Shown: positions 1-64,000 of the stretch, in pieces
Numbering within the stretch: position 1 is the first letter of the stretch
Layout of the letters: the number at the start of each line of letters is the position of its first letter
Source of the DNA: Chloroflexota bacterium
GTDB lineage: Bacteria > Chloroflexota > UBA11872 > UBA12225 > JAJDUF01
DNA: 64,000 nucleotides
Assembly (NCBI GenBank): GCA_965214295.1
Contig: OZ243944.1
Coordinates: 1,653,395 to 1,717,394 of the forward strand
Reading direction: 5' to 3'
Translations under genes and position numbers: made by a program
Notes under the pieces: generated by a model
Databases searched by the model: none
Told to the model about the DNA's origin: nothing
The model's input: the letters and a program-made list of their open reading frames with translations, nothing else

Positions 1-2
1 GT

Positions 3-587
3 GTGCCGGCGGCCGCTTACCGGCACGACGCCAAGACCGGCCACTGTTTGGCCGACCTGGTGTTCCCGGACGGCGACCGAGGCGGCGTCCACGGTATCGA
101 ATGGGTGCCCACCGACCCGGCGGTGCTGGCGACGCTACCGCCCGCGAAGCCGGCGCCCCCGCCACTGCGGCGGGAGGCGCCCGGCGGCGAACTCAGCGGC
201 CAACGTGGCACTGCCGGGACGCTGTGGGTCACGCGGCCGGGCCTGCGGATCATCCAGTGGATTGACGCTGAGACGGGCGAGCTACTGCGAACTATCCCGT
301 TCCCGGAGGCGCGCTCGCACGGAATCTATCGGGATGCGGCGGATGGGAGTATTGTCTGCGCCGAGACGAACCACAACCATATCTACCGGCTCGACGCGAC
401 CGATGGGACGATACGCGAAATGTGGGTCGTGGATAGCATTGCCGGCCCGCGCGATTTGGTCAACGAGGCGCTGCACGGTGACGAGACGACACCCCGGTTC
501 GAGGTCCACGGCATGACCCGCGACGCCGAGGGGCGGATTTGGGCCTGCGACGCGGCGACGAACTTGGTTGCCGTGCTCGAAGACTGA
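3..587 (+). CDS. beta-propeller protein (SMP-30/gluconolactonase/LRE- or Vgb-like), 5'-truncated by window edge
   Basis: ORF runs from window start to TGA at 585-587; repeated IYR/ACD/NHN blade-like motifs; no start in window. Confidence 0.5.
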   Translation: MPAAAYRHDAKTGHCLADLVFPDGDRGGVHGIEWVPTDPAVLATLPPAKPAPPPLRREAPGGELSGQRGTAGTLWVTRPGLRIIQWIDAETGELLRTIPFPEARSHGIYRDAADGSIVCAETNHNHIYRLDATDGTIREMWVVDSIAGPRDLVNEALHGDETTPRFEVHGMTRDAEGRIWACDAATNLVAVLED

Positions 588-841
588 GCGGCGAGCGCGC
601 CCGCGGAGACCGGCTAACGTCGGAGAGAGAACCGCTCGGCGGTCGCATACAGGGGAGCCGCTTTGTCCGTGGCGCTGAGGCAGTCCGCGTGGTCACGGAT
701 GAGCACCGGCACGGCCGGGTAGTCCGACCGGGGATTGGCCATCGGGATCGGGCCGCTACTGTCGCTTTCCCTCCCCCAGCGCTCCGGGCCGGAGGCCTCC
801 ACCACGCGGCGGATCAGCGGGAGGCGGTCGAGGGAGGGCGC

Positions 842-1855
842 TCATACGTTCCCGGCCTCCGCCGTATATTCCTGGCGGTAAGCGGCGCTGGCCGCGTTTA
901 GCGCGACCAGGGCATCGGCCGGGAGCGCGAGACGGGTCCCGGCGAGGTTCTCGTCCACGTGCGCGGGACTTTCGGCGCCGGCGAGCACGCTGGTCACTTC
1001 GGGATGGATCAGTACCCAGGCCACACACACGGCGGCGCGGCTCACCCGCAGACCGGATGCTACCTCGTCGAGCACCTGCACCAGCCTTGCCAGGGGGCTG
1101 TCCGGCTCAACGGTGCGCCCCGGCGCCAGGTAGCCGGCATCGAGGGGGCTGTAGGCCAGCAGCCCCAGGTCGGCGGCCCGCACGACCGGGAACATCTCGT
1201 GCTCAAGCTGCTCCACGCGATGTTGACCGGTGTCCGAGAGCGCGGCACCGGCGATGGTGCAGTATTCTTCAAGTCCGGCAATGGGCGCACGGCCGGACTG
1301 CGTAGACAAGGCTACGAACTCGCGTACCTGCGCTGCGGGATGGTTGGAGGCACCCCAATACCTGATCTTGCCGCTTTGGACCAGCGCGTCCATCGCACCG
1401 ACGATCTCCTGCGCCGGTGTGTCGGCGTCCGGCTGGTGGAGCAGATAGAGATCGAGGTAGTCGGTACCGAGCCGCCGGAGGCTGCCCTCCGCCTGTTGGA
1501 AGAGAAAGTCGCGCGTGAACCGCGCCGTTCGCAAGGCGTCGCCCTCGTGTGCGGGCGGGTGAGACGGCGCGACTTTTGTGCAGACCACGACGCGGTCCCG
1601 GTGGCCCCGTATTGCCCGGCCGAGCGCCACCTCGGAGTCGCCCCAGCCATAGGCCACCGCCGAGTCGAAGAAGTTGACGCCTTGCTCCAGGCAGTGGCGC
1701 AAGACCAACTGACCGCGTGGCTCGTCGCGGATACGCGGGAGGTGGCGAAAGGCGGTACCTTGGCACAGGCGCGAGACGTACAGGTCGGTGCTCCCGAAAC
1801 GCACCCGTGGCGCGCGCTGCTCGACCGGTGTTGGAGGACGAGGCATCTTGGTCAT
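842..1855 (-). CDS. aldo/keto reductase
   Basis: AKR family sequence (GTAFRH..., LDLYLLHQPD, IRYWGASN); start chosen at MTKM 5 bp after upstream gene stop. Confidence 0.8.
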   Translation of the reverse strand: MTKMPRPPTPVEQRAPRVRFGSTDLYVSRLCQGTAFRHLPRIRDEPRGQLVLRHCLEQGVNFFDSAVAYGWGDSEVALGRAIRGHRDRVVVCTKVAPSHPPAHEGDALRTARFTRDFLFQQAEGSLRRLGTDYLDLYLLHQPDADTPAQEIVGAMDALVQSGKIRYWGASNHPAAQVREFVALSTQSGRAPIAGLEEYCTIAGAALSDTGQHRVEQLEHEMFPVVRAADLGLLAYSPLDAGYLAPGRTVEPDSPLARLVQVLDEVASGLRVSRAAVCVAWVLIHPEVTSVLAGAESPAHVDENLAGTRLALPADALVALNAASAAYRQEYTAEAGNV

Positions 1856-1859
1856 GTTT

Positions 1860-3047
1860 CTACTGATAGACAGTCTCGCCGGTCTTATGTGCATTGATGA
1901 ATGACCAGTCGAGCGGCACGCCTAGTCCCGGCCCTTGAGGCACAGGCACGTATCCATGCTTGTCCACCGAGTCAAGTTCGTGGAGCCATCGCCGCTCCGA
2001 ATAGATCGGTGCTCTGGTGTGCCGCACTTTCGGATGCACCCCTCCGGACTCGAGATAGTGTGTATTGCGGATGGCTGCCATGCAATGGCGGTGTGCCAAA
2101 CTGCCACCGTGTAGCTCAACGTCCAGCCCGTAGGCTTCGGCCAGCGCCGCCAGCTTCATCACGCCGGTGATGCCGCCATCCGTGCCCGCGCTCGCCCGCA
2201 CATAGTCGGTAGCCCCAGCGTGGATCATGTCCGCTTTCGCTTCCAAGCCCCGGATATGCTCACCCATCAACAGCGGAGTCTTGATGAAGTCCCTCAACTT
2301 GCGATGAACGAACATTGACAGTCCGCCACCGCGAAAGGCATCTTCCAGCCAAAAAAACCGTGCCTCATCACAGGCCCGCCCCACCCTCAGCACGTCATCG
2401 AAGGTGGTATAGGCCCCCGCCGGGTCGAGCATGAGGTCCATGTTATCGCCCACGGCACGACGCATCGCCAGGACCGTCGCGACCTCCCGTTCAATGGGGC
2501 CATCAACCCACGGATGGCTCTTGAAGGCCCGATAGCCTAGCTCTTCCTTGCAGTACAGCGCGAATTCGGCGTAGTCCTCGGGCCGTGTCAACCCGCCGTT
2601 TTCGTCACCATGGAACGTGCTGGCGTAGACCGGCAGCTTGGTTCGCCAGCCACCCAGCAGTTCGTAGATCGGCGCGTCGTACAGTTTGCCCGCGATGTCC
2701 CACAACGCAATGTCCACGGGACCGGGCGGGGCGTTGCCTCGACCACGCAGCATGCGCTTGAGGTCGTGCCAGATTGTGTCGCGGTCCAGCGCATTACGGC
2801 CCAGTAGGTATTGGGCAGTGGCCGCGTCCACCGTACCGGGCAGCTCGGCACGAACGCCGGCATCGGTTTCCACGGTCAATATGTGATCTCCGGTAGCCCC
2901 ACGCCCCCCTGAGGAGACAGTGCTGCCAGGTTGATAGAGCATATCGAGCTTGGCACGCCCGGCCATCGCGCGTCCGGGAATCCGGTAGTCGAAGTGGGTC
3001 ACGATGATACGAGTGATCTTGACGAACCGAGGCATCGTTGTCCTCAC
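1860..3047 (-). CDS. enolase-superfamily (mandelate racemase/muconate lactonizing enzyme) sugar-acid dehydratase
   Basis: N-term MPRFVKITRIIV, IALWDIAGK, metal-binding D/E/D region typical of MR/MLE family. Confidence 0.8.
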   Translation of the reverse strand: MRTTMPRFVKITRIIVTHFDYRIPGRAMAGRAKLDMLYQPGSTVSSGGRGATGDHILTVETDAGVRAELPGTVDAATAQYLLGRNALDRDTIWHDLKRMLRGRGNAPPGPVDIALWDIAGKLYDAPIYELLGGWRTKLPVYASTFHGDENGGLTRPEDYAEFALYCKEELGYRAFKSHPWVDGPIEREVATVLAMRRAVGDNMDLMLDPAGAYTTFDDVLRVGRACDEARFFWLEDAFRGGGLSMFVHRKLRDFIKTPLLMGEHIRGLEAKADMIHAGATDYVRASAGTDGGITGVMKLAALAEAYGLDVELHGGSLAHRHCMAAIRNTHYLESGGVHPKVRHTRAPIYSERRWLHELDSVDKHGYVPVPQGPGLGVPLDWSFINAHKTGETVYQ

Positions 3048-3081
3048 GAAATGGTGCTAGGCTGGGCAGCCCGATTGGCCG

Positions 3082-4677
3082 CTACGCCGCGTGGGCCAGG
3101 GCCCGGCCGGGGAGGGCGGTCGTCATCTTGCTATGCTCCAGCACCGGCTGGCCGGCGACGATCACGCAGTCCACCCCGGTGGAGTATTGGCTTGGCTCGG
3201 TGAACGTGGCGTGGTCCGCAATGGTGTGCGGATCGAACACCGTAATGTCGGCAACGCGACCGGCCGCCAGCAGCCCGCGGTCAGCCAAGCCCAGCCGTTG
3301 TGCCGGAGCGGAGGTCATCTTCCGCACGGCCTCCTCCAGCGCCAGGACGCCCTCATCGCGCACGTAGGTCCCCAGCACGCGGGGGAACGTCCCGAAGAAA
3401 CGGGGGTGGGGCTTCCCGCGCAGCGACGGTGTGCCGATGGTTACGGCGTCACCGTCGGAGCCAACCATCCCCAGCGGATGCTGGAGGAGCAGGCGCGTGT
3501 TGTCCTCGCTCAGGTGGTGGTAGGTCGCGCTGGTCCGGTACTCGGTAAGCGTGAGTAGCGCCTCCAGGCCGTCAACGCCAAGCTCCTCCGCGACCTGACC
3601 GACCGTGAGTCCCTCCCAGTGCTTGTGGGCAGGTGAGGCCACGTCCGTCAGGAGGATGGATTCCCAATCCCAGGGCACTTCCGGGCCGCCCCAGCCGGGC
3701 GCCATTTCATCGTAGATCCGCTGGCGCGATACCGGGTCCCGCAGGCGAGCCAGCAGGCCCTCGACGCCGCCTTCCTGCGACCAGCCGGGCATGAGCTGAT
3801 CCGTGTGGGACATCCCCGCGAGATACGGGTAGACATCGTAGGTCACGTCCACGCCGGCGGCGCGCTCTTGCTCCAAAAGCTCCAGCATCTCCGGAACCAG
3901 GTGCCAGAACGGGCGGAACATCACGTTGTTGTGGGCCATCTGCACCGGGATACCGGCACGCCGCCCGATCTCCAACGTTTCCTGGCGGGCCTTGAGCTGC
4001 TGCCCGGCGTAGACGCGCATGTGCGCCGCGTAGTAACCGCCATAGCGGGCAGCGACTTCGCACAGGGCTACCAGCTCGTCGGTGTCGGCGTAGCCGCTGG
4101 GCGCCAACGTCAGTCCGGCCGAAAAGCCGAAAGCGCCCTGCGCCATGGTCTCGGCCAGGAGCCGCTGCATCGTGGCCAGCTCGTCGGGCGTAGGTGCGCG
4201 TTTGTCGTACCCCATCGCGATGACCCGGATGGCCGCGTGTCCGGCCAGCGGCGCGACGTTGATCGCGGCGCCTCGGCGGTTGTAGCGGCGGCGGTAGCCT
4301 TCCAGGTCGGCCCAGTCCCAATCCAGTAGCTCGGCGCCGTGCATGATGCGCTGTGCCTTGGCCTCGGCGATATCTTGGGGCCGCATCGGATACGGCGCAT
4401 AGGAGCAGTTGCTGACCACCTCGGTCGTGACGCCCTGGCGCACCTTGCTCTCGCCGCGCGGATCGAGCAGCAAGCTGAATTCGGAGTGGGTGTGGATATC
4501 TATGAAGCCGGGCGTGACCACCAGCCCGGTCGCGTCCAGCGTCTGCGCTGCGGTCGCTGCCGAGAGATCGCCGACGGCACCAATCCGGTCGCCGGACACC
4601 CCAACGTCGGCCCGCCGCCCCGGCTGACCGGAGCCGTCAACGACGGTCCCCCCACGGATAACGAGATCAAGCTCCAT
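3082..4677 (-). CDS. N-acyl-D-amino-acid deacylase (D-aminoacylase) family amidohydrolase
   Basis: MELDLVIRGGTVVDG..GFIDIHTHSE N-terminus of D-aminoacylase family; RBS AAAGGAGAGG 9 nt upstream of ATG 4677. Confidence 0.75.
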   Translation of the reverse strand: MELDLVIRGGTVVDGSGQPGRRADVGVSGDRIGAVGDLSAATAAQTLDATGLVVTPGFIDIHTHSEFSLLLDPRGESKVRQGVTTEVVSNCSYAPYPMRPQDIAEAKAQRIMHGAELLDWDWADLEGYRRRYNRRGAAINVAPLAGHAAIRVIAMGYDKRAPTPDELATMQRLLAETMAQGAFGFSAGLTLAPSGYADTDELVALCEVAARYGGYYAAHMRVYAGQQLKARQETLEIGRRAGIPVQMAHNNVMFRPFWHLVPEMLELLEQERAAGVDVTYDVYPYLAGMSHTDQLMPGWSQEGGVEGLLARLRDPVSRQRIYDEMAPGWGGPEVPWDWESILLTDVASPAHKHWEGLTVGQVAEELGVDGLEALLTLTEYRTSATYHHLSEDNTRLLLQHPLGMVGSDGDAVTIGTPSLRGKPHPRFFGTFPRVLGTYVRDEGVLALEEAVRKMTSAPAQRLGLADRGLLAAGRVADITVFDPHTIADHATFTEPSQYSTGVDCVIVAGQPVLEHSKMTTALPGRALAHAA

Positions 4678-4913
4678 CGGCACCTCTCCTTTGGTATGAG
4701 CTGTCAGCCGTCAGCTATCAGCCGTCAGCACTGCGTCTTACACTGTCGCCCATGATTCCCGCGCAAGTGGGAATCCGGCGGCGGGGGCCACTGACCACTC
4801 GCCACTCGCCGCCGTCGTCGTGGGGTACGATACCGACGCCAGCCGCGCCTTGCCAGTATGCCTACGCACCGGTCGCGGCCGGCATGGCGACTACGACCGG
4901 AGGGATAGCCCCC

Positions 4914-6026
4914 ATGAGCGCCGGATCCGTGCGTCCACTCGGTATCGCGCTGCTCGGCTTCGCGCATCCGCATCAGCGCGGCTGGGCCGCGAGCTTCCGG
5001 GAGTCGCGCCACGTCCAAGTGGCCTGTGCCTGGGACGACGATCAGAACCGGGGGGAAGCCGCCGCGGCGGCTCTCGGCGTGCCGTTCGTCGCCGACCTCG
5101 ACGCAGTGCTCGGCCGCGATGAGGTGCATGCCGTCACCATCTGCACGACGAATGATACACACGCCGATATCGCAGTCGCCGCCGCGCAGGCGGGCAAAGA
5201 TATGATGGTGCAGAAGCCGATGGCGACGACGTTGGCCGACTGCGACCGGATCGTGGCTGCCGTGGAAGCGGCCGGTGTGCGCTACTACCAGTCACACAAC
5301 CTGCGCTTTGATCCGGTCCACCAGGAGATCAAGCGGTTGGTAGCAGCCGGAGAGATGGGCCGGATTGCCACCGTCCGGCGGCGCCATTCCCACGCCTTCG
5401 CCTTGCTGCAACCGGAGGTGCTGGACTGGATGCAGGACCCCGTACACGGTGGCGGTGGCGCGTTTATGGACGAGGGAGCGCACGTGGCCCTCTGGTTCCT
5501 GTGGATGTTTGGCATGCCGGAGGCCGTGACCGGGTTCGTGGCCACGTCGCTGACCGAGCAACAGCCCGGTGTGGAGGACGGCGGTGTGCTGCTCTATCGC
5601 TACGCCTCCGGCATGATCGGCATTCACCAGAGTAGCTGGGCGGAGCTGGCCTCGACGTGTACGGTCGAGATCGCTGGCGACCGGGGCGTCATCATCGCTA
5701 CGGGCACCGACATCACGGCGGCGCGCAGCATGTCCGGCGACGAGCCGCCGCTGCGGGTCTGGCGCCATAACCCCGGCGGCCCGGCAGCCGGCCCGGGGCC
5801 GGCCGCACCTGACCAACCTAACCCGGCCGGCCACTGGGATTACCCGCAAGTGGCCTTGCCGCGCAGTCGGCTCCAGGGTACGGCGGAGGCGTTCATCAGG
5901 ATGCTGGTGGAGGGCGCGCCTTCACCGGCCGACGCACGCACGGCCCGCACCGCCGTAGAGATGGTGCTGGCCGGCTATCGGTCGTCGGGCGAGGGGCGCA
6001 CGGTCGAGCTGCCCTTGCCGCGCTAG
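4914..6026 (+). CDS. Gfo/Idh/MocA family oxidoreductase
   Basis: Rossmann N-term IALLGFAHPH, EKP motif (MVQKPMA); RBS GGAGGG before ATG 4914. Confidence 0.8.
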   Translation: MSAGSVRPLGIALLGFAHPHQRGWAASFRESRHVQVACAWDDDQNRGEAAAAALGVPFVADLDAVLGRDEVHAVTICTTNDTHADIAVAAAQAGKDMMVQKPMATTLADCDRIVAAVEAAGVRYYQSHNLRFDPVHQEIKRLVAAGEMGRIATVRRRHSHAFALLQPEVLDWMQDPVHGGGGAFMDEGAHVALWFLWMFGMPEAVTGFVATSLTEQQPGVEDGGVLLYRYASGMIGIHQSSWAELASTCTVEIAGDRGVIIATGTDITAARSMSGDEPPLRVWRHNPGGPAAGPGPAAPDQPNPAGHWDYPQVALPRSRLQGTAEAFIRMLVEGAPSPADARTARTAVEMVLAGYRSSGEGRTVELPLPR

Positions 6027-6372
6027 GGGCGGCGGTCGGTCGTGGGGGGTGCGCGGGAAAGGTGCTGGAGGGAGAAGCCCGTACACGCGGTGGAGCAAGA
6101 CCGCGGGCGGGGCGGTACCTGGATGGCAGGATGCACTTGGTGACCTGAAGCAGGATGGTCCGGATGGAAGGATGGGCAGGATGGATTCCCGCTTTCGCGG
6201 GAATGACGGGACGGGGGGCGGGAATGACGATACAGTGGAGCGAGATAGCGGGAATGACGGTCGAGACGATGGGAGTGCGGGTAGGTCAGGGTGCGGGGAT
6301 TGGCAGGGACGCGGGGCAAGCCCCCCTGGCACAACCGGTACACGCCGGCCGGCGAGGGCGCGGTGGCGATAG

Positions 6373-6840
6373 GGGTGGCACTCAGACAGTGCTGACCCGG
6401 CGCCCTGGCCGTAGGGGCCAGGGGTACGTCAGCACCCGGTGCCGGCGAGGCGGCACTCAGGCGGCCATGCCCGGCTGCACGTTGCGCGGTGGGAAATCGG
6501 CCGTGACCCGGCACCCAAGGGTGCCGGGCGCCGGACCAGTGGTAGTCCACCGCCCGCGGCGCGGCGGGGGGTCGCTCATGACCCGGTGCGCGCAAGGCGG
6601 CACTCAGACGGTCGTGGCCTGGCACTCCCGCCGTGATGGCGAGGGGGCGGCCCTGACCCGGTGCCCTCGGGGTGGCACTCAGACAGTCCTGACCCGGCGC
6701 CCTGGCCGTGGGGGCCAGGGGTACGTCAGGACCCGGTGCCCTCGGGGCGGCACTCAGGCGGCCATGCCTCGCCGCGCGCGGTGCGGCGAGGGGTCGTTGA
6801 TGACCCGGTGCCCTCGGCTGGGTGGCTCCGCCACCGCTGT
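6373..6840. repeat. intergenic tandem/direct repeat block: two ~98-bp direct repeats (6373-6470 and 6676-6773, ~95% identical) embedded in ~8 copies of a shorter GACCCGGTGCC..GGCACTCAG hairpin unit
   Basis: direct reading of sequence; internal perfect hairpin CCCTGGCCgtaggGGCCAGGG; no coding potential (only low-complexity P/A/R/G ORFs on both strands). Confidence 0.7.
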
Positions 6841-7250
6841 TGACTAGCATGATGGTGCGAGTGCGTCCCTGCCGGGCGGTGCCCGGTGCTCCAGGAAGGG
6901 CTTGCAGCTGCCAATCCCCGTCAGGGGGACATATCAACGGGGGATAGGGGAAAGACAACGGGGGTTGTCAGAAGCAGGATTTTCAGGATGAGGGGATGAG
7001 CAGGATGAGGGTGGGTACATGATTGGGCCCCTGTGGCCCCCTCATAGGGGTAGGTATTGGTTGTCGTGGGGCACCCACACGCTTTGCGCCCAGAGCCGGC
7101 CCTGGACTTGATCCAGGGGGAGGGGCACGGCATGCCGTGCCCCTCCAAGCACCCATTGCGCCGGTTTACCTCCCCTTGTCAGGTCAGGGGGAGGGGGTGG
7201 GATTGCCGCGATGGGGGCGGCGGGTGAATCTTCCCGTAGCCAGTGCCGGG

Positions 7251-7646
7251 TCAACACCCGCAGTTGATCTCGGTGCCGTCCTGCGCCTTCTCGCCGGCGG
7301 TGGCGTAGCCGTCTCGCTTCCACCAGTCTAGCCCGCCGATCAGCTCACGCACTCGAAAGCCCGGCGTCAGCAGCTTCAGTGCCGTTTTTGTCGAGGCATT
7401 GCAGCCGATGCCGTCGCAGTAGCAGACGTAGAGCTTCGATTTGTCGAGCGACTCGGTGGAATTGAAGCAAATCTCCTTGTGGGGAAGGTTGAGTGCTCCT
7501 GGGATATGCTCTTGGGCATAGGCATTGGCAGAGCGTCCATCAACGATGATGATGGGTTCGTTCTTGCCCAAAGCCTCGTAGAGGTCCCACGAATCCATTT
7601 CGTAAGCGAGCTTGCGCTGGTAGTGGTTCAGCTGCTCGATGCTCAC
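7251..7646 (-). CDS. rhodanese-domain sulfurtransferase with Cys-rich C-terminal tail
   Basis: rhodanese fold sequence (IIIVDGRSANAYAQEHIPGALNLP, CYCDGIGC active-site loop); gene body is low-GC relative to flanks. Confidence 0.7.
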   Translation of the reverse strand: MSIEQLNHYQRKLAYEMDSWDLYEALGKNEPIIIVDGRSANAYAQEHIPGALNLPHKEICFNSTESLDKSKLYVCYCDGIGCNASTKTALKLLTPGFRVRELIGGLDWWKRDGYATAGEKAQDGTEINCGC

Positions 7647-7907
7647 GGTGTTTTTCCTTCATCAACGTTTTGAGTTGTCGAAACCGCGGCCGGCACCGCG
7701 CTGCACACTCGCGTCTGCCGGTCCAGAAAGGGTGTGCGGGGGAGGCTATCAAGCGATCTTGCTGCGATTCTACCGTAACGGAGGTGCTGTGGCGGCGTCC
7801 CTGCCAGCAAAGGGTACAATGGCTGCCCGCATAGAACCGTCGGTTCAAGCGTGCTCGATTGGCGGCCAGGCGCGAGGCCAGTGCATCGCTGGCAAGGAAG
7901 GATGCTC

Positions 7908-8855
7908 ATGATGGACTATCGTCGGCTCGGACGCACCGGCCTCACCGTCTCCGCGATTGGCTGCGGCACTTGGGAGCTGGGTGGGCGCGAATGGGGCGAG
8001 ATCGGCACCGAGGACGCGCTGGCCGTCCTGCGCCATGCCTACGATCACGGCGTCACTTTCTTCGATACCGCCGATCAGTACGGCGGTGGTCGCAGCGAGC
8101 GGCTGCTCGGCAAGGCGTTCGGCGGGCAATCCGAGGTCGTGATTGCGACTAAGGTTGGCTACCCGCCGGAGTCGGACGGCTGGTTGGTTCGGCGTGGCTC
8201 CCCACCGCAGCTCAATAGCAGCCGCGCTTATATCACCGCTGCCGTCGAAGGCTCGCTGCGGCGGCTGCGCCGGGAGGCGATTGACCTCTATCAACTGCAC
8301 CAAGCGCCGCCGCCGGAGCAGTGGGGCGAGGCGTTTGCCACGTTGGAGGCCCTGAAGCACGCCGGTAAAATCCGGCATTACGGCGTATCGGTGAATGTCG
8401 AAACCGGCTTGCGCGTGCTACGGGAAACCGACGCGGAGTGTCTGATGCTCGTCTATAACCTGCTCACACCGGAGCCGGAGGCCGAGCTACTGCCGCTGGC
8501 AGAGCTAAACGGCGTGGGTGTCGTTGCCCGTACACCGCTGGCCTCCGGCTTCCTCACCGGTGAGGTCACCGCTGCTACGCAGTTCGGTCCGGGCGACTAT
8601 CGCGGCCTCTGGCCCCGCGAGCGGCGCGAGCACGAGGCGGCGCACGCAGCCGCTTTCTCCTTCCTCGCTACGGACGCTCGCACGCCGTCCCAGGCGGCGC
8701 TGCGCTTTTGCCTGGCGCATCCGGCCGTCTCCACCGTCGTACCGGGGATGATGAGTGTGGACCAGGCGGCTGATGGCATTGCGGCGCTGGCGGCCCCGCC
8801 GCTTTCGGCGGCGGAGCTAGGCCGGGTCCGCGCCATCTGGTCTACCTGGGAGTGA
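7908..8855 (+). CDS. aldo/keto reductase
   Basis: MMDYRRLGRTGLTVSAIGCGTWELGG, IDLYQLHQ; RBS AAGGAAGG upstream. Confidence 0.8.
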   Translation: MMDYRRLGRTGLTVSAIGCGTWELGGREWGEIGTEDALAVLRHAYDHGVTFFDTADQYGGGRSERLLGKAFGGQSEVVIATKVGYPPESDGWLVRRGSPPQLNSSRAYITAAVEGSLRRLRREAIDLYQLHQAPPPEQWGEAFATLEALKHAGKIRHYGVSVNVETGLRVLRETDAECLMLVYNLLTPEPEAELLPLAELNGVGVVARTPLASGFLTGEVTAATQFGPGDYRGLWPRERREHEAAHAAAFSFLATDARTPSQAALRFCLAHPAVSTVVPGMMSVDQAADGIAALAAPPLSAAELGRVRAIWSTWE

Positions 8856-8869
8856 GCGCCAGCGCGACG

Positions 8870-9922
8870 CTAGACGAGGTGTGGAACGACGCCGAGACCC
8901 GGACGGTCCGGCGGGGTGAGCCGGCCCTGCTCGTGGGTAGCGCCGCTGAACGGGTCGGCCGCGAGGAGCAAGTGACCGTCGAGGTCGGCATAGTCCAGCC
9001 ACGGCAGCAGGTGGGTGGCGGCGGTGATCGCCAAAGAGCTTTCCACCATGCAGCCGACCATCACCTGTAGCCCGTGCGCTCGCGCGACCTCGACGAGGCG
9101 TCGGGCGGGGCGCAGACCGCCGCACTTCATCAGCTTGATGTTGATGCCGTCGCAGGCGTGAGCAATGCGGGGTATGTCTGCCGCCACAATACAGCTCTCG
9201 TCGGCGATCAGCGGCAGCGGCAGTTGGGCATACACGTGGGCCATCCCCACAAGGTCGCTCGCCGCCACCGGTTGCTCCAGTAGCTCGACGCCGGCCGCAA
9301 CGAGGTCAGGGCCGATCTGTAGGGCCTCTTTCGGCGACCAAGCGGCGTTGGCATCCACCATGAGCCGCGCGCTCGTCGCCTCCCGCACGGCGGCCAGAAT
9401 AGCCCGATCCTGGGCCAGATCACCGCTGCCGAGCTTGATCTTGAGCAGCGGAAACCCCGCCGCGGCAGCGGCCTTGGCTCGCTGCGCGACAATAGCCGGT
9501 TCGGCCATGCCGATAGTGAAAGAGGTCAGCGGGCCGGCGTTACGGTCCAGTCCCCACCAGCGCCACAGGGGCAACCCGGTAAGCTGCCCGGCCAGATCGT
9601 GCAGCGCCATGTCTATGGCCGCGCGAGCGGCGGCGTTGTGCCCTAGCGCCCGCGCCAGCCGCGCCAAGATCGCCTCCAGGGCGAGCGGGTCATCGCCGAG
9701 GAGCGGCGCGTAGGCATCCAGCGCAGCCCGGACAGTGGCGACGTTCTCGCCGTAATAGGCGTTCGGCGCCGCCTCGCCCAGCCCGACCAGCCGGCGCCCG
9801 TCGGGCGCTTCCCACGTCAAGCGCACCAGGACGTTCTCGGCGACGGCCCTCGTACCACGCGCAATCGTGAACGGCACGGCCAGGGGCAGCGCGAGCGGCT
9901 CGTGCTCCAGCTCGATACGCAT
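8870..9922 (-). CDS. dipeptide epimerase (L-Ala-D/L-Glu epimerase-like, enolase superfamily)
   Basis: AIDMALHDLAGQ, KIKLG, MVDANAAW, ESCIV motifs of MR/MLE-type dipeptide epimerases; translationally coupled to upstream epimerase gene (3-bp gap, RBS GGAGGAGG). Confidence 0.75.
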   Translation of the reverse strand: MRIELEHEPLALPLAVPFTIARGTRAVAENVLVRLTWEAPDGRRLVGLGEAAPNAYYGENVATVRAALDAYAPLLGDDPLALEAILARLARALGHNAAARAAIDMALHDLAGQLTGLPLWRWWGLDRNAGPLTSFTIGMAEPAIVAQRAKAAAAAGFPLLKIKLGSGDLAQDRAILAAVREATSARLMVDANAAWSPKEALQIGPDLVAAGVELLEQPVAASDLVGMAHVYAQLPLPLIADESCIVAADIPRIAHACDGINIKLMKCGGLRPARRLVEVARAHGLQVMVGCMVESSLAITAATHLLPWLDYADLDGHLLLAADPFSGATHEQGRLTPPDRPGLGVVPHLV

Positions 9923-9925
9923 GCT

Positions 9926-10882
9926 TCAGGCCTCCTCCGGCGGTTCCCGGCCCTCTGCCCAGACGAGGGCGCGGTGGACCCCCTCCCGCAGGCGCACCCG
10001 TGGCTCGTATCCGAGTTGCTGCCTAGCGCGAGTGATGTCGGCGACGTAGTAGGTCACTTCGCCGGGACGGGAGGCCTCGATCTGCATGCGTGGCTCCTGC
10101 TCTAGGACGGTGCCAATGAGTTTCGCCAGCTCCGTGAGCCGATTGCCTTCGCCGTAAGCGAGGTTGAACGTCTCCCCGGTGAGCGTACCGCCAACGAGCC
10201 GTTCGATGCCGCGCCAGAGGCCGTCAACGGCGTCGTCCACATAGGTGAAATCCAGCAGCTTCTCCGCGCCGTACACGGTGATCGGCTCGCCGCGCCCGAT
10301 GGCACGGGCGAAGATCCACAAAACCCGATCCAAACGGTGCAGATCGTTGTCGTACCGGCCGTAGACGTTGCTGAACCGGAAGACGAGATACGGTAGCCCG
10401 TAGCAACTCCGGTAGGCCGCCGCCAACGCTTCACTGGCCAGCTTGGCCGCGGCGTAGGGGCTAGGCGAGGCACCGAATACGGCCGCCGCCTCCGGCACGG
10501 GGCCGCGGTCTCGTGGCTGTTGGCCATAGACCTCCCGCGAGCTGGCCAGGACAATGGGCGTATTCGTAACGCGGGCCAACTCCAGCGCATTCGTCACCAT
10601 CAGGTGATTCTCCAGCGCGCCCAGGGGCCGCTCGACCAGGGCATGGACCTTGGCGTGGGCGGCCAAGTGGACAATCACGTCGCCGGGCGGTAGCGCCACC
10701 TCGCCGAGGCGCCAGCCCCGGATGGGATGCGACACGGCGAGGTCCATCAGGATTGTCTCGAAGCGGTCCGTCCAGGAATTGGGGCGCCGGTCAAGCCCCA
10801 CGACCTCGTGGCCGTCAGCAAGACAGCGCAGGGCGAGATTGGTACCGATCTGCCCGCTCGATCCGGTGATGAGGAGACGCAT
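9926..10882 (-). CDS. NAD-dependent epimerase/dehydratase (SDR-extended family)
   Basis: MRLLITGSSGQIG Rossmann start, YAAAK catalytic motif; RBS GGGAG 10 nt upstream of ATG 10882. Confidence 0.8.
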   Translation of the reverse strand: MRLLITGSSGQIGTNLALRCLADGHEVVGLDRRPNSWTDRFETILMDLAVSHPIRGWRLGEVALPPGDVIVHLAAHAKVHALVERPLGALENHLMVTNALELARVTNTPIVLASSREVYGQQPRDRGPVPEAAAVFGASPSPYAAAKLASEALAAAYRSCYGLPYLVFRFSNVYGRYDNDLHRLDRVLWIFARAIGRGEPITVYGAEKLLDFTYVDDAVDGLWRGIERLVGGTLTGETFNLAYGEGNRLTELAKLIGTVLEQEPRMQIEASRPGEVTYYVADITRARQQLGYEPRVRLREGVHRALVWAEGREPPEEA

Positions 10883-11037
10883 CAGCAGGAAACTCCCAGC
10901 CGCGGCGGTCCGCACACCCAGCCGGATTCCCGGGAAATCGGGGATGACGGTGGGATGTCAACAGCGCCTAGTCGTTTCCCACGACGCAGCGGATACCGTC
11001 GCGGTTAGCGTGCGACGCCGCGGGCCTGAGACACGCT

Positions 11038-11379
11038 CTAGTGTAGCACTATCGTCAGCACGATGAGGACGGCCAAGAGCACGGAGGATACGAGACCGAT
11101 CCGCTTCAGGTCGCCGGGTAAATAGTCGAGATTGGCGGCTGCCAGGTCGAGCGGCGACACGCGGGGGCGGGCGGGAGTGCGGCGGCGCGGCGCTTGGCGG
11201 GGTGCAACCTGGGTTGGCCGTGGCAGCGGTTGCGCCGCCTCCGTGCTGGCGCCGGCAGCTACCGACGCCACGGCTACCGGCCGGCTTGCCGCCCGGGCGG
11301 CTTTTTGCTGGCGGGTGGCGCGCCGCTTGGGCTTGCGCTGGCGGCCGCCGCGATGCATCTTCTTTGGTCTACGCGGCAC
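11038..11379 (-). CDS. hypothetical tail-anchored membrane protein (basic N-terminus, single C-terminal TM helix)
   Basis: ORF only; C-terminal LVSSVLLAVLIVLTIVLH hydrophobic helix; N-terminal R/A/P-rich part could be GC-driven, true start uncertain. Confidence 0.3.
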   Translation of the reverse strand: MPRRPKKMHRGGRQRKPKRRATRQQKAARAASRPVAVASVAAGASTEAAQPLPRPTQVAPRQAPRRRTPARPRVSPLDLAAANLDYLPGDLKRIGLVSSVLLAVLIVLTIVLH

Positions 11380-11453
11380 GGCTCCCCCTCCTCCGGTAGC
11401 ACTGGTTGATTCTAGCGCAGGAGCTAGCCGGCTGGTAGCTGCCGGGCGGGCAA

Positions 11454-11469
11454 TGTTTCACGTGAAACA
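11454..11469. promoter_or_regulatory. perfect 16-bp palindrome TGTTTCACGTGAAACA between MTase stop and small ORF start
   Basis: seen directly; CACGTG core; candidate operator or terminator. Confidence 0.3.
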
Positions 11470-11490
11470 GCGGCCAGAGCAGCCGTTGAC

Positions 11491-12768
11491 CTACGCTGAC
11501 TTCACCAACCCGAGCACGAACTCCTCATGCATACGCAGTTCAATCCCATTCATCTTGGAGTTACCCCAGCGGGCCGGCATCATCCGCCGATCCCGGTCGA
11601 GCGCGCGCTTGCCAATTCCTACCACGTCGAACCCGAGCCGCGTACTGATCTCTGCGAGGTGCTCTTGCGTCTGCACACGGATGCCGCGCATCGTGGATGG
11701 CCCGACGACAATCCCGGCAGCCGTGCCGGTACGCAGCACGCGATACATCTCGGCTAAGACGGCTCGCAGCTCGACAAGGTACTTCTGCAAGACCCTAGCC
11801 TTACGGGGGTCGCGTTGCGCCAGCTCCGATACACACCGCGCTGCTCCCGCCGGCAAGTCGTCGGCGATTGTCCCGTGGCTGTTTTCGGACCCGATATAAG
11901 TCGAGCGTAGCGCCGAGAGTGAGCTGATCGGCTCGCCAAACCAGATCAACGAGAATTTATACGCCCGCATGTAGTCCAGGGCGTTCGCATACGGTGGCGA
12001 GGTTATCACCAGATCAACCGACTCATCGTCAATAGGTAGCTCGCGGGCATCGGCACGGTGGAGCGCAACCGGGAATACGTCGTCCGGGAGTGACCGCAGC
12101 GCGGTCACGCTCTTCCGCAGCCGAGTCTTGAATTGTGCGATGGCACTACGCACCGTTTTCGAGGGCGCGCGGTGCGGTCGTGTATGCGCGAGGTCACGGG
12201 CCAAGGACACGCCCCCGCTTTTGGTAATGATGATGGAAGAGAAGACCACCTCGAGTACCTCGCGCACCTCGGTATCCGGTTCGTCTTCGACGTTCAGCAG
12301 CAGCGCCAGTAGCTCATGCTGCGTTTCAGGCATAAACCAGTAGTCGAGGAAGTCTCGCGTCGCCGGGTCAAACCGACGTTCGATCTCCGTCTCCAGAGCA
12401 GGCTTGTCCATGAGTAACATCGAGGCGTTGGCGGTAACGGAATCCCCGGCTGCACGCAACTGCTCATGATCTACGGATCGCGTCTTCACCCGGCTCACCC
12501 GCACGGCGAGGGGATCGAGGTCCACGCCGATAGCCCGGCGTCCTAAGAGCGCCGCTTCGAGTACAGTCGTGCCGGAACCCATCATCGGATCGAGTACGGT
12601 ATCGCCGGGGCGCGTCAGCTGCTCGATGAACGTGCGTGGCAACTGAGGGGGAAACTTCGCGGCAAAGGCGTGGATCGTGTGCGTGGTGTAGGAGCTACTC
12701 GCATTATGGAAATCCAGATCGCCGTTGATAATGGTATGTAGGCGTTCGCGCGCGTTAACAGAGGTCAT
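11491..12768 (-). CDS. DNA amino-methyltransferase (N6-adenine or N4-cytosine), alpha-class order (motif I ... motif IV), orphan
   Basis: motif I DPMMGSGTT near N-terminus, motif IV SPPY ~200 aa later; no restriction endonuclease gene adjacent; moderately lower GC than flanks. Confidence 0.8.
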   Translation of the reverse strand: MTSVNARERLHTIINGDLDFHNASSSYTTHTIHAFAAKFPPQLPRTFIEQLTRPGDTVLDPMMGSGTTVLEAALLGRRAIGVDLDPLAVRVSRVKTRSVDHEQLRAAGDSVTANASMLLMDKPALETEIERRFDPATRDFLDYWFMPETQHELLALLLNVEDEPDTEVREVLEVVFSSIIITKSGGVSLARDLAHTRPHRAPSKTVRSAIAQFKTRLRKSVTALRSLPDDVFPVALHRADARELPIDDESVDLVITSPPYANALDYMRAYKFSLIWFGEPISSLSALRSTYIGSENSHGTIADDLPAGAARCVSELAQRDPRKARVLQKYLVELRAVLAEMYRVLRTGTAAGIVVGPSTMRGIRVQTQEHLAEISTRLGFDVVGIGKRALDRDRRMMPARWGNSKMNGIELRMHEEFVLGLVKSA

Positions 12769-12954
12769 TCCGGGTCGCTCTTTATGTGCTCGGTCCGGCT
12801 AGAGACCGAGTTCGCAGTAGTTTGAACCGGCGACAGCGGTAGCCTCGCAGCACACGATACCGGATAAATATGAACATGCAGCTATTAATCGGCAAGGGCC
12901 AACTGCGGGTTCCGGCGGTAATGACGAACGAACGGTGCGGCGGAAGACTGCGAC

Positions 12955-13821
12955 TCAATGGGCTTCGAGCCAGGAGATGACCGCGGCGATGTCGTGCTCA
13001 CGCGTCGAGGCGCCGGCGGCCAAGCCCACTGTCTCCACGCCGTCGAACCACGCTGCCTCAAGCTCGTCCGCCGTGACGATGTGGCGCGTGGGGCAGACCT
13101 CGGAGCACACTCGCACCAGCTGGTGGGTATTGGAGCTATCCCGGCCGCCGACGACGACCATCATGTCCACGGTGCGTGCCAGCTCTACCGCCTCGCCTTG
13201 GGCACGCTGGGTCCATCCGCAGATGCGGCCGCGGTCGTCGAATACGTCCGCCTTGGTCGCCAGCACCTTACACAGCTCCACGTAGTCGGCCGTGAGCATG
13301 GTTGTTTGCGCGATAGAGGCAAGCTTCTCGTAGTGCCCTAGCTCGGTGGCCTCTGCGACCGATTCGATGATGATACCGTGCTGCGTGTGAGCAACGGTGG
13401 CCCGCGCCTCGGGATGATCGCGGTGGCCGAAGACGACCACCTGATACCCCTCGTCCTCAAGCTGCTTGGCGATCTTTTGGACCACGGTGACGATGGGGCA
13501 GGTAGCATCGAGGACGTTGAGACCAAGGTTCTCGGCACGTGCAAACGCCGTGGGACTTTCGCCGTGCGCCCGCATCAGGACCGTGCGGCCGACCAGCGGC
13601 GCCGTCTCTGCCGCCGGGAGGTCGTCATCCAGGAGAGAGACCGGGAGAGGCCGCACGCCCATCGTTTCCAGCTCCTGCATGGCCGGAGTGTTGTGGATCA
13701 GCTTGCCCGAGATAAAGACCTCCTCGTCCGCACCGTTCTCGGAGGACTCTACGGCGAGCTTCCACGCCCGCTTGACCCCGCCACAAAACCCGACAAACCG
13801 TTCTCCTCGAACTACGCGCAT
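12955..13821 (-). CDS. ispH: 4-hydroxy-3-methylbut-2-enyl diphosphate reductase
   Basis: full-length IspH/LytB similarity (conserved Cys in ATCP..., VVGGRDSSNT). Confidence 0.9.
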   Translation of the reverse strand: MRVVRGERFVGFCGGVKRAWKLAVESSENGADEEVFISGKLIHNTPAMQELETMGVRPLPVSLLDDDLPAAETAPLVGRTVLMRAHGESPTAFARAENLGLNVLDATCPIVTVVQKIAKQLEDEGYQVVVFGHRDHPEARATVAHTQHGIIIESVAEATELGHYEKLASIAQTTMLTADYVELCKVLATKADVFDDRGRICGWTQRAQGEAVELARTVDMMVVVGGRDSSNTHQLVRVCSEVCPTRHIVTADELEAAWFDGVETVGLAAGASTREHDIAAVISWLEAH

Positions 13822-13986
13822 CGCTTTCCTTCCAATCGAGTCTCAGCCCCGCAGCCCCAAGCAGCCGGCACACGCGACGACACCGCGCGGACCGCCGCTC
13901 TGCCTATTCTAGCCTATTCTAGTGCTCTCAGGAGGTGCCCGGCACCCTTTCCTCGCTCTATCATGCTGCACGCAAAGCTCCTCAGC

Positions 13987-14583
13987 TCATTTGCCGTTCA
14001 GATAGCGTTGGAAGCTCAAAGTCAGCTCGACGGGATCGGGGAGGAAGTAGGGGCTGGGAGCGTTCTCTAGTGTGATTTGCACGTGCAGAAATCCTGGCCC
14101 CGACCCCTGCCGTGCCTCCGCCAACGCCGCCCGCAACGCCTCCTCGGTAGCAACGCTCCAGGTGCTTACGAAGCCACAGGAGCGGGCCGCCGCGCAGAAG
14201 TCCACCGCCGCCGCCGCCGTAGGCTGGTCGCCGGTCGCGGCATAGACGCCATTATCCAAGACGATCAACAGCAGTTGTCGGGGTCGGAGCAGCCCGATGG
14301 TGGCCAGCGTAGACATGCCCATCAACATGCCCCCGTCGCCCTCGATCACCACTACCTTCTCATGCTCGCTTGCGTCCAGTCCGAGGCAGAGTCCCAGCCC
14401 GATAGCCGGTGGCAGCCCCATGGAGTCCAGGACGTACAGGTGGTTCGCCGCCCGCCCGACCAGCAGCATCTCGCGGACCATCGTGCCGACGGCGACGACG
14501 TATGGCTCCGTCGGATAGGCTGCGGCGGTGGCTTTCAGCGCCGCGAGCCGCGTGAGCTGCGCTGCCGCCGCGGTCGTAGTCAT
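13987..14583 (-). CDS. ThDP-dependent decarboxylase beta subunit (sulfopyruvate/phosphonopyruvate decarboxylase ComE-like, PP-binding domain)
   Basis: ThDP-binding GDG...N motif (VVVIEGDGGMLMG...LDNG). Confidence 0.7.
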   Translation of the reverse strand: MTTTAAAAQLTRLAALKATAAAYPTEPYVVAVGTMVREMLLVGRAANHLYVLDSMGLPPAIGLGLCLGLDASEHEKVVVIEGDGGMLMGMSTLATIGLLRPRQLLLIVLDNGVYAATGDQPTAAAAVDFCAAARSCGFVSTWSVATEEALRAALAEARQGSGPGFLHVQITLENAPSPYFLPDPVELTLSFQRYLNGK

Positions 14584-14626
14584 GCGTGTCCTTGCCCTCG
14601 CCCGGTCATCCGCTTGGAGTCGTCCC

Positions 14627-15139
14627 CTACTGCCCGGCCATCAAATTGCACAGCACGGCTACCGGTCTGTGCGTCGTTTGCATGTACTGATGCGCCAGCG
14701 TCACTGTTGGCGTCCACTCCTCTAGCGGGATACGGGCGTCCAGCTTGAAGTACCGGATGCCGGCCGCGTCCAGGATTGGCTCTACCCGCTCGCAGAACGT
14801 ATGAATCATCGAGTTGTATTCACCCAGGCCACCGCGCTGCGAGACCAGTAGGAAGATCGGGATGTGATACGCCTGCGGGAAGGTGGTGAGCGCCGTCAGC
14901 GCATTGCCGAGGCCGTTGTCCTGAATCACCAGGACCGGTTTGCGTCCGGCCAGCGCCAAGCCTGAAGCAATACCGATACCCTCCTCCTCCCGTGTGAGCG
15001 GGTGGACGGTGATTCCCAGCTCGTCCAGGCCGGCCAGAATACCCTTGAGGGTACTACTTGGGAGGTGGAACACATAGTCCGGGGCGATATCCCGGAGGCC
15101 AGCGAGCAACGCTGCGCTGCGCGCTTCCGGACTTGCCAT
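14627..15139 (-). CDS. ThDP-dependent decarboxylase alpha subunit (ComD-like, PYR domain)
   Basis: N-terminal pyrimidine-binding domain similarity (HLPSSTLKGILAGL, GIGIASGLALAG); adjacent to beta subunit gene. Confidence 0.7.
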   Translation of the reverse strand: MASPEARSAALLAGLRDIAPDYVFHLPSSTLKGILAGLDELGITVHPLTREEEGIGIASGLALAGRKPVLVIQDNGLGNALTALTTFPQAYHIPIFLLVSQRGGLGEYNSMIHTFCERVEPILDAAGIRYFKLDARIPLEEWTPTVTLAHQYMQTTHRPVAVLCNLMAGQ

Positions 15140-15336
15140 GGGTCTATGCTCCTCTCACCCCTTGCGGCGGCGGGGTGGTGTAAACAAGGGACGCGTGGCG
15201 GGCGCCGGCCGTGTGGATGCAGCATGATGTGCCCCTCCGCACCGTCCGCGTCATACCACCGCCACAATCGTTATGGGGTAGACTGAACTGCTACACCTTA
15301 TAGTACCCACTGGACCGAGGAGGCCGCTCGATCACT

Positions 15337-17448
15337 ATGCTCCCGACGACACGCACTCTGTCCCCTCTGCGCCGCATCGCCAAGTCGCTGATACTGACGC
15401 TCTGTGTGCTCGGCCTGACGGCAGCGGCCGTGTTGGCGGCGCCAGCGCGCCAAGCCGCGTCCGACGAGGCCATTCCCGATGGCTGGCACTATCGCCAGGC
15501 GTCCGGCACGGCCGACGGTCGCGGGTTTGATCTGCGCGACCTCCCGCATACGCCGGTGGGACCGGTGTCGTTCTGGACGCACGCCGAGAACATGGGCGGG
15601 GTTGAGATCCTCGGCTACCCGGCCAGTCGTGCCTTCGTCGGGCGCGACGGCTGTGTGTACCAGGTCCTACAGCGCGTCACCTTGCAAGCCTGCCAGGGAC
15701 ACGGTATCCGCTTCGCCAACACGTTCCAGATTCTCGAGGAGGCCGTTCAGGACACCTTCCTCGATTCGGTCCGGCAGATTCCCAGGGGACGTGCCGACGG
15801 CGCTCGCTCATTCGATGAGGCGGTCGCTGTCCGCCTGGGCTGGTTGTGGGATGATGCCATCAGAGCGGCGTTCTACAATCCGCCCCATGGCGTGGCGCCT
15901 TCGGATCCTTGGACACCCCACGATGCGATCAACCTCTACGGTCTGCCGATGTCCATACCGGAAGACTACGGTCCGTTCGTCTCTCAGCGGTTCCAGCGCA
16001 TTGCCTTCCAGCGTTGGAAGGTGGACCACCCGGCGGGCATCTTCGCCGCGGGCAGTGTAGTGCCGGTGCTCGGCGGTGATCTATTGAAGGAAACGGGAGT
16101 GCTCAGTGGCGAGGTGACGACGCCGCACGCAGCCGGCGCCTCGCTGATCGCGGCCTTGCCGTCCGTGCCGAGCTTCCCACCCGTCCCCGGCAAAGCGCCG
16201 CCGCCGCTGCCGCCACCACCACCGCCTCCGAAGCCGATTCCTACCCCGGAGCCACGACCCGTCGCGCCCCCGACGCCGGTGGCTACCCAAGCGCCACAGG
16301 CCACTGCGGCCCCAATTCCACCGACGGCCACGCCCATTCCGCCGACGGCTACGCCCGTACCGCCGACCGCCACGCCGCGGCCCTTGCGGCCCTTGCCGGC
16401 GGGCCGGCCCTTCCGGTTGGAATATGGCTTCCAGGCCCATCTGCTCGACACCCGCTTCGGCCGGCGTGCGAACGCCATTCGGCTGACGCAGGAGGCCGGC
16501 TTTACCTGGATCAAGCAGCAGGTCGTCTGGAGCCAGATCGAGAAGCAACCCGGTATCTATGATCCGCAGGAGATGAGCTACCTGGACGGATCGGTCAACG
16601 ACTCCGCCGCGGCTGGCCTCAAGGTACTGTTGAGCATCGTGAAGTCCCCCGATTTCTACGCTGTGACCGGGGGCCACTCGCCGGCCGATCCGACGAAGCT
16701 CGGCGACTTCTTCCGGTTCCTCGCCAGTCGCTACAAGGGCAAGGTGCAGGCCTTCGAGACCTGGAATGAGCAGAACTTGGCCGGCGAGTGGGGCCAAGGA
16801 CGGCTGTGTGGCAACTTCCCGGCCGAGTTCCTAGCACTACAGAAAGCCGCCTACGAGGGCGTGAAGGCCGGTAATCCCCAGGCCGTCGTCGTCTTCCCGG
16901 CGCTGACGCCGACCGGACACGGTGACTGCAACGCCGCGCTCGACGACGTGGTGTACCTGGATCGGCTCTACCGAGACACCGGTGGGCAGATCAAGAACTA
17001 CTTCGACGTCATGGGCACGCATCCGTCCGGCTACAACAGCCCGCCCGGTGACGGAGTTGGTCGGTCAACGGCGCCCGGTTCCGGCTTCCGCAACCACCCC
17101 AGCTTCTTCTTCCTGCGGTTCACGGAGCTACGGGAGGTGATGCTGAGGCATGGGGACGACAAGCCGATGTGGTTCACCGAGTTTGGCTGGAGCGTGTGCG
17201 ACCCGAACAACCGCGTACCGCACTATGAGTACTGCGGCGACAACAGCGAAGAAGAGCGGGCCAGGTACTTCGAGCAGGCCTTCCAGATGCTCTGGGAGCA
17301 GTACCCCTACGTGCAGGTGGCCATCGTGTGGAATCTCAACTTCCGCGACATTGTGCCCTCGACCGACGAGAAGTACGGCTTTGGCTTGGTCAACAACGAT
17401 GGCAGCACGACCCCGGCCTACGACGTGCTGAAGGCCCAGCTCAAGTAA
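15337..17448 (+). CDS. secreted multidomain protein: unknown N-terminal domain, Pro/Thr-rich linker (IPPTATP x3), C-terminal clan GH-A (GH5-like) glycoside hydrolase domain
   Basis: signal peptide; NEQ (ETWNEQN) acid/base-like and TEFG (WFTEFGW) nucleophile-like motifs; RBS GAGGAGG. Confidence 0.7.
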   Translation: MLPTTRTLSPLRRIAKSLILTLCVLGLTAAAVLAAPARQAASDEAIPDGWHYRQASGTADGRGFDLRDLPHTPVGPVSFWTHAENMGGVEILGYPASRAFVGRDGCVYQVLQRVTLQACQGHGIRFANTFQILEEAVQDTFLDSVRQIPRGRADGARSFDEAVAVRLGWLWDDAIRAAFYNPPHGVAPSDPWTPHDAINLYGLPMSIPEDYGPFVSQRFQRIAFQRWKVDHPAGIFAAGSVVPVLGGDLLKETGVLSGEVTTPHAAGASLIAALPSVPSFPPVPGKAPPPLPPPPPPPKPIPTPEPRPVAPPTPVATQAPQATAAPIPPTATPIPPTATPVPPTATPRPLRPLPAGRPFRLEYGFQAHLLDTRFGRRANAIRLTQEAGFTWIKQQVVWSQIEKQPGIYDPQEMSYLDGSVNDSAAAGLKVLLSIVKSPDFYAVTGGHSPADPTKLGDFFRFLASRYKGKVQAFETWNEQNLAGEWGQGRLCGNFPAEFLALQKAAYEGVKAGNPQAVVVFPALTPTGHGDCNAALDDVVYLDRLYRDTGGQIKNYFDVMGTHPSGYNSPPGDGVGRSTAPGSGFRNHPSFFFLRFTELREVMLRHGDDKPMWFTEFGWSVCDPNNRVPHYEYCGDNSEEERARYFEQAFQMLWEQYPYVQVAIVWNLNFRDIVPSTDEKYGFGLVNNDGSTTPAYDVLKAQLK

Positions 17449-17542
17449 GCGCAGGATTAGGCAACGGCGGGAGGCGCCGGAGGCCGCAGCCCACGGACGG
17501 TTGCAGCCTCCGGCGTCCCCCCGCTCAGGTTTCTACATCATC

Positions 17543-18709
17543 ATGACTATGTTACGTTGGTGGTTAGCGCTCTTGATGCTGGCAGTCGGTATCACCCTCG
17601 CCGGCTGCGACGGTGACGACACGGCGCCGGAGACAGCACCGGTCGCCGCCACGGCCGCCGCGGCGCGCAGTACGTCGGGGCTGCAATACGGTTTCCAGGC
17701 CCATCTGCTCGATACACGCTTTGGCCGCCGCGAGAACTCCATTCGACTGACGCGAGAAGCCGGCTTTACCTGGATCAAGCAGCAGGTCCGCTGGAGTCAG
17801 GTCGAAAAGGAACCGGGAGTCTACGACCCGCAGGAAATGAGCTATCTGGACGGTACGGTGAACGACGCTCACGCGGCGGGACTGAACGTGCTGCTCAGTA
17901 TCGTCAGCTCTCCCGACTTCTACGCCGTACCGAACGGTCACTCACCCGCCGATCCGACGAAGCTCGGCGACTTCCTGCGCTTCCTCGCAGCGCGCTACGT
18001 CGGGAAAGTGCAAGCATTCGAGACCTGGAATGAGCAGAACTTGGCCGGCGAGTGGGGCCAAGGACGGCTGTGTGGCAACTTCCCGGCCGAGTTCCTAGCA
18101 CTACAGAAAGCCGCCTACGAGGGCGTGAAGGCCGGTAATCCCCAGGCCGTCGTCGTCTTCCCGGCGCTGACGCCGACCGGACACGGGGACTGCAACGCCG
18201 CGCTCGACGACGTGGTGTACCTGGATCGGCTCTATCGAGAGACCGGTGGAGAGATCAGGCACTACTTCGACGTCATGGGCGCTCATCCCTCCGGGTACAA
18301 CAGCCCGCCCGGCGACGGAGTTGGTCGGTCAACGGCGCCCGGTTCCGGCTTCCGCAACCACCCCAGCTTCTTCTTCCTGCGGTTCACGGAGCTACGGGAG
18401 GTGATGCTGAGGCATGGGGACGACAAGCCGATGTGGTTCACCGAGTTCGGCTGGAGCGTCTGCCCGAACGTCGTCGTGCCTGGGTATGAGTATTGCCGGG
18501 ACAACAGCGAAGAAGAGCGGGCCAGGTACTTCGAGCAGGCCTTCCAGATGCTCTGGGAGCAGTACCCCTACGTGCAGGTGGTCATCGTGTGGAATCTCAA
18601 CTTCCGCTCCATCGTCCCGGAGACGGATGAAAAGTGGGGCTTTGGGCTAGTCAACGAAGACTGGTCCACAACGCCGACCTATGAAGTGCTGAGGGGACTA
18701 CCCAAATAG
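17543..18709 (+). CDS. lipoprotein, GH5-like glycoside hydrolase (paralog of C-terminal domain of upstream gene)
   Basis: lipobox LAGC; same NEQ/TEFG motifs; 100-220-bp tracts identical to 15337..17448. Confidence 0.7.
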   Translation: MTMLRWWLALLMLAVGITLAGCDGDDTAPETAPVAATAAAARSTSGLQYGFQAHLLDTRFGRRENSIRLTREAGFTWIKQQVRWSQVEKEPGVYDPQEMSYLDGTVNDAHAAGLNVLLSIVSSPDFYAVPNGHSPADPTKLGDFLRFLAARYVGKVQAFETWNEQNLAGEWGQGRLCGNFPAEFLALQKAAYEGVKAGNPQAVVVFPALTPTGHGDCNAALDDVVYLDRLYRETGGEIRHYFDVMGAHPSGYNSPPGDGVGRSTAPGSGFRNHPSFFFLRFTELREVMLRHGDDKPMWFTEFGWSVCPNVVVPGYEYCRDNSEEERARYFEQAFQMLWEQYPYVQVVIVWNLNFRSIVPETDEKWGFGLVNEDWSTTPTYEVLRGLPK

Positions 18710-18890
18710 GGACGTAGCACGAACCGGCCGCCAGGCCGCCGCACCTCGCCCACCAAGCCGGCGCCGGCCGGAATCCAGCGCACCCACCGGGCCGACGGTG
18801 CCGGGCGCGCGTCATTACGGCGGAAGCCGCAATCCAGGCTGTCCGGGGGGGGGCCAGAGAGCAACCAGTACCTCTGGTCGCCGCCGCACG

Positions 18891-18919
18891 CCCCCTCTCC
18901 ACTTCATGTGGAGAGGGGG
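18891..18919. terminator. perfect 12-bp-stem hairpin CCCCCTCTCCAC-ttcat-GTGGAGAGGGGG between convergent genes (bidirectional terminator candidate)
   Basis: seen directly; lies between stop of GH5-like gene (+) and stop of LuxR-type gene (-); no U-tract. Confidence 0.5.
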
Positions 18920-18972
18920 CGTCTAGTGCCGGCCGCCGGCAATGAGGTCGAGTGCGCTAGAGCGCCGCGCGG

Positions 18973-19182
18973 CTACTCCAGCCAGCCATTGCGGAAGGCG
19001 ACGGCGATGGCCTGCGACGTGGAGCGCACGCCGAGCTTGGCGTGGACCAGCCGCAGGTGGTTATGCACAGTGCCGACGCTCACGCCCCACTCCGCGGCGA
19101 TTTGGGCACGGGTGAGACCATCGGCCAGCAGTTCGAGCGCTCCTAGTTCGCGGGGACTTAACGGATTGGGACGGTCGCCCAT
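18973..19182 (-). CDS. LuxR/GerE-family HTH-only transcriptional regulator (~69 aa)
   Basis: LSPRELGALELLADGLTRAQIAAEWGVSVGTVHNHLRLVHAKLGV; RBS GGAGG 8 nt upstream of ATG 19182. Confidence 0.6.
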   Translation of the reverse strand: MGDRPNPLSPRELGALELLADGLTRAQIAAEWGVSVGTVHNHLRLVHAKLGVRSTSQAIAVAFRNGWLE

Positions 19183-19264
19183 GATGTTTACCTCCTCATA
19201 GTTGGCTGCGGCCACTATTCTATATCGAATGAGTGCAATGGCGCCACTCCCGCACCGTTTCCCG

Positions 19265-19440
19265 CAGGGCCTTTCCATTGCCACCACATTGTCACCACTT
19301 CAACAGGCTCAGTGCCGGCTCTGAGCGGAGCGCAGGGTCGCTCCGCCGCGGCTGAGATTCTTCGCTCCGCTCAGAATGGCAGTGGAAAGGCCGCTCAGAA
19401 GGACCGGTTTGGCGGCGACTTTGGAAAGGCCCTCCGTTTC
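19265..19440. repeat. ~165-bp structured intergenic repeat element, copy A (copy B at 60830..60995, ~90% identical)
   Basis: direct comparison of the two loci; contains 13-bp inverted repeat GAGCGGAGCGCAG...CTGCGCTCCGCTC and CTCAGtgccggctCTGAG hairpin. Confidence 0.6.
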
Positions 19441-19700
19441 CCGGTCATTTCCGCGGAGACGGGAATCTATGCTTGTCGCTGGATACCGGGCCCCCTATGC
19501 TCCCCCGCTGTGCAGGGGGACGTGGATTCCCCGCGGGTGCGGGAATGACGGGCCGCAGCGGCCGGCCGCAGCGCAGACGGAGCGTAGGCCAGGCTACCGA
19601 ACCGATCGGGCCGAACAGGCTATGATAAGCAGGGTAAGGCTGGCGCTCGGCCGGTGCCGGCACGAGGACGTCATAGCCGCACTGAGGCGAGGAGGAAACT

Positions 19701-20861
19701 GTGAACCGTAGACAATTCGGCGAGACGACCGTGCGCTTGCTGGCGCTGGCCGGCGCATTCGCGCTGGCAGCCTGCGGGACTGACGAGGTGGGCGGACCAC
19801 CAACGGCGAGCGGCGGGACCGTTTCGGAGAGCACGAGTGCGCCGGCCAGTGCCGCCCCGACGGCGGCCGCGGCCCAACCGACGACGGAGCCGCTCGCCTT
19901 GGCGGATTTTGACCCTAGCGAGATCCTCACGGTCCTGCCGCGCGACGCGATCCCGGCGATTTTCGATCCGGAATTCATGACGGTTGACGAGATTCAGCAG
20001 CGTCAGAGCCTCCAGGACGAGGAGCCGGTGCTGGGCTTCGAGCACAATGGCGAAGCGCATGCCTACTCTGTCCTACAGCTGGACCGCCACGAGATCGTCA
20101 ACGATATCGTCGGCGGCCGGGCTATCGCGGCGACGTGGTGACCGCTCTGCTTCACGGGCATCGTGTATGCTCGCGACATCAACGGTGATCGCTACGAGTT
20201 TGGCGTCTCCGGCAAGCTCTTCCGCAATGTCCTGATTATGTATGACCGGCAGACCAAGTCCCTGTGGAGCCAACTGCTCGGGGCAGCAGTTGACGGGCCG
20301 CTGAAGGGCACCAGACTGGAAATGCTGCCGGCCATCTTTACCACTTGGGGAGTGTGGCGGCGTGAGCATCCTGATGGCATGGTGCTCAAGAAGCTGGAGC
20401 CGAGCCGCCAGACGTATGGCGGGTACTGGCAGTCGCAGGATGCGGGAATCTTGGGCGAGAAGTACCAAGACGAGCGCCTGAAGACCAAGCAGTTCGTGCT
20501 CGGCGTGCGGATCAACGACCAGCCCAAGGCATACCCGTACCTGCGCCTCAGCGAGGAGCCGGTCGTGAATGAGACGTTTGCCGAGACGCCGCTGGTGGTG
20601 GTGTTCGATGATCGGTCGGCCAGCGGGGCGATCTTTGCGCGCACAGTGGCGGGCAAGACCCTCACCTTTAGGTTGGCCGAGCGGACCGAGACGGCACCGC
20701 TCATCACCGATCAAGAGACGGGCACGAAGTGGCATGGCCTCTCCGGTGTGGCCCTCGATGGTCAGCTTGCCGGCCAACGGCTCACCGCGATTCCGGCCAC
20801 GCCCTCCTTCTGGTTTGGCTGGAAGGACCATTTCCCCAACACGGCGGTCTACGGCGAGTAG
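19701..20861 (+). CDS. DUF3179-family lipoprotein with in-frame TGA (20139-20141), the position predicted for the first Cys of a conserved CxxC motif (family motif recalled from memory): candidate selenoprotein (U-P-L-C) or nonsense-disrupted gene
   Basis: GTG start with RBS GGAGGA; lipobox LAAC; ORFs 19701..20141 and 20163..20861 are in the same frame separated by a single TGA; read-through gives ...GGRAIAATW-[TGA]-PLCFTGIVYARD... Confidence 0.5.
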
Positions 20862-21320
20862 AATCGTCCTGCTCCCACTGGGGAGACTTTTTTTAGCCAC
20901 AGAGAACACAGAGTAAGGGTGTCCCCCGGCGGAGCGGGACACTGGCCCCGCTAGGGTCCCTCCGCTTCGCAGGGGGACATAGATTCCCACGTGCGCGGGA
21001 ATGACGAGTGGCGAGGTGCGCCTTTCAGGAGTTGTGTCGTAGCGTGCGGCGAGGATCGCAACGATGGTCGCACGTTGATTATCGCGGGCTGTTGTGCGAT
21101 AATCTCGGCACAGGCAAATACGCTGGCCTGAATCAGCAAGCTGGGAGCCAGCACTGTAGCAATTACCACAGATGAACCGGCGGCATCTTTGTCGGTGAAA
21201 CCCAGTCCCTTGAGCGGCCCGGTGACAGGAAGGGCAGACCGGCATGGACCAAGAAGTTGTCGGTCATATGCCGCAGTGAGATTGTGTGGCCGGCAGTTGC
21301 CTAAGACGAGGCTTGGGAAT

Positions 21321-22169
21321 ATGACTATCTGTCTGGGTGTCCTATGTGCCGATGTGGGCAAGGGATCACAAGCAGTAGTTGTTGCTTCAGACCGCATGGT
21401 AACTTGGAGCGGCCTTGCCGAGTTCGAGCACGGAACCCCAAAGGTTGAAAGCGTAAGTGATCGAGTCGTAGGTTTGATTGCAGGGGATGCCCTTCGCGGT
21501 GCGGAGTTGGTCCGCAGATTGCGGATTGCTGTTCCAGACACATCCCCCTTGGTAGAGAAGGTGGCTAGTGCTGCTGGCGATGTATATGCCGAATGACGCC
21601 GGGAACAACTTGAAAGTGATTTGTTTACGCCTCGTGGTGTCTCCATGAGGGACTTTTATGCAGGATTACAGCAACAGTGGATGCCAAACATAGCACTAGC
21701 AATTGATGAGCGGGTTCAGGATTTCGACTATGGTGTAGAGTTGATGATTGCAGGTGTTGATAGTGCGGGAGCGCACCTTCACATGGTATCCAATCATGGG
21801 GGGAACTATCGTGATTATAGAAAGATCGGCTTTGCGGCAACGGGGAGTGGTGGTATACACGCTATCCAGTCCATTATTGGCTTTGGGCATGATCCTACTT
21901 GTACGCTTCACGAGACATTATTCCGGGTATATGTCTCAAAGCGCCGAGCAGAGGTCGCACCTGGAGTGGGACGGGATACCGATTTGACTGTCATCAGGGC
22001 AGGGGACGGATGCCGCATTAATCTGGACGAAGAAGCACTTGAAGCTCTTGAAAAGCTGCGTGTTGAACACCAAGGGCCAGCAGTCGAGGAAGTAGAAGCG
22101 CGAGTAGCTAAGTTGGCACTGTTCCCGGATGAGACTGATGATGGCAAACAACTTGCAGCTAACGACTAG
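21321..22169 (+). pseudogene. proteasome-beta/HslV/Anbu-like Ntn-hydrolase with in-frame TGA at 21594-21596 (aligns to conserved Trp of HslV DWRTDR)
   Basis: N-terminus MTICLGV...AVVVASDRMVT matches proteasome beta TTIVGV..GVVLAADRR; GSGG (ATGSGGIHA) motif; both halves in same frame; low-GC region. Confidence 0.5.
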
Positions 22170-22467
22170 CGCCGCTCCACCTGAGCATGGCGCCACACGA
22201 CCACGAGTAGTCTACGCTGAACCTTGGCGTTGGCAAATCAAGCAGTGGCAGAACGAGAACAAACTGTTCAAGCTACGTATGGCCATCGCCAGGCGACTGG
22301 GGCGTACCAATCTTCATATCCCGGAACCTGTAGAGCCTCCTGATCCAGGCGAGCGCAAGGACCGGATACAGCCGGCAGGTGGCGAGTAACGCGAGGGCAG
22401 CAGCCGGCGGGCTGCAATCCGCTACACTCGACCTACCGACAAGACCAAGCGCGTTGGAGGTCAGTGC

Positions 22468-23454
22468 ATGCCCCCGTATGATGTCGTCACGTTCGGCGAA
22501 GCGCTCCTGAGGCTGACGCCGCCGAGTTTCCAGCGGATCGAGCAGGCCACCACCTTCCACGGGAGCATCGGTGGCGCCGAGTTGAACACCGCCGTCGGGC
22601 TGGCGCGCCTGGGCATGCGCGTCACCTGGGTCTCCCGCCTGCCGCGCAATCCGCTGGGGCGGCTCATCGCCAACAGCGCCAGGGAGCACGGCGTAGACGT
22701 ATCCCACGTAGTCTGGTCCGATACGGACCGGGCGGGGGTGTATTTCCTGGAGGAAGGCGCGGCCCCGCGGCCGTCGTCGGTGCTCTACGACCGCGCGGAT
22801 TCGGCCTGCGCGCGCCTCAAGCCGGAGGCGCTGGATTGGGACGCGATCCTCGCTGGCACGCAGGTATTCCACGTCACCGGGATTACCCCGGCCTTGAGCG
22901 CCGGCTGTCGCCAGGCAACGTTCGAGGCCATCGAGTCCGCTAAGGCCGCTGGTGCGCTGGTCAGCTTTGATCCCAACTTCCGCAGCAAGCTCTGGAGCAC
23001 CGTGGAAGCCAAGCAGGTGTATCTGGGGATTGCCCCCCAGCTCGATATTCTGTTCTGCTCGCACGAAGGGCTGCGTGATTTCTACGACATCGTGGCCGAC
23101 GACGCAATTAGCGCCGCCCGGCAGGCGCAGGAGCGCTTTGGCCTGCAAGCGGTGGTCATGACGACCCGCGAAGCGCGCGGCGTGCATGACAACACGGTCG
23201 GCAGCATTGTCGTCGCCGACCGGGTGTATCGGGATCGGGAGCGCGAAGTCGAGGTGGTCGAGCGGCTGGGCGCTGGTGATGCATATGCGGCCGGGTTGCT
23301 GTTCGGGCTACTCACTGGCGGCTGGGACAAGGCGGTGGCCTACGGCGGCGCAGCCGGCGCCCTCAAGCACTCGATTCCCGGCGACTTCCCCCTGCTCACC
23401 GAAGAGGAAATCCGCCAGGAGATCGAGGCGCCCTCCGTCCGCATCAGCCGCTAG
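22468..23454 (+). CDS. kdgK: PfkB-family sugar kinase (2-dehydro-3-deoxygluconokinase-like)
   Basis: PfkB family N-term (VVTFGEALLRL) and C-terminal GAGDAYAAG anion-hole motif. Confidence 0.8.
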   Translation: MPPYDVVTFGEALLRLTPPSFQRIEQATTFHGSIGGAELNTAVGLARLGMRVTWVSRLPRNPLGRLIANSAREHGVDVSHVVWSDTDRAGVYFLEEGAAPRPSSVLYDRADSACARLKPEALDWDAILAGTQVFHVTGITPALSAGCRQATFEAIESAKAAGALVSFDPNFRSKLWSTVEAKQVYLGIAPQLDILFCSHEGLRDFYDIVADDAISAARQAQERFGLQAVVMTTREARGVHDNTVGSIVVADRVYRDREREVEVVERLGAGDAYAAGLLFGLLTGGWDKAVAYGGAAGALKHSIPGDFPLLTEEEIRQEIEAPSVRISR

Positions 23455-23459
23455 TCCGG
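23432..23459. repeat. 28-bp direct repeat CCTCCGTCCGCATCAGCCGCTAGTCCGG, left copy (covers last 8 codons + stop of kdgK)
   Basis: identical 28-mer recurs at 25405..25432; intervening 1.9 kb is low-GC. Confidence 0.65.
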
Positions 23460-23519
23460 AATGTGCATGAATGCGGAGAGTGCTAAGATATAGCATCCCC
23501 TGTCCCCATTCCGGATGAG

Positions 23520-25262
23520 TTGGTGATGGAGTTTTTGTACAGTCCTGACGTGTACTCCATGCCCGCCGTCGCATTCATGGTGGCAACCGTAGCACTCTCT
23601 CTGCTACTGCAACTGCGCCGTCGCTACCGTGATAACCTCGCGCTTTATAAGCGAGATAAGAAAGTAGCACTTGTTCTACTGGTGCAAATGCACCGTTACG
23701 ATGTGCTGCTGGTCGGGTTGCTATGCCTGGCCATCCTGGTGTATAGCACGGGTAACCTCTCGCTACAGCCGGCCTACCCTTATGGTGATGGAATACAAAA
23801 CTTGGAGCTGGGAATCCGACTGGCGCAGGAGGGGCGCTACAGTATCTGGGACGTCACCGGGTTTCACGAGCGCGAGCCGTTCGTGCCATTCCTGATTGCA
23901 GCCATCGACCTGACGCGGCGAGTACTCGGGCACGAGCCGGTGCTGCTGGTTTGTGTAGATCCCGACGTGGCAGCCGCACCAGCGTGTCCCCCGACATATC
24001 TGACGTATGCGCCGTACAAAGTCCTGAACGTCGTGTTCCTGCTACTTGCCGGGGTGAGTGCTTTTTTTATTGTGCTGTGGTTCACCAGGGTAAAGTTGCT
24101 GGCGTACGCCGCGTTGCTCCTCACGACGCAGAGCAGGGAGCTATTGTCAAGCGCTGACAGTTTCTACACCGAAGTACCCGCCGCCGGCCTCATGGTGGCA
24201 ACCAGCGTATTTGCTCTGCTGACGATAACGCGGCGCCGCCCGATATACAGCGTGTTGCTGGGGTTGGTGCTCGCCGCGCTCGTGTTGACCAAGACCATTT
24301 TCGCCTATCTGTGGATCTTTATCATCATCACCTTCGTGTTGTTGGACCTATCGAAGAAAAAGCTCGGCCGGTCAACCTTGACTCTCGTCGGGTTTTTCCT
24401 TGTCGCGTACTTCATCCCCCTCGGCGCTTGGATGACGCGCAACTACGCAACGTCCGGAGACTTTTCATTGGTGGCTGAACGACCAGCGGCCGAAGAGTGG
24501 GGTATACGCGCCGCGTATAACGAGATGCGCGACGATGAGTTTTTCGCGGGCTTCTTGTTGTTCTTTCCCGTAACACGTTCGAATATTAACAACTTCTTCC
24601 CAAAAGAATCCTACGAGCGTCTCACGTCGTTTTATTTCGAAGATCTAGGCCGACGGGGTAAATTCTATAGTAGAGAAAGAGAGTTGAATGACGGAAGAGA
24701 CAAGCATATGGAGAAGGTGCCCCCAGGAATGACGTTCAGGCAGTGGAGTATAGACACGCTCGCAAGCGAAATGAGGGCAGAAATGCTTGCCGACCCCTGG
24801 CAGCATTTCAGGGTATCACTGCTGTTGGGCTGGCGCGGTGTGTTTAGGTGTTGTTTTTTTGGGCTTGGGTATGACTTCATGCGAAGTGACCTGCTGCTCG
24901 CCGACACATGGGGATTCACAGACTGGCCATCCTGGAGTTGGAGTCCGTTCGGCCCGGTTTGGAACAGCCTCGTCAGGATCACTACGTTTCTTGCGCTCAT
25001 TGTTGTGCCGTTATGGTTCTGGTTTTCTCAGCGGCGGTTCGAGACGGTGCTCATTGTGCTGCCGGCACTCTATGCACATGGCCTGTATGCCGTGGCGTCA
25101 TCCTTCATTCCCCGCTATGGATTTCCCCTGATCCCACTGCGGATAGTGGCGGCGATGTTGCTCGTGTTCCTGTTGGTGTCCGCGCTGTACCGGCTAGGGA
25201 TGAAGTCGGTTGAGTTCGTTACCGAATACCGGAAGAGATGCGGCAAAAGTAGATGGCAGTAG
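23520..25262 (+). CDS. polytopic membrane protein, possibly GT-C-fold glycosyltransferase (ArnT/PMT-like)
   Basis: many TM helices; ~50% GC vs ~67% flanks; function call from general architecture only. Confidence 0.55.
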   Translation: MVMEFLYSPDVYSMPAVAFMVATVALSLLLQLRRRYRDNLALYKRDKKVALVLLVQMHRYDVLLVGLLCLAILVYSTGNLSLQPAYPYGDGIQNLELGIRLAQEGRYSIWDVTGFHEREPFVPFLIAAIDLTRRVLGHEPVLLVCVDPDVAAAPACPPTYLTYAPYKVLNVVFLLLAGVSAFFIVLWFTRVKLLAYAALLLTTQSRELLSSADSFYTEVPAAGLMVATSVFALLTITRRRPIYSVLLGLVLAALVLTKTIFAYLWIFIIITFVLLDLSKKKLGRSTLTLVGFFLVAYFIPLGAWMTRNYATSGDFSLVAERPAAEEWGIRAAYNEMRDDEFFAGFLLFFPVTRSNINNFFPKESYERLTSFYFEDLGRRGKFYSRERELNDGRDKHMEKVPPGMTFRQWSIDTLASEMRAEMLADPWQHFRVSLLLGWRGVFRCCFFGLGYDFMRSDLLLADTWGFTDWPSWSWSPFGPVWNSLVRITTFLALIVVPLWFWFSQRRFETVLIVLPALYAHGLYAVASSFIPRYGFPLIPLRIVAAMLLVFLLVSALYRLGMKSVEFVTEYRKRCGKSRWQ

Positions 25263-25404
25263 ATTTTGCGGACTTGATGCCTAGCATGAGGGATAGCGCG
25301 CGCGAAAAGGAGAAGAGAGGGGGAAGAGGGCCTTTTGACCAGTGCGAGGCTTGGAACTCTCGCAGATGTAGAGGCGGGAAAAGATGATAGCAGCTTTGGG
25401 TCTA

Positions 25405-25432
25405 CCTCCGTCCGCATCAGCCGCTAGTCCGG
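25405..25432. repeat. 28-bp direct repeat, right copy
   Basis: identical to 23432..23459. Confidence 0.65.
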
Positions 25433-25436
25433 GTGA

Positions 25437-26523
25437 TTAATCGAGCCGGAAAAAGGTGCCGGCGATGTAGCGTACTAGCTCGTGCTCATGCACCGGCTCG
25501 TCGCCGTCCTTGGTCGTGAACCAGTAGGCCGTGAACAGCCGGCCATCCGGCAGCTCGGTGACGACCGGATACCCCAGGTCCCAGCAATACGCGCCATCGC
25601 GGACCACAAACTCCTCGCTCCAGGTCTCCCCTAGATCGTCGCTCACCACCCCCAGAATGCCACGACCCCCGCGCGCCGGATACTCGCGGCGAGCGAACAG
25701 GACCAGAATGCGCCCATCGTGCAGCACCAGGGCACGGGGCGAGCGATACCGGGGGCCGCTGTCGTCTCCAGGTGCCCGGTCGGGGAGTGGGCCGGTGAGG
25801 GGCAGGTTATACGTGCCGGGGCTGACAATCGCGCGCGGCGCCGACCAGCTCATGCCGTCGTCCTCGGAGAAGGCCACGTGGGGCCAGTTTTCGGGGAGCC
25901 GGTGCATGACGCACAACAGCCGGTCATCGGGCAGCCGGTGTACCCCCAAATAGCTGTAGCCATAGAACATATCGGGCGCATGAGCCGCGCGAGCAATCTC
26001 GCTGACGTACTCCCACGACAGGCCGTGGTCGTAGCTGGCATAGAAGCAGGCGACGTTGCGCCGATAGGTGGCTCCCACCATGCCGAGCACACCGTTGTCG
26101 AGCTGCACGTGGCCGAGGTTCGCGCAGAGGAACCCGCCGTCGGGTGCCCACGATGGCCCCTCGATCAGCGTGGCGTGCCGCTCCCAAGTGCGGCCACGAT
26201 CCCGGCTGCGGAGGGAAAAGGACGGGGGATGCTCGCGGCGGCCCAAGTGGAAGTTGATGCCCGGTGGGAGCTGTGGATCGTTCCGCAGCTCCCGACCACC
26301 AAAAGGAAACCTTAGATACTCGCCGTGGCAGAAGCGGCGCTTGGTAATCCACCGGCCCGGCCAGGTAGGCGACGGCAAGCTCGCCGTCGCCGAATTTCCA
26401 GATGCCGCCGCGGTTCGGCGCATACAGGTAGAGATGATCGTCGTAGTGGACGCGGATGTGCTCCACGTCATGCACCTCGACCTTTCGGGTGCCGAGTCTT
26501 CTTCTCGATGAGTGCGTTATCAT
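25437..26523 (-). pseudogene. BNR/Asp-box exo-alpha-sialidase-like glycosidase, apparent frameshift near 26370
   Basis: Asp-boxes SRDRGRTW, SEDDGMSW, SDDLGETW in frame of 25437..26471; protein-like N-terminus (VEVHDVEHIRVHYDDHLYLYAPNRGGIWKFGDGELAVAYL) in the other frame 26370..26523. Confidence 0.55.
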
Positions 26524-26642
26524 CGTGTGCTCCTTTCCCTATGGGGGTGGTCAGCAGCGATCAGCGCTGGGCTGATAACCGGACACGGAATGCACTCATC
26601 GCTTGCGGAGCGGGGCCGGGGAGCGGCTGCCGATAGTGCTGC

Positions 26643-27464
26643 TCACGCCAGGCGTTCGCCGAGCAGACCGCTGATGCCCTCGACAGCGCGCTGTGACGCC
26701 TCCAGTAGCATGACACTATCCAGGCCATAGCTCATGAACGTCGCGCCGCGGTCGGCCCACTTGCGGACGGCCGCGGCACTCCCGACGTGCGGGCCGCCCG
26801 CAATGCCGTTTTGCCGACACGCGGCCAGCATCCGCTTGATAGCCTGCTCCAGGTCGGGGTGGTCCAGCTGGCCAGGGATACCCATGGTGGCCGACAGGTC
26901 ACCGGGGCCGACCAGGATAGCGTCCAGGCCGGGCACGGCTGCGATCTCCTCGACGTTCTCGATGCCTTGGGCGCTCTCCACCTTTACCGCCACCAGTAAC
27001 TCACGGTTCTGCGCCTCGATCCAGGCAGCCGCGTCGGGATGCTCGAAGCCGGTATGTGTACCTACGGTGATCAGCCCGCGCGTACCGGCGGGCGCGTAGC
27101 GACAGGCGTTGACCACCAGCTCCGTTTCCGCGCGGGTGCTTACGTGGGGGGCAATCACGCCCATCGCTCCATTGTCCAAGGTCCGGGAGATCAGGAAATC
27201 GGCGATACCGCTCGGCCCGGCCAGCGGCACCGTACCGGCGAGCTTTGCTGCGGTGCAGAGCGGGGCCACATCCTCCATCGTGAGACCGGAGTGCTCCATA
27301 TCGAAGTAGAGGAAGCTGAACCCGGCTTGGCCGGCGATCTGCGCCACCGCCGGGCAAGGAAAGGTGATACTGAGCACCCCGACACAGACTCGACCCGCGC
27401 GGAGGGCGCGGGTGACCGGATTGACCCAAGGGCTGATCGGTTGGCGCTGCGAACGTTCGCTCAT
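26643..27464 (-). CDS. HpcH/HpaI-family 2-keto-3-deoxy-acid aldolase
   Basis: HpcH aldolase family similarity; RBS GGAGAGGAG 7 nt upstream of ATG 27464. Confidence 0.8.
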   Translation of the reverse strand: MSERSQRQPISPWVNPVTRALRAGRVCVGVLSITFPCPAVAQIAGQAGFSFLYFDMEHSGLTMEDVAPLCTAAKLAGTVPLAGPSGIADFLISRTLDNGAMGVIAPHVSTRAETELVVNACRYAPAGTRGLITVGTHTGFEHPDAAAWIEAQNRELLVAVKVESAQGIENVEEIAAVPGLDAILVGPGDLSATMGIPGQLDHPDLEQAIKRMLAACRQNGIAGGPHVGSAAAVRKWADRGATFMSYGLDSVMLLEASQRAVEGISGLLGERLA

Positions 27465-27502
27465 TGGATGCTCCTCTCCGCAGCTCGGTAAGCTGGCCGG
27501 CG

Positions 27503-29227
27503 TTAGGCCAGGTCGCTCAACCGGTAGTATTGGGTGGGAGTGCAAAACAGCGCTTGAGGATTGGTGCGCTCCAGGGCGCCAAATGTCGTTCGACGGAGCG
27601 AGCTACTATCGGTAGTAAAGCCCAACAACCGGGCAGTGGTCTCCGACCGGAAGGTCAGAGTAGTGCCTTGCGCGTCCTCGGCTACGAAAAGGGGGGTGTC
27701 CGCGGCGAGCGCGGGTGGGGCCGGCTCGGCATCGCTCGCGGTGACATCTCTGCGGAAGGGCGCGATCCGTGCTTCGGCCGCGCCGACGCTTTCCAGGAAC
27801 CCGAGCAGAGCGGCGTGCAGCTCGCGGGCTACGGCGGGATGCTCGGTGAGCACATTGCGCGCTTGTGCCGGATCGCTGCCCAGGTGATACAGCTCGGAGG
27901 GCTGACCGCGGGGGCTGGAGATCAGCGCCCACTCCTCCGTCGTCACCGTCAGCGCCTCTACCAGCCGGGTGGTGTCCGTATCGGTAGCAGCGGCTCCGTC
28001 GAAGGTAGCGACTTGGGTAGCTTGCCCTCGATGACCGGACATCAACGCGACCGGGAAGCGCCCACTGAAGGCGTGTGTGCGGATACGATCCGTCTCGCCG
28101 CGCACCAGCGGCCAGAGCGAGCGACCCTCCACCCCTGGCGGCGGTGCCACGTTCAGGAACTCCAAGATGGTGGATAGCAGGTCTACGTGCTGGGTCAGAC
28201 CGGCAATCCGTTTGCCGGCGCCGAGGCCTTGGGGGTGCCGGATCATCAGCGGGATGCGGATGCTTGGCTCGTAGAGTCGCCCCAACGTCCCACCCGGTTT
28301 GCCCTGCAAGTCGTGGTCGCCAAAGAGGTGGCCATGATCGGTGAGATGGACTACCAGGGTGTTGTCGGAAAGCCCTAGGACGTCCAGCTTGCCCAGTAGG
28401 TGCCCCAACCAGCGGTCGGACAGTGTGACCAGCGCGGCGTACAGGGCACGGACATGGTTATGCTCTTCCGGCGACAGGTAATCCGGACGCCCATATTGGG
28501 GATAGATCACCTGGTCGCCCGTGAAGGACCGATCGGCATAGCGAGCCACGTCGAACGCGGGGGCATCGAACGGCTCGTGGGGGTCCCACATATCTATGTA
28601 GAGCACAAATCCCGGTGGTCCTCCGGGCTGGCCCCGCCGATGGTTGCGCTCTAGCCAATCGGTCGCCGCCGAGATGGTGCGGGCGCACATCCAGTCCCGC
28701 TCGTATACGCGGCCGGCGGTGTTGCGGAGATACAACTGCGTGGCCGCCGGGCCTTGAAAACTGGATTGTCTCAGCTTATAGGGCGCAGCGGGCAACGGGA
28801 TTTCTACCGCGTCTACGTTGTAGCGGTCGGCGTGCTGGCCGCGAATCCACTCCCAACCGGCAAACCCACGGGTGAAGTTGTAGTCGTCATGGCCCAAGGC
28901 CGGCGTATCGAAGAACAGCACCGGCAGGTAGCCGGCGCCACTCACCAACTCGGACAACACCACGTCGTCCGGTGCCAACGGCTGCCAGGGCCGGTGGGGA
29001 AAGCTATAGCGCCCGGTAAAGATGTCGGTGCGACAGGGAATGGTCGGGTAGGACGAGACATAGAAGCGGTCGAACAGCGCCGATTGCGTGGCCAGCCGAT
29101 CCAGCTGGGGGGTGTGAATAAACGGCTCGTCGGCCGCGCGGCCCAGCCGGGTCCATGGCGCCGGATCGCCATACGCAGCAACGTGATCGCGCCGCAGGCT
29201 GTCATTCATCAGGATGATGACGTTCAT
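27503..29227 (-). CDS. sulfatase-family (alkaline-phosphatase superfamily) protein with Thr at the formylglycine position (T-I-P-C-R instead of C/S-x-P-x-R)
   Basis: gap-free 37-residue alignment to sulfatase consensus [24 protein letters not shown] places Thr where FGly-Cys belongs; first metal Asp pair reads ND. Confidence 0.7.
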   Translation of the reverse strand: MNVIILMNDSLRRDHVAAYGDPAPWTRLGRAADEPFIHTPQLDRLATQSALFDRFYVSSYPTIPCRTDIFTGRYSFPHRPWQPLAPDDVVLSELVSGAGYLPVLFFDTPALGHDDYNFTRGFAGWEWIRGQHADRYNVDAVEIPLPAAPYKLRQSSFQGPAATQLYLRNTAGRVYERDWMCARTISAATDWLERNHRRGQPGGPPGFVLYIDMWDPHEPFDAPAFDVARYADRSFTGDQVIYPQYGRPDYLSPEEHNHVRALYAALVTLSDRWLGHLLGKLDVLGLSDNTLVVHLTDHGHLFGDHDLQGKPGGTLGRLYEPSIRIPLMIRHPQGLGAGKRIAGLTQHVDLLSTILEFLNVAPPPGVEGRSLWPLVRGETDRIRTHAFSGRFPVALMSGHRGQATQVATFDGAAATDTDTTRLVEALTVTTEEWALISSPRGQPSELYHLGSDPAQARNVLTEHPAVARELHAALLGFLESVGAAEARIAPFRRDVTASDAEPAPPALAADTPLFVAEDAQGTTLTFRSETTARLLGFTTDSSSLRRTTFGALERTNPQALFCTPTQYYRLSDLA

Positions 29228-29720
29228 GCTCGGAGGCCTCCGCTGGGGAGATGGACCGGTGGAACGACTCTGCGTATGGTTCGGGACGAAGCTGCCGGCT
29301 CGCAGCCGACAGTGTTCTAGCGCTCTGCTCCTCCTTCTCTAGTGGACATTTCCCATATCAACCGACCGGCGCACGGCAACTCTTGATGGAGGGGATGCTA
29401 CAAGCATCTTCCGACCATGTCAAGACTTGCCGTAGCGCAACGCACGCAATCATCATCGGTTGAGCGTCATTGATCGTCGTGCAAAGCCGCTCCAGGGTAG
29501 GGGCACGACATCTGCGCCCCACAAGCGGTATTTCCGCATGTTTTTATCGTTTGCAGGTCCTTGTCAGTCGGCCCCGACCGCTGTATGCTAAGGCCACTGT
29601 CCGTGCCGCCAGGGAATACGGGGCACGGGCGGAAGCGCCTGAAGCTCGCCGGGCGTCGCGTCACTGGGCGAGCGCAGCAGCCGCTCCCCCTGGGGAGCGC
29701 GTGGCGAGAGGGAGAAGCCA

Positions 29721-31304
29721 ATGGCAAGCGTGATTCGCCGACGGTATCTGGGAGGCGCCGCCGCTGCGTTGGGTGGTCTGCTGGCCGTCGCCTGTGGCGA
29801 GATCGAAGTCCGCTACGTGCAAGGGCCGGCGGGGCCGGCGGGACCAGCGGGCGCGCAGGGCGAGCGGGGCGCGACCGGCGCGGCTGGTGCCAAGGGGGCC
29901 ACCGGGTCAGCGGGGCAAACGCAGACGATCGTGCAGGAGAAGGTGGTCACGGTCGAAAAGCCGGTGGTCGTGGAGAAGGTAGTCACCGTCGACCGGCCGG
30001 TGGTCGTCGAGAAGACGGTCGAGGTGCCGGCCAAGGCGGCACCGCTGCGGCGGGTCGTCCTGTGGACCTACTTCTGGCGGGCCGGTGCCAACATGAGCGA
30101 GCGCGGTACCGGCTTCCTGGACCTGACCAACCGGTGGAACGCGCAAGGCACGAACATCACGATGGGCCTGGAGGCGCTATCCGGGCAGGGCAAGACGAAT
30201 ACTGCCAAGGTGATTGCCAGCTACGCGGCGGGCGTGCCGCCCGATCTGCTGCACAGCGCCTATTGGGACAAGGGCGTGTATGGAATCCGCGACATGGTGG
30301 TGGAGCTGGAGGGGACGTTCATCAAGGCGGACAAGGAGTATGCCGCCACGATGGATGACTTCTACCCCCACCTGTTGGAGTCGAGCTACTGGCAGGGCAA
30401 GTTGTGGAGCCTGCCCCAGGAAACGAACTCCAACCTGCCCTACACGAACCTCGCCTACGTGCGGGAAGCAGGCCTGGACACGCTGAAGCTCGGCTACACC
30501 TGGGACGACTGGGTGGAGTACCTGAAAAAGCTCCAGCAGTTCCTCGGCCCCGGTATCGAGACCGGTAAGTGGGCGATGACCGGCTTGGTACAGCGCGCCT
30601 CGGGCTTCATCAATCTGCTGAAGGAGAACGGCGGCGAATACTTCAACGAGGACCGGACGAAAGTCGCCTTCAATAGCCCGGAGGGGGTGGAGGCGATGCA
30701 GTATACCGCTGACTTGGTGCATAGGCACCAGGTCCATGCGCCGCACCCGGACATCATCAAGGCCGCCGGGTTGGAAAACCCCAACTTCCCCAGCGGTACC
30801 ATCGCCATGGAATGGGAGACAAGCGCGTATCGCGTGGTGCAGTGGGCCGAGCGGATCGGCGGCTTGGAGAACATGTACGTTGCGCCCTCCCCCACCAAGA
30901 AGCAGCCGTTCATCGCCAACCTGGGCCAGAACACGGCCATGTTCAAGACCAGCAGCCAGCAACAGGATGCTGCTTGGCAGGTCATGCGCTGGCTCACGAG
31001 TACGGAACCGGCAGCGCATTACGCGGCCGTGACGTTCTTCCTGCCGCCGCGCAAGTCGGTGCTGACGACGCCGGAGTACGCGCAGAATCTCAAGGACGTG
31101 CCGCAGTTCAAGACCTTCGTGGATGCGCTCGAGTACGGGTACCGGCCGTTCCACCCCGAGTTCCCCGAGATCTATGGCACCTTCCAAAACCTAGTATCGC
31201 GGCCGAGTTGGAAGGAGCTGCGCTCGGTGAAGGACGACTTGGACGAGGCGGCCCGCGTCATCAACGCCAAGCTCGACGAGTTCCAGCAGCGGACCGGCTC
31301 GTAG
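29721..31304 (+). CDS. ABC-transporter extracellular solute-binding lipoprotein (family 1, sugar-type) with N-terminal collagen-like GXY repeats and VVEK repeats
   Basis: lipobox LAVACG; GPAGPAGPAGAQGERGATGAAGAKGATGSAGQ (11 GXY); EKVVTVEKPVVVEKVVTVDRPVVVEKTVEV; SBP_bac_1-like body; no permease genes adjacent. Confidence 0.8.
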   Translation: MASVIRRRYLGGAAAALGGLLAVACGEIEVRYVQGPAGPAGPAGAQGERGATGAAGAKGATGSAGQTQTIVQEKVVTVEKPVVVEKVVTVDRPVVVEKTVEVPAKAAPLRRVVLWTYFWRAGANMSERGTGFLDLTNRWNAQGTNITMGLEALSGQGKTNTAKVIASYAAGVPPDLLHSAYWDKGVYGIRDMVVELEGTFIKADKEYAATMDDFYPHLLESSYWQGKLWSLPQETNSNLPYTNLAYVREAGLDTLKLGYTWDDWVEYLKKLQQFLGPGIETGKWAMTGLVQRASGFINLLKENGGEYFNEDRTKVAFNSPEGVEAMQYTADLVHRHQVHAPHPDIIKAAGLENPNFPSGTIAMEWETSAYRVVQWAERIGGLENMYVAPSPTKKQPFIANLGQNTAMFKTSSQQQDAAWQVMRWLTSTEPAAHYAAVTFFLPPRKSVLTTPEYAQNLKDVPQFKTFVDALEYGYRPFHPEFPEIYGTFQNLVSRPSWKELRSVKDDLDEAARVINAKLDEFQQRTGS

Positions 31305-31463
31305 CGGCGCTGGCCGGCAAGCGAGCGAGAGCATACGCCGCCGGGTTTGTCCTGGTGGCGTATTGCGTTGTTTGGCCTTCAGCCATCAGCCATCGGTGGG
31401 CCGGCGGGAGCCTCGCCGCTCGCGGTACGCTGCTGGTTGACCACTTCCACAGGGAGGCACTTC

Positions 31464-32474
31464 GTGACGAAAGCGGCATTGATCGGCTGCGGTGGGATGG
31501 GGCGTGGCCATGCGCGGAGCGCCCCGCAGCATGGTGTTGAGGTGGTGGCCTTCTGCGATGTTATCGCGGCGGCTGCCGAGCGGGCGCGGGCAGAGTTTGG
31601 CGGTCGCTACGCCACCACGGACGCCGGCCGGATTATGCGCGACGACAGCATTGATCTGGTCATCATTGCCACGCACCATGACGCCCACCATCCGCTGGCG
31701 GTGGCCGGGGCGCGGGCCGGCAAGCAGTTGCTCGTGGAAAAGCCGCTGTGCCAGACCCGTGAGCAGGCTGTCGAGGTGGCCGAGGCGGTGGACAAGGCCG
31801 GGGTCAAGCTGATCGTCAACTGCAAGTTCCGCATTGCGCCCACGGTGCAGAAGGCGAAGGAGCTGATACCCCATCCCCGAATCAGTCACGGTCAGCTGGC
31901 GACCGCCAACTACGCGCACAAACCGCCGGGCGCCGGCGGCTCCACTTGGATATGGGACAAGGACGATGGTGGTGGACTGCTCATTAGCACGGCAGTCCAT
32001 ACCGTTGACCTGCTTGCCTACCTGATGGGCAGCGCCGCCGACCGGGTGTACGCCGAGGGGCGGCTGTTCGACCCCCAGAACAAGGGCACCGCCGGGTATC
32101 CCGATGGGTTGGTGGGAACGATCCTGTGGCGGAACGGCGCGCTCTCCACGGTGATTAGCACCGATCAAGGTGTCGGCTACAATCCTCTCGTCTCCAAGTG
32201 GTTTCACGAGCTGTGGGACGGCGAGCGCAGCGCCGTGTTCACCGCGCATACCGGCCGCGTGGACTTCGGTGGCTGCGACATCTCCTACCTCGACACGCAG
32301 GAGCTGCCCGCCGGGGAGCGGCGCAAGGCCTCCATGCTGCTCGATCTGCTGGAGGCGATCCGCACCGACGGCGAGACGCTATGCGACGCGCATGATGGCG
32401 TGCAGACCGTCTCCATCTGCAACGCCCTCGACGCGGCCGCCCGCACCGGCCGGCCCCAGACCGTGCCGAGCTAA
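31464..32474 (+). CDS. Gfo/Idh/MocA family oxidoreductase
   Basis: GTG start with RBS AGGGAGG; ALIGCGGMGRGHA Rossmann motif, EKP motif. Confidence 0.8.
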   Translation: MTKAALIGCGGMGRGHARSAPQHGVEVVAFCDVIAAAAERARAEFGGRYATTDAGRIMRDDSIDLVIIATHHDAHHPLAVAGARAGKQLLVEKPLCQTREQAVEVAEAVDKAGVKLIVNCKFRIAPTVQKAKELIPHPRISHGQLATANYAHKPPGAGGSTWIWDKDDGGGLLISTAVHTVDLLAYLMGSAADRVYAEGRLFDPQNKGTAGYPDGLVGTILWRNGALSTVISTDQGVGYNPLVSKWFHELWDGERSAVFTAHTGRVDFGGCDISYLDTQELPAGERRKASMLLDLLEAIRTDGETLCDAHDGVQTVSICNALDAAARTGRPQTVPS

Positions 32475-32657
32475 CAGGTGGTCGGTGGTTCCGGCCGTCA
32501 TTGCGGCGGAAGCTGCAATCCAGTTCATGCGGAGGGCGCAGCGCGCATTTCCCCTTGCGGCCCGATCCAGGCTAAACTCACTGCGGCGCTAGTGCTCCGT
32601 TCCTCCTGCTCATCACAAGTAGCGGGGCACTGAGGCAGCCGGTCCGAGGAGGAGACG

Positions 32658-33425
32658 ATGGGAGCAACACCAGAGATGGCTGGACAGGTCGCAATTGTCA
32701 CGGGCAGCGCGTCGGGGATCGGTCGCGCGTCGGCGCTGGCGTTCGCTCGCGCCGGCGCCCGTGTGGTCGTCAACTACAGCCGGTCCGCGGACGAAGCGCA
32801 GGAAACGGCGGACCTGGTGCGCGACGCCGGGAGCGAGGCGCTGGTGATCCAGGCCAACGTCGCCAACGCGGCGGAAGTTGACGCCCTGGTCCAGCAGACG
32901 CTTGACGCCTGGGGACGGGTGGACGTGCTGGTCAACAGCGCCGGTACGACGGTTTTCAAGCCGTACACGAGCCTGGAGGACCTCGACGCGCTCACCGAGG
33001 CCGACTGGGACCGGGTGCTGGCGGTGAACGTCAAGGGGGTCTACTTTGCCTCCAAAGCGGTCGCTGCCCCGATGAAGGCACAGGGCAAAGGCGCCATCAT
33101 CAATATCTCCTCCGTCTCTGCCCTCAAGCCCGTCGGTAGCTCCATCCCGTACTGCGCGTCCAAGGCTGCCGTCCTCTCCTTGACCCAGACGATGGCCTTG
33201 GCGCTCGCTCCGGAAATCCGCGTCAACGCCATCGCCCCAGGGTTCGTGGCCACGCGCTGGTGGACCGGTCGAGAAGACATCGGCCCGGCTTTGGCGGCGA
33301 CTACGCCGTTGCAGCGTGGCGGCACGGCCGAGGATATTGCCGAGCTGGTCTACTTTCTCGCCACGAGCGCCGGCTTCACGACCGGAGAGACGCTCGTCGC
33401 CGACGGTGGGCGCACCCTGCGGTAG
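32658..33425 (+). CDS. SDR-family oxidoreductase (3-oxoacyl-ACP reductase-like)
   Basis: TGSASGIGRA cofactor motif, NSAG, YCASKAA catalytic motif. Confidence 0.85.
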   Translation: MGATPEMAGQVAIVTGSASGIGRASALAFARAGARVVVNYSRSADEAQETADLVRDAGSEALVIQANVANAAEVDALVQQTLDAWGRVDVLVNSAGTTVFKPYTSLEDLDALTEADWDRVLAVNVKGVYFASKAVAAPMKAQGKGAIINISSVSALKPVGSSIPYCASKAAVLSLTQTMALALAPEIRVNAIAPGFVATRWWTGREDIGPALAATTPLQRGGTAEDIAELVYFLATSAGFTTGETLVADGGRTLR

Positions 33426-33456
33426 GGACTCCACCTGCCGTTTTCGGCGAGCAAGC

Positions 33457-34980
33457 CTACAGAACCCCGCGCCGGGCCGTTGCGGGTGGTTGTGGGTCGG
33501 GGCGGAGCGGCGGTGGTGAGCTGCGCCTGAGCAGCACGTTGGCCGCGTAGGGGCGTCCGCTGTACGGGTCGTCGAGCATCAGCATCCACTCCCACAGCCG
33601 ATCTGCCAGCCGCTCATAGGTAGTGCGGTGGCTTTGGTCGTGGGCCAGGTTGTGCAGTTCGTGAGGGTCGCGGTCCAGATCGTACAGCTCATCGAAATCG
33701 AAGGCGTTGAAGACGAATTTGTAGCGGCCGTCGAGGAGTTGCCGCTGCGTGAAGTTGAAGATGTTGCCGTGATCCTCCATGAACAGCTCGCGCCGCTCCA
33801 GGGCCGCCGCAGCATCCGGCTTGCCGGTCAGGACCGGCAGCAGCGACCGGCCGTGACACGACGCTAACGGCTGGGCACCGGCGATCTCCAGGTAGGTCGG
33901 ACCGAGGTCGAGGGTGCGCGCATAGGCATCGCACACCGATCCCGGTGCGATCATCCCTGGCCAACGCATCAGCAGTGGCATGCGGTGGGTCTCCTCATAG
34001 GGGTACACGTCCTTGAACCACAGTCCATGCGCGCCCATCATGTCGCCGTGATCGGACGTGAATACGACCAAGGTGTGCTCGGCTTGGTCACTTTCGTCGA
34101 GGAACGCCAGCAGCTTGCCTATGAAGTGGTCAATCATCGTGCAGTAGCCCCAATAATGGGCGATGGACTTGCGGGTATGCTCCTCCGTGATCTCACCGAA
34201 CCACGACTCTCGGACGCGGCGCACGTAGGCCGGCTTACCCTCACCGGTGTCGTGGTAGCTTGCCGGCAGAGGCACGTCGCGCCAGTCATACAGCGAGGCA
34301 TACGGCTCCGGCACCAGGTAGGGGTTGTGCGGGCCGGTGAAGTTGGTCCATAGGAACCACGGGCGCTCGTCCGGCTCGTCGGTCAGCGCGCGCAACTGCT
34401 CCAGCCCGGCCGCGGCCTGCAACGCCGTGCCGGTGGCCTCGGGTGCCCCGGCTGCTCGTCCGTAATGCCGCCAGTAGAGACCGCCGGCATCGGTGAATCC
34501 CCACTCATCCGCGGCGGAGGTATTGGTAGCCCCGCTGGCGTTGCCACTCGCGCCGAGTCCCATCCGCCGCCGGTACGCGGCAGCGTCGAATTGCCGGTTT
34601 TCGCTGTCGAAACCGAGATCGGCGGGCCCCTGCGTCCAGCCGACGTGCCACTTACCGACGTAGCGCATCCGGTAGCCCGCCTCGGACAACTGCCTCCCCC
34701 ACGTGGCGCACTCGGGACGGATTTCGCGGGCGATGGCATAGGGCACGTGGCAGTTGTTCAACATGCCGTGCGCGTGCGGGTACAGGCCGGTGACGACGGA
34801 GGCCCGTGCTGGTGAGCAGGGCGTAGTGGCGGTATAGGCACGGCGGAACCAACTGCCCTCCGCGGCCAGCCGCTCCAGTGCCGGTGATCGGCCGGGTGCC
34901 GCTGGGCCGGCCGTTGCGTACTGCTGCTGGTCGGTCATAATCATCAGGACGTTCGGGCGTGCAGGGGGCTGTGTGCTCAT
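33457..34980 (-). CDS. formylglycine-dependent sulfatase (arylsulfatase family)
   Basis: canonical TPCSPARASVVTGLYPHAHG motif. Confidence 0.85.
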   Translation of the reverse strand: MSTQPPARPNVLMIMTDQQQYATAGPAAPGRSPALERLAAEGSWFRRAYTATTPCSPARASVVTGLYPHAHGMLNNCHVPYAIAREIRPECATWGRQLSEAGYRMRYVGKWHVGWTQGPADLGFDSENRQFDAAAYRRRMGLGASGNASGATNTSAADEWGFTDAGGLYWRHYGRAAGAPEATGTALQAAAGLEQLRALTDEPDERPWFLWTNFTGPHNPYLVPEPYASLYDWRDVPLPASYHDTGEGKPAYVRRVRESWFGEITEEHTRKSIAHYWGYCTMIDHFIGKLLAFLDESDQAEHTLVVFTSDHGDMMGAHGLWFKDVYPYEETHRMPLLMRWPGMIAPGSVCDAYARTLDLGPTYLEIAGAQPLASCHGRSLLPVLTGKPDAAAALERRELFMEDHGNIFNFTQRQLLDGRYKFVFNAFDFDELYDLDRDPHELHNLAHDQSHRTTYERLADRLWEWMLMLDDPYSGRPYAANVLLRRSSPPPLRPDPQPPATARRGVL

Positions 34981-35167
34981 GGGTGCTGCACCTCCTGGGC
35001 TACTCGACGTGGCTGCTTCCGTTATGCTGGGATACTATCTGATGGGTTCGACCGTCCCCGGCTCTCTCCTATGGAGGGAAGGGGGGTCTTGAAGGCGACC
35101 GGCAGCCCTTTCCCTTCACGGAGGGGGTAAAGGGAGGCGTGTGCGCCGGGCACCAAGGAGCTTGCAA

Positions 35168-36304
35168 GTGAAGATCACCGCTGTCAAGACGTTCCTCGTG
35201 GATGCGTCGCCGCCGGGTGGCTGGAGTGGTGGTGGGCGCAACTGGCTGTTCGTCAAGGTCGAGACCGACGCCGGCATCTACGGACTTGGCGAGGCGAGCG
35301 GCTGGCCGCGCGTTGTCCGGACGGCTATCCAGGACCTCACCCCCGTCGTGGTCGGCGAGGACCCGGGCCGGATCGAGTATCTCTGGCAGAAGATGCTGCT
35401 GGCCATGATGGGGCACGGGATGACCGGCGTCGTGGGCGGCGGGGCGATGACCGGCATCGAGATTGCTCTCTGGGACATCCTGGGCAAGAAGCTCGGCGTA
35501 CCGGTATGTGACTTGCTGGGCGGTCGCCTGCGGGACCGCGTCCGCGTCTATGCCCACGCCAGCACCCCGGAGCGCGCACAGGAGCTAATCGAGCGCGGCT
35601 ATACCTGCTTCAAGTGCGGCAGCTTGCAGCACCCGGTCAGGACTGTCAAGACTCTGCGGGAGGCCGTCGGCGACGATATTGACTTGTGCATTGACGTGCA
35701 TGGGCCGCCCTGGTTTAGTGTGCCCGATGCCATCCGGGTTGGGCAGGCGCTCGAAGAGTACGGGCTGCTGTTCTACGAAGACCCCGTGCCGCCCGAAAAT
35801 ATCGAGTCGCTGGCAAAGGTGGCACGAGCCATAGACGTGCCCCTTGCCTGCGGCGAGCGGTCCAGCACCATCTACGGCTTTCGCGAGCTGATCGAGCGCG
35901 ACATCGTGGACGTGATCCAGCCCGATACCGGCCGCGCCGGGGGCCTGTTGCAGATGAAGAAGGTCGCCGCTCAGGCCGAGGCACACCACATCATGGTCGC
36001 TCCCCACGACGGGTCGCTCGGACCGATTGCCGAGGCGGCAGCGGTGCAGCTGATGGCCACGCTGCCCAACTTTCTCATCTTGGAGCACATGGCCGACGAC
36101 GTACCCTGGCGGTACGAGCTAATCGAAGAGTTTCCGCTGCACGACAGCCACTTCAGCGTGCCCGACCGCCCCGGCCTCGGCATCGAGCTAAACGAAGCGG
36201 TCGCCCGCGCCCATCCCGGCGGGTCGAACGTCAACCGACCGGGGCCGGCAGTACGCACCTACGTCGAATCACGCCTGAGCCGCCGCCGGCTGACGCAGCC
36301 GTAG
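35168..36304 (+). CDS. enolase-superfamily (MR/MLE) sugar-acid dehydratase
   Basis: GTG start (MKITAVKTFLV) with RBS AAGGAG; IALWDILGK; DxH/E/D metal ligands. Confidence 0.8.
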   Translation: MKITAVKTFLVDASPPGGWSGGGRNWLFVKVETDAGIYGLGEASGWPRVVRTAIQDLTPVVVGEDPGRIEYLWQKMLLAMMGHGMTGVVGGGAMTGIEIALWDILGKKLGVPVCDLLGGRLRDRVRVYAHASTPERAQELIERGYTCFKCGSLQHPVRTVKTLREAVGDDIDLCIDVHGPPWFSVPDAIRVGQALEEYGLLFYEDPVPPENIESLAKVARAIDVPLACGERSSTIYGFRELIERDIVDVIQPDTGRAGGLLQMKKVAAQAEAHHIMVAPHDGSLGPIAEAAAVQLMATLPNFLILEHMADDVPWRYELIEEFPLHDSHFSVPDRPGLGIELNEAVARAHPGGSNVNRPGPAVRTYVESRLSRRRLTQP

Positions 36305-36406
36305 CCCCTTGGTAGCCGGAGACGACACAGGCTATCATCTGGGGTATTGGGAAGAGGTTCGCCTATCTGGACGCACTCCGCCTCGCGCGGTGGAGAGGCA
36401 AGCGAG

Positions 36407-37588
36407 ATGACTGAGGCATTTGTCACGCCGGAAATCATCACGTGGGCACGGGGCCGCTTCAAGTGGGACCACGAGATGCTCGCAAAACGAGTGGGCGTCA
36501 ACGTGCGTACCGTCATTGCCTGGGAAACTGGCAAGAAGCGCCCCACTCAGCGGCAAGCGACCAAGCTCGCCGCCAAACTTCACGTTCCCTTGGGGTATCT
36601 GTGGCTCAACGCGCCACCAGCACTTGAGGTACCGATACCTGATCTTCGCACTGTTAGCGGTGTCGGGCCCCAGCCACCCAGCGCAAACTTTATAGATGTT
36701 CTGTACGATGCACGTAGAAAACAGCAATGGTATCGAGAATACTTGCAGAGCGAGGGGGCACGACCACTCCCATTTGTGGGCAGATTTCCTCTGAAATATG
36801 ATCCTAGATTCGGTGATGTTGCTGATGACATGAGAGCTACTATAGGCGTTGATAATGCACGACAGAAATCCAAGAAACACCTTCAATTTCTCGGTTTTCT
36901 TGCGGAAAATGCAGATAAAATAGGGATACTTGTATTGCGGAGTGACAAGGTGGGGAATAACACACGCCGAAAAATAAATGTTGATGAATTTCGTGGCTTT
37001 GCGTTCGTTGATGACTTAGCACCACTGGTTTTCATCAACAGTGCCGATACTCCTGCTGCCAGGATATTCACACTGGCGCATGAGCTTGCTCACGTGTGGA
37101 TCGGAGAAAGCGGAATATCTAACCCAACCGCAATCGGCATGGTTTTGCAGAAGGATAATCGCATCAATCGCTTCTGTAATCAGGTTGCGGCCGAGCTTCT
37201 TATACCAGCTGCGAGTTTTGTGGAAAAATGGCAACAAGGTGGAAATGTCGAAGAAAACATAACGGCGATGAGCGAATTCTATCACGTGAGCCGCACTGCG
37301 GTCCTGATTCGAGCCTATGAGCATGAGCTTCTGCCTGATGAAATCTATCGTCTTAAGCTTGAGCGACTGCAGCAATGGGAAATTCAGGAGCCTCAAGGTG
37401 GTGGCGGGAGTTTCTGGAACAACTTCCTTGCCAGCAATAGCCACACCTTGGTTCACGCGGTGCTTACCTCTGCCGCGGAGGGCCGCATTTCCGAGCGTGA
37501 TGCGGCAACCTTGCTAAGTCTCACCAATCGTAAGACGCTGAGATCGGCACAAGAGAAATTCATTCGTAGGCAGGTAGTCGGTGCCTGA
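36407..37588 (+). CDS. XRE-type HTH fused to ImmA/IrrE-family (DUF955) zinc metallopeptidase
   Basis: HTH (LAKRVGVNVRTVIAWETGKK), HEXXH (AHELAHVW); RBS GGAGAGG; ~50% GC. Confidence 0.75.
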   Translation: MTEAFVTPEIITWARGRFKWDHEMLAKRVGVNVRTVIAWETGKKRPTQRQATKLAAKLHVPLGYLWLNAPPALEVPIPDLRTVSGVGPQPPSANFIDVLYDARRKQQWYREYLQSEGARPLPFVGRFPLKYDPRFGDVADDMRATIGVDNARQKSKKHLQFLGFLAENADKIGILVLRSDKVGNNTRRKINVDEFRGFAFVDDLAPLVFINSADTPAARIFTLAHELAHVWIGESGISNPTAIGMVLQKDNRINRFCNQVAAELLIPAASFVEKWQQGGNVEENITAMSEFYHVSRTAVLIRAYEHELLPDEIYRLKLERLQQWEIQEPQGGGGSFWNNFLASNSHTLVHAVLTSAAEGRISERDAATLLSLTNRKTLRSAQEKFIRRQVVGA

Positions 37589-38063
37589 CTACTGGCTTGA
37601 CTCGGATACTTTGATTCGGCCGTATCGGGAGCTTACCTTTGATTGGCTGCCGAGCCTCTGGACGATCCTGCGGGAGAAGGGTGTGGAGGGAATCATTGCG
37701 AGTAGTTTGTATGTCTATGAAGAACTCAAGGATGGTGATGACGCTCTAGCGAAATGGGCTGAGGAGTGCCGGGACTTTGGGTTGTGGGTGCCGGCCGACG
37801 AGAGTGTCCAGCATGCCTACTCCACAATTGCAAACTATGTAGTGCAGCATCGGACTTATTCTCCGGAGCATGTGGCTATGTTCCTGGGCAAGGCTGATGC
37901 ATGGATCATCGCGCATGCTCTGGCCGGTGGTGGCAGAGTGGTCACGTTCGAGGTGTCTCAGCCGCTATCAGCGAGGCCCAAAATCCCGGATGTCGCTGGC
38001 AATTTCGGGGTGGACTGCTTAACGCTACATGAAATGCTCAGGGAAATGGAGGTAAGAATCTAA
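37581..38063 (+). CDS. DUF4411 PIN-like domain protein (putative nuclease/toxin partner of ImmA/IrrE-HTH gene)
   Basis: GTG start overlapping upstream stop by 8 bp (GTGCCTGA); family assignment from memory of conserved ImmA-DUF4411 pairing. Confidence 0.6.
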   Translation: MPDYWLDSDTLIRPYRELTFDWLPSLWTILREKGVEGIIASSLYVYEELKDGDDALAKWAEECRDFGLWVPADESVQHAYSTIANYVVQHRTYSPEHVAMFLGKADAWIIAHALAGGGRVVTFEVSQPLSARPKIPDVAGNFGVDCLTLHEMLREMEVRI

Positions 38064-38118
38064 GGTGCTTCCGTGTTGCGGCGTATCCATGCGCCGTCTT
38101 CCTCGGCCGCTGGCACGG

Positions 38119-39261
38119 TTAGCTTACGAGCCGCTGTCGCACCAGGTCCATGTCCAGCTCTATTCCGAGGCCCGGTCCGGTCGGGGGAATGATGTAGCCG
38201 TTCTCGAAGACGAGCGGCTCCTTGAATATCGTCCGGTGAATTGGGCCTTGGTTCGCTTCCTGGATCAAGAAGTTCGGCGAGCACGTATCGAGCTGAATGG
38301 CCGCCGCGGCGGCAATCGGACCACAGGCCATATGCGGCGCGATCATCGCGTAATGGGCTTCTGCGATGCTGGCGATCTTCTTCGACTCCAGGATGCCACC
38401 GCACTGCCCCACGTCGAGCTGGATGATCTGAGCCGCCTGCTTCTCGATCAGCTCGGCAAACTCGTATTTCGTCACGAGACGCTCACCGCTGGCGATGGGA
38501 ATGCTGGTGTGGGCGGCAACCCTCGCCATCTCGTCCACGTTCTCCGGGGGTACCGGCTCTTCGAACCAGAAGGGTTGGTACTTCTCCAGAGCTTGAGCCG
38601 CACGGATGGCGCTATAGGTAGTAAGCTGTCCATGGGTGCCGATGCCGACCTCCAGCCGGTCGCCGACGGCATTGCGGATGCTCTCGAAGATGCGCTCGGC
38701 GTAGGTGATCTCCGCCAACGAGATGTCGCGTGGCAGGGGATACAAGGGCCTGAACGGGTCGAGCTTGCAGGCGGAATTGCCCTGCTCCAGTAGCTCTATG
38801 GCGATTTCTCCGGCCCGCGCCGGGTTTTCGTCAAAGCCGTCCCTTGGCATATAGGCGTAGGCGCGTAGCCTGTCATGATATTGGCCGCCGAGCAGGTTGT
38901 AGATCGGTTGGTTGACCGCTTTGCCGATGATGTCCCAGCACGCCATTTCAATCGCACTCAGCGCCGGCGTGGTGTGCAGACTTGGATGGCGAAAGTCGTG
39001 CCTGGAGCCATACGCGCGCTGCCAGATTTTCTCTATCTGGAAGGGGTTTTCGCCGATCACGAACTGACGACCGATCTCTTCGATAAGACTGATATGGGCT
39101 TTCAGCCCAGCGAGGTGGTCGGAAAAGACATTGCCGGTCACGCGCTCGCCGAGGCCGACGACCCCCTCGTCGGTGACGACTTCGAGGAAGAGCAGGTACT
39201 TGCCGCCGCGATGGGGCGGGATGTTTTCGACCACCATGGTCTTGATGTCAACGATCTTCAC
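38119..39261 (-). CDS. enolase-superfamily (MR/MLE) sugar-acid dehydratase
   Basis: GTG start MKIVDIKTMVV with RBS GGAGGAGGG; MACWDIIGK; metal ligand motifs. Confidence 0.8.
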   Translation of the reverse strand: MKIVDIKTMVVENIPPHRGGKYLLFLEVVTDEGVVGLGERVTGNVFSDHLAGLKAHISLIEEIGRQFVIGENPFQIEKIWQRAYGSRHDFRHPSLHTTPALSAIEMACWDIIGKAVNQPIYNLLGGQYHDRLRAYAYMPRDGFDENPARAGEIAIELLEQGNSACKLDPFRPLYPLPRDISLAEITYAERIFESIRNAVGDRLEVGIGTHGQLTTYSAIRAAQALEKYQPFWFEEPVPPENVDEMARVAAHTSIPIASGERLVTKYEFAELIEKQAAQIIQLDVGQCGGILESKKIASIAEAHYAMIAPHMACGPIAAAAAIQLDTCSPNFLIQEANQGPIHRTIFKEPLVFENGYIIPPTGPGLGIELDMDLVRQRLVS

Positions 39262-39408
39262 CTCGCCCTCCTCCAACCCCGGCCCGTCATTCCCTCGTTC
39301 GCGGGAATCTACCGTGCAGCCGCGTGCCCCGGTTGCCCTGGATTCCCGCTTGCGCGAGAGTGACGGATGAGGGGCCGGGAACGACGGGGCTGCTTGTAGT
39401 CATCCATG

Positions 39409-40500
39409 CTAGCCGGTGAGCTTCGGCTCCCGCCACCTGGCCCCCTGCTGCCAGGTATCCCGGTCGGCACGGTGCATCCGCAGGTTACTCTCCCGGAGGG
39501 GCAGCGCAATCCGCTTGCCGCCCTGGAGGTGGGACTCCAGGATCGCCACCATGATCTCGACGCCGTGGCGCGCCGACTCCACGCCACCGCGCGGCGGACC
39601 GCCGGTGTCCAATGCCCCGACCAAGTCCATGATCGTGTTGATCGTGGTGCTTTGGCGGGGGAACGTGGGGAACTCCACCGGCCGGTGGCTGCGCGCGCTG
39701 CCCTTCCGCATGACCCAGTCCAGGGTATCGTTGAAGGTGCCCACCATGCCGTGCTCACAGTTGGCCTGGTATTCGTAGCGGTTGGTGCAGAGCAGGTACA
39801 GGGTGACGCCGTTCTCGAAGCGGATCACGCCGTCGCCGCCGGGGTCGTCGCGGTAGACGTGGCCGTCACGGAGCGGCTCCGACTGGGGCGCGTTGCCCTG
39901 TACCCACACGGCGCGGGCATCGCCGTTGAGATACAGCGCCAGGTCCATGGTATGGCAGCCGTGGTCGAAGAGACCGCCTCCGTAGGTCATCACCAGGCTT
40001 TGGAGGGCACCTAGCTCACCCTGCTCGATGATCTCCCGCATCTTCCCAAAGCCCGGATGGTAGCGGCGCTGGGTGCCCATGTCGAACGCGGTGCCGTGGC
40101 GCTCGCACGCCGCGGCCATGGCGTTGGCCGTCGCCAAGGATGGCGCCATACCCTTCTCGCAGTAGATGGCCTTGACGCCCTGCTCCGCAGCATGGATCAC
40201 GATGTCGGCGTGGTGCTCGACGTGGGTAGCGACGCTCACGATGTCGAGGTCTTCCCTGGCGACCATCTCCTGGTAGTCGGTGTATTGCCGATCCTTGGGT
40301 ACCGCGTACTGCTCTCCGAATACCGCCATCAAGTCTTCGCGGAAGTCGGAGCAGGCTACCAAGTCGGTCCGGTCGCAGGCGTAGAAGCCGGCGCCGTGAG
40401 CATAGGGCGGCACGTGCCCGGGGGCACCGACGACCTCGTTGTCAATGAAGCCACCCATACGCCCGCAGCCGATCACCGCAGCTCTGTAGATTTTCACCGT
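39409..40500 (-). CDS. Gfo/Idh/MocA family oxidoreductase
   Basis: GTG start (VKIYRAAVIGCGRMG) with RBS GAGGAG; EKG motif. Confidence 0.8.
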   Translation of the reverse strand, partial: TVKIYRAAVIGCGRMGGFIDNEVVGAPGHVPPYAHGAGFYACDRTDLVACSDFREDLMAVFGEQYAVPKDRQYTDYQEMVAREDLDIVSVATHVEHHADIVIHAAEQGVKAIYCEKGMAPSLATANAMAAACERHGTAFDMGTQRRYHPGFGKMREIIEQGELGALQSLVMTYGGGLFDHGCHTMDLALYLNGDARAVWVQGNAPQSEPLRDGHVYRDDPGGDGVIRFENGVTLYLLCTNRYEYQANCEHGMVGTFNDTLDWVMRKGSARSHRPVEFPTFPRQSTTINTIMDLVGALDTGGPPRGGVESARHGVEIMVAILESHLQGGKRIALPLRESNLRMHRADRDTWQQGARWREPKLTG

Positions 40501-40666
40501 TCTCCTCGCTCCCGACCGGTCGTGATGCATAGTATGGTCGCCGCCGGCGCGGCCGCGCGCTCGCCTCCGACCGGCCCTTATCGTACCGCGCGCCGCCGAT
40601 AGCCTCCGACCACGTCGCCTGCAAGTGGTAGAATGCCCACCGGACCACCGACGGAGGATAGACGGC

Positions 40667-41494
40667 ATGCCAGGACTGACGGCGGCGCAGTTGCAGCAGT
40701 ATGGGGAGGACGGTTTCCTGACGGTGGAAGGGGTCCTGACCCCGGAGGAGGTCGAGACGCTGCGTCAAGCGTGCAGTGAGGTAGAGGAGCTGGCACAGGG
40801 CCTCACGGCTCGGACTCCGGCCATCCAGCCGCGTATCCTCCCCTCCGGCCGCCGCGTGGTGGACATTGTCAAAGGAGCCGTGTTTCAGCATCCGCAGTTC
40901 CTCGCAGCCTGCACGCACCCCGGCGTACTCGACATCATCGAATCGCTGGTCGGCCCGGATATTCAGCATCACCACAGTAAGCTGAACTGGAAGCCCCCGC
41001 TGCCCCCGGAGCAGGCTGCCCAGGGGTGGAAGATCGGGTGGCACCAGGATTACGCCTTCTTCCCGCACACCAACTATGATCTGCCGGCGTGCGCCATCTA
41101 TCTCGATGACACCAACCTGGAGAATGGCTGTATGCAGGTCATTCCCGGCAGCCATCGCGGCGGACCGCGCAATCATATGCAGGACGGCGCCTTCAGCGGC
41201 GTGTGTCAGGAGCCGGAAGCCTACGCGGACGAGTCGCGGTGGCGGACGGTGGAGGTTCCGGCCGGCGGCATCTCGCTCCACCATTGCCTGATGCTCCACA
41301 GCTCCGGCCCCAACCACTCGGAGCGCGCCAGACGAACATTCGTTATTCAGTATCGGGCGGCCGACAACGTGCAGGTCGCCGGCCGCACCAGTCATCTGGG
41401 CTGGGGCTTTCAGGTCCGCGGACAGAACCATGCGCTGATCCGCTTCGAGAACGGAGTCACCTGCCCGCTCCCGGAGGGGCTGACGTCGCACTAG
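40667..41494 (+). CDS. phytanoyl-CoA dioxygenase (PhyH) family Fe(II)/2-oxoglutarate oxygenase
   Basis: WHQDYAFF (HxD) ... HHCLMLHSSGPN ... RR; RBS GGAGG. Confidence 0.75.
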   Translation: MPGLTAAQLQQYGEDGFLTVEGVLTPEEVETLRQACSEVEELAQGLTARTPAIQPRILPSGRRVVDIVKGAVFQHPQFLAACTHPGVLDIIESLVGPDIQHHHSKLNWKPPLPPEQAAQGWKIGWHQDYAFFPHTNYDLPACAIYLDDTNLENGCMQVIPGSHRGGPRNHMQDGAFSGVCQEPEAYADESRWRTVEVPAGGISLHHCLMLHSSGPNHSERARRTFVIQYRAADNVQVAGRTSHLGWGFQVRGQNHALIRFENGVTCPLPEGLTSH

Positions 41495-41504
41495 GAGCGA
41501 CCCC

Positions 41505-42305
41505 ATGAACACTGCGGAGCAGCAAGCGCACTTCCGCACCTTCGGCTTCGTGGTCCAGCGTCAGGCGTTCACGCCCGACGAGATGCGGGCAATTACGCAC
41601 GAGTTCGACGCTCTGATGACCGAGCTGCGCGAGGGCCAGCCCTTTATGGGGGAGAGCAGTGAAAATCGCGCTCCGTTCGTCGAGCTACGCCCGGCACTGT
41701 CCCGGCTGGCGGTGGACGACCGCATCCATGGCACCGTCGAGAAGTTGCTCGGCCCGGACTTCCTCTGGGCCAGCTCCGAGGGCAACATCACCGTCGGCGA
41801 CCATCTCTGGCATCCCGATAGGCCGGGCGACGAGGAAGAGATTTCGTACCTCCGCCTCAAGACGATGATTTACCTGGACGAAACGACCCGAGATGCCGGT
41901 GCCATCCGCCTGATCCCCGGCTCGCATCGTCTGCCGCTGCACGAGGAGATCGAGCGTGAGCAGCGCCACCAGCACGGGCCAACGTTGGCGCCGTTCGGTG
42001 TGCCCGGCGCCGAGGTGCCCTGCTTCGCCTACGAGTCCCGACCCGGCGACGTGCTCTTCTTCAACCAAAGCCTCTGGCATGGGGTCTTCCACGGGTGGGT
42101 CGGGCGCCGCTATATCGCGCTGAAGTACGCCGCCATGCCGCAAACGGACAAGCAGATTGGCTCGCTCGACTACTATTCCCGCGGCACTATCTTCCAGCCG
42201 GTCGATTCGTTCGCGCAGAGCGACAATCCCCGCATTCGGCGCATGGTGGACCCGCTACCGGCGCTAGGACGCAAGCAGGTCCCGCCCTTTGTCCCCTTCC
42301 GCTGA
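41505..42305 (+). CDS. PhyH-family Fe(II)/2OG oxygenase
   Basis: LWHPD (HxD), IPGSHR, LWHGVF. Confidence 0.75.
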   Translation: MNTAEQQAHFRTFGFVVQRQAFTPDEMRAITHEFDALMTELREGQPFMGESSENRAPFVELRPALSRLAVDDRIHGTVEKLLGPDFLWASSEGNITVGDHLWHPDRPGDEEEISYLRLKTMIYLDETTRDAGAIRLIPGSHRLPLHEEIEREQRHQHGPTLAPFGVPGAEVPCFAYESRPGDVLFFNQSLWHGVFHGWVGRRYIALKYAAMPQTDKQIGSLDYYSRGTIFQPVDSFAQSDNPRIRRMVDPLPALGRKQVPPFVPFR

Positions 42306-43943
42306 ACAGGCGAGATGGGTCTCTATCCATTCCGTAACGGTGTCTCGCCAGGCGACCGGGGCAAAAAGCCTCAAGCTAAGGTACGACCGTCGCTCATCCA
42401 TTCCCAGTGCCGCCACTGCTGCATTGTGACCGATAACCAGGGGTACTAGGGTCGTATACCGAACGTAATGTACAGACATGTTTGGAAACTCTATGGCCGA
42501 CGTCAGCTGCTCCAAGAAGGGCCGAGAAAATAGATTCCGGTTCTCTTTCCTGGACACCACAAAATAGCTTGCGAGTGGATTCATTGCTAGTTGTAGACAC
42601 TCCCAAGAAACATCCCCTGTTGCTCTAGTTAGGCAATATGTGAAAGCCGGTCCGCTGGTATCCCCAAGTCCGATCTCAATCGCGTCAGGCCGTTTGGCAT
42701 TCACCACTTCCCAGTTTCTATGACCGTCTATTCTTCGCTGTCCCCGCCGCGACCTCGACTGCCAGTATGTTCCGAAGATGTAGCAAGCCCCAAAAACCTC
42801 TTCTAGCAGTGACCACCCCACACGACGCATCTGGTACAACAGCCGGTCAAACCGATACTCTCGCTCATCGTCCTTCATGAGTCCCAAAAGCCTGATCTCG
42901 AAGCCACTGATCTGATCCAACACCTGAGTTGGCACTTGCGCCCGATCCGCCTCTTCCGGGAACCAACTGAGTTCAGCAATGTCCCGGGGAGTCAGAACCG
43001 GGTAGGCTACAGCCCGTATCGGTAGGTCGGGGGCATGCCGCCAGAATACTTGCTTGTCATGCTGCGCTCGCCAGAGATGGCGGCTCTGTGTACTCCCCCC
43101 ATCCAGTTCATGGCGAACGGGCTTGGGGATCATGCCCCGGCCATCCCAAGTAGCGATATGCCACGTTGTACTCGCCACCGGGAGCACGGGACCATCTGGG
43201 TCGGGGCCAATGAGATGCTGTTCAATCCAGGCCGCGATCACAGGACGCAGTTCAGCCGGCATAAGAATCTGCAGACCACCGCTACTAGCTGAGACGAGTG
43301 CCATGCCATGGCGCACCACCAGAGCAAGCAGGGCCGGGTAGTTGACCTTGACTTTCCTGCGGCGTGTCTCCACATGCAGAGTATTAATGACCTTGGAGAG
43401 AAATGCTTGAGAGATGATTTGGGTATCCGGCGTGGTAGTTGAGATGAAAGGGGACATAATGGCATAGTGATCTTCAACAGAGTCCAGGTATCCTCCGATA
43501 TTCACTCTCCGCAAACCAACTAGAAAGCTGTAGCGTGGCTCCGTATCAACCTCACGCTCTACGACCCCCTTCTCTCTGAGCTTGCTTTCCTCCCAAAATA
43601 GTCCTTTATATGATCGGATTCTATTCTTCATTTCGATATTACTTATACGGAGAAGATGATTTGATTGAAACACATCACTGAGAATACTCTGTGTAATCAT
43701 CCTCTGCAGTTTGGAAACACGATCAAGGAGATGACGATAACGATCATCCCGGCCCTCGAAGTCAATAGCAATACCGCTAACCGGTGGGGGTGTCCCAGTC
43801 GGCAATTGTGCTGTATTGGCACTTTCCGGATGCCAATGCAGGTCGGGTATGTCCCCTAGCCCTACTTCTGGATACTCCGTCACATGGAACGTGATATCGT
43901 ACATAGCTCCCGGCGTCCCTTCCGTGGTGAGAACAGTAAGCAA
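42264..43943 (-). CDS. hypothetical protein (559 aa), no recognisable domain; low-GC islet
   Basis: long ORF with protein-like composition, ~50% GC; start may be M14 (MYDITFHV); overlaps 3' end of PhyH gene convergently. Confidence 0.5.
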   Translation of the reverse strand: MLTVLTTEGTPGAMYDITFHVTEYPEVGLGDIPDLHWHPESANTAQLPTGTPPPVSGIAIDFEGRDDRYRHLLDRVSKLQRMITQSILSDVFQSNHLLRISNIEMKNRIRSYKGLFWEESKLREKGVVEREVDTEPRYSFLVGLRRVNIGGYLDSVEDHYAIMSPFISTTTPDTQIISQAFLSKVINTLHVETRRRKVKVNYPALLALVVRHGMALVSASSGGLQILMPAELRPVIAAWIEQHLIGPDPDGPVLPVASTTWHIATWDGRGMIPKPVRHELDGGSTQSRHLWRAQHDKQVFWRHAPDLPIRAVAYPVLTPRDIAELSWFPEEADRAQVPTQVLDQISGFEIRLLGLMKDDEREYRFDRLLYQMRRVGWSLLEEVFGACYIFGTYWQSRSRRGQRRIDGHRNWEVVNAKRPDAIEIGLGDTSGPAFTYCLTRATGDVSWECLQLAMNPLASYFVVSRKENRNLFSRPFLEQLTSAIEFPNMSVHYVRYTTLVPLVIGHNAAVAALGMDERRSYLSLRLFAPVAWRDTVTEWIETHLACSAEGDKGRDLLAS

Positions 43944-44160
43944 GGACCAGGTCGGAGGCTATACTTAGCGTCAGCCCTCAACATAGCGGCGGCACAGCAT
44001 CGGTCCGGCGGAATCGGCAGCGATGGCATCCGTCCGTCCCATGTTATGTGGCCCACCTGATGGGTATCATACAGTACCCGGACATCCCTGCCGCCCGCAC
44101 TGCTACTTCACGAGGGCTTGCGGCGCCCACAACGGTAATCAGAAGTCAGGAGGCCACACG

Positions 44161-45351
44161 ATGAGCAGCCGGAGCGAGCCGCCAGCGACCGCCGGAGCCG
44201 CCGCCAGCGGGCAGCGGGTTGATCTCGGCATCACGCGGCTGACGCAATCGGACGCCGGACACGCCAACGGCGCCGCCATCGTGCGCGCGCAAAACGGGTC
44301 GCGCCCCGAACGCATCGCCACCGATTTCTCCGCGGCCCGGTCGCGCTATCGCGTGAGCGTGGAGGAGTACGTGCGGTTCCTCGTGGACGGGTTCTTGATC
44401 GTGCGCGGCCTGGTCGGTCCGGAGGAGGTGCAGGAGTTACTCACTCACACCGAGGACCTCCTGTATGGCCGCGTCGAGGCGCCGGGCTTGGCGCCACCCC
44501 CGCCAGGCGCCAGCGTAGCCGAGATCGAGCGCCGGTACCTCCGCATCCATATGCTGCACCAACATCTGGAAATACACGAGCGCTTTCTGCTCCATCCGCG
44601 TATTCTCGACGTGCTCGAAGCGCTCATCGGCCCGGACGTGATGGCGATGCAGACGATGCTCTTTTTCAAGCCGCCCGGTGGCGCCGGCCAAGGCTATCAT
44701 CAGGACAGCTACTACATCCCCACCTACCCCGATACGCTCTGCGGCGCGTGGCTGGCGTTGGAGCGGGCGGATGAGGAAAACGGCTGCGTGTGGTTCACGG
44801 GCGGCACGCAGCACGAGCCGATCTATCCCAGTGCGGACCGGCTCACCCAGAATCACGCCAACCTGGCGCTGACACCCGTGGAGCACGTGTCGCATACGGA
44901 CACGGCAGTCAACACGTTGAGCCGGATTGCTGCGCGGTATCCTGGGCGGGAAGTGCCGGCCGTCGCCGAGCCGGGTGACGTGGTGTTCTTTGCCGGGCAC
45001 ATTCTCCACCGCTCGCACACCAATCGGTCCCCGGATCGTTTTCGCCGGGCGTTCGTTAGCCACTACGCCAACGCCCGCTCGTTCACGATGTGGGGTGGCC
45101 CGAGCCGGCAGCGGCAGACGAATGATCGGCATATTCTGGCCCGCGGGTGGACGCACTTGCCGTTCGGCCTCCCCCGGTTCGAGACACCCTGCGCGGCCAA
45201 CGGGCCGCCGCCCGCTGCCGCCCAACGGGGTGACGAGCCAATGCCCAGCGCCCTCATGGCGGACGGCGCTGAGATGCAATCGGCGGCACAAAACCCGCAG
45301 CGGAACGACCCGGCGCTGATGCGGCAGCACGATACTGCCGGCGGGCGCTAG
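44161..45351 (+). CDS. PhyH-family Fe(II)/2OG oxygenase with N- and C-terminal extensions
   Basis: YHQDSYY (HxD), FAGHILHRS; RBS AGGAGG 8 nt upstream. Confidence 0.7.
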   Translation: MSSRSEPPATAGAAASGQRVDLGITRLTQSDAGHANGAAIVRAQNGSRPERIATDFSAARSRYRVSVEEYVRFLVDGFLIVRGLVGPEEVQELLTHTEDLLYGRVEAPGLAPPPPGASVAEIERRYLRIHMLHQHLEIHERFLLHPRILDVLEALIGPDVMAMQTMLFFKPPGGAGQGYHQDSYYIPTYPDTLCGAWLALERADEENGCVWFTGGTQHEPIYPSADRLTQNHANLALTPVEHVSHTDTAVNTLSRIAARYPGREVPAVAEPGDVVFFAGHILHRSHTNRSPDRFRRAFVSHYANARSFTMWGGPSRQRQTNDRHILARGWTHLPFGLPRFETPCAANGPPPAAAQRGDEPMPSALMADGAEMQSAAQNPQRNDPALMRQHDTAGGR

Positions 45352-45384
45352 AGACACACGGGCGTCACAGACGGGACCGCTGCG

Positions 45385-46785
45385 ATGTTATTGACGATTA
45401 CCACAACCTACCAACCTGCCACCGACCTGGGCTTTCTTCTGGCCAAGAATCCGGCCCGGTGTCAATCGTTCTCCTTGTCCTTCGGTCAGGCCCATGTCTT
45501 TTATCCGGTAGCGCACGACCGGGTCTGCACGGCGGCACTGCTCGTTGACCTCGATCCGATCCGTCTCGTGCGGCGGCGACGAAGCCGTCAGAGCCAGGAC
45601 CGCACGCTCGGCCAGTACGTGAACGACCGGCCGTATGTGGCCTCATCTTTTCTGAGCGTGGCGTTGGCCCGCGTGTACAAGTCGGCATTGGGCGGCCAGA
45701 GTAAAGAGCGACCGGCACTTGCGGCTACGGCTATTCCGCTCGCGGTGCAGATCACTGCGGTCCAATGTCGCGATGGTGAGCGCATGCTGCGGGCGCTCTT
45801 CGAGCCGCTCGGCTACAACGTCAGCGCCGAGCGCCAGCCGCTCGATGTAGCCTTTCCGCAGTGGGGAGAGAGCACGTATTGGTCACTCGCTCTCGATGCC
45901 ACCCACCGCCTGCATGACCTCCTCACACACCTGTATGTCTTGCTGCCGGTACTGGACGACGACAAGCATTACTGGGTTGGGAGGGACGAGCTGGAGAAGC
46001 TGCTGGCAAAAGGAGCGGGCTGGCTCTCGACTCACCCGGAACGTGACTTGATCGTTGACCGCTACTTGCGGTACCGGCGCCTGCTCACCCGCGAGGCCCT
46101 CGCCAGACTGGTGGTCGACGACGACATCAATCCCGATGCTACCGAGGAAGCACAGGCCCGCGAAGAGGCGGTGTTGGAGGACAGAATCAGCCTCAGTGAG
46201 CAGCGCATGATGGCCGTGCTGGCTGTGCTCAGGGGAGCCGGCGCTACACGGGTGATCGACCTGGGCTGTGGGGAGGGGAAGTTTCTCCAGGTGCTACTCA
46301 AGAATACGGACTATGAGCAAATCACCGGTATGGATGTGTCCTCCCGGGCCCTAGCGTTAGCAGCGAGACGTTTGCGGCTCGACCGGTTACCGGCGAGACA
46401 ACGCGCGCGCATCGAGCTTTTTCAGGGAGCGCTCACCTACCGGGATCAACGACTCACCGGTTACGATGCCGCCTGTGCGCTGGAGGTTATCGAGCACATC
46501 GAACCATCGCGGCTGGGCGCTTTCGAGCGGGTGCTCTTCGAGTTTACACGGCCGTCAACCGTAGTGATTACCACGCCGAACACAGAGTACAACGTGCGAT
46601 TCGAGGACCTTGCCGCCGGTCGGTTCCGCCACCGCGATCATCGCTTCGAGTGGACCCGCGCGGAGTTCTCACGCTGGGCGCAGCGGGTGGCAGATCGCTC
46701 CGGCTATGCGTTTCGGTTGCTGCCTATCGGTCCAGTTGACCCGGCCGTAGGTCCTCCGACCCAGATGGCGGTATTCTCACGATGA
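45385..46785 (+). CDS. hen1: bacterial Hen1 RNA 3'-terminal 2'-O-methyltransferase
   Basis: N-terminal Pnkp-interacting region and C-terminal SAM MTase (VIDLGCGEGKFL); overlaps pnkp start by 4 bp (ATGA). Confidence 0.8.
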   Translation: MLLTITTTYQPATDLGFLLAKNPARCQSFSLSFGQAHVFYPVAHDRVCTAALLVDLDPIRLVRRRRSRQSQDRTLGQYVNDRPYVASSFLSVALARVYKSALGGQSKERPALAATAIPLAVQITAVQCRDGERMLRALFEPLGYNVSAERQPLDVAFPQWGESTYWSLALDATHRLHDLLTHLYVLLPVLDDDKHYWVGRDELEKLLAKGAGWLSTHPERDLIVDRYLRYRRLLTREALARLVVDDDINPDATEEAQAREEAVLEDRISLSEQRMMAVLAVLRGAGATRVIDLGCGEGKFLQVLLKNTDYEQITGMDVSSRALALAARRLRLDRLPARQRARIELFQGALTYRDQRLTGYDAACALEVIEHIEPSRLGAFERVLFEFTRPSTVVITTPNTEYNVRFEDLAAGRFRHRDHRFEWTRAEFSRWAQRVADRSGYAFRLLPIGPVDPAVGPPTQMAVFSR

Positions 46786-49337
46786 ATATCACTGTCCCGG
46801 CACTGTCGTTGGTGGTCTTGATCGGCCCTTCGGGCAGCGGCAAGTCTACGTTTGCCAGCAAGCATTTCAAGCCCACGGAAGTGCTGTCATCCGACTATTG
46901 CCGCGGCCTCGTGTCCGATGACGAAAACGATCAAGCTGCGACGAAAGATGCCTTCGACGTACTCCACTTCATCGCTCGCAAACGCCTCGCGGCTGGCCGG
47001 CTCACCGTGGTAGATGCTACCAACGTTCAGGCGGAGGCACGCAAGCCGCTGGTGGCGCTGGCACGAGAAGCCCACGTGCTTCCTGTGGCCCTCGTCTTCA
47101 ACCTGCCGGCCAAGCTGTGCCAGGAGCGCAACCGCGACCGGCCCAACCGCGACTTCGGTCCCCACGTGGTTCGGCAGCACAGTCAGCAGCTGAGACGCTC
47201 GCTCCGCGGCCTGCGGCGGGAGGGTTTTCGACACACCGCTATCCTGAGCACGCCGGATATGGTCGCCGCCGCCCGTATCGTGCGGCAGCCTTTGTGGGTC
47301 GACCGGCGGCAGGAGCATGGTCCGTTCGACATCATTGGCGATGTCCACGGCTGCTTCGATGAGCTTGTCGCGTTGCTGGAGCAGCTGGGCTATGACATCG
47401 GCGGCCCGACTGGTCGGCCCACGGTGCGCCACCCGGACGGTAGGCGTGCGGTGTTTGTTGGCGATCTCGTGGATCGAGGCCCTAACTCGCCTGGGGTGCT
47501 CCGGTTGGTCATGGCCATGGTGGCCGACGCGGCAGCGCTGTGTGTGCCGGGCAATCACGACATCAAGCTCATGCGAAAACTCAAGGGGCGCGATGTTCGG
47601 ATCACGCATGGTCTCGCGGAAACGCTGACGCAGCTGGCCGCAGAGCCGGATGACTTCCGACGGAGCGTGATGGAGTTTCTCGACGGGCTGGTGAGCCATT
47701 ACGTGCTCGACGATGGGCGGTTGGTCGTTGCTCATGCTGGCCTGAAGGAGGAGCTGCAAGGGCGCGCCTCGGGCCAGGTACGGGAGTTTGCGCTCTATGG
47801 CGAAACCACTGGCGAGACCGATGAGTTCGGATTGCCGGTTCGTCACAACTGGGCTGACGACTACCGAGGATCGGCCACTGTCGTCTACGGACACACACCG
47901 GTACCAGCCGCAGAGTGGCGCAACCGGACTGTCTGTATTGACACCGGTTGCGTGTTTGGTGGGAAGCTGACGGCTTTACGCTATCCGGAAAAGGAGCTGG
48001 TGCATGTCCAGGCGCGCCGCACCTACTATGACCCGGTGCGTCCTCTACTACCACCAAGCCAAGAGGCGCCGGCTGTATCGCGCCGTCCCCACGATGACAT
48101 ACTGGATATCAACGATGTCTTGGGTAAGCGTGTCATTACCACACGCATTCACCGCAACATCACTATTCGCGAGGAGAATGCTTTGGCGGCTCTCGAGGTC
48201 ATGAGCCGATTTGCGGTGGATCCGCGGTGGCTTATCTATCTACCACCGACTATGGCTCCTCCGGATACCTGCAAAGATGGCGAGTACCTTGAGCATCCAC
48301 GCGACGCCTTCGCTTACTTCCGAGGGCAGGGAGTGGCTCAGGTTATCTGCGAGGAAAAGCACATGGGCTCACGGGCTATCGTCGTTCTCTGCCGCGATCA
48401 GGAGGCGGCCCAGCGCCGATTCCAGGCGGACAATGGCCGGCTCGGTCTCGTCTATACGCGCACGGGACGCCCCTTCTTTTCCGATACCAAGATGGAGGGC
48501 ACGCTGCTCGCGCGTATGTCTGCCGCCTTGGCGCAGGTGGACTTCTGGGATCGCTTTGAGACGGACTGGCTCTGCCTCGATGCCGAGCTGCTGCCGTGGT
48601 CGGCGAAGGCTCAGGGGTTGCTACAGGATCAGTACGCAGCTACGGCGGCCGCAGCCAGCACTACGCTCGATGCCGCCGTCTCCTTGCTGAAGAAGGCCGC
48701 GGGCCGCGAAGAAGAGCGCGCGGCGTTGCTCACTCGCTACCGGAAGCGCCAGGAAATGGCGAGCCGGTTTCGCGCGGCCTATCGTCGCTACTGCTGGCCG
48801 GTCAGGAGTGTGGCCGACCTGAAGCTGGCGCCCTTTCACCTGCTGGCGACGGAAGGGCGGACATACACGGACAAGGACCACACCTGGCACATGGAGATGG
48901 TCGCGGCCCTCTGCCAGGCTGATGGAGCGATCTTCGCTGCTACTCCCTACAAAACTGTCGACCTGACCGACCCTGACAGCGAGACAAGAGGGATCAGCTG
49001 GTGGAAAGAGCTGACTGCCGCTGGCGGCGAGGGGATCGTTGTGAAGCCGCTCCGGTGGATCGTGAGAGGGAGTCGAGGCCTCGTTCAGCCGGCCATGAAG
49101 TGCCGGGGACGCGAGTACTTGCGATTGATCTATGGCCCGGAGTATACGGCTCCTGAGCACCTGGAGCGGCTCCGGTCCCGCAAGGTCTCCGTGAAGCGCT
49201 CGTTAGCCCTGCGAGAGTTTGCGCTGGGTGTCGAGGCGCTCCATCGGTTTACGGAGGAAGAGCCGCTGTATCGGGTGCATGAATGCATCTTCGGCGTGCT
49301 GGCCCTGGAGAGCGAGCCGGTCGACCCTAGGCTCTAG
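46782..49337 (+). CDS. pnkp: polynucleotide kinase-phosphatase (kinase / metallophosphoesterase / ligase-like domains)
   Basis: P-loop GPSGSGKST; calcineurin-type GDVHGC..GDLVDRGP..GNHD; C-terminal adenylyltransferase-like EEKHMGSR. Confidence 0.85.
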   Translation: MNITVPALSLVVLIGPSGSGKSTFASKHFKPTEVLSSDYCRGLVSDDENDQAATKDAFDVLHFIARKRLAAGRLTVVDATNVQAEARKPLVALAREAHVLPVALVFNLPAKLCQERNRDRPNRDFGPHVVRQHSQQLRRSLRGLRREGFRHTAILSTPDMVAAARIVRQPLWVDRRQEHGPFDIIGDVHGCFDELVALLEQLGYDIGGPTGRPTVRHPDGRRAVFVGDLVDRGPNSPGVLRLVMAMVADAAALCVPGNHDIKLMRKLKGRDVRITHGLAETLTQLAAEPDDFRRSVMEFLDGLVSHYVLDDGRLVVAHAGLKEELQGRASGQVREFALYGETTGETDEFGLPVRHNWADDYRGSATVVYGHTPVPAAEWRNRTVCIDTGCVFGGKLTALRYPEKELVHVQARRTYYDPVRPLLPPSQEAPAVSRRPHDDILDINDVLGKRVITTRIHRNITIREENALAALEVMSRFAVDPRWLIYLPPTMAPPDTCKDGEYLEHPRDAFAYFRGQGVAQVICEEKHMGSRAIVVLCRDQEAAQRRFQADNGRLGLVYTRTGRPFFSDTKMEGTLLARMSAALAQVDFWDRFETDWLCLDAELLPWSAKAQGLLQDQYAATAAAASTTLDAAVSLLKKAAGREEERAALLTRYRKRQEMASRFRAAYRRYCWPVRSVADLKLAPFHLLATEGRTYTDKDHTWHMEMVAALCQADGAIFAATPYKTVDLTDPDSETRGISWWKELTAAGGEGIVVKPLRWIVRGSRGLVQPAMKCRGREYLRLIYGPEYTAPEHLERLRSRKVSVKRSLALREFALGVEALHRFTEEEPLYRVHECIFGVLALESEPVDPRL

Positions 49338-49454
49338 GTTGTGCTGACGTTTGAGCTGGAAGGCAGTGCCACCAATCCCTTTCCGTCATCCCGGTGGAAG
49401 CCGGAATCCATGCCCCCCTGCGAAGCGGGGAACATAGGGGGCCGGGGGGTAGTC

Positions 49455-50594
49455 TTAACCACGGACCGTGAAGCGGTCTTCCAGCTCGTTCTCGATGGCT
49501 ACCAGCCCGGTGTAAGCAAGCTCGGCGTTGGACGCCATCGCGGCTCCGAACCAGCCCTGCCGGCGCATCGCCAGACCCTTCTCGACCGCGCCACGACGGA
49601 CCGATTCCCAGAGGCTGTCGGCAAAGAAGTCCACGATCTCCCCGGTGAAGTTTCCGGCAGCGTCTACCGAAACTCCAAGCGCCGACACAATCGGTTGGCA
49701 GTACACAAAGCGCACTTCACTGTTGATGGGGACGGGCGTAATCGGCATCACGTGGCTGCCGCGTGCGTCGCCGGTCACGTAGGGACAGATCGCCCACGGC
49801 AGGAGCACTTCCTCCGGTGCCGGAAAGATGCCCTGGGTGCGTATAATCGCCACCGGGTCATCCTTCCCGACGTAGGTCCCGGCGATGTTGTGCAGCCGAC
49901 TCGTACTGGCCGCGAGTAGCTGCTGGTCGGGATGGGCACGCGACCAAGCCGACTGAATGGCGAAACGCGCTTCATCGCGCAAGAGGGCCGCCAGCCGATA
50001 GTAGTCCTCGGGTGCATGGAGGGTAATCTCCCGATCTCCCTCCGTATAGTCCATATCCATCAGGCAAAAGCTGAACCCTTGGCTCATCTCCGGCTTGAGG
50101 AGCAGGCCCCCGCAGTACATCGGGTCGGCAAGGGGTAAGAAGAACGGCAAGTTGAAAGCGCCGGGCGCGCACTTATCCGCATAGAAGAAGAGCACCGTTT
50201 CGGCCGGCCGGACCTTGTTGTCCTTGACCGGATTATGCTCGAACTCCAGCTCGGCGACGGCCGGGCCGGCGCCCCGGATGTTGCCGGAGGGAGCATCCAC
50301 CAACAGGTCTTGCCCGGCGCCATAGTCACCGCGCTCCTGAGCAGCCGCCGTCCCGTTCTGGAAAGCGTCCCAGGCCAGCTGGTGTAGCTCCGTATTATCG
50401 GGGCCGACGGTATGGCTGCACGTGATCGCGATATCGTCGCCGGTGTGGGTGATCATCATGTCAATAAGCAGGCCGCGCTCTTGGGCGGCGGCAAATGTCT
50501 CCCGCACCGCCGCCAGCACCGCCTGCGAGGGGCGGGTGTGGCCCCCCGGCGACCCGATGTCCGCCTTGAAGATCGAGAGCGTCAATTTCATCGT
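49455..50594 (-). CDS. fbp: fructose-1,6-bisphosphate aldolase/phosphatase (class V FBPase)
   Basis: MKLTLSIFKADIGS N-terminus characteristic of bifunctional FBP aldolase/phosphatase; RBS GGGGGGA. Confidence 0.85.
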   Translation of the reverse strand, partial: TMKLTLSIFKADIGSPGGHTRPSQAVLAAVRETFAAAQERGLLIDMMITHTGDDIAITCSHTVGPDNTELHQLAWDAFQNGTAAAQERGDYGAGQDLLVDAPSGNIRGAGPAVAELEFEHNPVKDNKVRPAETVLFFYADKCAPGAFNLPFFLPLADPMYCGGLLLKPEMSQGFSFCLMDMDYTEGDREITLHAPEDYYRLAALLRDEARFAIQSAWSRAHPDQQLLAASTSRLHNIAGTYVGKDDPVAIIRTQGIFPAPEEVLLPWAICPYVTGDARGSHVMPITPVPINSEVRFVYCQPIVSALGVSVDAAGNFTGEIVDFFADSLWESVRRGAVEKGLAMRRQGWFGAAMASNAELAYTGLVAIENELEDRFTVRG

Positions 50595-50785
50595 CCCCCC
50601 TTGCTCCTGAGCATGAAAATACCTGCGAGCATCCCTCACCAACCCAGTCTCAGGACAGTCTCGTCAGGTTACTGCGACTGTAGCATTCCCCCACGGCGTT
50701 GCCAAGTGCATCGGCCCAGTGGCACGGAACCGAGTGCGTGGTTACTCCTGCCCTTGAACGATTGAGCGGGCCTGAAGCATACGAG

Positions 50786-51832
50786 CTAGCTACCCGGTGG
50801 CGCCGGAACGGGCGTCTCGGAGTAGGGCATGAGCGTCGCAAGCCCGGCCGCACCGGTCATGATCTCGGCGATCTCCCGCTGGGCCTCCGGGGTGAGCGCC
50901 ACGTCGAGCGCCCCGACGTTCTCGTCAAGCTCGGCTGGCCGCCGCGTCCCGGAGAGCGCCACCGCCACCTGCTCGTTGCTGAGGACCCAGGCCAACGCCA
51001 GGCGCGGCAAGGTAGTCCCCAGCCGGGCAGCGATCCGCTTGAGCTGGTCAACAACCCGCAGATTAGCCCCAAAGTTGTCGGCGCTGAACAGCGTTTGACC
51101 AAAGATCGGCCGCTCCCGGCGCCAGTCCCCCTCCTCGAAGGTCGTCTCCGCATCGAATGTCCCGGTCAGTAGCCCATGGGCCAGTGGCCCGTAGGCCATA
51201 ATGCTCACGCCAAGCTCTTGGGCCGTAGGCATCATCTCGTGCTCCCAGCGCCGGTCGAACAGGTTATAGCCCACTTGGTTCGCCACCAGTGGCGCCAGCC
51301 CACACGCCGCGTGGAGCTGGCGCGCCTCATAGTTCGACACCCCAACGTAGCGGGTCTTCCCGGCCGCCAGCAGGTCATGCAGCGCCCGCGCCGTTTCCTC
51401 GAAAGCGGTCTCGGGATCCGGCCAATGGATGAGGTAGAGGTCCACGTAGTCGGTGCCTAACGACTGAAGACTGGCCTCGCAGTCCGCAATCACCGAAGCG
51501 TAGCGGGCGTCGCGGCCAGGATTGAAGCGCGGCAGACCCGGCCGGGTCGGCTTGTCGTCCATCTGCCCTGCGCGCGTGGGCAGCGCGCCCTTGGTGACGA
51601 CAATGGCCTCCTGGCGCCGGGCACCCAACCCTCTCCCGAGCAATTCCTCCGAGGCCCCGACACCGTAGCCGCGGGCCGTATCGAACAAAGTGATGCCCAG
51701 ATCGAGCGCCCGGTGAATGGCGGCGATGACCTCCGTGGTCTCGAAAGACCCATAGCCGCCGCCCATTTCCCAGCAACCGAACCCAATGACCGATACTTCC
51801 AGGTCGGAGGTCCCCATGCGCCGATATTCCAT
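50786..51832 (-). CDS. aldo/keto reductase
   Basis: MEYRRMGTSDLEVSVIGFGCWEMGG; RBS GGGAGG. Confidence 0.8.
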   Translation of the reverse strand: MEYRRMGTSDLEVSVIGFGCWEMGGGYGSFETTEVIAAIHRALDLGITLFDTARGYGVGASEELLGRGLGARRQEAIVVTKGALPTRAGQMDDKPTRPGLPRFNPGRDARYASVIADCEASLQSLGTDYVDLYLIHWPDPETAFEETARALHDLLAAGKTRYVGVSNYEARQLHAACGLAPLVANQVGYNLFDRRWEHEMMPTAQELGVSIMAYGPLAHGLLTGTFDAETTFEEGDWRRERPIFGQTLFSADNFGANLRVVDQLKRIAARLGTTLPRLALAWVLSNEQVAVALSGTRRPAELDENVGALDVALTPEAQREIAEIMTGAAGLATLMPYSETPVPAPPGS

Positions 51833-52077
51833 CGTAGTGCCTCCCTTCCGATGAATATAACCCGGACCCGCCATTCCCACGCACGCAGGAATCCACCCTC
51901 CCCGCCGCTGGATTGCAGCCTGCGCCGCAATGACGGTGCTGGCCTGTGCCTCGTCACTGCGGCGGAAGCCGCAGTCTAGGGCTTCACGTTCCGCCGGCCG
52001 TCATTTTCATCGCTTGTGGTGCAGAGTGCAAGCTACAAGAGTGCTTCCGGCTTGTGCCGGCATGACGAGCACCCGGG

Positions 52078-53310
52078 CTAGGCCCATAGCTCTGCTCGCT
52101 GCCACTGAGATACCATGCTCTCCAGGAGGGTCGCGGCGGCCACGCCGTCCGCGACGCGGTGGTCGAACGTGAGGCTGAGATGCACCGTCGGCCGCACGGT
52201 CAACGCCCCGTCCTCGGCCACCGCCGGCCGCGGCGCAATGTTGCCCACGCCCAGAATGGCGCTCTGCGGCGGGTTGATGATGGGCGTGAAAGCGTCAATG
52301 TGCAAGGCGCCGAGATTCGTCAGCGTCGCGGTACCGCCTTCCATCTCCCGGGGCTGTAGCCGCCCCTGCCGTGCCCGGTCGGTCAGTCCGGTCAGCTCGC
52401 GGGCCAGATCGAGCGCCGGACGGTGGGCCGCATCACGCAGCACCGGCACGACAAGGCCGTCCTCCACGGCGACGGCAACGCCGATATGTACCTCCCCCAG
52501 CAGCACGACCTCCTCACCCTCGATCACAGCGTTGAGCGCCGGGTGCTCTAGCAACGCCGCGGCCAGCGACTTTGCCAAGAGCACGTCATAGGAGACATGC
52601 ACCCCCTCGCCGGCTGCTCTGGCTACCAGTAGCTCTCTGGCTTGCACCAGTGGGCGGGCATCCACCTCGCGGGTCAAGGTCAGCTGCGCGGTGGACGTGA
52701 GGCTATGCTGCATCCGCCGGGCAATCAAGCCGCGCATCCCCGTGAGCGGGACGCGGCGCAGCACGCGCGGCCCGCCGGCCTCACTCCCTGGCCCCCGCTC
52801 CACTTGTGGAGCAGGGGAGTCCGTTCCCGCTGGCTGCCGACTCGCCGCGGCCGCCTGCACGTCCGCCTCGGTGATGCGGCCGCCAGGCCCGCTGCCCGTG
52901 ACACTGGTGAGATCAATGCCAAGCTCGCGGGCGCGGCGCCGGGCGACCGGGGTGGCGCGCACGCGGCCGCGGCTGGCGCGTGCCGGTGGCGGCTTTGCCG
53001 GCGTGCGTGCCGGTGTGGCGGCAGGAGCGGCCGCCGGCGCGGCTGTCGGTGATCCGGCGGCGGGAGGGGACTCACCCGGGGCGAGGACGTGGCCCAGTAT
53101 CCCTTCGACCTGCACGCGCCCGCCTACCGGCACGACCTGATGGAGCATACCGGCCGCCGGGGCCGGGATTTCGACGGTGGTCTTTTCCGTGGTCAGCTCC
53201 AGCACGGGCTGGTCTTCCACGACTGACGCCCCGTCGGCCACCAGCCAGCGCGTGACCTCACCCTCAATGGTGTACATGCCGAGGTTAGGCATAGCGATTG
53301 CTACGGCCAT
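52078..53310 (-). CDS. 2-oxoacid dehydrogenase complex E2 (dihydrolipoamide acyltransferase)
   Basis: lipoyl domain (LELTTEKTT lipoyl-Lys context), Ala/Pro linker, catalytic domain DHRVADG. Confidence 0.85.
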
Positions 53311-53352
53311 GATTTACCTCCGGCCCGGCTCCGTCATTCCCGCACCGGCTCC

Positions 53353-54438
53353 CTACCCCGTACCGAGCATCTCGTGTACCGCATCCACGACCCGTTGCGG
53401 CGACGGCGTATAGATCGATTCCAGGGCCGCGCTATAGGGTACCGGCGTGTCCGCGCTGTTGATGGTCTTGATGGGCGCATCGAGAAAGTCGAAGCCGGCA
53501 TCGGCGACGCGGGCGGCGATGTCGCGTCCCAGCGAGCAGGACGGTGTGTCCTCGTCCACGACAACCAAGCGTTGCGTCTTCTCCACGGATTCGACGATGG
53601 TCTCTTCGTCCAGCGGCGACAGACTAAGTACGTCGATGACCTCGGCCTCCAGGCCTACGGCGACCAGCGCCGCGGCCGCCTCCAGGCACACGTAGGTCAT
53701 GCGGCCGATCCCGCAGAGGGTGAGGTCGCTTCCCCGCCGCACGATCTCGGCCTTCCCGAACGGCAGCGTATAGGCTTCCTCCGGTACCGGCGTGCGCGCA
53801 TTCAGCCCCAGATAGCGGTGTTCGAGTACGATCACGGGGTTGTTGTCACGGATGGCGGCGATCATCAGACCCTTGGCGTTGTAGGCCGTGGTCGGTGCGA
53901 CGCATTTCAGGCCGGGCACGTGTGCCAGGACCGAGTAGAGCGTTTGGGAGTGCGTGGCCGCCGCGCCGCCGCCGGCCGTCTGGCTGCTCGGTGGGCGCGC
54001 GCCATACGACATCCGCACCGTCATAGGAATCTGTACCTGGCCGCCCATCATGTAGTGCATCTTCGCCGCTTGATTGATGAGCTGGTCGTAACAGCAGCCG
54101 ATCAGATCAATGAATCCCAGGTCCACTATCGGGCGCAGGCCGCTCATGGCGGCCCCGACCGCCGCCCCGACAAACCCCATCTCCGCAATCGGCGTGTCCA
54201 AGACGCGCCCGGAGCCGAACTCGGTAACTAGCCCCTTGGTTGACCGGGTGGGGCCACCCCAGGCGTCCTTGAAGCCTAGATGCTCCCGCCCGGCCGCTCC
54301 CGCCACGTCCTCGCCGATGACCACGATGCTCGGATCGCGGCGCATCTCCTGCCGGATCGCTCGGTTCAGTGCCTCCGGGAACGTCAAGACCTCGGCGGCC
54401 GTCTCGGTAGCAGCCGGCGCTACTGTTGTCGTGACCAT
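53353..54438 (-). CDS. 2-oxoacid dehydrogenase E1 component beta subunit
   Basis: transketolase-like pyrimidine-binding and C-terminal domains. Confidence 0.85.
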   Translation of the reverse strand: MVTTTVAPAATETAAEVLTFPEALNRAIRQEMRRDPSIVVIGEDVAGAAGREHLGFKDAWGGPTRSTKGLVTEFGSGRVLDTPIAEMGFVGAAVGAAMSGLRPIVDLGFIDLIGCCYDQLINQAAKMHYMMGGQVQIPMTVRMSYGARPPSSQTAGGGAAATHSQTLYSVLAHVPGLKCVAPTTAYNAKGLMIAAIRDNNPVIVLEHRYLGLNARTPVPEEAYTLPFGKAEIVRRGSDLTLCGIGRMTYVCLEAAAALVAVGLEAEVIDVLSLSPLDEETIVESVEKTQRLVVVDEDTPSCSLGRDIAARVADAGFDFLDAPIKTINSADTPVPYSAALESIYTPSPQRVVDAVHEMLGTG

Positions 54439-54491
54439 GACCCTTCCTTTCCGGCCCCCTCCCTCTACAATGAGCTGGAGCAGATGAGGTA

Positions 54492-55475
54492 CTAACCCGC
54501 TACGATCTCCGTCGTTAGCTCCGCTGCCGCCGGGAACGGCGCTGCTTCAGCGGCGGCAACGGCCTCGTCCACGGCCGCTGCCGTGTGGGCATCTATTTCC
54601 GCCAGATCGGCGGCGGTCAGCGTCCCGGCTGCGACGACCTCCTGACGGAAGCGAGCGATGCAATCCCGTGCGCGGGCGGCCTCGATCTCTTCGGCCAGCC
54701 GGTAGGCCGTCCCGTCGTCTCCGGCCGAGTGTCCGTAGTAACGGTAGGTCCGCGCCTCGATCAAGGATGGCCCGCCGCCGGAGCGGGCACGCTCGACCGC
54801 CCGTGCCGTCGCCTCGTACACGGCAAACACATCCTGGCCGTCCACCTTCTCGCCGGGCAGGCCGTAGCCGGCGGCACGTTTCCAGACCTCGCCAGCGGTG
54901 CTGTACTCGACCGGCGTGCTCTGCGCGTAGCCGTTGTTCTCGCAGACGAACACGCAGGGCACGTTCCAGACCGCAGCCAGGTTGATCGCCTCGTGGCAGG
55001 CACCGATATTCGCGCCGCCATCGCCGAAGAAGGTCACGGCCACCTGACCGGTCCGGCGCACCTTGGCGCTCAAGGCGGCGCCCACCGCGTGGGGAATACC
55101 GGCCCCGACGATCGGGTTCACGCCGAGCATGCCCACGCGCACGTCCGTGATGTGCATGGAGCCGCCCTTGCCGCGGTTCGCGCCGCTGGCCTTGCCGTAC
55201 AGCTCGGCCATCATCGGTGCCACGTCCATCCCTTTGGCGATGCAATGCCCGTGACCACGGTGCGTGGAGGCAATCCAGTCGTCCGGTCGCAGGGCAGTAC
55301 AGACTCCTACCGCCACGGCTTCCTCGCCGACGTAGTAGTGGGCAGCGCCGAACGCAATGCCGCCATCCACCAGCGCCTTAACGCGGTCCTCGAAGGCCCG
55401 AATCAGCACCATGCGCTCGTACATGGTCAGCAGTATCGCACGCGAGAGCGCTGCTGCGGTCGTACTGCTTGTCAT
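54492..55475 (-). CDS. 2-oxoacid dehydrogenase E1 component alpha subunit (ThDP)
   Basis: GDGG..N ThDP motif (FFGDGGANIG...CENNGYA); RBS GAGGAGG. Confidence 0.85.
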   Translation of the reverse strand: MTSSTTAAALSRAILLTMYERMVLIRAFEDRVKALVDGGIAFGAAHYYVGEEAVAVGVCTALRPDDWIASTHRGHGHCIAKGMDVAPMMAELYGKASGANRGKGGSMHITDVRVGMLGVNPIVGAGIPHAVGAALSAKVRRTGQVAVTFFGDGGANIGACHEAINLAAVWNVPCVFVCENNGYAQSTPVEYSTAGEVWKRAAGYGLPGEKVDGQDVFAVYEATARAVERARSGGGPSLIEARTYRYYGHSAGDDGTAYRLAEEIEAARARDCIARFRQEVVAAGTLTAADLAEIDAHTAAAVDEAVAAAEAAPFPAAAELTTEIVAG

Positions 55476-55734
55476 CGAGCGGCCTCCTCGCTGGTGCCGG
55501 CCGACATGGCCATCTTCCGGTGCCCGGCCGCGTCCCCCGTCATTCTTGCGCCAGCGGGAATCCATGTCCCCGTGCGGAGTGGATGCCGCGCCGGAACCGG
55601 CGCATCTTCCAGGCTAAGGTAGCGTTCCCGACAAGCGCATGCAAGCCGGAGGCCAGCTGCAGTCGGGGCAATTGCATCGGAAAGAGCGCCTGATCTGTGG
55701 ACAACCACCAGAGATACCACTCCGAGCTACTGGC

Positions 55735-55775
55735 CACTGGTCACTGGTCACTGGTCACTGGTCACTGGTCACTGG
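55735..55775. repeat. heptanucleotide tandem repeat (CACTGGT) x ~5.9 in divergent promoter region
   Basis: seen directly; ~75 bp upstream of FAD-oxidoreductase start, ~260 bp upstream of E1alpha start. Confidence 0.85.
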
Positions 55776-55849
55776 ACGGTAGAGGCTGGCACAGTAGTCC
55801 CGCGAACGCGCGGCGCGGCGGCCGAGCACATAACCACAGGGAGAGGCAA

Positions 55850-57298
55850 ATGTCTGAGAATGGAGCCGTGGAATACGTTGTCGAGCCACAGAAACGGGTG
55901 CCCGTCGCCTACGACGTGGATGTGGCCGTGGTAGGCGCCGGCATTGGCGGGTTGTTCGCGGCGCTTGCGGCGGGCAAGCAAGGCGCCAAGACGCTGCTGA
56001 TTGATCGCCTGGCCGCGCTCGGCGGCAACATCGGTCCGGCCATGATCGTTGCCGGCGGTTTGTATAACGAAGCCGACGGCACTCTGGTCGGTGGGCTGTC
56101 CGGCATCCCCAAAATGTTCATTGACACGATAGAGAAGCGCCGCACGGCCAACAACTACGCGGACGAGACGAGCCTAGTGTCGTATCTGGGCGCCAAGCTC
56201 AGTGAAGAGTGGGGCATCGAGCTGTTGCTGACCGTATGGGCCGGCGATCCGATCATGGAAGACAACCGCGTGACCGGCCTGTTTGTGGAGGGCAAGTCGG
56301 GGCGGGTGGCAGTCAAGGCCAAGGTCGTGATAGATGCCACGGCCGACGTTGACATCGCCCGCCGCGCCGGTGCGCCGGTCATCATGGCCTCGCCACCCGA
56401 TCCGGCACACGGGCCGCTGGTCAGAGAGCGGCGGGGCGGCGCGCCGTACCGCGTTTGGAACGATACGGCCCTGTTCTATATCGTCGCCGGCGTGGACTTT
56501 GCCGCCTACGACGCTTTCGCGGCGACCCGCGTGCCACTCAGCGACGCGGATCGAGAGTGGGTACGTGGCCGTAACCCCGGCCGCTTTCCGCAGCCGATGC
56601 TGCCGCTCCTGCGCCAGGCTTGGGAGGACGGGTCGTACCGACACATGCGCGACCTGGAGCCGACGGTGCATACCGAGAGCGCGGCGATATTGCAGTTCGA
56701 TGGACACGTCGGCTCTTCGCGGCTCAACGTGCGCGGCGAAATCCGCCGGGAGGACATGAAGCAGCACTCCAAGATCGAGACCGCCGCGCGCGTCCACGCC
56801 CAAGAGACCTTGCACTTCTATCGGGAGCACGTGCCTGGCTTCCAGCGAGCCTACATGCTGTTCATGGTCCCGTACTTCGGCGCCCGCGGCGGGCCGTGCA
56901 TTGACGGAGAGCGCACCCTCACCGCCATGGAAGCCTACGAGGGCAAGAAGTTCCAGGACGTGATGTACCGGAATATCCATGAAGGGCAAGCGATGCACGG
57001 TGGAGAAAAATCGGGCCACGACGCCCCGTATCGCATGATCCAGCCGAAAGGGGTGGAGGGTCTGCTCGTGACTGGCCGTGGCGCCGCCTACGTCCGCCGC
57101 GGTCACGACCCGACCGGGATGCGGGCGCGACCGAGCATCATGGCCCTGGGAGAGGCCACCGGCATTGCCGCCGCTCTCTCCGCAAAGCTGGGGGTCACGC
57201 CCAAGGCGCTCGACGTGAAGACGCTGCAACGGGAGTTGCTCCGCCAGGGCGCCTACTTGGGTGACGCGGTGCGCCTCGCCGAGCTGGGACTACACTAA
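55850..57298 (+). CDS. FAD-dependent oxidoreductase
   Basis: VAVVGAGIGGLFAAL dinucleotide-binding motif; RBS GGGAGAGG. Confidence 0.75.
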   Translation: MSENGAVEYVVEPQKRVPVAYDVDVAVVGAGIGGLFAALAAGKQGAKTLLIDRLAALGGNIGPAMIVAGGLYNEADGTLVGGLSGIPKMFIDTIEKRRTANNYADETSLVSYLGAKLSEEWGIELLLTVWAGDPIMEDNRVTGLFVEGKSGRVAVKAKVVIDATADVDIARRAGAPVIMASPPDPAHGPLVRERRGGAPYRVWNDTALFYIVAGVDFAAYDAFAATRVPLSDADREWVRGRNPGRFPQPMLPLLRQAWEDGSYRHMRDLEPTVHTESAAILQFDGHVGSSRLNVRGEIRREDMKQHSKIETAARVHAQETLHFYREHVPGFQRAYMLFMVPYFGARGGPCIDGERTLTAMEAYEGKKFQDVMYRNIHEGQAMHGGEKSGHDAPYRMIQPKGVEGLLVTGRGAAYVRRGHDPTGMRARPSIMALGEATGIAAALSAKLGVTPKALDVKTLQRELLRQGAYLGDAVRLAELGLH

Positions 57299-57481
57299 GC
57301 GCCGGGTGCCCTGGGTCGCACCTAGGCACACGTCATGGCGGCGGAAGCCGCCATCCAGGGCCATTCCTGGCCCCCATACTCCCCCCGCTCCGCAGGGGGA
57401 CAGCGTATTCCCTCCCCTGTGCGTCAGCACGGGGGGAGGGCAAGGGTGGGGGCCACAGCTGCAACTGGCTAGGAGGACACC

Positions 57482-58231
57482 ATGACCGCTATTGACTTTG
57501 CCAGCTCGTATATGACCTGGTTTGGCCCTGGAAATCATGCGCGGATCCAGCTCGATGCGGCCTGCACCATCGTTGACGAGCAAGCGGGGGCGGAGGAGAT
57601 CTTCTACCTGATTGCGCCTTGTCGCTCCGAGCGTTGCTACATGGATGATCCGCTGTTCACGATGCCCAACTATGAGTTCTGCGGTATCTGGTCCCAGGAT
57701 GAATTCCTCCTTATTCGGACGCATTGGGTGAGCGAACGGGACAATCGCCAATACGGTGTCATCCGTGAGCACTGGGATGCCGTGCAGCTGGACATTCGCC
57801 GCTTTCCGCAGGCGGAGCAGCTCCCGGATCGAGCCGCTATCGTCACGGCGACGCTCGCCAACCGCCCCCTCATTGCCCGCACCGAGCTGCACGATGAGGC
57901 GGGCCGGCAGCGGGCGGTGCTGGAGTATCCGGTGCGGACGATGAATGTGCTGCCGGGGCCGGCGGCGCGCGTGCCCCGCAATCCACCACAGTTCCAGGTG
58001 GACACCGGGCCGCTGATCGTCCCGGACTTCGCATCGACCGCGGACCATCAGATCGAGCGCTTCGACATGGGATACCTTGTCTACCAGGAGTTCGATCAGG
58101 CAGAGTTCATCTTGCGCCGGCCGGTGCCGGTCCCGTCGGCAGAGCAGCCGGCGACCGAGACAACGGACTACTCGGCCGTCCGAATAATCCCGGCCCGCAA
58201 CACCATTCTCGCGCCGCCGGCCCCGGCGTGA
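57482..58231 (+). CDS. hypothetical protein (249 aa)
   Basis: strong RBS AGGAGG 6 nt upstream; no recognisable domain. Confidence 0.6.
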   Translation: MTAIDFASSYMTWFGPGNHARIQLDAACTIVDEQAGAEEIFYLIAPCRSERCYMDDPLFTMPNYEFCGIWSQDEFLLIRTHWVSERDNRQYGVIREHWDAVQLDIRRFPQAEQLPDRAAIVTATLANRPLIARTELHDEAGRQRAVLEYPVRTMNVLPGPAARVPRNPPQFQVDTGPLIVPDFASTADHQIERFDMGYLVYQEFDQAEFILRRPVPVPSAEQPATETTDYSAVRIIPARNTILAPPAPA

Positions 58232-58297
58232 TGGGGGCGAGCCGTTGGCCGAAATTGGTATCCTGCCTGGCGCTGCCGAGCTTGTGTACGAAAGGCG

Positions 58298-59452
58298 ATG
58301 AACATGGGTATCGAGCGTGCCACCTATCAGGACACGTATCGCGCCGGGGTCATTGGACACACCGGCCGCGGGAACTACGGTCACGGCTTGGACGTGGCCT
58401 TTGTCGGCTTACCGAACGTGCGGCTCGTTGCCGTGGCCGATGCCGACGACGCGGGGCGCGCGGAGGCGGTGGAGCGCACGGGCGCCGAGCGCGCCTATGC
58501 CGACTACCGCGACATGCTCGCGCAAGAGAGCCTCGATCTGGTCGCCATTGGGCCGCGTTGGCTGGACCAGCACGAGGCGATGACCATTGCCGCTGCCGAG
58601 GCCGGCGTGAAAGCCATCTATGCCGAAAAGCCGATGGCGCCGTCGCTCGCGGCGGCAGATCGTATGCTGTCGGCCTGTGACCGGCATGGCGTGAAGATTG
58701 CCTACGCCCACCAGAATCGCGCTTACCCCGGACCGGCGCTCGTGCAGGAGTATCTCGCCCGCGGCGAGCTAGGTCGGTTGCGCGTCATCCGCGCTTTCGG
58801 GAAGCAAGACCGTCGTGGCGGGGGGATGGACCTGCTCGTGCTCGGCACCCACCTGCTCGACCTGATGCGCCTTTTCGCCGGCGATGCTCGCTGGTGTCAC
58901 GGTCACGTCACTCGGAATGGGCGCGACGCAACCGTCGCAGACATCGAGGTGGCCCAAGAAGAAGGGGGGCTGATCGCCGGCGACGATGTGATCGCGCAGT
59001 ATGGCTTCGATCATGGCGTCCTGGGCACCTACGAGTGCGGGCGGGCGGGAGACGGCGGCGGCTCCCCTTACTTCCGGGTAGAGGTCTGCGGCACTGATGG
59101 CATGCTGACCTTCTGGAGCAGCCCCGATTCGCCGATCTACCTGTTCCCCGGCCCGTTTGCGCCACCGGACCGGCTCTCCGAGTGGCAGCTAGTGCAGCCG
59201 GGGCCGCTGCCGCCGGCGCTGGGGCCGGAGAGCTTGCGCGGCGGCATGCACACGGCGAACCAGCTCATCGTGTGCGACTTGCTGGCGGCGGTCGAGGCAG
59301 ACCGCGCACCGGCCATGTCGAGCGGGCACGACACCCGGGCTGCGCTGGAGATGATTCTCGCCGTCTACGAATCGCACCGTCAGGGTACGCGGGTCGCGCT
59401 CCCGCTGGCCGACCGCCAGCACCCCCTCGCCCGCTGGCAGCGCGAAGCATAA
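58298..59452 (+). CDS. Gfo/Idh/MocA family oxidoreductase
   Basis: GVIGHTGRGNYG Rossmann motif, EKP motif. Confidence 0.8.
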   Translation: MNMGIERATYQDTYRAGVIGHTGRGNYGHGLDVAFVGLPNVRLVAVADADDAGRAEAVERTGAERAYADYRDMLAQESLDLVAIGPRWLDQHEAMTIAAAEAGVKAIYAEKPMAPSLAAADRMLSACDRHGVKIAYAHQNRAYPGPALVQEYLARGELGRLRVIRAFGKQDRRGGGMDLLVLGTHLLDLMRLFAGDARWCHGHVTRNGRDATVADIEVAQEEGGLIAGDDVIAQYGFDHGVLGTYECGRAGDGGGSPYFRVEVCGTDGMLTFWSSPDSPIYLFPGPFAPPDRLSEWQLVQPGPLPPALGPESLRGGMHTANQLIVCDLLAAVEADRAPAMSSGHDTRAALEMILAVYESHRQGTRVALPLADRQHPLARWQREA

Positions 59453-59543
59453 CTACGCCTCCTGCTCCGGTATTGCACCTCACCCCCGGCCCCCTCTCGA
59501 CCACGGTCGCGGGAATGACGGGGAGAGGCGGGGGAGTGGAGTG

Positions 59544-60728
59544 TCACGCCGCGCGTGCTTCGAGCCAGTCCAAGGTGATCTCAAGACCAAAGCCCGGCGC
59601 GTCCGACGGCCGGACGTAGCCGTCCTGGACCGGGGGGGTGCCGGGTAGCAGGGTCATCTCCGCCAAGGGTACACCCGGCGGCGCTACGCCTTCGGAGCGC
59701 TCGCCCCAAGCGATCACCGGCATCGCGTAGGCAAGATGCTGGCCGTAGGGATAGTTCATGCCGCCGTGTCCGATCACCGTCAGTCCATGGGCCTCCGCGA
59801 TGTGGCAGATTCGCACGCTGGCGGTGACGCCGCCCACCCATTGGATGTCCGGCTGTAGGATGTCTACCAGTCCCCGCCCCGCGGCCTGCGCGAACGGATG
59901 GATCGTGTACCAGTGCTCGCCGGTCGCCAGGGTTTGCCCCGGCACCCGGGACCGCAGGTTGGCATAGCTCTCCATGTCCTCCGGCAACAGGTAGTCTTCG
60001 AGCCACTTGATCCGATACGGCTTCAGCGCCTCCACCACGCGCACGGCGTATTCCACGTTCAGCGACAGCCACGAGTCCACGGCCAGCTCGACGTCGGGGC
60101 CGACCTGCTCTCGTGCTCGCGCGACCAGCTCGACGTTCTTGTTCAACCCGGCCAGCCCCGCGTCAGGCCCATGGCGCAGGAAGACCTTGACGGCCTCGAA
60201 ACCAAGCTCGAGGTACCATTCCAGATAGTCGCTGGTCTTGTAGTCGAGCATAGTGTTGGAGGCATAACAGAAAATCCGGTCCTTGACCGGGCCGCCGAGC
60301 AGCTCGTACACCGGCCGGCGCAGCAGTTTCCCTTTCAGGTCCCAGAGCGCGTTATCAACGGCGCTGATGGCGTAGCTGGCTACCCCGGTGGCGCCGTATG
60401 GCGCGGCGGAGCGCCGCAGCATGTCCCATAGCTTCTCGGTCGCCAGGGGATTCTGCCCGGCCAACAGCTGGGCAAAGTGATCGTTGATGATCGAGCAGAC
60501 CGGCCCCGCCATATGGGTAAACCCCAGTCCCCAGGTGCCGTCGTCGGCGGTGACGACGCAGGCCGTGCGTGGCCAGCGCTCACTCCAGCTGCGGCCGGGC
60601 TTGTCGTAGGCATACCGGTCCATCGGGCTGACGAAATGGCCGCCGTCGGGGTCCTTGGCCACTCGTGCCGGGGTCGTCGGATGGGGCGCCAAGTACACCG
60701 GTACCGCCCGGACCTCTCTGATGTTCAT
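59544..60728 (-). CDS. enolase-superfamily dehydratase, L-rhamnonate dehydratase (RhamD)-like
   Basis: collinear similarity to E. coli YfaW/RhamD (PMDRYAYD..., VDNALWDLKGK, PVYELLGG, KWLEDYLLPED); RBS GGAGAG. Confidence 0.75.
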   Translation of the reverse strand: MNIREVRAVPVYLAPHPTTPARVAKDPDGGHFVSPMDRYAYDKPGRSWSERWPRTACVVTADDGTWGLGFTHMAGPVCSIINDHFAQLLAGQNPLATEKLWDMLRRSAAPYGATGVASYAISAVDNALWDLKGKLLRRPVYELLGGPVKDRIFCYASNTMLDYKTSDYLEWYLELGFEAVKVFLRHGPDAGLAGLNKNVELVARAREQVGPDVELAVDSWLSLNVEYAVRVVEALKPYRIKWLEDYLLPEDMESYANLRSRVPGQTLATGEHWYTIHPFAQAAGRGLVDILQPDIQWVGGVTASVRICHIAEAHGLTVIGHGGMNYPYGQHLAYAMPVIAWGERSEGVAPPGVPLAEMTLLPGTPPVQDGYVRPSDAPGFGLEITLDWLEARAA

Positions 60729-60829
60729 GCGTACACGTCTCTCCGGCGCGTGATGGGGGTGCCGCGCTGTCGAGCGAGGCCACAGCGAGGATACCAACGG
60801 AGCGTCGGTCGCTCGCCGGGATCGTGCCA

Positions 60830-60995
60830 GGGCCTTTCCATTGTCACCACTTCGACAGGCTCAGTGCCGGCTCTGAGCGGAGCGCAGGGTCTCTCCCGTG
60901 GCCGAGATTCTGCGCTCCGCTCGGAATGACAGTGGACAGGCCGCTCAGAATGACCGGTTTTGGCGGCGACTTTGGAAAGTCCCTCGGATTGCGCG
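60830..60995. repeat. ~165-bp structured intergenic repeat element, copy B
   Basis: ~90% identical to 19265..19440. Confidence 0.6.
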
Positions 60996-61082
60996 GCTGG
61001 CATTGACCGGAACCGGGGGCGTTGCTAGACTGTGGCGCTCGCACGACGGTACGGCGGGCATACGCTCAAGCGGAGGTAGTGT

Positions 61083-62021
61083 GTGGACACGCACTGGAGT
61101 AACTACCTACAGATCGGCCTCGTGCATTTCATGATGTACCCGGAGACGATGGGAGGGGACGGCCCCATCGTCGAGACCGTTCAGCGGGTGGCTGCGGACC
61201 CGTTCTTCGACGTGCTGGAAGTGACGCGGATGCAAGACCCGGCGGTGCGGCAACAGGTCCGGGAAATCGTGGACATGGCGCACATGGACCTGGGGTTCGG
61301 ATCGCAGCCGGGCATTCTGGGCAACCAGCTCAACACGGCGGCACTCGATGAAGACCTGCGCCAACGTTCCGTGGCCGACATCAAGGCGTCCATTGACCAA
61401 GCCTACGAGCACGGTGTCCGATTGCTGGCGATGATTGACGGGCTAGGCTCGTGGCCGGGCGAGGACCACAAGGAGCAAGCTATCGAGCAGGTGACCAAGA
61501 GCCTGCGGGAAATCTGCCAGTACGCCCAAGACCAGGCCGGCGATTATTGCTTGACGATCTCTTTGGAGACGTTCGACCGCTCCATCGAAAAGAAATCCCT
61601 ACTGGGGCCGACCCGCGACGCGGTGGCGGTGGGGGAGCGAGTGCGGGAGACGCACCCGAACTTCGGTCTGACCATTGACCTGAGCCACCTCCCGCTGCTG
61701 GGAGAAACCCCGGAGGAGTCGCTGACACTGGCTCAGGACCTGCTGATCCATACCCATATCGGCAACTGTCTGATGGGCGACCCCGATCACCCGGCCTATG
61801 GCGACAAGCACCCTCGCTTCGGCGCCCCAGGCACCGAGAACGACGTGAGCGATTTGGTGGAGTTTCTACAGGTACTCCGGCGTATCGGGTTCTTCGACAA
61901 GGAGCTACCGACGCGCAAGCCGCTGGTCACATTCGAGGTGCGCCCGATGGAGGGTGAATCCCAAGACGTGCTGCTTGCCAACTGCCGGCGCGTGTGGCAG
62001 GCGGCCTGGGCACAGCTATAA
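61083..62021 (+). CDS. sugar phosphate isomerase/epimerase (xylose-isomerase-like TIM barrel)
   Basis: GTG start with RBS GGAGG; family-level similarity. Confidence 0.7.
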   Translation: MDTHWSNYLQIGLVHFMMYPETMGGDGPIVETVQRVAADPFFDVLEVTRMQDPAVRQQVREIVDMAHMDLGFGSQPGILGNQLNTAALDEDLRQRSVADIKASIDQAYEHGVRLLAMIDGLGSWPGEDHKEQAIEQVTKSLREICQYAQDQAGDYCLTISLETFDRSIEKKSLLGPTRDAVAVGERVRETHPNFGLTIDLSHLPLLGETPEESLTLAQDLLIHTHIGNCLMGDPDHPAYGDKHPRFGAPGTENDVSDLVEFLQVLRRIGFFDKELPTRKPLVTFEVRPMEGESQDVLLANCRRVWQAAWAQL

Positions 62022-62064
62022 GTGAGCACCGACCGGTCAGAAATTAGAAAAAGGAGAGAAGGCC

Positions 62065-63051
62065 ATGCCAACGGTCTACGTCACTCGCCGCATCCCGGAG
62101 AATGGCCCGGATTTATTGCGTGAGCATTGCACCGTTCGCCAGTGGGACAGCGACGACGTGATCCCGCGCGACGTGCTCTTGCGGGAAGTGCAGGACGTGG
62201 ACGGGCTACTCAGCCTGCTCACGGAGCCGATCAACGATGAGGTCCTGGACGCGGCGCCGAATCTCAAGGTCGTGGCCAACCTGGCGGTCGGTTTCGACAA
62301 CTTCGATGTGCCTGCCCTGACAAAGCGCGGCGTGGTCGGTACCAACACCCCGGAAGTGCTCACCGATACGACGGCTGACCTGGCCTGGACCTTGATGATG
62401 GCCGCGGCGCGACGAATCGTGCCCGGCTACAAGTACGTAACGGACGACCACTGGAAGACGTGGGGACCGCTGCTGCTCATGGGCCAGGATATTCACCATG
62501 CCACGCTCGGCCTGATCGGCGTGGGACGGATCGGCGCCGGCATGGCCCGGCGGGCGCAGGGTTTCTCGATGCGGGTCCTCTACTACGATGTCTTCCGCCG
62601 CGAGGACCTGGAAGAGGAGCTAGGGATTGAGTTCGCGGACCAGGAAACGGTGCTGCGCGAGGCGGATTTCATCAGCCTGCACACGCCATACATGCCGGCG
62701 ACGCACCATCTCATCAGCCACGAGCAGCTGAAGATGATGAAGAACACTGCGGTGCTCGTCAACTCCTCGCGCGGCCCGGTGGTGGACCCCGACGCCTTGT
62801 ACGAGGCGCTGCGCGACGGCGAGATCGACTCCGCCGGCTTGGATGTCACGGAGCCGGAGCCGCTGCCGGCCGATCACCGCCTGCTGACGCTCGATAACTG
62901 TCTCGTCGTGCCGCACATCGCCAGCGCGAGCTACGAGACGCGGGCCGCGATGTCGCAGCTCGCCGCCGAGAACATCGTAGCCGTCCTGAGTGGCAAGAAG
63001 CCGCCTACGCCGGTCAACCCGGAGGTGGTGGTGGCGCAAGGACTCCGGTAG
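62065..63051 (+). CDS. D-isomer-specific 2-hydroxyacid dehydrogenase (glyoxylate/hydroxypyruvate reductase-like)
   Basis: GLIGVGRIG NAD motif, catalytic R/E/H; RBS AAGGAGAGAAGG. Confidence 0.85.
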   Translation: MPTVYVTRRIPENGPDLLREHCTVRQWDSDDVIPRDVLLREVQDVDGLLSLLTEPINDEVLDAAPNLKVVANLAVGFDNFDVPALTKRGVVGTNTPEVLTDTTADLAWTLMMAAARRIVPGYKYVTDDHWKTWGPLLLMGQDIHHATLGLIGVGRIGAGMARRAQGFSMRVLYYDVFRREDLEEELGIEFADQETVLREADFISLHTPYMPATHHLISHEQLKMMKNTAVLVNSSRGPVVDPDALYEALRDGEIDSAGLDVTEPEPLPADHRLLTLDNCLVVPHIASASYETRAAMSQLAAENIVAVLSGKKPPTPVNPEVVVAQGLR

Positions 63052-63087
63052 GGGCAGCGAACAGGTGTGGAGGGAGAGCGGACAGCG

Positions 63088-63474
63088 ATGAACGCCGTGA
63101 CCGGACGCACCATCCGCATCCGTGCGGGCGGCGTTGAAGCGCTCGCGGATCTCAATGCCGGCGAGACGGCCGCGGCCGTCTGGGACGCGCTCCCTTTCAC
63201 TATCCCGGCGAACACGTGGGGCGACGAAATCTACTTTACGATCCCGGTCGGCCTGGAGGAAGACGCTGCCCAACCGACGGTAGGGCTGGGCGATTTGGGC
63301 TATTGGCCCCCGGCGCGCGCGTTCTGCATCTTCTTCGGCCCGACGCCGATGAGCAGCCCCGGCGAAATCCGTCCGGCCAGCCCGGTGAACCTGTTCGGCA
63401 AGCTGCGCGGCGACCCGACGGTGTTCCGCAGGGTGCAGGCCGGTACGCCGGTGACCGTCGAGCGCGCCGCGTAG
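63088..63474 (+). CDS. cyclophilin-like fold protein (DUF3830-like)
   Basis: AVWDALPF...WGDEIYF...YWPPARAFCIFFG resembles cyclophilin-like DUF3830 family. Confidence 0.5.
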   Translation: MNAVTGRTIRIRAGGVEALADLNAGETAAAVWDALPFTIPANTWGDEIYFTIPVGLEEDAAQPTVGLGDLGYWPPARAFCIFFGPTPMSSPGEIRPASPVNLFGKLRGDPTVFRRVQAGTPVTVERAA

Positions 63475-63539
63475 CGCCTGAGCCGGCAGCGGGGCGGCGG
63501 TGGTGCCTCGCGCAGCCTAACCCGCTGGCAGCGGCTGCA

Positions 63540-63767
63540 TCAGAAGGTCCACTTCACCTCCTCCGGCTCGCCGAAGTCGGCGACAACCTGCTCGTAGATC
63601 GCGCTCGGCGCCACGACGGCCGTTACGCGGCCTTTGTGCCAGAGGAGCTGGGTGTCCGGATAGAAGCCGAAGTACATCAACGCCACCTCGGCGGCCAGTG
63701 GCCGGCCGAACACGAGACGGAAACGATCCTCGTCAACGCGCTCTACGCGGGCACGCCGGCTAGGCAT
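63540..63767 (-). CDS. small hypothetical protein (~75 aa)
   Basis: RBS GGTGAGGAG 6 nt upstream of ATG 63767. Confidence 0.4.
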   Translation of the reverse strand: MPSRRARVERVDEDRFRLVFGRPLAAEVALMYFGFYPDTQLLWHKGRVTAVVAPSAIYEQVVADFGEPEEVKWTF

Positions 63768-63780
63768 GGTACTCCTCACC

Positions 63781-64000
63781 TCAGCTCGACTCTGCGGCCC
63801 CGGCCGCTCGCCCGGCGGGATACCGGCGCAGGTAGGCACAGAAGGCGTTGAACTCCGCCGACAAGTCGCGGTGCGTGTCACTGAGCGTATGCAGCAACTC
63901 AACAAGGCGCGACCAGTTGAGGTCGGGGCCGTAAATGTTGCGAAAGCGATGACGAAACCGTAGATACCTGTCGAGATCCTCGCGTATCGCTGCGGAGATG
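63781..64000 (-). CDS. 3' end of a minus-strand gene continuing beyond window (C-terminus ...NIYGPDLNWSRLVELLHTLSDTHRDLSAEFNAFCAYLRRYPAGRAAGAAESS)
   Basis: own translation of reverse complement; stop at 63781-63783; not in ORF track. Confidence 0.3.
   Translation of the reverse strand, partial: ISAAIREDLDRYLRFRHRFRNIYGPDLNWSRLVELLHTLSDTHRDLSAEFNAFCAYLRRYPAGRAAGAAESS

Follow-up and report, generated by a model that had tools for sequence, protein, structure and literature searches.

The short hairpin repeats between the genes of this 64-kb stretch of Chloroflexota DNA, which we call the window, are probably members of the NTS/SRM family, named after the Neisseria Transformation Sequence and the Ssn-related motif, likely with an Ssn enzyme encoded elsewhere in the genome. 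Chenal et al. (Nat Commun 2025, PMC11893778) extended the NTS/dRS3 element of Neisseria to a general Ssn-related motif (SRM), which single-strand DNA nucleases of the Ssn type have as their target. The 2025 account of that system draws mainly on Neisseria and other Pseudomonadati, and the Chloroflexota lineage considered here is unmentioned in the main text of the paper (PMC11893778). In other words, the element is known and the host is new, and the repeats of the Ssn/SRM system extend to an uncultured soil lineage of Chloroflexota.

Copy number, orientation and location

The repeat unit is oriented and spans about 28 nt, in which conserved CGTCA (5' flank) and TCCA (3' end) enclose a hairpin with an 8-bp stem and a 4-nt loop; the consensus of the window copies is CGTCAT-T[C/G]C[C/G]GC-loop-GC[C/G]G[C/G]AAT-CCA. 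A covariance model (R1) trained on 15 window copies recovers 16 copies in the window with scores of 24-47 bits. The next-best matches are the opposite strands of the same sites and score at most 16 bits, which indicates that the element has a direction. The pattern GTCAT-N16-ATCYA occurs 10 times in the window against 0.07 expected occurrences. The intergenic hairpin family reported in the initial annotation is therefore real, and all of the 11 full and two half copies listed there were recovered at their positions. Beyond that list, copies were found at 4748(+), 10919(-), 19440(+), 39335(-) and 51949(+) (Table 1).

All 16 copies are intergenic or lie at the extreme 5' edge of longest-ORF start calls, in a window whose non-coding share is 11.8%. 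The motif is thus far more frequent in the window than expected, rather than at chance frequency, and its copies lie between genes rather than mainly in coding sequence. When genomes of this kind are annotated, such repeats account for spurious ORF starts and for small "hypothetical proteins". The density (16 copies per 64 kb in the window and 108 per 347 kb in related genomes) amounts to about one copy per 3-4 kb or, if the regions sampled are representative, on the order of a thousand in each genome. Among genomes with more than 200 SRMs, 81% encode an Ssn (PMC11893778).

Table 1. Hairpin repeats and associated features in the window.
Position	Strand	Feature	Remarks
4748..4781	+	SRM with exact dRS3 core ATTCCCGCGCAAGTGGGAAT, variant 5' flank CCATG (not CGTCAT)	R1 24.3 bits, E 2.7e-4, outside training set; divergent intergenic region
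6178..6211	-	SRM type A, CGTCATTCCCGCGAAAGCGGGAATCCAT, the Neisseria NTS consensus with 1 mismatch	46.6 bits; ssDNA hairpin -9 kcal/mol, z -4.2
6219..6258	-	Two tandem 5' half copies GTCATTCCCGC (6219-6228, 6249-6258)	Just upstream of full copy 6178-6211
10919..10952	-	SRM, divergent, ATCCCCGA...CCGGGAAT	28.6 bits; 8 nt upstream of epimerase start
12902..12926	-	Decayed SRM remnant CGTCATTACCGCCGGAACCCGCAGT	28 nt past ispH stop; intact SRM at the orthologous spot in L001 and L002
18807..18840	+	SRM, type B-like, ATTACGGCG GAAG CCGCAAT	42.6 bits
19287..19434	-	149-bp repeat with SRM-like motif GCCATTCTGAGCGGAGCGAAGAATCT at 19351(-)	Separate family
19440..19553	both	Inverted pair: SRM(+) 19440-19473, hairpin-2 19503-21, SRM(-) 19519-19553	114-bp palindromic composite, divergent region
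20921..21009	-	Composite: SRM type A 20976-21009(-), then hairpin-2 at 20960-20978 and 20921-20939	
32493..32526	+	SRM type B	22 nt past GFO_IDH stop
39282..39368	both	Convergent SRM pair: 39282-39315(+), 39335-39368(-)	
49381..49430	+	SRM (CCGG/CCGG stem) and adjoining hairpin-2 49412-49430	Between convergent Pnkp and FBPase genes
51866..51982	both	Three-SRM cluster: 51866(+), 51905(-) type B, 51949(+) type B variant	Block wholly missing at the orthologous site of L236
53333..53343	+	5' half copy GTCATTCCCGC	
55535..55568	+	SRM within block of ~84 bp	Block in window and L236 (copy decayed there), absent in L224
57328..57401	+	SRM (ATGGCGGCG stem) and reversed hairpin-2 57383-57401	Block missing in L236; other hairpins in its place in L224
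59510..59519	-	5' half copy in loop of GAGAGGGGGCCGGGGGTGAGG-type hairpin	Different mosaics in L183 and L224
60839..60985	-	Second copy of 149-bp repeat, SRM-like motif at 60901-60934(-)	

Identity of the repeat family

The copy at 6181-6208(-) differs from the published NTS consensus CGTCATTCCCGCGMAVGCGGGAATCYRG (PMC11893778) by a single mismatch. With up to three mismatches allowed, the consensus matches four window copies, this one included, where none would be expected, and the dRS3 pattern ATTCCC-N8-GGGAAT likewise has four exact matches against an expectation of zero. The other 12 of the 16 copies have stems such as GCGG and CCGG and fall outside dRS3 on that account, so that dRS3 describes only a subset of the family. 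The CGTCAT flank is present in 15 of the 16. At the level of sequence, the repeat is identified with the published NTS/SRM family, with which it shares an oriented unit made of CGTCAT, an 8-bp stem, a 4-nt loop and ATCC(A/T), as well as high copy number and intergenic clustering (PMC11893778). The published degenerate SRM pattern excludes the type B stem (ATTGCGGC) and matches only 3 of the 16 window copies (0.72 expected) and 17 of the 108 copies in relatives; it overlooks a common stem variant that brackets Ssn genes in other genomes.

Stem alleles and conserved positions

Pairing is kept across copies, as the initial annotation had proposed: 92.5% of stem cells are paired in the window against 79% in shuffles, with four of the eight pairs changing on both sides, and 98.2% are paired in the 108 copies of the relatives against 86% in shuffles. 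The covariation claimed on this basis holds insofar as pairing is preserved. It is not free covariation, since stem variation is limited to C-G and G-C exchanges at positions 4 and 6, which give three discrete types (CC, GG and CG), each flanking an Ssn gene somewhere. Discrete alleles that each lie beside some Ssn gene point to recognition by a protein of both sequence and shape, and not to selection on structure alone. Most copies are computed to fold, as single-stranded DNA, into one 8-bp/4-nt hairpin, and some of the stems are stable (-9 to -10 kcal/mol).

The G, C and A of CGTCA and the T-C of the 3' end are invariant in 15 window copies and again in the 108 copies from relatives. Taken over both sets, the 5' CGTCA, the closing A-T pair and the C directly after the palindrome are invariant or nearly so. 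Mutagenesis of the N. meningitidis system has shown that the three bases that lie upstream of the palindrome are critical for cleavage by SsnA and the C after the palindrome for binding, and that altering the palindrome sequence while keeping the hairpin abolishes SsnA activity (PMC11893778). The conservation pattern agrees with these published determinants, the conserved positions being those that SsnA needs in order to bind and cleave. The loss of SsnA activity on palindrome change makes it unlikely, by analogy, that one enzyme serves all three stem types in this genome; in contrast to the published system, the three stem alleles coexist here in a single genome.

Association with Ssn genes in other genomes

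Although trained on window copies only, R1 also matches repeats that directly flank Ssn-like GIY-YIG genes at 11 unrelated loci, with scores of 28-46 bits (L005, L010, L043, L094, L142, L198, L215, L229, L239, L240 and L242). The usual layout is SRM(+)-gene-SRM(-), and the genes bracketed by the repeat in other genomes encode a GIY-YIG protein at every such locus. The Ssn family (cd10448) consists of single-domain GIY-YIG proteins of ~94 aa. The Ssn-like proteins are about 94-100 aa long, and PF01541 is present in those with a precomputed annotation (P0161, P0190 and P0198); in the one from Shinella, the residues that were mutated in Nm SsnA (Y6, Y17 and E64) are present (PMC11893778). Each stem type found in the window recurs beside such genes: type A (ATTCCCGC) in L240, L010 and L094, type CG (ATTCCGGC) in L239 and L242, and type B in L198, L142 and L229. 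Type B also adjoins a pseudo-ssn in L215, a Dehalococcoidia MAG, and pseudo-ssn copies were found in both L215 and L198. The tandem 5' half copies ahead of the full copy at 6182 in the window have a counterpart, in the same arrangement, beside the Ssn gene of L242.

No Ssn homologue was detected in the 64-kb window by regex, tblastn or HMM, and sequence from related MAGs, eight or nine in number and about 350 kb in total, likewise gave none, which sets these regions apart from the published Ssn/SRM loci; the high-G+C Ssn matches were traced to other lineages. We infer that the enzyme partner is encoded elsewhere in this Chloroflexota genome and that it would act on the window copies.

Mosaic arrangement, gain and loss among related genomes

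The second motif noted in the initial annotation, CCCCGCTnnGCAGGGGGAC (hairpin-2), was confirmed, with five matches against 0.8 expected. Unlike the published SRMs, copies here are fused with lineage-specific hairpins into mosaic units that can amplify in tandem; one composite unit of 72 bp is present in six tandem copies in L154. Relatives that are about 88-90% identical carry the same SRM family mixed with other hairpin families, and type B is the commonest allele among their copies, as recovered from loci that were fetched with the type-B pattern. Placement in variable intergenic mosaics is shared with the dRS3/NIMEs of Neisseria, as are the four exact dRS3 copies; the accompanying repeat families are different, however, most stems lie outside dRS3, and there is no link to a Neisseria prophage.

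Among these genomes an orthologous site may have or lack its SRM copy, and copies are rapidly gained and lost between related genomes. Such differences between genomes of about 90% identity fit the "mobile hairpin" suggested in the initial annotation. Copies are also decaying at some orthologous sites, as seen at 55539 in L236 relative to the window and in the remnant at 12902-12926, and many copies may be inert relics.

Proposed mechanism and cellular role

We suggest that a copy whose DNA has become single-stranded, be it in replication, repair, DNA uptake or transcription, would fold its top strand into the hairpin, and that an Ssn-family endonuclease, a small GIY-YIG protein with one domain (~95 aa), would read the shape and the sequence of this hairpin. 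By analogy with SsnA, this enzyme would use the stem and the C that directly follows it for binding, and would cut a few nucleotides 5' of CGTCAT. Candidate roles for the copies in the cell include the modulation of recombination or of incoming single-stranded DNA, as in Neisseria, where modulation of natural transformation is the sole known biological role (PMC11893778), or they may reflect simple selfish spread.

Alternative explanations

The initial annotation had placed most copies just downstream of convergent or tandem gene ends and had offered a terminator as one possible role. This placement needs correcting: in the window and its relatives, the 88 classifiable copies include 27 in convergent, 42 in tandem and 19 in divergent contexts, so that divergent promoter regions are occupied as well, and orientation is even overall (40 sense and 41 antisense). 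The copies do resemble Rho-independent terminators in being G+C-rich hairpins that often follow soon after a stop codon: several lie 22-47 nt past the stop in sense orientation, and within 40 nt there are 11 sense and 4 antisense copies. However, the printed flanks of every window copy lack a T-run after the hairpin, and a terminator scan of one stretch, 49000-61500, called none of its seven copies; on these grounds, together with the divergent copies and the balanced orientation, we rejected intrinsic termination. The wider proposal that the hairpins act mainly in RNA, as terminators or as REP-like stabilisers of mRNA 3' ends, with an incidental link to a protein, is very unlikely, as a simple RNA hairpin accounts neither for the strong conservation of the unpaired flanks CGTCA and TCCA nor for the strand-asymmetric scores, and the RNA form is not bound by SsnA (PMC11893778).

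The repeats are REP-like in the broad sense that they are short, palindromic, numerous and mosaic in arrangement. With the REP/BIME elements of Enterobacteria and Pseudomonas they share imperfect intergenic palindromes recognised as single-stranded hairpins, inverted pairs, BIME-like mosaics with other motifs and a cognate gene flanked by its own repeats. The tetranucleotide GTAG/CTAC is reportedly typical of RAYT-associated REPs, whereas the conserved flank here is CGTCAT. Moreover, the window genes include no Y1 transposase (Pfam) or RAYT, and every gene bracketed by this repeat encodes a GIY-YIG protein in place of an HUH/Y1 enzyme, namely the small nuclease Ssn. The RAYT partner that the initial annotation had envisaged thus gives way to Ssn, and it is extremely unlikely that a RAYT gene (IS200/IS605 family) elsewhere in the genome spreads and maintains them as REP elements of the classical kind. 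Equally hard to credit is that site-specific recombinases use them for attachment or as targets, after the manner of dRS3 and the IS110-type integrase of Neisseria filamentous prophages. In its favour, dRS3 is a known phage-integrase target (Introduction of PMC11893778), four copies match it exactly, and NTS-type copies occur on many contigs of a viral collection; yet no integrase, IS110-type gene or prophage adjoins any window copy, and use as a target would not account for how far they have spread, at about one copy every 4 kb.

Mobility of the repeats themselves deserves more weight. If they were non-autonomous, MITE-like elements and SRM-ssn-SRM an IS-like transposon, Ssn would move the hairpins through a single-stranded intermediate and serve no host function, an idea of the transposon type that was raised in the Discussion of PMC11893778. 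The SRM(+)-ssn-SRM(-) layout resembles terminal inverted repeats, and the presence or absence of SRM-containing blocks at orthologous sites, the amplified unit of L154 and the pseudo-ssn copies are all compatible with it, as is a fairly clean 76-nt insertion in L236, which falls exactly ahead of a stop codon and may be accompanied by a duplication of 7-10 nt. Against this, cleavage is the only activity demonstrated for Ssn, with no strand transfer or ligation known (PMC11893778). The observed indels are mostly composite blocks with other hairpins and not single clean units, the one possible target duplication is ambiguous, none is seen at another indel, and deletion and recombination between repeats would yield the same polymorphism. 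We consider this explanation unlikely. A bolder form, in which the hairpins would be actively spreading non-autonomous ssDNA elements driven in trans by the GIY-YIG Ssn, the CC, GG and CG alleles each having their own Ssn paralogue and the tandem 5' half copies being footprints of aborted cleavage and rejoining, is slightly less likely still; if true, SRM-ssn-SRM would represent a novel type of prokaryotic transposon with a GIY-YIG enzyme at its core.

Under the preferred reading, membership of the NTS/SRM family, the lineage is suited to asking whether the part played by Ssn is confined to that of a restriction-like ssDNA nuclease or extends to driving hairpin mobility. Site-by-site copy differences between complete chromosomes of about 90% identity make it a good natural system for following hairpin spread. 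Such complete chromosomes of the lineage include OZ244848.1, OZ242293.1, OZ250185.1, OZ241866.1 and OY759972.1.

A hairpin repeat with three discrete stem types

Every copy that the initial annotation had listed as a ~26-bp REP-like intergenic hairpin is present at its coordinates, and the window has 10 matches to GTCAT-N16-ATCYA, a pattern for which dinucleotide-preserving shuffles predict 0.07. When a covariance model trained on 15 aligned window copies (R1) was used to score every position of the window, it returned 16 matches of 24-47 bits, among them a copy at 4748-4781 that was recovered although it lies outside the training set. The next-best scores did not exceed 16 bits and belonged to these sites read on the other strand. 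Thus, the element, referred to below as an Ssn-related motif (SRM), is real, abundant and oriented. Copies at 4748, 10919, 19440, 39335 and 51949 had not been listed before, and the motifs at 19351 and 60901 are part of a separate 149-bp repeat. The second motif reported alongside some copies is also genuine: it is matched 5 times, where 0.8 would be expected. Just upstream of the copy at 4748 lies AGCTATCAGCCGTC, repeated x 2.2 in a short tandem.

Most copies are computed to share a single-stranded fold with an 8-bp stem and a 4-nt loop, at -3 to -10 kcal/mol. In the window copies 92.5% of stem cells are paired, as opposed to 79% in shuffles, with four pairs changed on both sides, and among 108 copies from related genomes the paired fraction rises to 98.2%. 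The proposed compensatory changes stand in so far as pairing is kept, but the variation is not free: it is confined to stem positions 4 and 6 and takes three discrete forms, ATTCCCGC (type A), ATTGCGGC (type B) and ATTCCGGC (type CG). The CGTCA flank, the TCCA flank and the remaining six stem pairs are near-invariant.

The repeats belong with the NTS/SRM family

Searching full texts for dRS3, one of the Neisseria versions of this repeat, led us to the work of Chenal et al., 2025 (PMC11893778), in which the Neisseria Transformation Sequence (NTS) is defined as CGTCATTCCCGCGMAVGCGGGAATCYRG and generalised to SRMs across bacteria. The hairpin is bound, in ssDNA form only, by SsnA, a 94-aa single-domain GIY-YIG protein whose cut falls a few nucleotides upstream of it (PMC11893778). 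The window copy at 6181-6208 (-) matches the NTS with 1 mismatch, three further copies match with at most 3 mismatches where none would be expected, and four copies contain dRS3 exactly. The positions that never vary here are, on the 5' side, GTC/A and, on the 3' side, the C that directly follows the palindrome; the same paper found the former essential for cleavage and the latter for binding (PMC11893778). Type B cannot match the published degenerate SRM pattern, which for this reason recovers only 3 of the 16 copies in the window and, of the 108 in relatives, only 17. We consider that the repeats form a genuine family best filed under the known NTS/SRM-Ssn kind; what is new here is the Chloroflexota host and a stem variant overlooked by the published motif.

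Association with Ssn genes

Genes of the Ssn type (Ssn being a family of small GIY-YIG ssDNA nucleases) came from a tblastn search of plasmids. In both Azospirillum and Shinella, inverted SRM pairs stand on either side of a gene for a GIY-YIG protein of 94-97 aa, and the Shinella protein has the residues altered in the SsnA study, Y6, Y17 and E64 (PMC11893778). R1, built from the window copies, matches repeats directly flanking Ssn-like genes at 11 loci of unrelated origin. When genomes were scanned with the type B pattern, MAGs of Chloroflexota and Dehalococcoidia made up most of the result, alongside some Pseudomonadota, Elusimicrobiota and other groups. Within this set, an alphaproteobacterial MAG has Ssn genes bracketed by type B copies, a Dehalococcoidia MAG has a pseudo-ssn, interrupted by two in-frame stops, that is bracketed in the same way, and in a Robiginitomaculum MAG one type B copy adjoins the Ssn gene. 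At other loci the copies bracketing Ssn genes are of types A and CG. Three Ssn-like proteins from long contigs or sequences of high-G+C-like composition (P0198, P0190, P0161) mark good SRM-ssn-SRM loci, all from other organisms. NCBIfam and PDB yielded no specific Ssn family beyond weak GIY-YIG similarity, and a metagenome scan for hairpin-2, a separate small hairpin accompanying some SRM copies, gave 120 contigs, none of which was related to this lineage, contained an SRM or contained an Ssn gene.

No Ssn gene, intact or decayed, turned up in the 64-kb window or in ~350 kb from relatives, whether with a GIY-YIG regular expression, with three genuine Ssn proteins as tblastn queries or with an HMM of ~120 Ssn proteins. 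That an Ssn enzyme acts on the SRM copies of the Chloroflexota source organism is inferred from their family membership and from the presence of Ssn in 81% of genomes with >200 SRMs (PMC11893778).

Genomic context and alternative readings

The window is ordinary chromosomal DNA of 64% G+C, carrying sugar-acid and oxidoreductase genes, IspH, a 2-oxoacid dehydrogenase operon and a Hen1-Pnkp pair. The claim of intergenic siting is borne out: all 16 window copies lie between genes or reach into an ORF no further than its most upstream possible start, in a sequence whose non-coding fraction is 11.8%, and 110 of 124 copies in the window and relatives fall outside crude gene calls that cover 82% of the sequence.

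The initial annotation had placed most copies at gene ends and offered a terminator, a REP element or a mobile hairpin as explanations, suggesting a search for a RAYT. Across the window and relatives, 27 copies lie in convergent and 42 in tandem intergenic regions, but 19 lie in divergent ones. Relative to the nearest gene end, 40 copies are sense and 41 antisense, with no significant overall bias; only among copies no more than 40 nt from a stop codon is there a weak sense excess (11 versus 4). None of the copies has a T-run after it, and a terminator scan of 49000-61500 called none of the seven copies there, so that a terminator role is not supported. Nor is a RAYT, as the window genes include no transposase or nuclease that can be linked to the repeats. 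Neither Rfam, at its gathering threshold, nor a tRNA scan matched anything. A replichore or strand bias was also discarded: there are local runs in one orientation, yet orientation alternates along OY759972.1.

From IspH and synteny, the window is assigned to an uncultured Chloroflexota lineage; the relatives are ~88-90% identical in nucleotide sequence and include complete 4.3-4.4-Mb MAG chromosomes and GCA_022824545.1. The related loci, most of them chosen for holding at least one copy, contain 108 SRMs in 347 kb, and individual sites differ between relatives. The three-copy cluster near 52 kb and the block with the SRM at 57328 are missing from the orthologous locus L236, and L224 has other hairpins in place of the latter; the block with the SRM at 55535 is missing from L224 and decayed in L236. 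Conversely, L001 has SRM blocks at sites without one in the window, and one remnant decayed in the window is intact in L001 and L002. The hairpins may be moved by Ssn itself. A target-site duplication, suggested by a single L236 insertion, was too ambiguous to use.

Mosaics, half copies and other repeats

SRMs are joined to lineage-specific hairpins (hairpin-2, GGGAGGGGGTTTGGGGGTAGG-type) in mosaic units, one of which is tandemly amplified six times in comparison locus L154. A CRISPR-like array was rejected for this locus; its 'spacers' are near-identical and therefore indicate tandem duplication of the composite unit. What is left of truncated SRMs is nearly always the 5' half (GTCATTCCCGC), which can occur in tandem, whereas 3' halves on their own are close to missing. 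Tandem 5' halves precede a full SRM both at 6182 in the window and, on an unrelated contig of high G+C, next to an Ssn gene, and because of this shared pattern the bias may be the footprint of a mechanism.

Coordinates of repeats and other features
Feature	Locus	Position	Remark
Six type B SRMs	L154 (OY759972.1, ~290.3 kb)	2338-2732	exact 72-bp spacing; intervening 38-nt segments near-identical
Truncated SRMs	window	6219-6258, 53333, 59510
Truncated SRMs	L242	3130-3185, 3790-3850
Decayed SRM remnant	window	12902-12926
Three-copy SRM cluster	window	51866-51982
149-bp repeat, two copies	window	19287-19434, 60839-60985	91% identical; both in divergent promoter regions
AGCTATCAGCCGTC tandem repeat	window	4699-4729
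Repeat-rich stretch	window	6027-7250	75-bp tandem repeats at 6567-6757
(ACTGGTC) x 6.7	window	55729-55775	5' end of FAD-oxidoreductase ORF
DUF3179 gene	window	19701-20861 (+)	in-frame TGA at 20139-20141
DUF3179 gene	L001	2825-3985 (-)
DUF3179 gene	L002	3025-4185 (-)
Extra ~1.5-kb segment	window	20862-22413	main ORFs 21189-21596, 21621-22169
HTH-M78 and DUF4411 genes	window	36347-38063	overlapping; between metabolic genes
Hen1-Pnkp pair	window	45385-49337	SRM/hairpin-2 composite directly after

The 149-bp repeat holds GTCATTCYGAGCGG motifs and a long hairpin, and has no copy in the other fetched loci and no Rfam match. The heptanucleotide tract has no counterpart at the orthologous L236 and L224 sites and could be length-variable. 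The 1.2-kb repeat-rich stretch appears to be non-coding; its L001 orthologue is annotated as a 352-aa ORF without a Pfam match, and this 'protein' looks like translated DNA repeats.

Other genes of the window

Hen1 methyltransferase and Pnkp (kinase-phosphatase-ligase) constitute a bacterial RNA repair pair. The DUF3179 gene contains a single in-frame TGA, in the context W-TGA-P-L-C, which both orthologues (L001, L002) retain, each of them being split into two ORFs in the gene calls; this conservation makes the codon a candidate selenocysteine in a UxxC redox motif, rather than the mark of a pseudogene. The segment of ~1.5 kb that follows, whose two main ORFs have no Pfam match, is missing from L001 and L002, in which ~280 bp separate the DUF3179 and PfkB genes. 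Elsewhere, an HTH and peptidase M78 (ImmA/IrrE-like) gene and a DUF4411 gene overlap, in a layout similar to that of a toxin-antitoxin or defence-associated pair.

Follow-up and report, generated by a model that had tools for sequence, protein, structure and literature searches.

DUF3179 has been listed as a selenoprotein family with the motif UxxC/T by Zhang et al. 2022 (PMC9312934) and in a 2026 AEM review (PMC13188914), and both sources credit the DUF3179 selenoprotein to Zhang & Gladyshev 2007 (PMC1976440). The corresponding entries are table rows without a fold, a topology or a SECIS consensus. Here, we describe a DUF3179 gene from an uncultured Chloroflexota lineage whose reading frame is broken by one in-frame stop codon. 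According to our comparative analysis of sequences, this stop is very probably a conserved selenocysteine (Sec) codon that is provided with its own hairpin signal, and the gene a genuine selenoprotein gene. Throughout the text, the window refers to the whole stretch of DNA that was analysed (64 kb), and L numbers denote homologous loci from other genomes.

Results

A DUF3179 gene interrupted by a single TGA

The ORFs at 19701-20141 and 20163-20861 on the plus strand share one frame, and their sole interruption is the TGA at 20139-20141. Reading through this codon yields a product with the sequence ...AIAATW-U-PLCFTGIVYAR... around the TGA. The gene and its flanking signals comprise the following features:

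19690..19695, plus strand: AGGAGG resembling a Shine-Dalgarno sequence, 5 nt before the GTG start, read from the sequence
19701..20861, plus strand: complete predicted selenoprotein gene of the DUF3179 family, starting with GTG and ending with TAG, 386 codons without the stop, Sec at codon 147
20139..20141, plus strand: in-frame TGA, putative selenocysteine codon (U147), position one of U-P-L-C, assigned by comparison
20872..20895, plus strand: terminator-like hairpin CTCCCACTGGGGAG with T-run, 11 nt past the TAG stop, found by pattern scan

The assignment as one gene is based on the single frame, a match to Pfam PF11376 (DUF3179), and 92% protein identity together with synteny to L002, the nearest relative, which shows 88% nucleotide identity. 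When the TGA was read as Cys, the 386-aa product matched PF11376 with an E value of 5e-86 and 289.1 bits, far above the gathering score of 27 bits, and the match extended over profile positions 1-292 of 292 and residues 81-381 of the product. A search of the protein with the NCBIfam models gave no match. An earlier, sequence-only reading of this DNA had already proposed one DUF3179 frame split by a single TGA, which is borne out by this end-to-end match.

TGA is used as an ordinary stop by other genes of the window, and thus the code is not globally reassigned. Two further same-frame TGA junctions, at 8870-10957 (minus strand) and 57473-59452 (plus strand), were considered and found to represent merely adjacent genes, and a scan of all in-frame TGAs of the window with coding signal on both sides revealed no further Sec candidate. 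The neighbours of the DUF3179 gene within the window are a LuxR-type regulator, GH5-like genes and genes of sugar-acid metabolism. When conserved neighbouring genes were sought across 82 loci, none was found in more than 8 closely related loci and none across lineages.

The gene which follows the DUF3179 gene also contains a TGA:

~21321-22169, next after the DUF3179 gene: proteasome-beta-like (PF00227) gene with TGA at 21594-21596

This second in-frame TGA had been taken as a reason for caution in the sequence-only reading. The codon is indeed present, but it provides no ground for caution, since homologues have Leu at this position: about 120 full-length homologues were obtained, and a 94%-identical one has Leu at the TGA site (YAELRRE). 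Judged by this alignment, the second TGA has arisen by nonsense mutation or by an error of sequencing and is unrelated to selenocysteine. The gene is located in a 1.55-kb segment with a GC content of 0.51-0.58, compared to 0.64 for the window, and this segment is absent from the syntenic relative L002. A tblastn search of the gene against plasmids gave no match.

The TGA codon is conserved at the position of a cysteine

DNA of homologous loci was collected from L001 (a 4.4-Mb contig) and from 80 loci obtained by scanning one genome per species. Among the 84 gene copies of the window, L001 and the species-representative loci, with protein identities to the window product of 39-92%, 82 have TGA at this codon, and the other 2 have TGC or TGT. 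The same codon in 82 of 84 copies excludes a chance TGA. The hosts of the TGA-type genes belong to Chloroflexota (Anaerolineae and Dehalococcoidia, including one SAR202 MAG), Nitrospinota, Tectomicrobia, Poribacteria and Binatia. Addition of 80 metagenome loci resulted in a set of 107 distinct TGA sequences, and 37 Cys-codon genes align at the same codon. An additional TAA was observed in the DUF3179 gene of L080.

In full-length Cys-type homologues (n=81), Cys is aligned with the TGA 79 times and Ser twice, and all 81 have Cys at the fourth position of the motif (x-P-L-C). The earlier proposal that the TGA occupies the first Cys of a CxxC pair is, therefore, in agreement with the alignment. 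The motif that had been given for the family, (V/T)YCPLC, is real for one subfamily (VTYCPLC), and the window clade has (V/A)TW-U-PLC. A few Sec forms read U-P-L-A, and the two Cys-type homologues with Ser read S-x-x-C (S-P-L-C).

A search at the protein level retrieved many homologues with 51-93% identity which are only about 231-239 aa long and begin just past the TGA codon (MYAREI...), indicating that the same "truncation" recurs in many organisms. Compared to L002, 56 synonymous and 13 non-synonymous codon differences were counted downstream of the TGA, and 27 synonymous and 5 non-synonymous differences in the 90 codons upstream of it. Thus, synonymous changes are in excess on both sides, and both halves of the gene are kept by purifying selection.

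A covarying hairpin accompanies the TGA

Directly downstream of the TGA, the transcript is predicted to form a bSECIS-like hairpin:

20155..20173, plus strand: bSECIS-like hairpin, stem CGGGCAU (20155-20161) with AUGCUCG (20167-20173), loop CGUGU (20162-20166)

The stem of 7 bp starts 13 nt, as it does in all TGA-type genes, and the loop 20 nt past the UGA, and two optional lower pairs may be formed by 20152-20153 with 20175-20176. The RNAalifold consensus of 65 distinct aligned sequences consists of exactly these seven pairs, five of which show compensatory changes. Across this alignment, 87% of the hairpin cells are paired, compared to 28-54% after shifting the 3' arm by 1-3 columns, and it should be noted that both arms fall in conserved codons, by which the apparent conservation is inflated. 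The covariation score was 0.275 versus 0.112 in shuffles, and none of 500 shuffles scored as high. The clearest example is the pairing between the third base of a Gly/Ala codon, which is free to vary, and the first base of an Ala/Ser/Gly/Asp codon; it occurs as C-G in 42 sequences, A-U in 13, U-A in 8 and G-U/U-G in 2, and is unpaired in none. The loop follows the consensus N-G-[U/G]-N-U, with a G at loop position 2 that is invariant in the 65 sequences and is followed by U or G.

Published criteria for bSECIS elements (PMC13188914, section 5) are a loop of 3-9 nt, a stem of 4-16 bp, a G in the first two loop positions, a distance of 16-37 nt between UGA and loop, and an MFE of -7.5 kcal/mol or lower. 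The window hairpin falls within all of these ranges, with a loop of 5 nt, a stem of 7 bp, G at position 2, a spacing of 20 nt and an MFE of -11.8 kcal/mol, calculated for the 47-nt window segment starting at the UGA. The folding energy of the single window sequence was no better than that of shuffled sequences (z -0.33), and, for this reason, the identification as a SECIS element is drawn from the comparative data.

The 107 TGA-type sequences form a mean of 6.64 of the 7 pairs, 80 of them forming all seven, with a mean MFE of -9.3, whereas the 37 Cys-codon sequences form a mean of 3.35 pairs with a mean MFE of -2.6. Thus, the hairpin travels with the UGA and not with the protein sequence. L133, a Cys form which is found near the Sec forms, has kept 6 of the 7 pairs and looks like a recent conversion from Sec to Cys. 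Altogether, UGA codon 147 and the hairpin are conserved together across many genomes, as is expected of a Sec codon and its SECIS element.

A different hairpin had been pointed out in the sequence-only reading. This 4-bp hairpin, CACGggcauCGUG (20153-20165; stem CACG/CGUG, loop ggcau), does exist, but the conserved element is the overlapping, covarying 7-bp stem 20155-20161/20167-20173, which we prefer as the SECIS candidate. The orthologue comparison that had been suggested at the same time, in which TGC codons without a SECIS would have spoken against a selenoprotein, instead revealed orthologues that carry both the TGA and the hairpin. The initial assignment as a selenoprotein candidate is, hence, strengthened by the TGA in 82 of 84 copies and by a covarying hairpin that is limited to the TGA forms.

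Protein architecture, fold and export

The predicted protein consists of an N-terminal export signal and two repeats:

19701..19775, plus strand: lipoprotein signal peptide MNRRQFGETTVRLLALAGAFALAAC, residues 1-25, lipobox L22-A-A-C25, by sequence pattern
20004..20387, plus strand: repeat 1 of a duplicated Rieske-like beta domain, approximately aa 102-229, with (D-R-)H-E-I-V-N-D and U-P-L-C
20472..20852, plus strand: repeat 2 of the duplicated domain, approximately aa 258-384, without His and U/CxxC motif, by hhalign, boundaries approximate

L22-A-A-C25 conforms to the lipobox pattern [LVI][ASTVI][GAS]C and is preceded by a positively charged n-region and a hydrophobic h-region, so that the exported lipoprotein which had been proposed earlier on account of its LAAC lipobox is also what the pattern predicts. 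Among the N-termini of 70 homologous loci, 40 have a lipobox and 7 a twin-arginine motif; the remaining ones, as well as those of the full-length homologues, mostly have a hydrophobic signal or anchor segment, as judged by eye. The window protein itself has the sequence N-R-R-Q-F, and its own export route is ambiguous. The prevalence of Sec-type export signals and the small number of twin-arginine motifs point to export of an unfolded protein, which argues against an exported Fe-S cofactor.

An hhalign comparison of the N-terminal with the C-terminal half gave 34% identity at a probability of 99.9% and an E value of 2e-35, and (H)-E-x-x-N-D and U/C-P-L-C occur in the first half only. Judged by this alignment, the DUF3179 family is an internal tandem duplication. 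Sequence searches of the PDB, a profile search included, revealed no relatives. An AlphaFold2 model of a 50%-identical Cys homologue, calculated from an alignment of 81 sequences, was of high confidence, with a pLDDT of 91.9 and a pTM of 0.87. In this structure model the protein displays the Rieske beta-sandwich fold, and we infer from it that DUF3179 proteins are composed of two homologous Rieske-like beta domains.

On visual inspection, S/D-x-H-x16-(U/C)-P-L-C matches in spacing the C-x-H-x17-C-P-L-H of E. coli HcaC, a Rieske ferredoxin. Based on this motif spacing, the selenocysteine would be positioned at the Rieske C-P-x-H loop, in the place of the third cluster ligand. An hhalign comparison of the family profile with HcaC was not significant, and the link to Rieske proteins is, therefore, structural only. 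Where Rieske proteins have the cluster ligands C-x-H ... C-x-x-H, the corresponding positions in DUF3179 are S/D/N/E-x-(H/R/V) ... (U/C)-P-L-C, with Arg or Val in place of the His in 12 Sec forms. Because of these Arg/Val variants and the U-P-L-A forms, neither the His ligand nor the resolving Cys is universal. Extracytoplasmic Rieske proteins depend on Tat for export, and the N-termini of DUF3179 do not show such a preference (7 of 70 with twin-arginine motifs versus 40 of 70 with lipoprotein signals). A [2Fe-2S] cluster was, therefore, rejected, as the set of ligands is not complete and export is of the Sec type in most members.

Selenocysteine machinery in the window and in related loci

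Searches of the 64-kb window with Rfam (at gathering thresholds) and ARAGORN gave no match and no tRNA gene, no SelA, SelB or SelD domain was found among its approximately 50 genes, and tblastn with E. coli SelA, SelB and SelD against it gave no match. ARAGORN detected ordinary tRNAs only, and no tRNA-Sec, in about 83 related loci; accordingly, selA, selB and tRNA-Sec were found neither in the window nor in any fetched locus. In contrast, tblastn with the E. coli Sel proteins gave hits to selD in the flanking DNA of three related loci (L042, L014 and L058). In L042 as well as in L166 and L169, two further assemblies of the L042 lineage of related Chloroflexota, selD is situated 1.8-2.5 kb from the split DUF3179 gene, and its own frame contains a TGA where the E. 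coli protein has Cys17 (SCAG*ASKF). A Sec-containing SelD is the classic form of the protein. In addition, a tRNA-Sec has been reported for Chloroflexi (PMC5389517). An 8/4 form of this tRNA is described for the phylum. On these genomic grounds, Sec decoding can be taken as established in relatives that carry the same gene, a claim limited to these relatives.

Discussion

A possible extracytoplasmic selenol/thiol centre

By analogy to the established pathway of bacterial Sec insertion, the hairpin would recruit SelB with Sec-tRNA(Sec), and the ribosome would insert selenocysteine at the UGA rather than terminating. The sequence pattern of the N-terminus predicts that the protein would be exported by the Sec pathway and lipidated at Cys25, and would thus reside on the outer face of the cytoplasmic membrane. 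There, as judged from the homologue model, repeat 1 would present U147-P-L-C150 in a loop matching the Rieske C-P-x-H cluster-binding loop. U147 and C150 might form a selenylsulfide/selenol-thiol couple, and it is our tentative assumption that the protein functions as an extracytoplasmic thiol/selenol oxidoreductase.

Alternatively, the gene may encode a true selenoprotein in which U147-x-x-C150, with or without the His, binds a metal, e.g. as a Cu/Zn chaperone or sensor on a Rieske-derived scaffold. This would be in line with the position of the motif at the former metal-cluster loops of the Rieske-like fold, with the S-x-x-C of two Cys-type homologues, and with the listing of UxxC metal-handling families, namely cation ATPase, CobW-like and MerT, as selenoproteins (table in PMC9312934). 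However, 12 Sec forms have Arg or Val instead of the His, no metal-related neighbour genes were found in the window and the loci compared, and export by the Sec pathway implies that any metal must be acquired outside the cell. We regard metal binding as the main functional alternative, somewhat less likely than the redox couple. Neither the redox nor the metal model is universal for the family, because of the rare U-P-L-A and S-P-L-C variants.

It might further be speculated, with a good deal of reservation, that DUF3179 is a degenerate tandem Rieske-fold protein whose old [2Fe-2S] loops have given way to an extracytoplasmic U-P-L-C selenol/thiol centre, and that Sec rather than Cys may be the usual form in large lineages which are aerobic and marine or sponge-associated. 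The lineages concerned are Chloroflexota (including one SAR202 MAG), Poribacteria, Nitrospinota, Tectomicrobia and Binatia, and some have an adjoining Sec-containing selD. If this speculation is correct, a selenium-dependent activity of a new structural type, anchored to the membrane, would be widespread beyond the classic selenoproteomes of anaerobes.

Other readings of the interrupted frame

For some bacteria, a recoding of selenocysteine codons has been reported. The UGA might, accordingly, be decoded as Cys or another standard amino acid by a variant tRNA, a reading to which the lack of visible Sec machinery for this genome, i.e. in the 64-kb window, would lend some support. We consider it quite improbable, since the SECIS-type hairpin fits a SelB-dependent model (PMC13188914), a Sec-type selD is located close to the gene in relatives, and DUF3179 is curated among the selenoprotein families (PMC9312934, PMC13188914).

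It is highly improbable that the locus gives rise to two products, a 146-aa lipoprotein ending at the TGA and a separately translated 232-aa ORF starting at GTG 20163, although gene callers annotate precisely these two ORFs in many genomes. According to the model, the break would disrupt a single folded beta domain where a strand and the conserved loop meet, and the stretch from the TGA to GTG 20163 encodes the conserved P-L-C-F-T-G-I. Moreover, the downstream ORF is devoid of a signal peptide despite the extracytoplasmic location of the family, and Cys-type homologues are single polypeptides.

Finally, a pseudogene created by a TGC-to-TGA nonsense mutation in a Cys-type DUF3179 gene, which the sequence-only reading had offered as the alternative, can hardly be entertained: a single base change would suffice, the adjoining gene truly has a nonsense TGA and the additional TAA in L080 demonstrates that lesions occur in this gene, but the TGA is found in 82 of 84 copies from different species, both halves are under purifying selection (synonymous to non-synonymous differences of 56:13 and 27:5 versus L002), and the covarying hairpin is confined to the TGA forms.

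Implications for annotation and function

With a selenoprotein gene as the preferred explanation, the uncultured Chloroflexota lineage very probably decodes UGA as Sec. The window gene, like hundreds of its homologues in public MAGs, is wrongly annotated as two truncated ORFs, which should be joined into one selenoprotein. For the family, the analysis provides a SECIS consensus, in which a stem of 7 bp carries the loop N-G-[U/G]-N-U at a distance of 20 nt from the UGA, a predicted topology as an exported, lipid-anchored protein, and a modelled fold, and these details narrow the experiments required for finding the function.

Comparison with known systems

DUF3179 resembles the Rieske cluster proteins in its fold alone and is not to be counted among them. 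The proteins compared were Rieske [2Fe-2S] ferredoxins and NirD-like small subunits (e.g. PDB 2qpz, 3c0d and 3gce; E. coli HcaC), from which DUF3179 differs by a sequence identity of only about 9% without a significant profile match. Furthermore, ligand 1 is Ser, Asp, Asn or Glu, ligand 4 is Cys instead of His, the His is not universal, and most DUF3179 members are exported by the Sec pathway rather than by Tat.

Like the SECIS of the E. coli fdhF type, the hairpin is a stem-loop within the coding sequence just 3' of the UGA, at the expected distance and with G-U/G-G in a small apical loop. In contrast to the E. coli element, to which it has no sequence similarity, it is a plain 7-bp stem without a demonstrated bulged U, and its binding by SelB is predicted.

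With the Cys-type DUF3179 proteins (e.g. P0004, P0013 and P0025), the window protein shares 40-50% identity, the two-repeat architecture, an N-terminal signal, anchor or lipobox, and the invariant x-P-L-C. These genes differ in that they have a Cys codon in place of the UGA and are devoid of the downstream hairpin (3.35 versus 6.64 of 7 pairs).

The published DUF3179 selenoproteins share with the window gene the Pfam domain, the Sec position, the U-x-x-C motif and a SECIS-like hairpin directly after the UGA, and nothing essential sets them apart; the window gene is a further member, from an uncultured Chloroflexota lineage. It is a correct rediscovery within a published selenoprotein family and no new class of system. 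Our study nevertheless extends the published table entries by a SECIS consensus checked against Cys forms, the wide occurrence of the Sec form in Chloroflexota and other phyla, a fold of tandem Rieske-like domains suggested by the model, and the linkage to selD in one lineage.

DUF3179 variants and their association with selD

In several Chloroflexota the TGA-containing DUF3179 gene lies within a few kb of selD, which was located in homologous DUF3179 loci (L-numbers) as follows:

selD positions in homologous DUF3179 loci
L042, 5773-6795, minus strand
L166 and L169, 9890-10921, plus strand
L014, 6411-7055, minus strand
L058, 6846-6986, minus strand

In L042, L166 and L169, the two genes are separated by 1.8-2.5 kb, and selD has an in-frame TGA at the position of E. 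coli Cys17, corresponding to a selenocysteine (Sec)-containing SelD. The DUF3179 genes occur in tandem, two per genome, in L007, L059, L021 and L023; both copies of L007 and L059 contain an in-frame TGA, and according to ORF calls the second gene of L021 and L023 also appears as two split ORFs. Three TGA forms, L159, L163 and the second copy of L102, read U-P-L-A and lack the resolving cysteine. The Cys-form gene of L133 has kept six of the seven base pairs of the SECIS-like stem, suggesting a recent Sec-to-Cys change. The DUF3179 gene of L080 has an additional TAA at the invariant glutamate and is probably a true pseudogene.

Neighboring genes and low-GC segments

The syntenic relative L002 (88% nucleotide identity) lacks two segments that lie downstream of the DUF3179 gene in the window:

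20862-22415, containing a broken proteasome-like gene
23460-25410, encoding a 580-aa multi-pass membrane protein without a Pfam match

Their GC content is 0.51-0.58 compared to 0.64 for the window, and they look like strain-specific insertions. The proteasome-beta-like gene (PF00227, 21189-22169) is interrupted by an in-frame TGA at 21594-21596. Sec was rejected at this codon because all of about 120 homologues among the matches listed are full length and the 94%-identical one has leucine here; judged from these alignments, the TGA represents either a nonsense lesion or an error in the sequencing.

Repeats and further genes in the window

An intergenic palindrome, GGATTCCCGC-n4-GCGGGAATGACG and variants, is dispersed in both orientations (at about 6182, 18804, 19515, 20980, 32490, 39277, 39339, 49378, 51946, 55532, 57325 and 59494) and resembles REP-type elements; copies are present on either side of the DUF3179 gene. 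A sequence of roughly 175 bp a short distance upstream of this gene (19265-19440) has a second copy 41.5 kb away (60828-60990, 87-97% identity). An array of 75-nt tandem repeats with 67-81% identical units occupies 6372-6830, within an ORF region that yielded no Pfam match. Further genes are:

7251-7658, minus strand, small rhodanese-domain protein
15304-17448 and 17432-18709, neighboring paralogous GH5-like genes, secreted products
45352-49337, Hen1 (RNA 2'-O-methyltransferase) and Pnkp (kinase-phosphatase-ligase)

The catalytic parts of the GH5-like paralogues are 78-81% identical, and in the first of these genes a long Pro-rich linker region contains PTATP-type repeats. The listed selenoprotein families include rhodanese-like proteins; the TGA following the C-terminal ...NCGC of the rhodanese-domain protein is most likely a plain stop. 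Hen1 and Pnkp presumably constitute a bacterial RNA-repair pair.

Follow-up and report, generated by a model that had tools for sequence, protein, structure and literature searches.

Ordinary target duplications are 2-14 bp long, and DDE transposons and MITEs are typically recognised by terminal inverted repeats, a short target-site duplication of fixed length and the presence of multiple copies. Among IS elements, IS1634 and IS1549 produce long target duplications of variable length. Target duplications of 19-26 bp have been described for IS1630 (cited in PMC2853133). A rare kind of insertion, termed insertion with long target duplication, has been known since 2000, mainly from restriction-modification genes (Nobusato, Uchiyama, Ohashi & Kobayashi 2000, Gene 259:99; Furuta, Abe & Kobayashi 2010, NAR, PMC2853133). 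The published cases were found via these genes, and the authors tie the mechanism to DNA breakage by the encoded enzymes; in one case a 46-bp repeat overlaps 15 bp of the 3' end of a gene (PMC2853133). Such insertions have also been referred to with the wording 'RM systems and other DNAs' (PMC3457768).

The islet described here lies within a 64-kb stretch of a 4.23-Mb Chloroflexota genome (the window), between a sugar kinase gene and a convergent gene (Table 1). On balance, we consider it probable that it arose as a 1.95-kb single-gene insertion between two host genes, which duplicated a 28-bp target and brought no mobility gene of its own. The 28-mer CCTCCGTCCGCATCAGCCGCTAGTCCGG occurs exactly twice in the window, the two copies are identical at 28/28 positions and the flanking repeat is otherwise unique there: tolerating up to 3 mismatches yielded no further match in the window, and 100 shuffles gave none. 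The left copy spans the final 7 codons of the kinase, its TAG stop (23452-23454) and 5 nt, while the right copy ends 4 nt short of the stop of the BNR/sialidase-like gene (25437-25439, minus strand). The unique insert between them (23460-25404) measures 1,945 bp. These coordinates bear out the initial annotation, which had reported identical 28-bp direct repeats around an insert of about 1.9 kb, the left one encoding the end and TAG stop of a KdgK-like kinase and the right one lying directly before the stop of a convergent sialidase-like gene.

Table 1. Features of the islet and its borders (positions in the window)
Feature	Position	Strand	Evidence or remark
PfkB/KdgK-like sugar kinase gene	22468..23454	+	PF00294, E 2e-39
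Left 28-bp direct repeat (putative target duplication)	23432..23459	+	Exact match; aligns to the single empty-site copy of the relatives
Islet 5' non-coding end, 66 nt	23460..23525	+	Absent from relatives
Sole islet gene; 578-aa polytopic membrane protein, predicted GT-C-type glycosyltransferase fold (PMT/ArnT/STT3-like)	23526..25262	+	ORF, AlphaFold and Foldseek
Islet 3' non-coding end, 142 nt, purine-rich	25263..25404	+	Fold z-scores +0.25 and -0.53
Right 28-bp direct repeat	25405..25432	+	The original spacer of 4 nt and the convergent gene's stop come next
Convergent BNR/sialidase-like gene, other border of the insertion	25437..26523	-	PF13088/PF02012

The corresponding site is empty in all related Chloroflexota genomes compared (8/8), where the kinase gene is followed by a single 28-mer with 2-6 mismatches, 4 nt and the sialidase-like stop, leaving 9 nt between the two convergent stops. 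Seven of the eight are colinear with the window on both sides, their flanks match it at 88-93%, and the single copy at relative coordinates 6965-6992 aligns to both 28-mers of the window. In the eighth relative (L005), an unrelated insert of 112 bp lies a few nt beyond the single copy. As all eight share the empty site, which the initial annotation had proposed to look for, with the kinase abutting the sialidase-like gene and one repeat copy between them, the islet is best viewed as an insertion specific to this lineage, with a sharply bounded target duplication of 28 bp. The kinase, which is 92-94% identical at the amino acid level to its orthologues in the eight genomes, preserved its C-terminus and stop because the 28 bp that were duplicated run from a point 21 nt within the gene to one 5 nt beyond the stop. 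Compared with orthologues of 441 aa (e.g. L008:6997-8322), the convergent gene of the source genome has an internal deletion of 239 bp and is frameshifted, and its window ORFs 25924-26523 and 25437-26471 lie in different frames. This deletion probably makes it a pseudogene.

Identical repeats and the singleton status of the islet protein (its 90%-identity cluster has 1 member, that of the kinase 152) argue for a recent gain. The opposite possibility, that the islet dates from an ancestor and has disappeared from all relatives examined, or that it is an assembly chimera, appears very improbable to us. Direct repeats can indeed drive precise deletion, and the source is a metagenome-assembled chromosome. 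However, the islet would have to have been lost precisely and independently eight times, and the repeat would still demand a prior insertion, while a chimeric join creates no target duplication that keeps both flanking gene ends in register.

Repeat identity ends abruptly at both edges. Furthermore, the inner 100 nt on each side of the islet resembled the host flanks, whether those of the window or those of seven relatives, no more than expected by chance (p 0.17-0.99). A longer, degenerate duplication extending beyond 28 nt was therefore rejected; a longer duplication with coding sequence on both sides was one of the findings that the initial annotation had named as undermining its interpretation. 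The islet ends are written ...GGGTCTA / AATGTG..., and the circular junction of an excised islet would read ...TTTGGGTCTA-28mer-AATGTGCATG.... The islet opens with the 5 nt AATGT, which are also the spacer in one relative (L003); we treat this as a chance match because the comparison of the inner 100 nt gave no signal. The 3' part of the left repeat and the islet 5' end can form an imperfect long hairpin, in which 23442-23463 pairs with 23507-23528 and the start codon of the islet gene is covered (inverted repeat of 22 nt, 77% complementary; DNA fold z -4.15). When the islet part alone was shuffled, the observed gain in host-islet pairing was reached by 14 of 1000 shuffles, so that the pairing exceeds expectation. 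Either this pairing or the AATGT match might indicate that a copy of the site came with the islet, which counts against duplication of a host target. No consensus promoter was found in the islet 5' non-coding end, and the 3' end has neither a terminator, an attC-like structure nor an inverted repeat matching the left end.

The insert has a GC content of 54.7%, compared to 64.2% for the window, so the contrast of about 50% versus about 67% given in the initial annotation was overstated. GC3 of the islet gene is 0.68, that of neighbouring genes 0.77-0.84. Homologues of the islet gene at seven other loci show 57-58% GC within DNA of 64-68%, suggesting that the low GC content is partly a property of this membrane-protein family. 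Since these homologues are also GC-poor relative to their surroundings, the GC contrast alone is no proof of foreign origin. Other low-GC islets in the window (about 21007-22400, 36347-38063 and 42264-43943) were considered as further examples and rejected, as they lack flanking direct repeats of at least 14 bp.

The islet contains one ORF, in agreement with the single polytopic GT-C-like gene annotated initially, with an alternative TTG start at 23520 and a product with about 10 hydropathy peaks. The protein itself has no match in Pfam, NCBIfam or PADLOC. Its AlphaFold (AF2) model (pLDDT 84, pTM 0.84) retrieved almost exclusively GT-C enzymes as top Foldseek matches in the PDB, namely ArnT (E 4e-4), AglB, STT3, PglB and PMT, with a probability of about 1 although the best E value was no better than 4e-4 and TM scores were 0.3-0.42. 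PMT_2 matches of its paralogues were all sub-threshold, and a remote family member, P0180, matched PMT (PF02366) above the curated cut-off (33.7 versus 22.7 bits). As the passing match belongs to this remote relative, the tie of the islet protein to curated GT-C families is transitive. A trait of the GT-C superfamily is an acidic residue conserved within the first extracytoplasmic loop. Among 31 homologues D59 was nearly invariant, and E117 and P118 were invariant. Altogether, the model and these matches assign a GT-C fold to the islet protein. It would use a polyprenyl-phosphate-linked sugar donor and modify an envelope glycan or protein at the outer face of the membrane, and the cargo would thus be a typical 'flexible' surface-modifying gene.

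A second repeat-flanked islet, located beside rpsT in a related genome (L012:6007-12125), came to light through a search for cargo homologues. It is 6.1 kb long, has a GC content of 58% between flanks of 67%, and carries two paralogues of the GT-C family of the window islet together with two methyltransferase genes and a GtrA-like gene. On both sides this islet is bordered by a perfect 53-bp repeat, duplicated from the intergenic region on the rpsT side, a target unrelated to the 28-mer, and the reconstructed empty site is colinear with L016-L018 over 628 nt at 90%. The rpsT site is filled in four genomes, L012 and, with diverged repeat copies, L020-L022, and is empty in six loci (L014-L019) representing at least three related lineages. 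The rpsT islet is an older and independent insertion with the same anatomy as the window islet. That this anatomy recurs at rpsT in four independent assemblies further speaks against a chimeric origin. The repeats of the two events differ in both length (28 versus 53 bp) and sequence, and no shared end motif or terminal inverted repeats were found between the window islet and the islets of L012 and L020. Because the second event duplicated an unrelated 53 bp, a long target duplication of variable length fits better than a fixed att site. When all 19 related loci were scanned systematically for HSP overlaps that would mark insertions between direct repeats, just these two events turned up, apart from a 1.1-kb insert in L019 whose overlap was 12 bp. 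Both islets resemble transcription units.

Neither an integrase nor a transposase was detected by Pfam scans in the islet, as had been noted initially, or among the about 48 genes of the window (64 kb of the 4.23-Mb genome). Within the window we found no second islet copy; no terminal inverted repeats were found between the islet ends, no tRNA gene was found in the islet or window, and an Rfam search was negative. The exact 28-mer had no match in the viral_contigs and metagenome_contigs collections, nor had a degenerate kinase-end pattern in metagenomes. Other islets bounded by this 28-mer, which the initial annotation had proposed to look for, were not found in the window or in these collections. 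Neither the islet protein nor the kinase had an exact protein match on record. Several known types of element were examined and rejected. A DDE transposon or MITE is not consistent with missing terminal inverted repeats, duplications of 28 and 53 bp and a single copy in the window. IS1630, IS1634 and IS1549 share with the islet a long target duplication of variable length, but possess a DDE transposase and terminal inverted repeats, both of which the islet lacks. Integron gene cassettes have an attC imperfect palindrome at their 3' end and an integron integrase or attI nearby; single strands of the right islet end fold no better than shuffles (Table 1), and the window is devoid of an integrase. 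Xer/dif sites, likewise 28 bp long, consist of two arms of 11 nt that are related by dyad symmetry and separated by a 6-nt spacer. In the 28-mer the arms match at 3/11 and self-complementary positions amount to 6/28, so that a Xer/dif-type module (IMEX, pdif) was dismissed. Retro-insertion of an mRNA copy was rejected as well, since the 3' end has neither a terminator nor an A-tract and a -10-like motif is conserved within the 5' end of the older islet.

Another explanation, which we regard as possible though rather unlikely, is a non-autonomous integrative element, similar to a CIME or satellite, with the 28-mer as att core, whose circle would have recombined with the identical stretch at the 3' end of the kinase gene by means of a tyrosine or serine recombinase encoded elsewhere and could be excised again. 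Such an element would correspond to the site-specific insertion, possibly mobilised in trans, that the initial annotation had suggested; the checks proposed there all pointed to an insertion as such. With CIMEs, which are flanked by attL and attR, the islet shares a short integrase-free cargo that could be mobilised in trans and direct repeats that rebuild the target gene's 3' end, as is typical of att-site integration. Moreover, 28 and 53 bp are ordinary lengths of att identity blocks, and the range known for att cores of tyrosine-recombinase elements includes 28 bp, which counts against a target duplication. The junction hairpin and the AATGT coincidence would fit an element-borne copy of the site. 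On the other hand, no related autonomous element or cognate integrase was found, an integrase being missing from the window and from the rpsT islet too, the 28-mer lacks inverted core-type sites, and the ends of the two islets are dissimilar. In addition, the kinase site is empty in every relative, so that no repeated use by related elements was seen there.

The composition of the repeat weighs against this explanation as well. At the positions that vary among the relatives, both window 28-mers show the clade's own kind of sequence, which implies that both copies are of host origin and is unexpected for an att copy from a donor of lower GC content. The attP of such a donor would need to agree at 28/28 positions with a stretch whose synonymous sites differ from one sister species to the next. 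The rpsT locus can be read either way. The islet occupies the identical site in four genomes, and re-integration could explain why the 53-bp copies are identical in L012 yet diverged in L020-L022; however, the divergence of the islet is close to that of its flanks (86% versus 87%), which fits vertical descent. Both islets share the same cargo family, which agrees with an integrative element, hints at element-specific mobilisation rather than generic DNA capture and speaks against a simple target duplication; however, the second islet was itself found via relatives of the cargo gene.

RecA-dependent recombination of the Campbell type, in which a circle already carrying 28 bp of the kinase end, possibly excised from a sibling cell and taken up, was integrated, would also yield identical copies and sharp edges, and with 28 and 53 bp the repeats come close to the minimum length at which this process is efficient. 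We nevertheless consider it improbable, because it accounts for the spread of an islet but not for the first joining of a foreign gene to the host 28-mer, and no second carrier is known from the one-member protein cluster.

The empty sites, the identical copies, the sharp edges, the lack of machinery in cis and the second similar event favour insertion with duplication of the target, and the islet matches the known class of insertions with a long duplication of the target as a further case. As in this class, an insert of a few kb is found in one genome but missing from close relatives with colinear flanks, and the repeats measure tens of bp, vary in length and both align to one single-copy target sequence. 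Members are shorter than 20 kb and have neither mobility genes nor inverted repeats, and the window insert is 1.95 kb long; a GC deviation is also frequent in the published cases. The 28-bp repeat of the window is 3 bp under the cut-off of more than 30 bp used by Furuta and co-workers, but far above the target duplications of DDE transposons, and that of L012 has 53 bp. In contrast to the published cases, the cargo is a GT-C glycosyltransferase and no nuclease, the phylum is Chloroflexota, and the second islet adds methyltransferases of a non-DNA type and GtrA. Two single-strand breaks at a distance of 28 nt would first open the target. The DNA that came in was probably linear and may then have been joined to both protruding ends, and fill-in synthesis would duplicate the stretch between the nicks. 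The enzymes would be supplied by the host or from elsewhere rather than by the islet, and presumably no specific sequence at the islet ends would be used.

With regard to its cargo, the islet recalls the gtrA/gtrB/gtrC O-antigen modules of phages and islands, mobile cassettes with a polytopic serotype-type glycosyltransferase that acts together with a GtrA-family protein. A GtrA-like gene neighbours the closest homologues of the islet protein and is present in the second islet. However, gtr modules ride on prophages beside int and att, whereas the window islet is free of gtrA, gtrB and phage genes, and its protein is no sequence homologue of a known GtrC family.

Two clean, independent cases with glycosyltransferase cargo and without a nuclease argue that a restriction enzyme is not required for insertions of this kind. 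The window islet also illustrates how a surface-modifying gene can be added between convergent genes without harm to either. This uncultivated clade, with many near-complete long-read genomes, filled and empty sites, and one young and one old event, constitutes a data set from which the mechanism may be inferred. A broader proposal, which we put forward as speculative and think unlikely to hold, is that the clade has a recombinase-free and restriction-enzyme-independent route for inserting promoter-bearing cassettes with variable duplications of 28-53 bp, preferentially those with surface-glycan GT-C genes. If this were true, insertion with long target duplication would be a general, cargo-independent means of gene gain, whose enzymology could be derived from these genomes.

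The 28-mer CCTCCGTCCGCATCAGCCGCTAGTCCGG was found exactly twice in the window, in identical copies (28/28), and no further match with up to 3 mismatches was detected in the window or in shuffled sequence. The left copy comprises the final seven codons and TAG stop of a PfkB/KdgK-like kinase gene plus five more bases, and the right copy stops four bases short of the stop codon of a BNR/sialidase-like gene. The 1,945 bp between them, referred to here as the islet, hold one gene. The initial annotation had considered that the repeat might belong to a longer duplication; this is not so, as its edges are sharp and the inner 100 nt at each islet end resembled neither the host flanks in the window nor those in the relatives.

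Coordinates of the features described (window positions unless prefixed by a locus of a related genome)
Feature	Position	Strand	Description
28-mer copies	23432-23459; 25405-25432
PfkB/KdgK-like kinase gene	22468-23454		PF00294
Islet gene	23526-25262		578-aa protein, GT-C glycosyltransferase-like by structure match
BNR/sialidase-like gene	25437-26523	minus, convergent	PF13088
Imperfect inverted repeat	23442-23463 / 23507-23528		22 nt
Insert in L005	L005:6997-7108		112 bp, GC-rich
rpsT-side islet	L012:6007-12125		two tandem GT-C paralogues, two methyltransferases, GtrA-like ORF
Tandem GT-C paralogues	L012:6128-9926		identical tracts up to 169 nt
Insert in L019	L019:16100-17200		1.1 kb, 328-aa ORF
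Low-GC islet upstream of kinase	21007-22402		~1.4 kb, 47-56% GC
Proteasome-subunit-like ORFs	21189-21596; 21621-22169		weak PF00227 match
Low-GC gene pair	36347-38063		HTH plus M78 peptidase (PADLOC RmrA, E 1.5e-24); DUF4411 protein
Orphan gene	42264-43943	minus	559 aa, 43-57% GC
REP-like elements	6176-6229; 18804-18838; 20962-21027; 32490-32524; 39277-39386; 49378-49428; 51908-51980; 55524-55566; 57325-57361		core GGATTCCCGC...GCGGGAATGACGG
Non-coding ~175-nt segment	19265-19440; 60828-60990		87-97% identity
LuxR/GerE-type regulator gene	18973-19287		small
Hen1/Pnkp RNA-repair operon	45385-49337		PF12623, PF16542; E down to 1e-180
Glycoside-hydrolase-like tandem paralogues	15337-18709		blocks 78-81% identical, exact tracts <=170 nt
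Type II DNA methyltransferase gene	11491-12768	minus	slightly lower GC

Scanning species-representative genomes with the kinase as query yielded eight Chloroflexota MAGs with orthologues 92-94% identical. In none of the eight is the islet present; each has the 28-mer once, with 2-6 mismatches, and in blastn both window copies aligned to relative coordinates 6965-6992. This is the empty site that the initial annotation had suggested looking for, and it supports its reading of a minimal cassette insertion. The sialidase-like gene directly follows the kinase in seven relatives (in locus L008, 9 nt separate the two stop codons), and the remaining one, L005, bears an unrelated insert between the same two stops, a few nt from the islet position; the gap seems to tolerate insertions. 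That the islet is ancestral, or an assembly artefact, is very improbable, being at odds with these comparative data and with the register-preserving duplication. The identity of the copies, together with 90%-identity clusters of 152 members for the kinase and a single one for the islet protein, points to a recent, lineage-specific gain. In comparison with its orthologues in the eight relatives, which have 441 aa, the adjoining sialidase-like gene carries a 239-bp internal deletion and a frameshift, and is probably a pseudogene.

The insert had been described as ~50% GC against ~67%; the contrast is real but smaller, with 54.7% in the insert and 64.2% in the window, and GC3 is 0.68 in the islet gene versus 0.77-0.84 in its neighbours. 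Low GC is partly a trait of the gene family, since homologues in seven other loci also have 57-58% GC within 64-68% DNA. The islet protein itself matched nothing in Pfam, NCBIfam or PADLOC. Its AlphaFold model (30 homologues) is confident (pLDDT 84, pTM 0.84), and the PDB structures that it matches best are, with few exceptions, GT-C glycosyltransferases (ArnT, AglB, STT3, PglB, PMT, ALG, Emb/Aft), in agreement with the single GT-C-like membrane protein originally proposed, at a probability of ~1 but with E only 4e-4 and TM 0.3-0.42. Paralogues gave PMT_2 matches below threshold, one remote family member passed the PMT gathering score, and a profile search recovered 876 cluster representatives at E ≤ 1e-10. 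Many of these contain PA14 or ankyrin fusions, and the closest homologues (56% identity) have a GtrA-family gene after them. We infer that the islet protein takes part in modifying a glycan or protein of the envelope in a polyprenyl-phosphate-sugar-dependent way.

A second islet of this family was identified in one of the eight relatives (OY759972.1, locus L012), whose protein P0013 is 47% identical to the islet protein. It spans 6.1 kb at 58% GC between flanks of 67%, and its edges are sharp: each side bears an identical copy of a 53-bp direct repeat, which duplicates the intergenic region that separates rpsT from a small ORF. Relatives reached via HolA homologues (L014-L019) have this site empty, and the reconstructed empty L012 site aligned colinearly over 628 nt at 90%. 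In three more genomes (L020-L022) the site is occupied by this islet with a smaller number of genes, and there the left repeat copy has diverged from the right one, so this event is old. The identity of the L012 copies is probably due to gene conversion, which also homogenises its tandem paralogues; the identical tracts of the latter likely reflect gene conversion or recent tandem duplication. The 28-mer and 53-mer are unrelated, the two islets have no end sequence in common, and the rpsT event is independent of the window insertion. When the 19 related loci were searched systematically for insertions whose flanks overlap at an empty site, only these two islets and one 12-bp case emerged, the latter an insert in L019 relative to L012 that may be another, shorter target duplication.

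The main rival, in which a recombinase encoded elsewhere integrated a non-autonomous element at an att site, is rather unlikely. In its favour, 28 and 53 bp are ordinary lengths for an att core, the two islets have their gene family in common, and pairing of the left repeat with islet sequence across the start codon exceeds expectation. This imperfect inverted repeat joins the kinase end, inside the left repeat, to the islet gene's ribosome-binding and start region (fold z-score -4.15; observed gain reached by 14/1000 partial shuffles); such a hairpin could couple islet-gene expression to read-through from the kinase, or be chance. However, neither an integrase nor a parent element was found, the kinase site is empty in all relatives, and a lower-GC donor attP would need a 28/28 match to a stretch varying synonymously between sister species. 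The islet contains no integrase or transposase, as initially stated, and Pfam scans of ~48 window genes detected no integrase, transposase or resolvase; they revealed sugar-acid and sulfatase catabolism, an RNA-repair operon and a toxin-antitoxin-like pair. Terminal inverted repeats at the islet ends, a second islet copy in the window, dyad symmetry in the 28-mer (6/28 positions), attC-like folding at the right end, tRNA genes in the window, Rfam matches across 20500-26000 and the 28-mer in viral and metagenome collections were all absent. Campbell-type recombination of a circle would account for spread but leaves the origin unaccounted for, and we regard it as improbable.

Several other window features were recorded. 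The low-GC islet just upstream of the kinase, missing from 8/8 relatives, holds, besides an 86-aa ORF, a proteasome-subunit-like gene that a stop seems to interrupt; this islet lies in a highly variable, REP-rich intergenic region and no long flanking repeat surrounds it. The low-GC gene pair, which sits where two enolase-superfamily paralogues converge, resembles an inserted module of the toxin-antitoxin or defence kind, and no flanking direct repeat was found there. The orphan gene between two PhyH dioxygenase genes, without match in Pfam, NCBIfam or PADLOC, may be another islet. The REP-like palindromes, an intergenic family, are dispersed over the window and the variable intergenic regions of the relatives. 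The two ~175-nt segments lie 41.5 kb apart, one adjoining the LuxR/GerE-type gene. The glycoside-hydrolase-like tandem duplication also occurs in relatives, and no restriction gene was recognised beside the methyltransferase gene.

[quoted passage not shown] (2000) for what Furuta et al. (2010, PMC2853133) surveyed: a few kb of foreign genes without mobility gene or inverted repeats, flanked by direct repeats of tens of bp and variable length that derive from a unique target and in one case overlap a gene 3' end. These authors linked such insertions to DNA breakage by inserted restriction enzymes (PMC2853133), whereas the cargo here includes no nuclease. Because of this, we favour, with modest confidence, an insertion, driven by the host or in trans, into a staggered break, whereby the 28 nt between the nicks would have been duplicated by fill-in. 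A general, restriction-independent route of cassette insertion in this clade is doubtful. Glycosyltransferase cargo and the phylum Chloroflexota are unusual in this class, and the islets, with one event young and the other old, make a useful pair.

Follow-up and report, generated by a model that had tools for sequence, protein, structure and literature searches.

One way to approach the locus described here is through VapBC52 of Mycobacterium tuberculosis, a toxin-antitoxin (TA) pair formed by Rv2515c (VapB52, the antitoxin) and Rv2514c (VapC52, the toxin). A 2019 study reported toxicity of Rv2514c in M. smegmatis and its rescue by Rv2515c (PMC6504116); in 2026 the complex was solved (PDB 9VZY, 9VZZ) and dissected, with a VapB52:VapC52 stoichiometry of 1:2 (PMC13273310). 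In that work the N-terminal domain (NTD) of VapB52 binds the toxin dimer and its C-terminal domain (CTD) occludes the toxin active site; self-cleavage of VapB52 is triggered by single-stranded DNA (ssDNA); VapC52 cleaves tRNA; and resistance to phage D29 appears upon overexpression of VapC52, not from the native locus (PMC13273310). Such modules had been proposed earlier: Makarova et al. predicted an association of COG2856-Xre with PIN proteins in 2009, naming Rv2515c as a fusion example (PMC2701414), and Matelska et al. predicted a ‘three-component’ TA system of DUF4411.1 with HTH-DUF955 in 2017 (PMC5499597). Both of these are computational predictions only, and the architecture they describe, DUF4411.1 downstream of a fused DUF955 (COG2856/ImmA)-HTH gene, is identical to that of the islet considered here. 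The initial annotation of this DNA, which held that the pairing was predicted and never characterised, is outdated by the later papers and structures.

A second described family is that of the anti-phage RosmerTA systems (RmrA/RmrT; preprint by Millman et al. 2022, 10.1101/2022.05.11.491447; PMC10440598), in which the antitoxin likewise consists of an HTH and an ImmA-type zinc peptidase; the ImmA antitoxin node was linked to PIN-like toxins by Ernits et al. in 2023 (PMC10440598). The RosmerTA toxins characterised differ in kind; that of phage Kita, for instance, depolarises membranes. Canonical VapBC pairs have a PIN-fold toxin with four conserved acids that belongs to PF01850, and a VapB of only ~8–13 kDa (RHH, AbrB or Phd). 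CapP and IrrE (PprI) are M78 proteases activated by DNA damage or ssDNA, which cleave an HTH repressor. In CapP/CapH (of CBASS) and IrrE(PprI)/DdrO (of Deinococcus) that repressor is a protein of its own, and what results is the transcription of a regulon or of the CBASS operon. In the ImmR/ImmA module, a separate HTH repressor and an M78 anti-repressor lie by the integrase of an ICE or prophage.

A low-GC islet between two dehydratase genes

The window (the whole 64 kb stretch of DNA analysed) carries, at 36305–38118, a two-gene islet that is very probably a TA pair of the VapBC52 type. It lies between convergent genes for MR/MLE dehydratases, identified through Pfam MR_MLE matches: one upstream (35141–36304, + strand), the other downstream (38119–39276, − strand). 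GFO/IDH, sulfatase and PhyH genes are also among its neighbours. The GC content of the islet is 0.531, against a mean of 0.641 (sd 0.034) for 1,814-nt segments of the 64 kb; only 0.6% of such segments are as low, and the lowest of all (0.530) starts at 36351, within the islet. The initial description of a low-GC two-gene islet between two MR/MLE dehydratase genes is thus upheld, and the islet is the minimum-GC 1.8 kb of the window; the islet figure given was ~50% rather than the ~53% found, and the downstream dehydratase gene, put at ~67%, measures 60%. At third codon positions (GC3) the two genes stand at 0.51 (gene A) and 0.62 (gene B) against 0.78–0.87 for the flanking genes, and because these values are so far below the flanks the islet genes are taken to be of foreign origin. 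No integrase, phage or conjugation gene was found within ~10 kb, no tRNA gene in the whole window and no convincing direct or inverted repeat flanking the islet.

The start of gene A had been placed at TTG 36347, but the six orthologous loci support ATG 36407: this ATG and its GGAGAGG Shine-Dalgarno sequence are unchanged in all six, and in one of the loci 4 nt are missing between the TTG and the ATG, so that ATG 36407 is taken as the true start. In the 102-nt gap upstream of the gene, a consensus scan located a promoter-like site, TTGGTA-18 nt-TATCAT (36309..36338, + strand). Alone this is weak, since 1.2 such sites are expected by chance for the one found, and both promoter and terminator scans are at chance level; its CTTGGT and GACACAGG(C/T)TATC blocks are unchanged in the six orthologous loci, the second hexamer being otherwise variable (TATCGT in L001, TATCAC in L007). 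An invariant stem in the 5′-UTR (CUCCGCC...GGUGGAG) overlaps the Shine-Dalgarno sequence, and its stability does not exceed that of shuffled sequence (z = −0.55). The two genes themselves overlap by 8 nt, GTGCCTGA (37581..37588, + strand), the GTG start of B lying within the last codons and stop of A as first annotated; the overlap implies translational coupling, on the evidence of the sequence.

The antitoxin-type and toxin-type proteins

Gene A (36407, ATG, to 37588, + strand) encodes a protein of 393 aa that is a VapB52 (Rv2515c) homologue by Pfam, PADLOC and PDB profile comparisons. The reading of A as an XRE-HTH fused to an ImmA/IrrE HEXXH peptidase was correct: Pfam finds HTH_3 (E 2e-9) and Peptidase_M78 (E 3e-17), and the protein has an N-terminal XRE-HTH, an M78 (ImmA/IrrE) metallopeptidase in the middle and a four-helix C-terminal domain. 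PADLOC matches it to RmrA (1.2e-24, best of 16 RmrA models) and capP (5.5e-15), whereas NCBIfam offers only a sub-threshold match to ‘spr1629 family repressor/antitoxin’. Against PDB 9VZY_A the match is full length, at 1.5e-21 and 80 bits with the single sequence and 2.8e-38 with a profile. The AF2 model (pLDDT 87.5) has five NTD helices, a four-stranded peptidase core bearing the HEXXH, and a four-helix CTD. Its best fold matches are CapP 7T5T at the top, then IrrE 3DTI and the PprI-ssDNA complex 8SLN, with PrpR also present; CapP, IrrE, PprI and PrpR are likewise the structural neighbours reported for VapB52 (PMC13273310).

The XRE-type HTH domain (Pfam and AF2) comprises aa 1–70 and five helices (36407..36616, + strand) and is the counterpart of the toxin-binding NTD of VapB52. 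Its fold matches are P22 c2 and C-protein controllers, and its profile matches the Csp231I C protein, which has also been reported as a neighbour of the VapB52 NTD (PMC13273310). In the linker from the NTD to the middle domain, alignment to 9VZY_A places D79-L80-R81 (36641..36649, + strand) opposite D-F75-R76, the ‘FR’ self-cleavage motif of VapB52; the correspondence is one of sequence motif only. Among the 118 protein-database homologues that have the region, the D and R are invariant with L, F or Y (once C) between them, and of 77 homologues from genome loci only one or two lack this pattern. The C-terminal four-helix domain, aa 331–393 (37397..37585, + strand), has AF2 helices at 336–344, 346–357, 363–369 and 375–390, and the profile alignment to 9VZY_A reaches profile position 382, within this domain. 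Its counterpart in VapB52 is the CTD that covers the active site of the toxin (PMC13273310).

Gene B (37581, GTG, to 38063, + strand) encodes a PIN-like nuclease homologous to VapC52 (Rv2514c), by Pfam, PDB profile and AF2. The assignment as a 160-aa DUF4411 PIN-like protein, for which a profile check had been suggested, is strongly confirmed: the match to Pfam DUF4411 (PF14367) has an E of 6e-34 and covers the whole profile, and the AF2 model (pLDDT 96.7) has a PIN fold whose top fold matches are VapC PIN toxins. Against PDB 9VZY_D and 9VZZ_A the match is 5e-8 and 36 bits with the single sequence and 1.3e-25 with a profile, and searches of PDB sequences brought up no solved protein besides VapC52. 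B retains all four acids predicted to be catalytic (D7, E48, D106 and E124); across 67 homologues D106 and E124 never vary, and the other two are at least 90% conserved. The PIN family PF01850 is reached at 16.6 bits, below its cutoff of 23.6. PADLOC gives no match for B at E ≤ 0.1 and no RmrT model, NCBIfam has no model for it, and an exact-sequence look-up of the protein returned no record. As the Foldseek PDB library is older than the 9VZY release, VapBC52 itself was out of reach of the structural searches, and both proteins are linked to it through a newer PDB sequence file, searched with single sequences and with profiles; judged by these searches, A and B are full-length homologues of VapB52 and VapC52 of M. 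tuberculosis.

The islet thus shares with VapBC52 the order of antitoxin then toxin, with the antitoxin gene directly upstream on the same strand and abutting or overlapping; a three-domain antitoxin of ~390–415 aa (XRE-HTH NTD, HEXXH M78 domain, four-helix CTD); a D-(F/L)-R in the linker of the NTD, at the site of VapB52 self-cleavage; and a single-domain DUF4411 PIN toxin of ~150–170 aa, with the acidic residues kept in B. There are differences: the islet proteins are only distantly similar in sequence; Leu in A stands where VapB52 has Phe ahead of the conserved Arg; Ser238 replaces the regulatory Cys229, and Asn254 the zinc ligand Glu245; and the host is a member of the Chloroflexota rather than an actinobacterium. 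From RosmerTA the islet differs in that the best RmrA match spans only the peptidase half of A (aa 191–373) and B matches no RmrT model. The peptidase-plus-HTH-motif core of A shares its fold with CapP and IrrE, but in A the HTH substrate would be fused to the peptidase and the output would be a bound PIN toxin; no capH, other CBASS gene or ddrO was found near the islet. Canonical VapBC is resembled in the PIN fold and four acids of B, whose nearest solved folds are VapC; it differs in that its small VapB contrasts with the 393-aa protease fusion, and its PF01850 toxin with a DUF4411 protein sub-threshold for that family. Unlike ImmR/ImmA, A is a fusion, and no integrase accompanies it.

We consider it very likely that the islet pair is a VapBC52-class type II TA module, acquired horizontally and now fixed in the chromosome; the class is also described as the ‘ImmA/Rosmer zone’ with a PIN toxin. 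The toxin-antitoxin or abortive-infection logic suggested for the pair in the initial annotation is supported by the profiles, the predicted structures and the full-length homology to the validated VapBC52.

Pairing, distribution and persistence

The pairing of A with B is near-obligate across phyla. Of 80 DUF4411 loci, 79 have a full-length homologue of A directly upstream and on the same strand; in the lone exception a contig end cuts it off. The commonest A–B spacing among the fetched loci is −8, the same 8-nt overlap. Hosts include Chloroflexota, Acidobacteriota, Nitrospinota, Bipolaricaulota, Desulfobacterota, Veillonella, Planctomycetia and one Nitrosopumilaceae archaeon. The genome-contig profile was built from 17 closer sequences; there were 538 genome matches and 1,761 representative-library matches overall, and flanks were sampled as two ORFs on each side at 37 loci. 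Here and in most of these 37, the neighbours are metabolic genes rather than defence islands, and no recurrent metabolic partner emerged across ~80 unrelated genomic neighbourhoods. The expectation that the pair would turn up in mobile contexts elsewhere proved sound: plasmid copies adjoin RES-Xre, VapBC and GNAT-DUF1778 TA modules and tra/mob genes. PADLOC recognises A, as RmrA and capP, but not B, and DISARM/BREX-like genes adjoin only ~2 of the 37 sampled loci. With no PADLOC model for B, current defence finders would not call a complete system.

The pair is fixed at a single locus in seven related Chloroflexota contigs, and all seven syntenic relatives found carry it. Ratios of dN to dS were taken from five syntenic contigs, with L006 left out; a sixth contig has nonsense codons. 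They are 0.22–0.26 for A, 0.16 for its peptidase core (the lowest among the segments of A) and 0.10–0.18 for B. In dS both genes resemble the flanking genes; the dN of A (0.10–0.15) exceeds that of the neighbours (0.02–0.07). Across the five contigs compared, A and B are under purifying selection, and a decaying pseudogene pair is rejected, the ratios being well below 1. An empty site, with the dehydratase genes adjacent and the islet missing, was sought by scanning metagenome contigs with the upstream MR_MLE gene: none appeared among 80 loci at 53–85% identity, nor did any of these have the TA pair or a convergent second dehydratase, and the sequence downstream in the closest (L085, 85%) is unrelated. 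The relatives found thus give neither an age for the insertion nor evidence of polymorphism at the site.

A possible mechanism and its trigger

Under the preferred reading, as a VapBC52-class module, B would be a metal-dependent endoribonuclease with the DUF4411 PIN fold, its substrate probably tRNA. A promoter of their own would drive A and B as one transcript, with the 8-nt overlap coupling their translation. By analogy with VapB52:VapC52, the HTH-bearing NTD of A would clamp the outside of the toxin dimer while its helical CTD would block the nuclease active site, leaving the middle M78 domain to act as sensor and switch within the same protein. Once a signal arrives (for the M. tuberculosis homologue, ssDNA of phage replication or DNA damage), A would cut its own linker at D-(L/F)-R; the cut would free active toxin, and the resulting arrest of translation would amount to abortive infection or growth arrest. 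For the islet pair we infer toxicity, neutralisation, the nature of the trigger, self-cleavage and the RNA target from the analogy.

The trigger is the least secure step of this scheme, given two residues of A, Ser238 and Asn254. The zinc and catalytic motif, H225-E226-L-A-H229 (HELAH, aa 225–229, read from the sequence; 37079..37093, + strand), is intact, and HEXXH is invariant across A homologues, one truncated member excepted. Set against the zinc site of VapB52 (H216, H220, E245), A therefore has the HEXXH but lacks the glutamate as third ligand: by alignment, the position of VapB52 E245 and IrrE E113 is taken by Asn254 (37166..37168, + strand). At this column all 21 members of the window's clade have Asn, and all 99 other homologues Asp or Glu; among genome loci, Asn is found only in the window and L001–L007. 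The same clade has gained acidic residues at 249 and 250 (E249/D250), one helical turn before Asn254. Nor does A have the auto-inhibitory cysteine switch of VapB52: alignment to 9VZY_A puts Ser238 (37118..37120, + strand) where VapB52 has C229, the ‘cysteine switch’ residue that it shares with CapP. Serine occupies this column in 119 of 120 protein-database homologues and in 72 of 77 from genome loci, with Cys in only 2. A switch that is absent from nearly all sampled members cannot be the general activation mechanism of the family, and the alignments suggest that it may be peculiar to VapB52 rather than family-defining. With Ser238 and Asn254 in place, the published activation by ssDNA and a Cys switch does not carry over unchanged, and the peptidase may have lost strength.

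Two accounts of these residues keep the TA module and differ over its peptidase. It is possible, though on balance unlikely, that the window's clade represents a remodelled sensor, with a relocated metal ligand and an activation logic unlike the ssDNA/Cys-switch model. The basis for this is the combination of Ser238, Asn254 and the new E249/D250 pair, yet with a peptidase core that is the most constrained part of A; the difference might lie in the trigger, in metal affinity, or in a switch gated by metal availability. An account that we find improbable supposes instead that the metal site is degenerate and the peptidase no longer a switch, A serving as stoichiometric antitoxin and autorepressor only; toxin would be released by host proteases or transcriptional shut-off, and the module kept mainly as an addictive selfish element. 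The clade-wide loss of the acidic third ligand (Asn in 21/21, against Asp or Glu in 99/99) would fit a dead peptidase, as would fixation at a single chromosomal site among metabolic genes and the faster evolution of A than of its neighbours by dN. But the HEXXH is intact, the core has the lowest dN/dS in A (0.16), and D-L-R is kept in every clade member that has the region; moreover, the gained E249/D250 could substitute for the lost ligand, and Asn is itself able to coordinate zinc.

Other accounts dispense with the TA module altogether, and we give them very little credence. A might regulate transcription of the sugar-acid catabolic genes around it, as an HTH with a degenerate DUF955 like PrpR of M. 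tuberculosis and RamB of Corynebacterium, with the DUF4411 protein an accessory rather than a toxin. The pair does sit between two MR_MLE dehydratase genes within a sugar-metabolism block, PrpR structures are among the fold matches of A, and its third zinc ligand is altered; but the two genes are always together, in ~80 unrelated neighbourhoods and on plasmids, with no recurrent metabolic partner, their base composition is foreign to the operon, and the full-length match to VapB52 is far better than that to PrpR. On these grounds of pairing, composition and homology a PrpR/RamB-like regulator of a metabolic operon is rejected. Low GC and membership of the ImmA/IrrE family might equally suggest the remnant of an ImmR/ImmA-like immunity module from a decayed prophage or ICE, the more so as COG2856-Xre pairs are abundant in prophages (PMC2701414). 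This too is a most improbable origin: integrase, phage and conjugation genes are absent for ~10 kb, as are tRNA genes from the window and repeats from the islet's flanks; the HTH and the peptidase belong to one protein, whose gene is strictly coupled to that of a PIN protein; and purifying selection acts across the lineage on two genes that are both intact. With no mobile-element genes nearby and an intact fused pair, the decayed immunity module is rejected.

Implications

The significance of these results is mostly one of annotation: the name VapBC52-type TA module can be given to a gene pair from an uncultured lineage of the Chloroflexota. The family to which it would belong is nearly always found as a pair, in a wide range of bacterial phyla as well as at least one archaeon, and at the sampled loci it is mostly a solitary insert among metabolic genes, outside defence islands; the defence models of PADLOC 2.0 miss the toxin partner. 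In one clade the third zinc ligand has been replaced while the peptidase core is still under selection, which is relevant to ImmA/IrrE-type switches. If this clade does carry a remodelled sensor, the subfamily would show one TA scaffold re-tuned toward different signals.

The islet and its genes

The islet (36305-38118) holds two same-strand genes between two convergent genes for MR/MLE-family enzymes, each with Pfam MR_MLE_N and MR_MLE_C domains (35141-36304, plus strand; 38119-39276, minus strand); ORF list, sequence and Pfam agree on this layout between two dehydratase genes, as the initial annotation had it. Gene A (36407-37588, plus strand, ATG start) encodes 393 aa, with an XRE-type HTH_3 domain (aa 14-65, E 2e-9) and an ImmA/IrrE-type Peptidase_M78 domain (aa 170-303, E 3e-17) whose HEXXH motif is HELAH (aa 225-229). 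Gene B (37581-38063, plus strand, GTG start) encodes 160 aa, matched end to end by DUF4411 (PF14367, E 6e-34); its Pfam PIN match is sub-threshold. The identity and architecture of the pair are established directly by this analysis. They bear out the domain assignments made earlier by eye, and the gene A stop does overlap the gene B start: GTGCCTGA.

GC content of the islet is 53.1%, against a mean of 64.1% (sd 3.4) for 1,814-nt windows along the 64 kb; only 0.6% of such windows are as low, and the lowest (53.0%, start 36351) lies within the islet. Low GC was therefore rightly called, at about 53% rather than the 50% proposed; the 67% assigned to both flanking dehydratases does not hold for the downstream gene, which is at 60%.

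The ATG at 36407 is taken as the start of gene A, because it and the Shine-Dalgarno sequence GGAGAGG do not vary across six orthologous loci, and because a 4-nt deletion in one orthologous locus disrupts the frame from the upstream TTG. The 5′ sequence, containing the promoter region, is well conserved among orthologues; a promoter consensus scan upstream of gene A is at chance level taken alone. An inverted repeat in the 5′ UTR (CTCCGCC-TCGCGC-GGTGGAG, 36377-36396) overlaps the Shine-Dalgarno sequence. Five of six orthologous loci have the repeat unchanged, the other (L006) having one loop substitution, and nearby intergenic bases vary. Folded as RNA, it gains no stability over shuffled sequence (z = -0.55); any function it has would therefore more probably be that of an operator bound by the HTH domain than that of an RNA structure.

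Homology to VapBC52

One way to place the pair is through solved homologues. In sequence and profile searches of the 2026 PDB sequence file, a single entry, 9VZY, is matched by both proteins. Gene A aligns over aa 8-368 with chain A (‘HTH cro/C1-type domain-containing protein’, E 1.5e-21), and gene B with chain D and 9VZZ_A (‘DUF4411 family protein’, E 5e-8); no other solved protein in that file matches gene B by sequence. The family profiles extend these alignments: 2.8e-38 for gene A (profile positions 6-382, chain residues 2-386) and 1.3e-25 for gene B (positions 4-157, residues 12-159). Both entries are of the Mycobacterium tuberculosis VapBC52 complex, antitoxin Rv2515c (VapB52) and toxin Rv2514c (VapC52) [Nucleic Acids Res. 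2026 (PMC13273310)].

Predicted structures were compared by Foldseek with a library running to April 2026, 9VZY not being among its entries. The gene B model (mean pLDDT 96.7) has an alpha/beta/alpha PIN fold, matched best among solved folds by archaeal and bacterial VapC toxins. The gene A model (pLDDT 87.5) opens with five N-terminal helices and, after a linker of lower confidence (about aa 81-90), continues as a four-stranded sheet that leads into the HEXXH helix; another four helices make up the C-terminal part. Its best matches are CapP (7T5T), IrrE (3DTI), PprI with ssDNA (8SLN) and M. tuberculosis PrpR, with P22 c2 and C-protein controllers for the N-terminal domain; these are the structural neighbours listed for VapB52 (PMC13273310).

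According to the same paper (PMC13273310), VapB52 and VapC52 assemble at 1:2: the five-helix HTH N-terminal domain of VapB52 contacts the outside of the VapC52 dimer; an IrrE/CapP-like HEXXH peptidase, which contains an HTH motif of its own, forms the middle domain; the four-helix C-terminal domain occludes the VapC52 active site. ssDNA induces HEXXH-dependent self-cleavage, which removes the N-terminal domain near a conserved ‘FR’ motif, and the authors propose that Cys229, a ‘cysteine switch’, keeps the zinc site auto-inhibited. VapC52 cuts tRNA in anticodon or variable loops, and M. smegmatis that overexpresses it resists phage D29. The TASmania study found Rv2514c toxic in M. smegmatis, with rescue by Rv2515c (PMC6504116). 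COG2856-Xre fusions coupled to PIN toxins had been predicted by Makarova et al. in 2009, with Rv2515c as example (PMC2701414); Matelska et al. (2017) described DUF4411.1 genes 3′ of fused DUF955-HTH genes as a potential three-component toxin-antitoxin (TA) system (PMC5499597); and Ernits et al. (2023) placed ImmA-type antitoxins, some with PIN-like toxins, in an ‘ImmA/Rosmer zone’ of the TA network (PMC10440598).

Judged by homology, then, the islet pair is of a known kind, already characterized by experiment in VapBC52. The TA reading offered earlier is supported, both proteins being homologous to that system; the description of the pairing as experimentally uncharacterized is overtaken by these tests, structures and predictions.

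Active-site, metal-site and linker residues

Among 67 aligned gene B homologues, D106 and E124 never vary, and conservation is 90% or more at D7 and E48; therefore, the predicted nuclease site is intact. D7 corresponds in the alignment to the position altered in the published VapC52 variant D6A.

Gene A was compared with 120 protein-database and 77 genome-locus homologues. HEXXH is invariant, one truncated member aside. D79-L80-R81 aligns with D-F75-R76 of VapB52; D79 and R81 hardly ever vary, and the residue they enclose is L, F or Y (once C). Two positions differ from VapB52. In the cysteine-switch column gene A has Ser238, as do 119/120 protein-database and 72/77 genome-locus homologues; only two have Cys. 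In the third zinc-ligand column (VapB52 E245, IrrE E113) gene A has Asn254. Asn is found here in all 21 proteins of at least 72% identity, plus the window and the seven related contigs syntenic with it (L001-L007), whereas the residue is Asp or Glu in each of the 99 homologues of lower identity; by this alignment Asn254 is specific to the window's clade. That clade is also acidic at 249 (E in 20/21) and 250 (D/E in 21/21), where other members mostly have Gln. The Asn254 site may have a relocated ligand, be weakened or be dead.

Distribution and genomic context

The DUF4411 toxin family has 1,761 relatives in a representative library (E <= 1e-3) and 538 matches among GTDB species representatives. 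Most are from Chloroflexota/Dehalococcoidia; the window's own uncultured lineage has genomes of 4.2-4.4 Mb. Other hosts include Acidobacteriota, Nitrospinota, Bipolaricaulota, Desulfobacterota, Planctomycetia, Longimicrobiales, Veillonella and a Nitrosopumilaceae archaeon. A full-length gene A homologue lies directly 5′ of the toxin gene, on the same strand, in 79 of 80 fetched loci, the sole exception being truncated by a contig end; spacing is usually -20 to +10 nt, most commonly -8. Several copies look degraded, with the toxin ORF in two pieces or the antitoxin ORF partial (L012, L065, L078, L023, L063, L064), which suggests that individual copies decay often despite family-wide conservation; in some of them, L064 for one, the contig may simply stop short.

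At 37 non-syntenic loci, the scan covered the closest two ORFs in either direction. The great majority of these neighbours belong to metabolism or housekeeping (Amidohydro_2, luciferase-like, TPP enzymes, GNAT); IS1595-type matches occur twice, SRAP twice and RtcB once. Helicase and methylase neighbours resembling DISARM/BREX occur at about two of the 37, a weak association with defense islands. Mobile contexts are represented too: DUF4411 relatives occur on 16 plasmids (six conjugative, four mobilizable, six non-mobilizable) and on two uncultured phage contigs. On three plasmids inspected, the ImmA/IrrE-DUF4411 pair adjoins RES-Xre, VapBC or GNAT-DUF1778 TA modules, an integrase, or relaxase/T4SS genes. 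The initial annotation had staked its reading on the DUF4411 assignment and on mobile or defense contexts in other genomes; DUF4411 is strongly supported and the pair does occur on plasmids, with only a weak link to defense islands in the loci sampled. One conjugative plasmid, Sphingomonas pCADAB1 (NC_022235.1, 1064-4489), carries tandem Xre/MbcA-RES, AbrB-VapC and ImmA/IrrE-DUF4411 modules, a compact ‘TA island’ with T4SS genes alongside.

History at the locus

The same two dehydratase genes enclose the pair in L001-L007. Protein identity to the window is 93-96% for the MR_MLE flanks, 87-93% for the outer sulfatase and GFO genes, 75-81% for A and 86-89% for B. In pairwise comparison with the window, excluding L006 for its nonsense codons, dS is 0.41-0.68 for A, 0.35-0.51 for B and 0.26-0.55 for the flanks; this similarity argues for one insertion followed by vertical co-inheritance. 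For dN/dS the ranges are 0.22-0.26 (A), 0.10-0.18 (B) and 0.04-0.17 (neighbours), and within gene A the ratio is lowest in the peptidase core (aa 173-275; 0.16). The values for A and B contradict a reading of the pair as a decaying relic.

GC3 is 0.51 for A and 0.62 for B, against 0.78-0.87 for the flanks. Along gene A it runs from 0.73 (HTH) through 0.31 (aa 93-172) and 0.47 (peptidase core) to 0.62 (C-terminal domain), and dS is also uneven, at 0.33-0.81 by segment; the sensor part might be of mosaic or recombinant origin, or amelioration might be uneven. No empty site between the dehydratase genes was found among the relatives searched, nor flanking repeats around the islet, nor a tRNA gene in the window, nor an integrase near the islet.

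Two contigs depart from the pattern. L006 (JAJDUF010000017.1) has one in-frame stop each in the A, B and downstream MR_MLE orthologues, by single-base changes (TGG->TGA, TGG->TAG, GAG->TAG); either errors of assembly or sequencing in this MAG or true pseudogenization could explain these. In L007 (OY759972.1, ~5998-6000) the toxin start is GGG instead of GTG; translation of this toxin may be poor or may begin at another site.

Other features of the window

About 7.3 kb separate the putative tRNase toxin from a bacterial RNA-repair pair further downstream, which is likewise conserved in L001, L002 and L004: Hen1 (45385-46785, plus strand; Hen1_L 3.5e-110 and a methyltransferase domain) and Pnkp (46782-49337, plus strand; kinase, phosphatase and PNKP_ligase domains, the last 1e-180). 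Its closeness to a PIN toxin may be coincidence; at the other sampled loci, the comparable case is the single RtcB neighbour in 37. A 559-aa ORF with no Pfam match (42264-43943, minus strand) forms a low-GC patch (45-55%) among PhyH genes. It looks like a presence/absence-polymorphic insertion, because L004 has a 548-aa ORF, also without Pfam match, at the equivalent position and L001 and L002 have none. Low-GC stretches at 20951-22169 and 23520-25262 (~53.5% per 1 kb) hold ORFs of 231, 182 and 580 aa with no Pfam matches.

Proposed mechanism and alternatives

The pair is probably, with good assurance, a functional TA module of the VapBC52 type; its toxicity, neutralization, trigger and target would be those of the M. 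tuberculosis homologue. That is, A and B would be co-transcribed from their own promoter region and coupled in translation; A would neutralize the B dimer through its N- and C-terminal domains; upon a signal, the M78 domain would cleave the D-L-R linker and the N-terminal domain would be lost; freed B would then cut tRNA, with growth arrest or aborted phage infection as the outcome. That the switch works as published for VapB52, through self-cleavage induced by nucleic acid, is a tentative proposal, at slightly under even chances.

A peptidase that no longer works as a switch would account for Asn254, but it is an unlikely reading given the strongly constrained peptidase core and the retained HEXXH and D-L-R motifs. 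It is highly improbable that A is a local metabolic regulator of the PrpR/RamB type, as the pair sits in many unrelated neighbourhoods and has a foreign base composition. Equally slight is the chance of a decayed ImmR/ImmA immunity module: HTH and peptidase are fused, the PIN partner is strict and element genes are absent.

In the VapBC52-type scheme, the trigger step deserves the most caution, since the family lacks the cysteine switch and the clade the acidic third ligand. It is here, too, that the alignments add something new to the published system: a cysteine switch apparently missing family-wide, and a metal site that appears to have been remodelled in the window's clade only.
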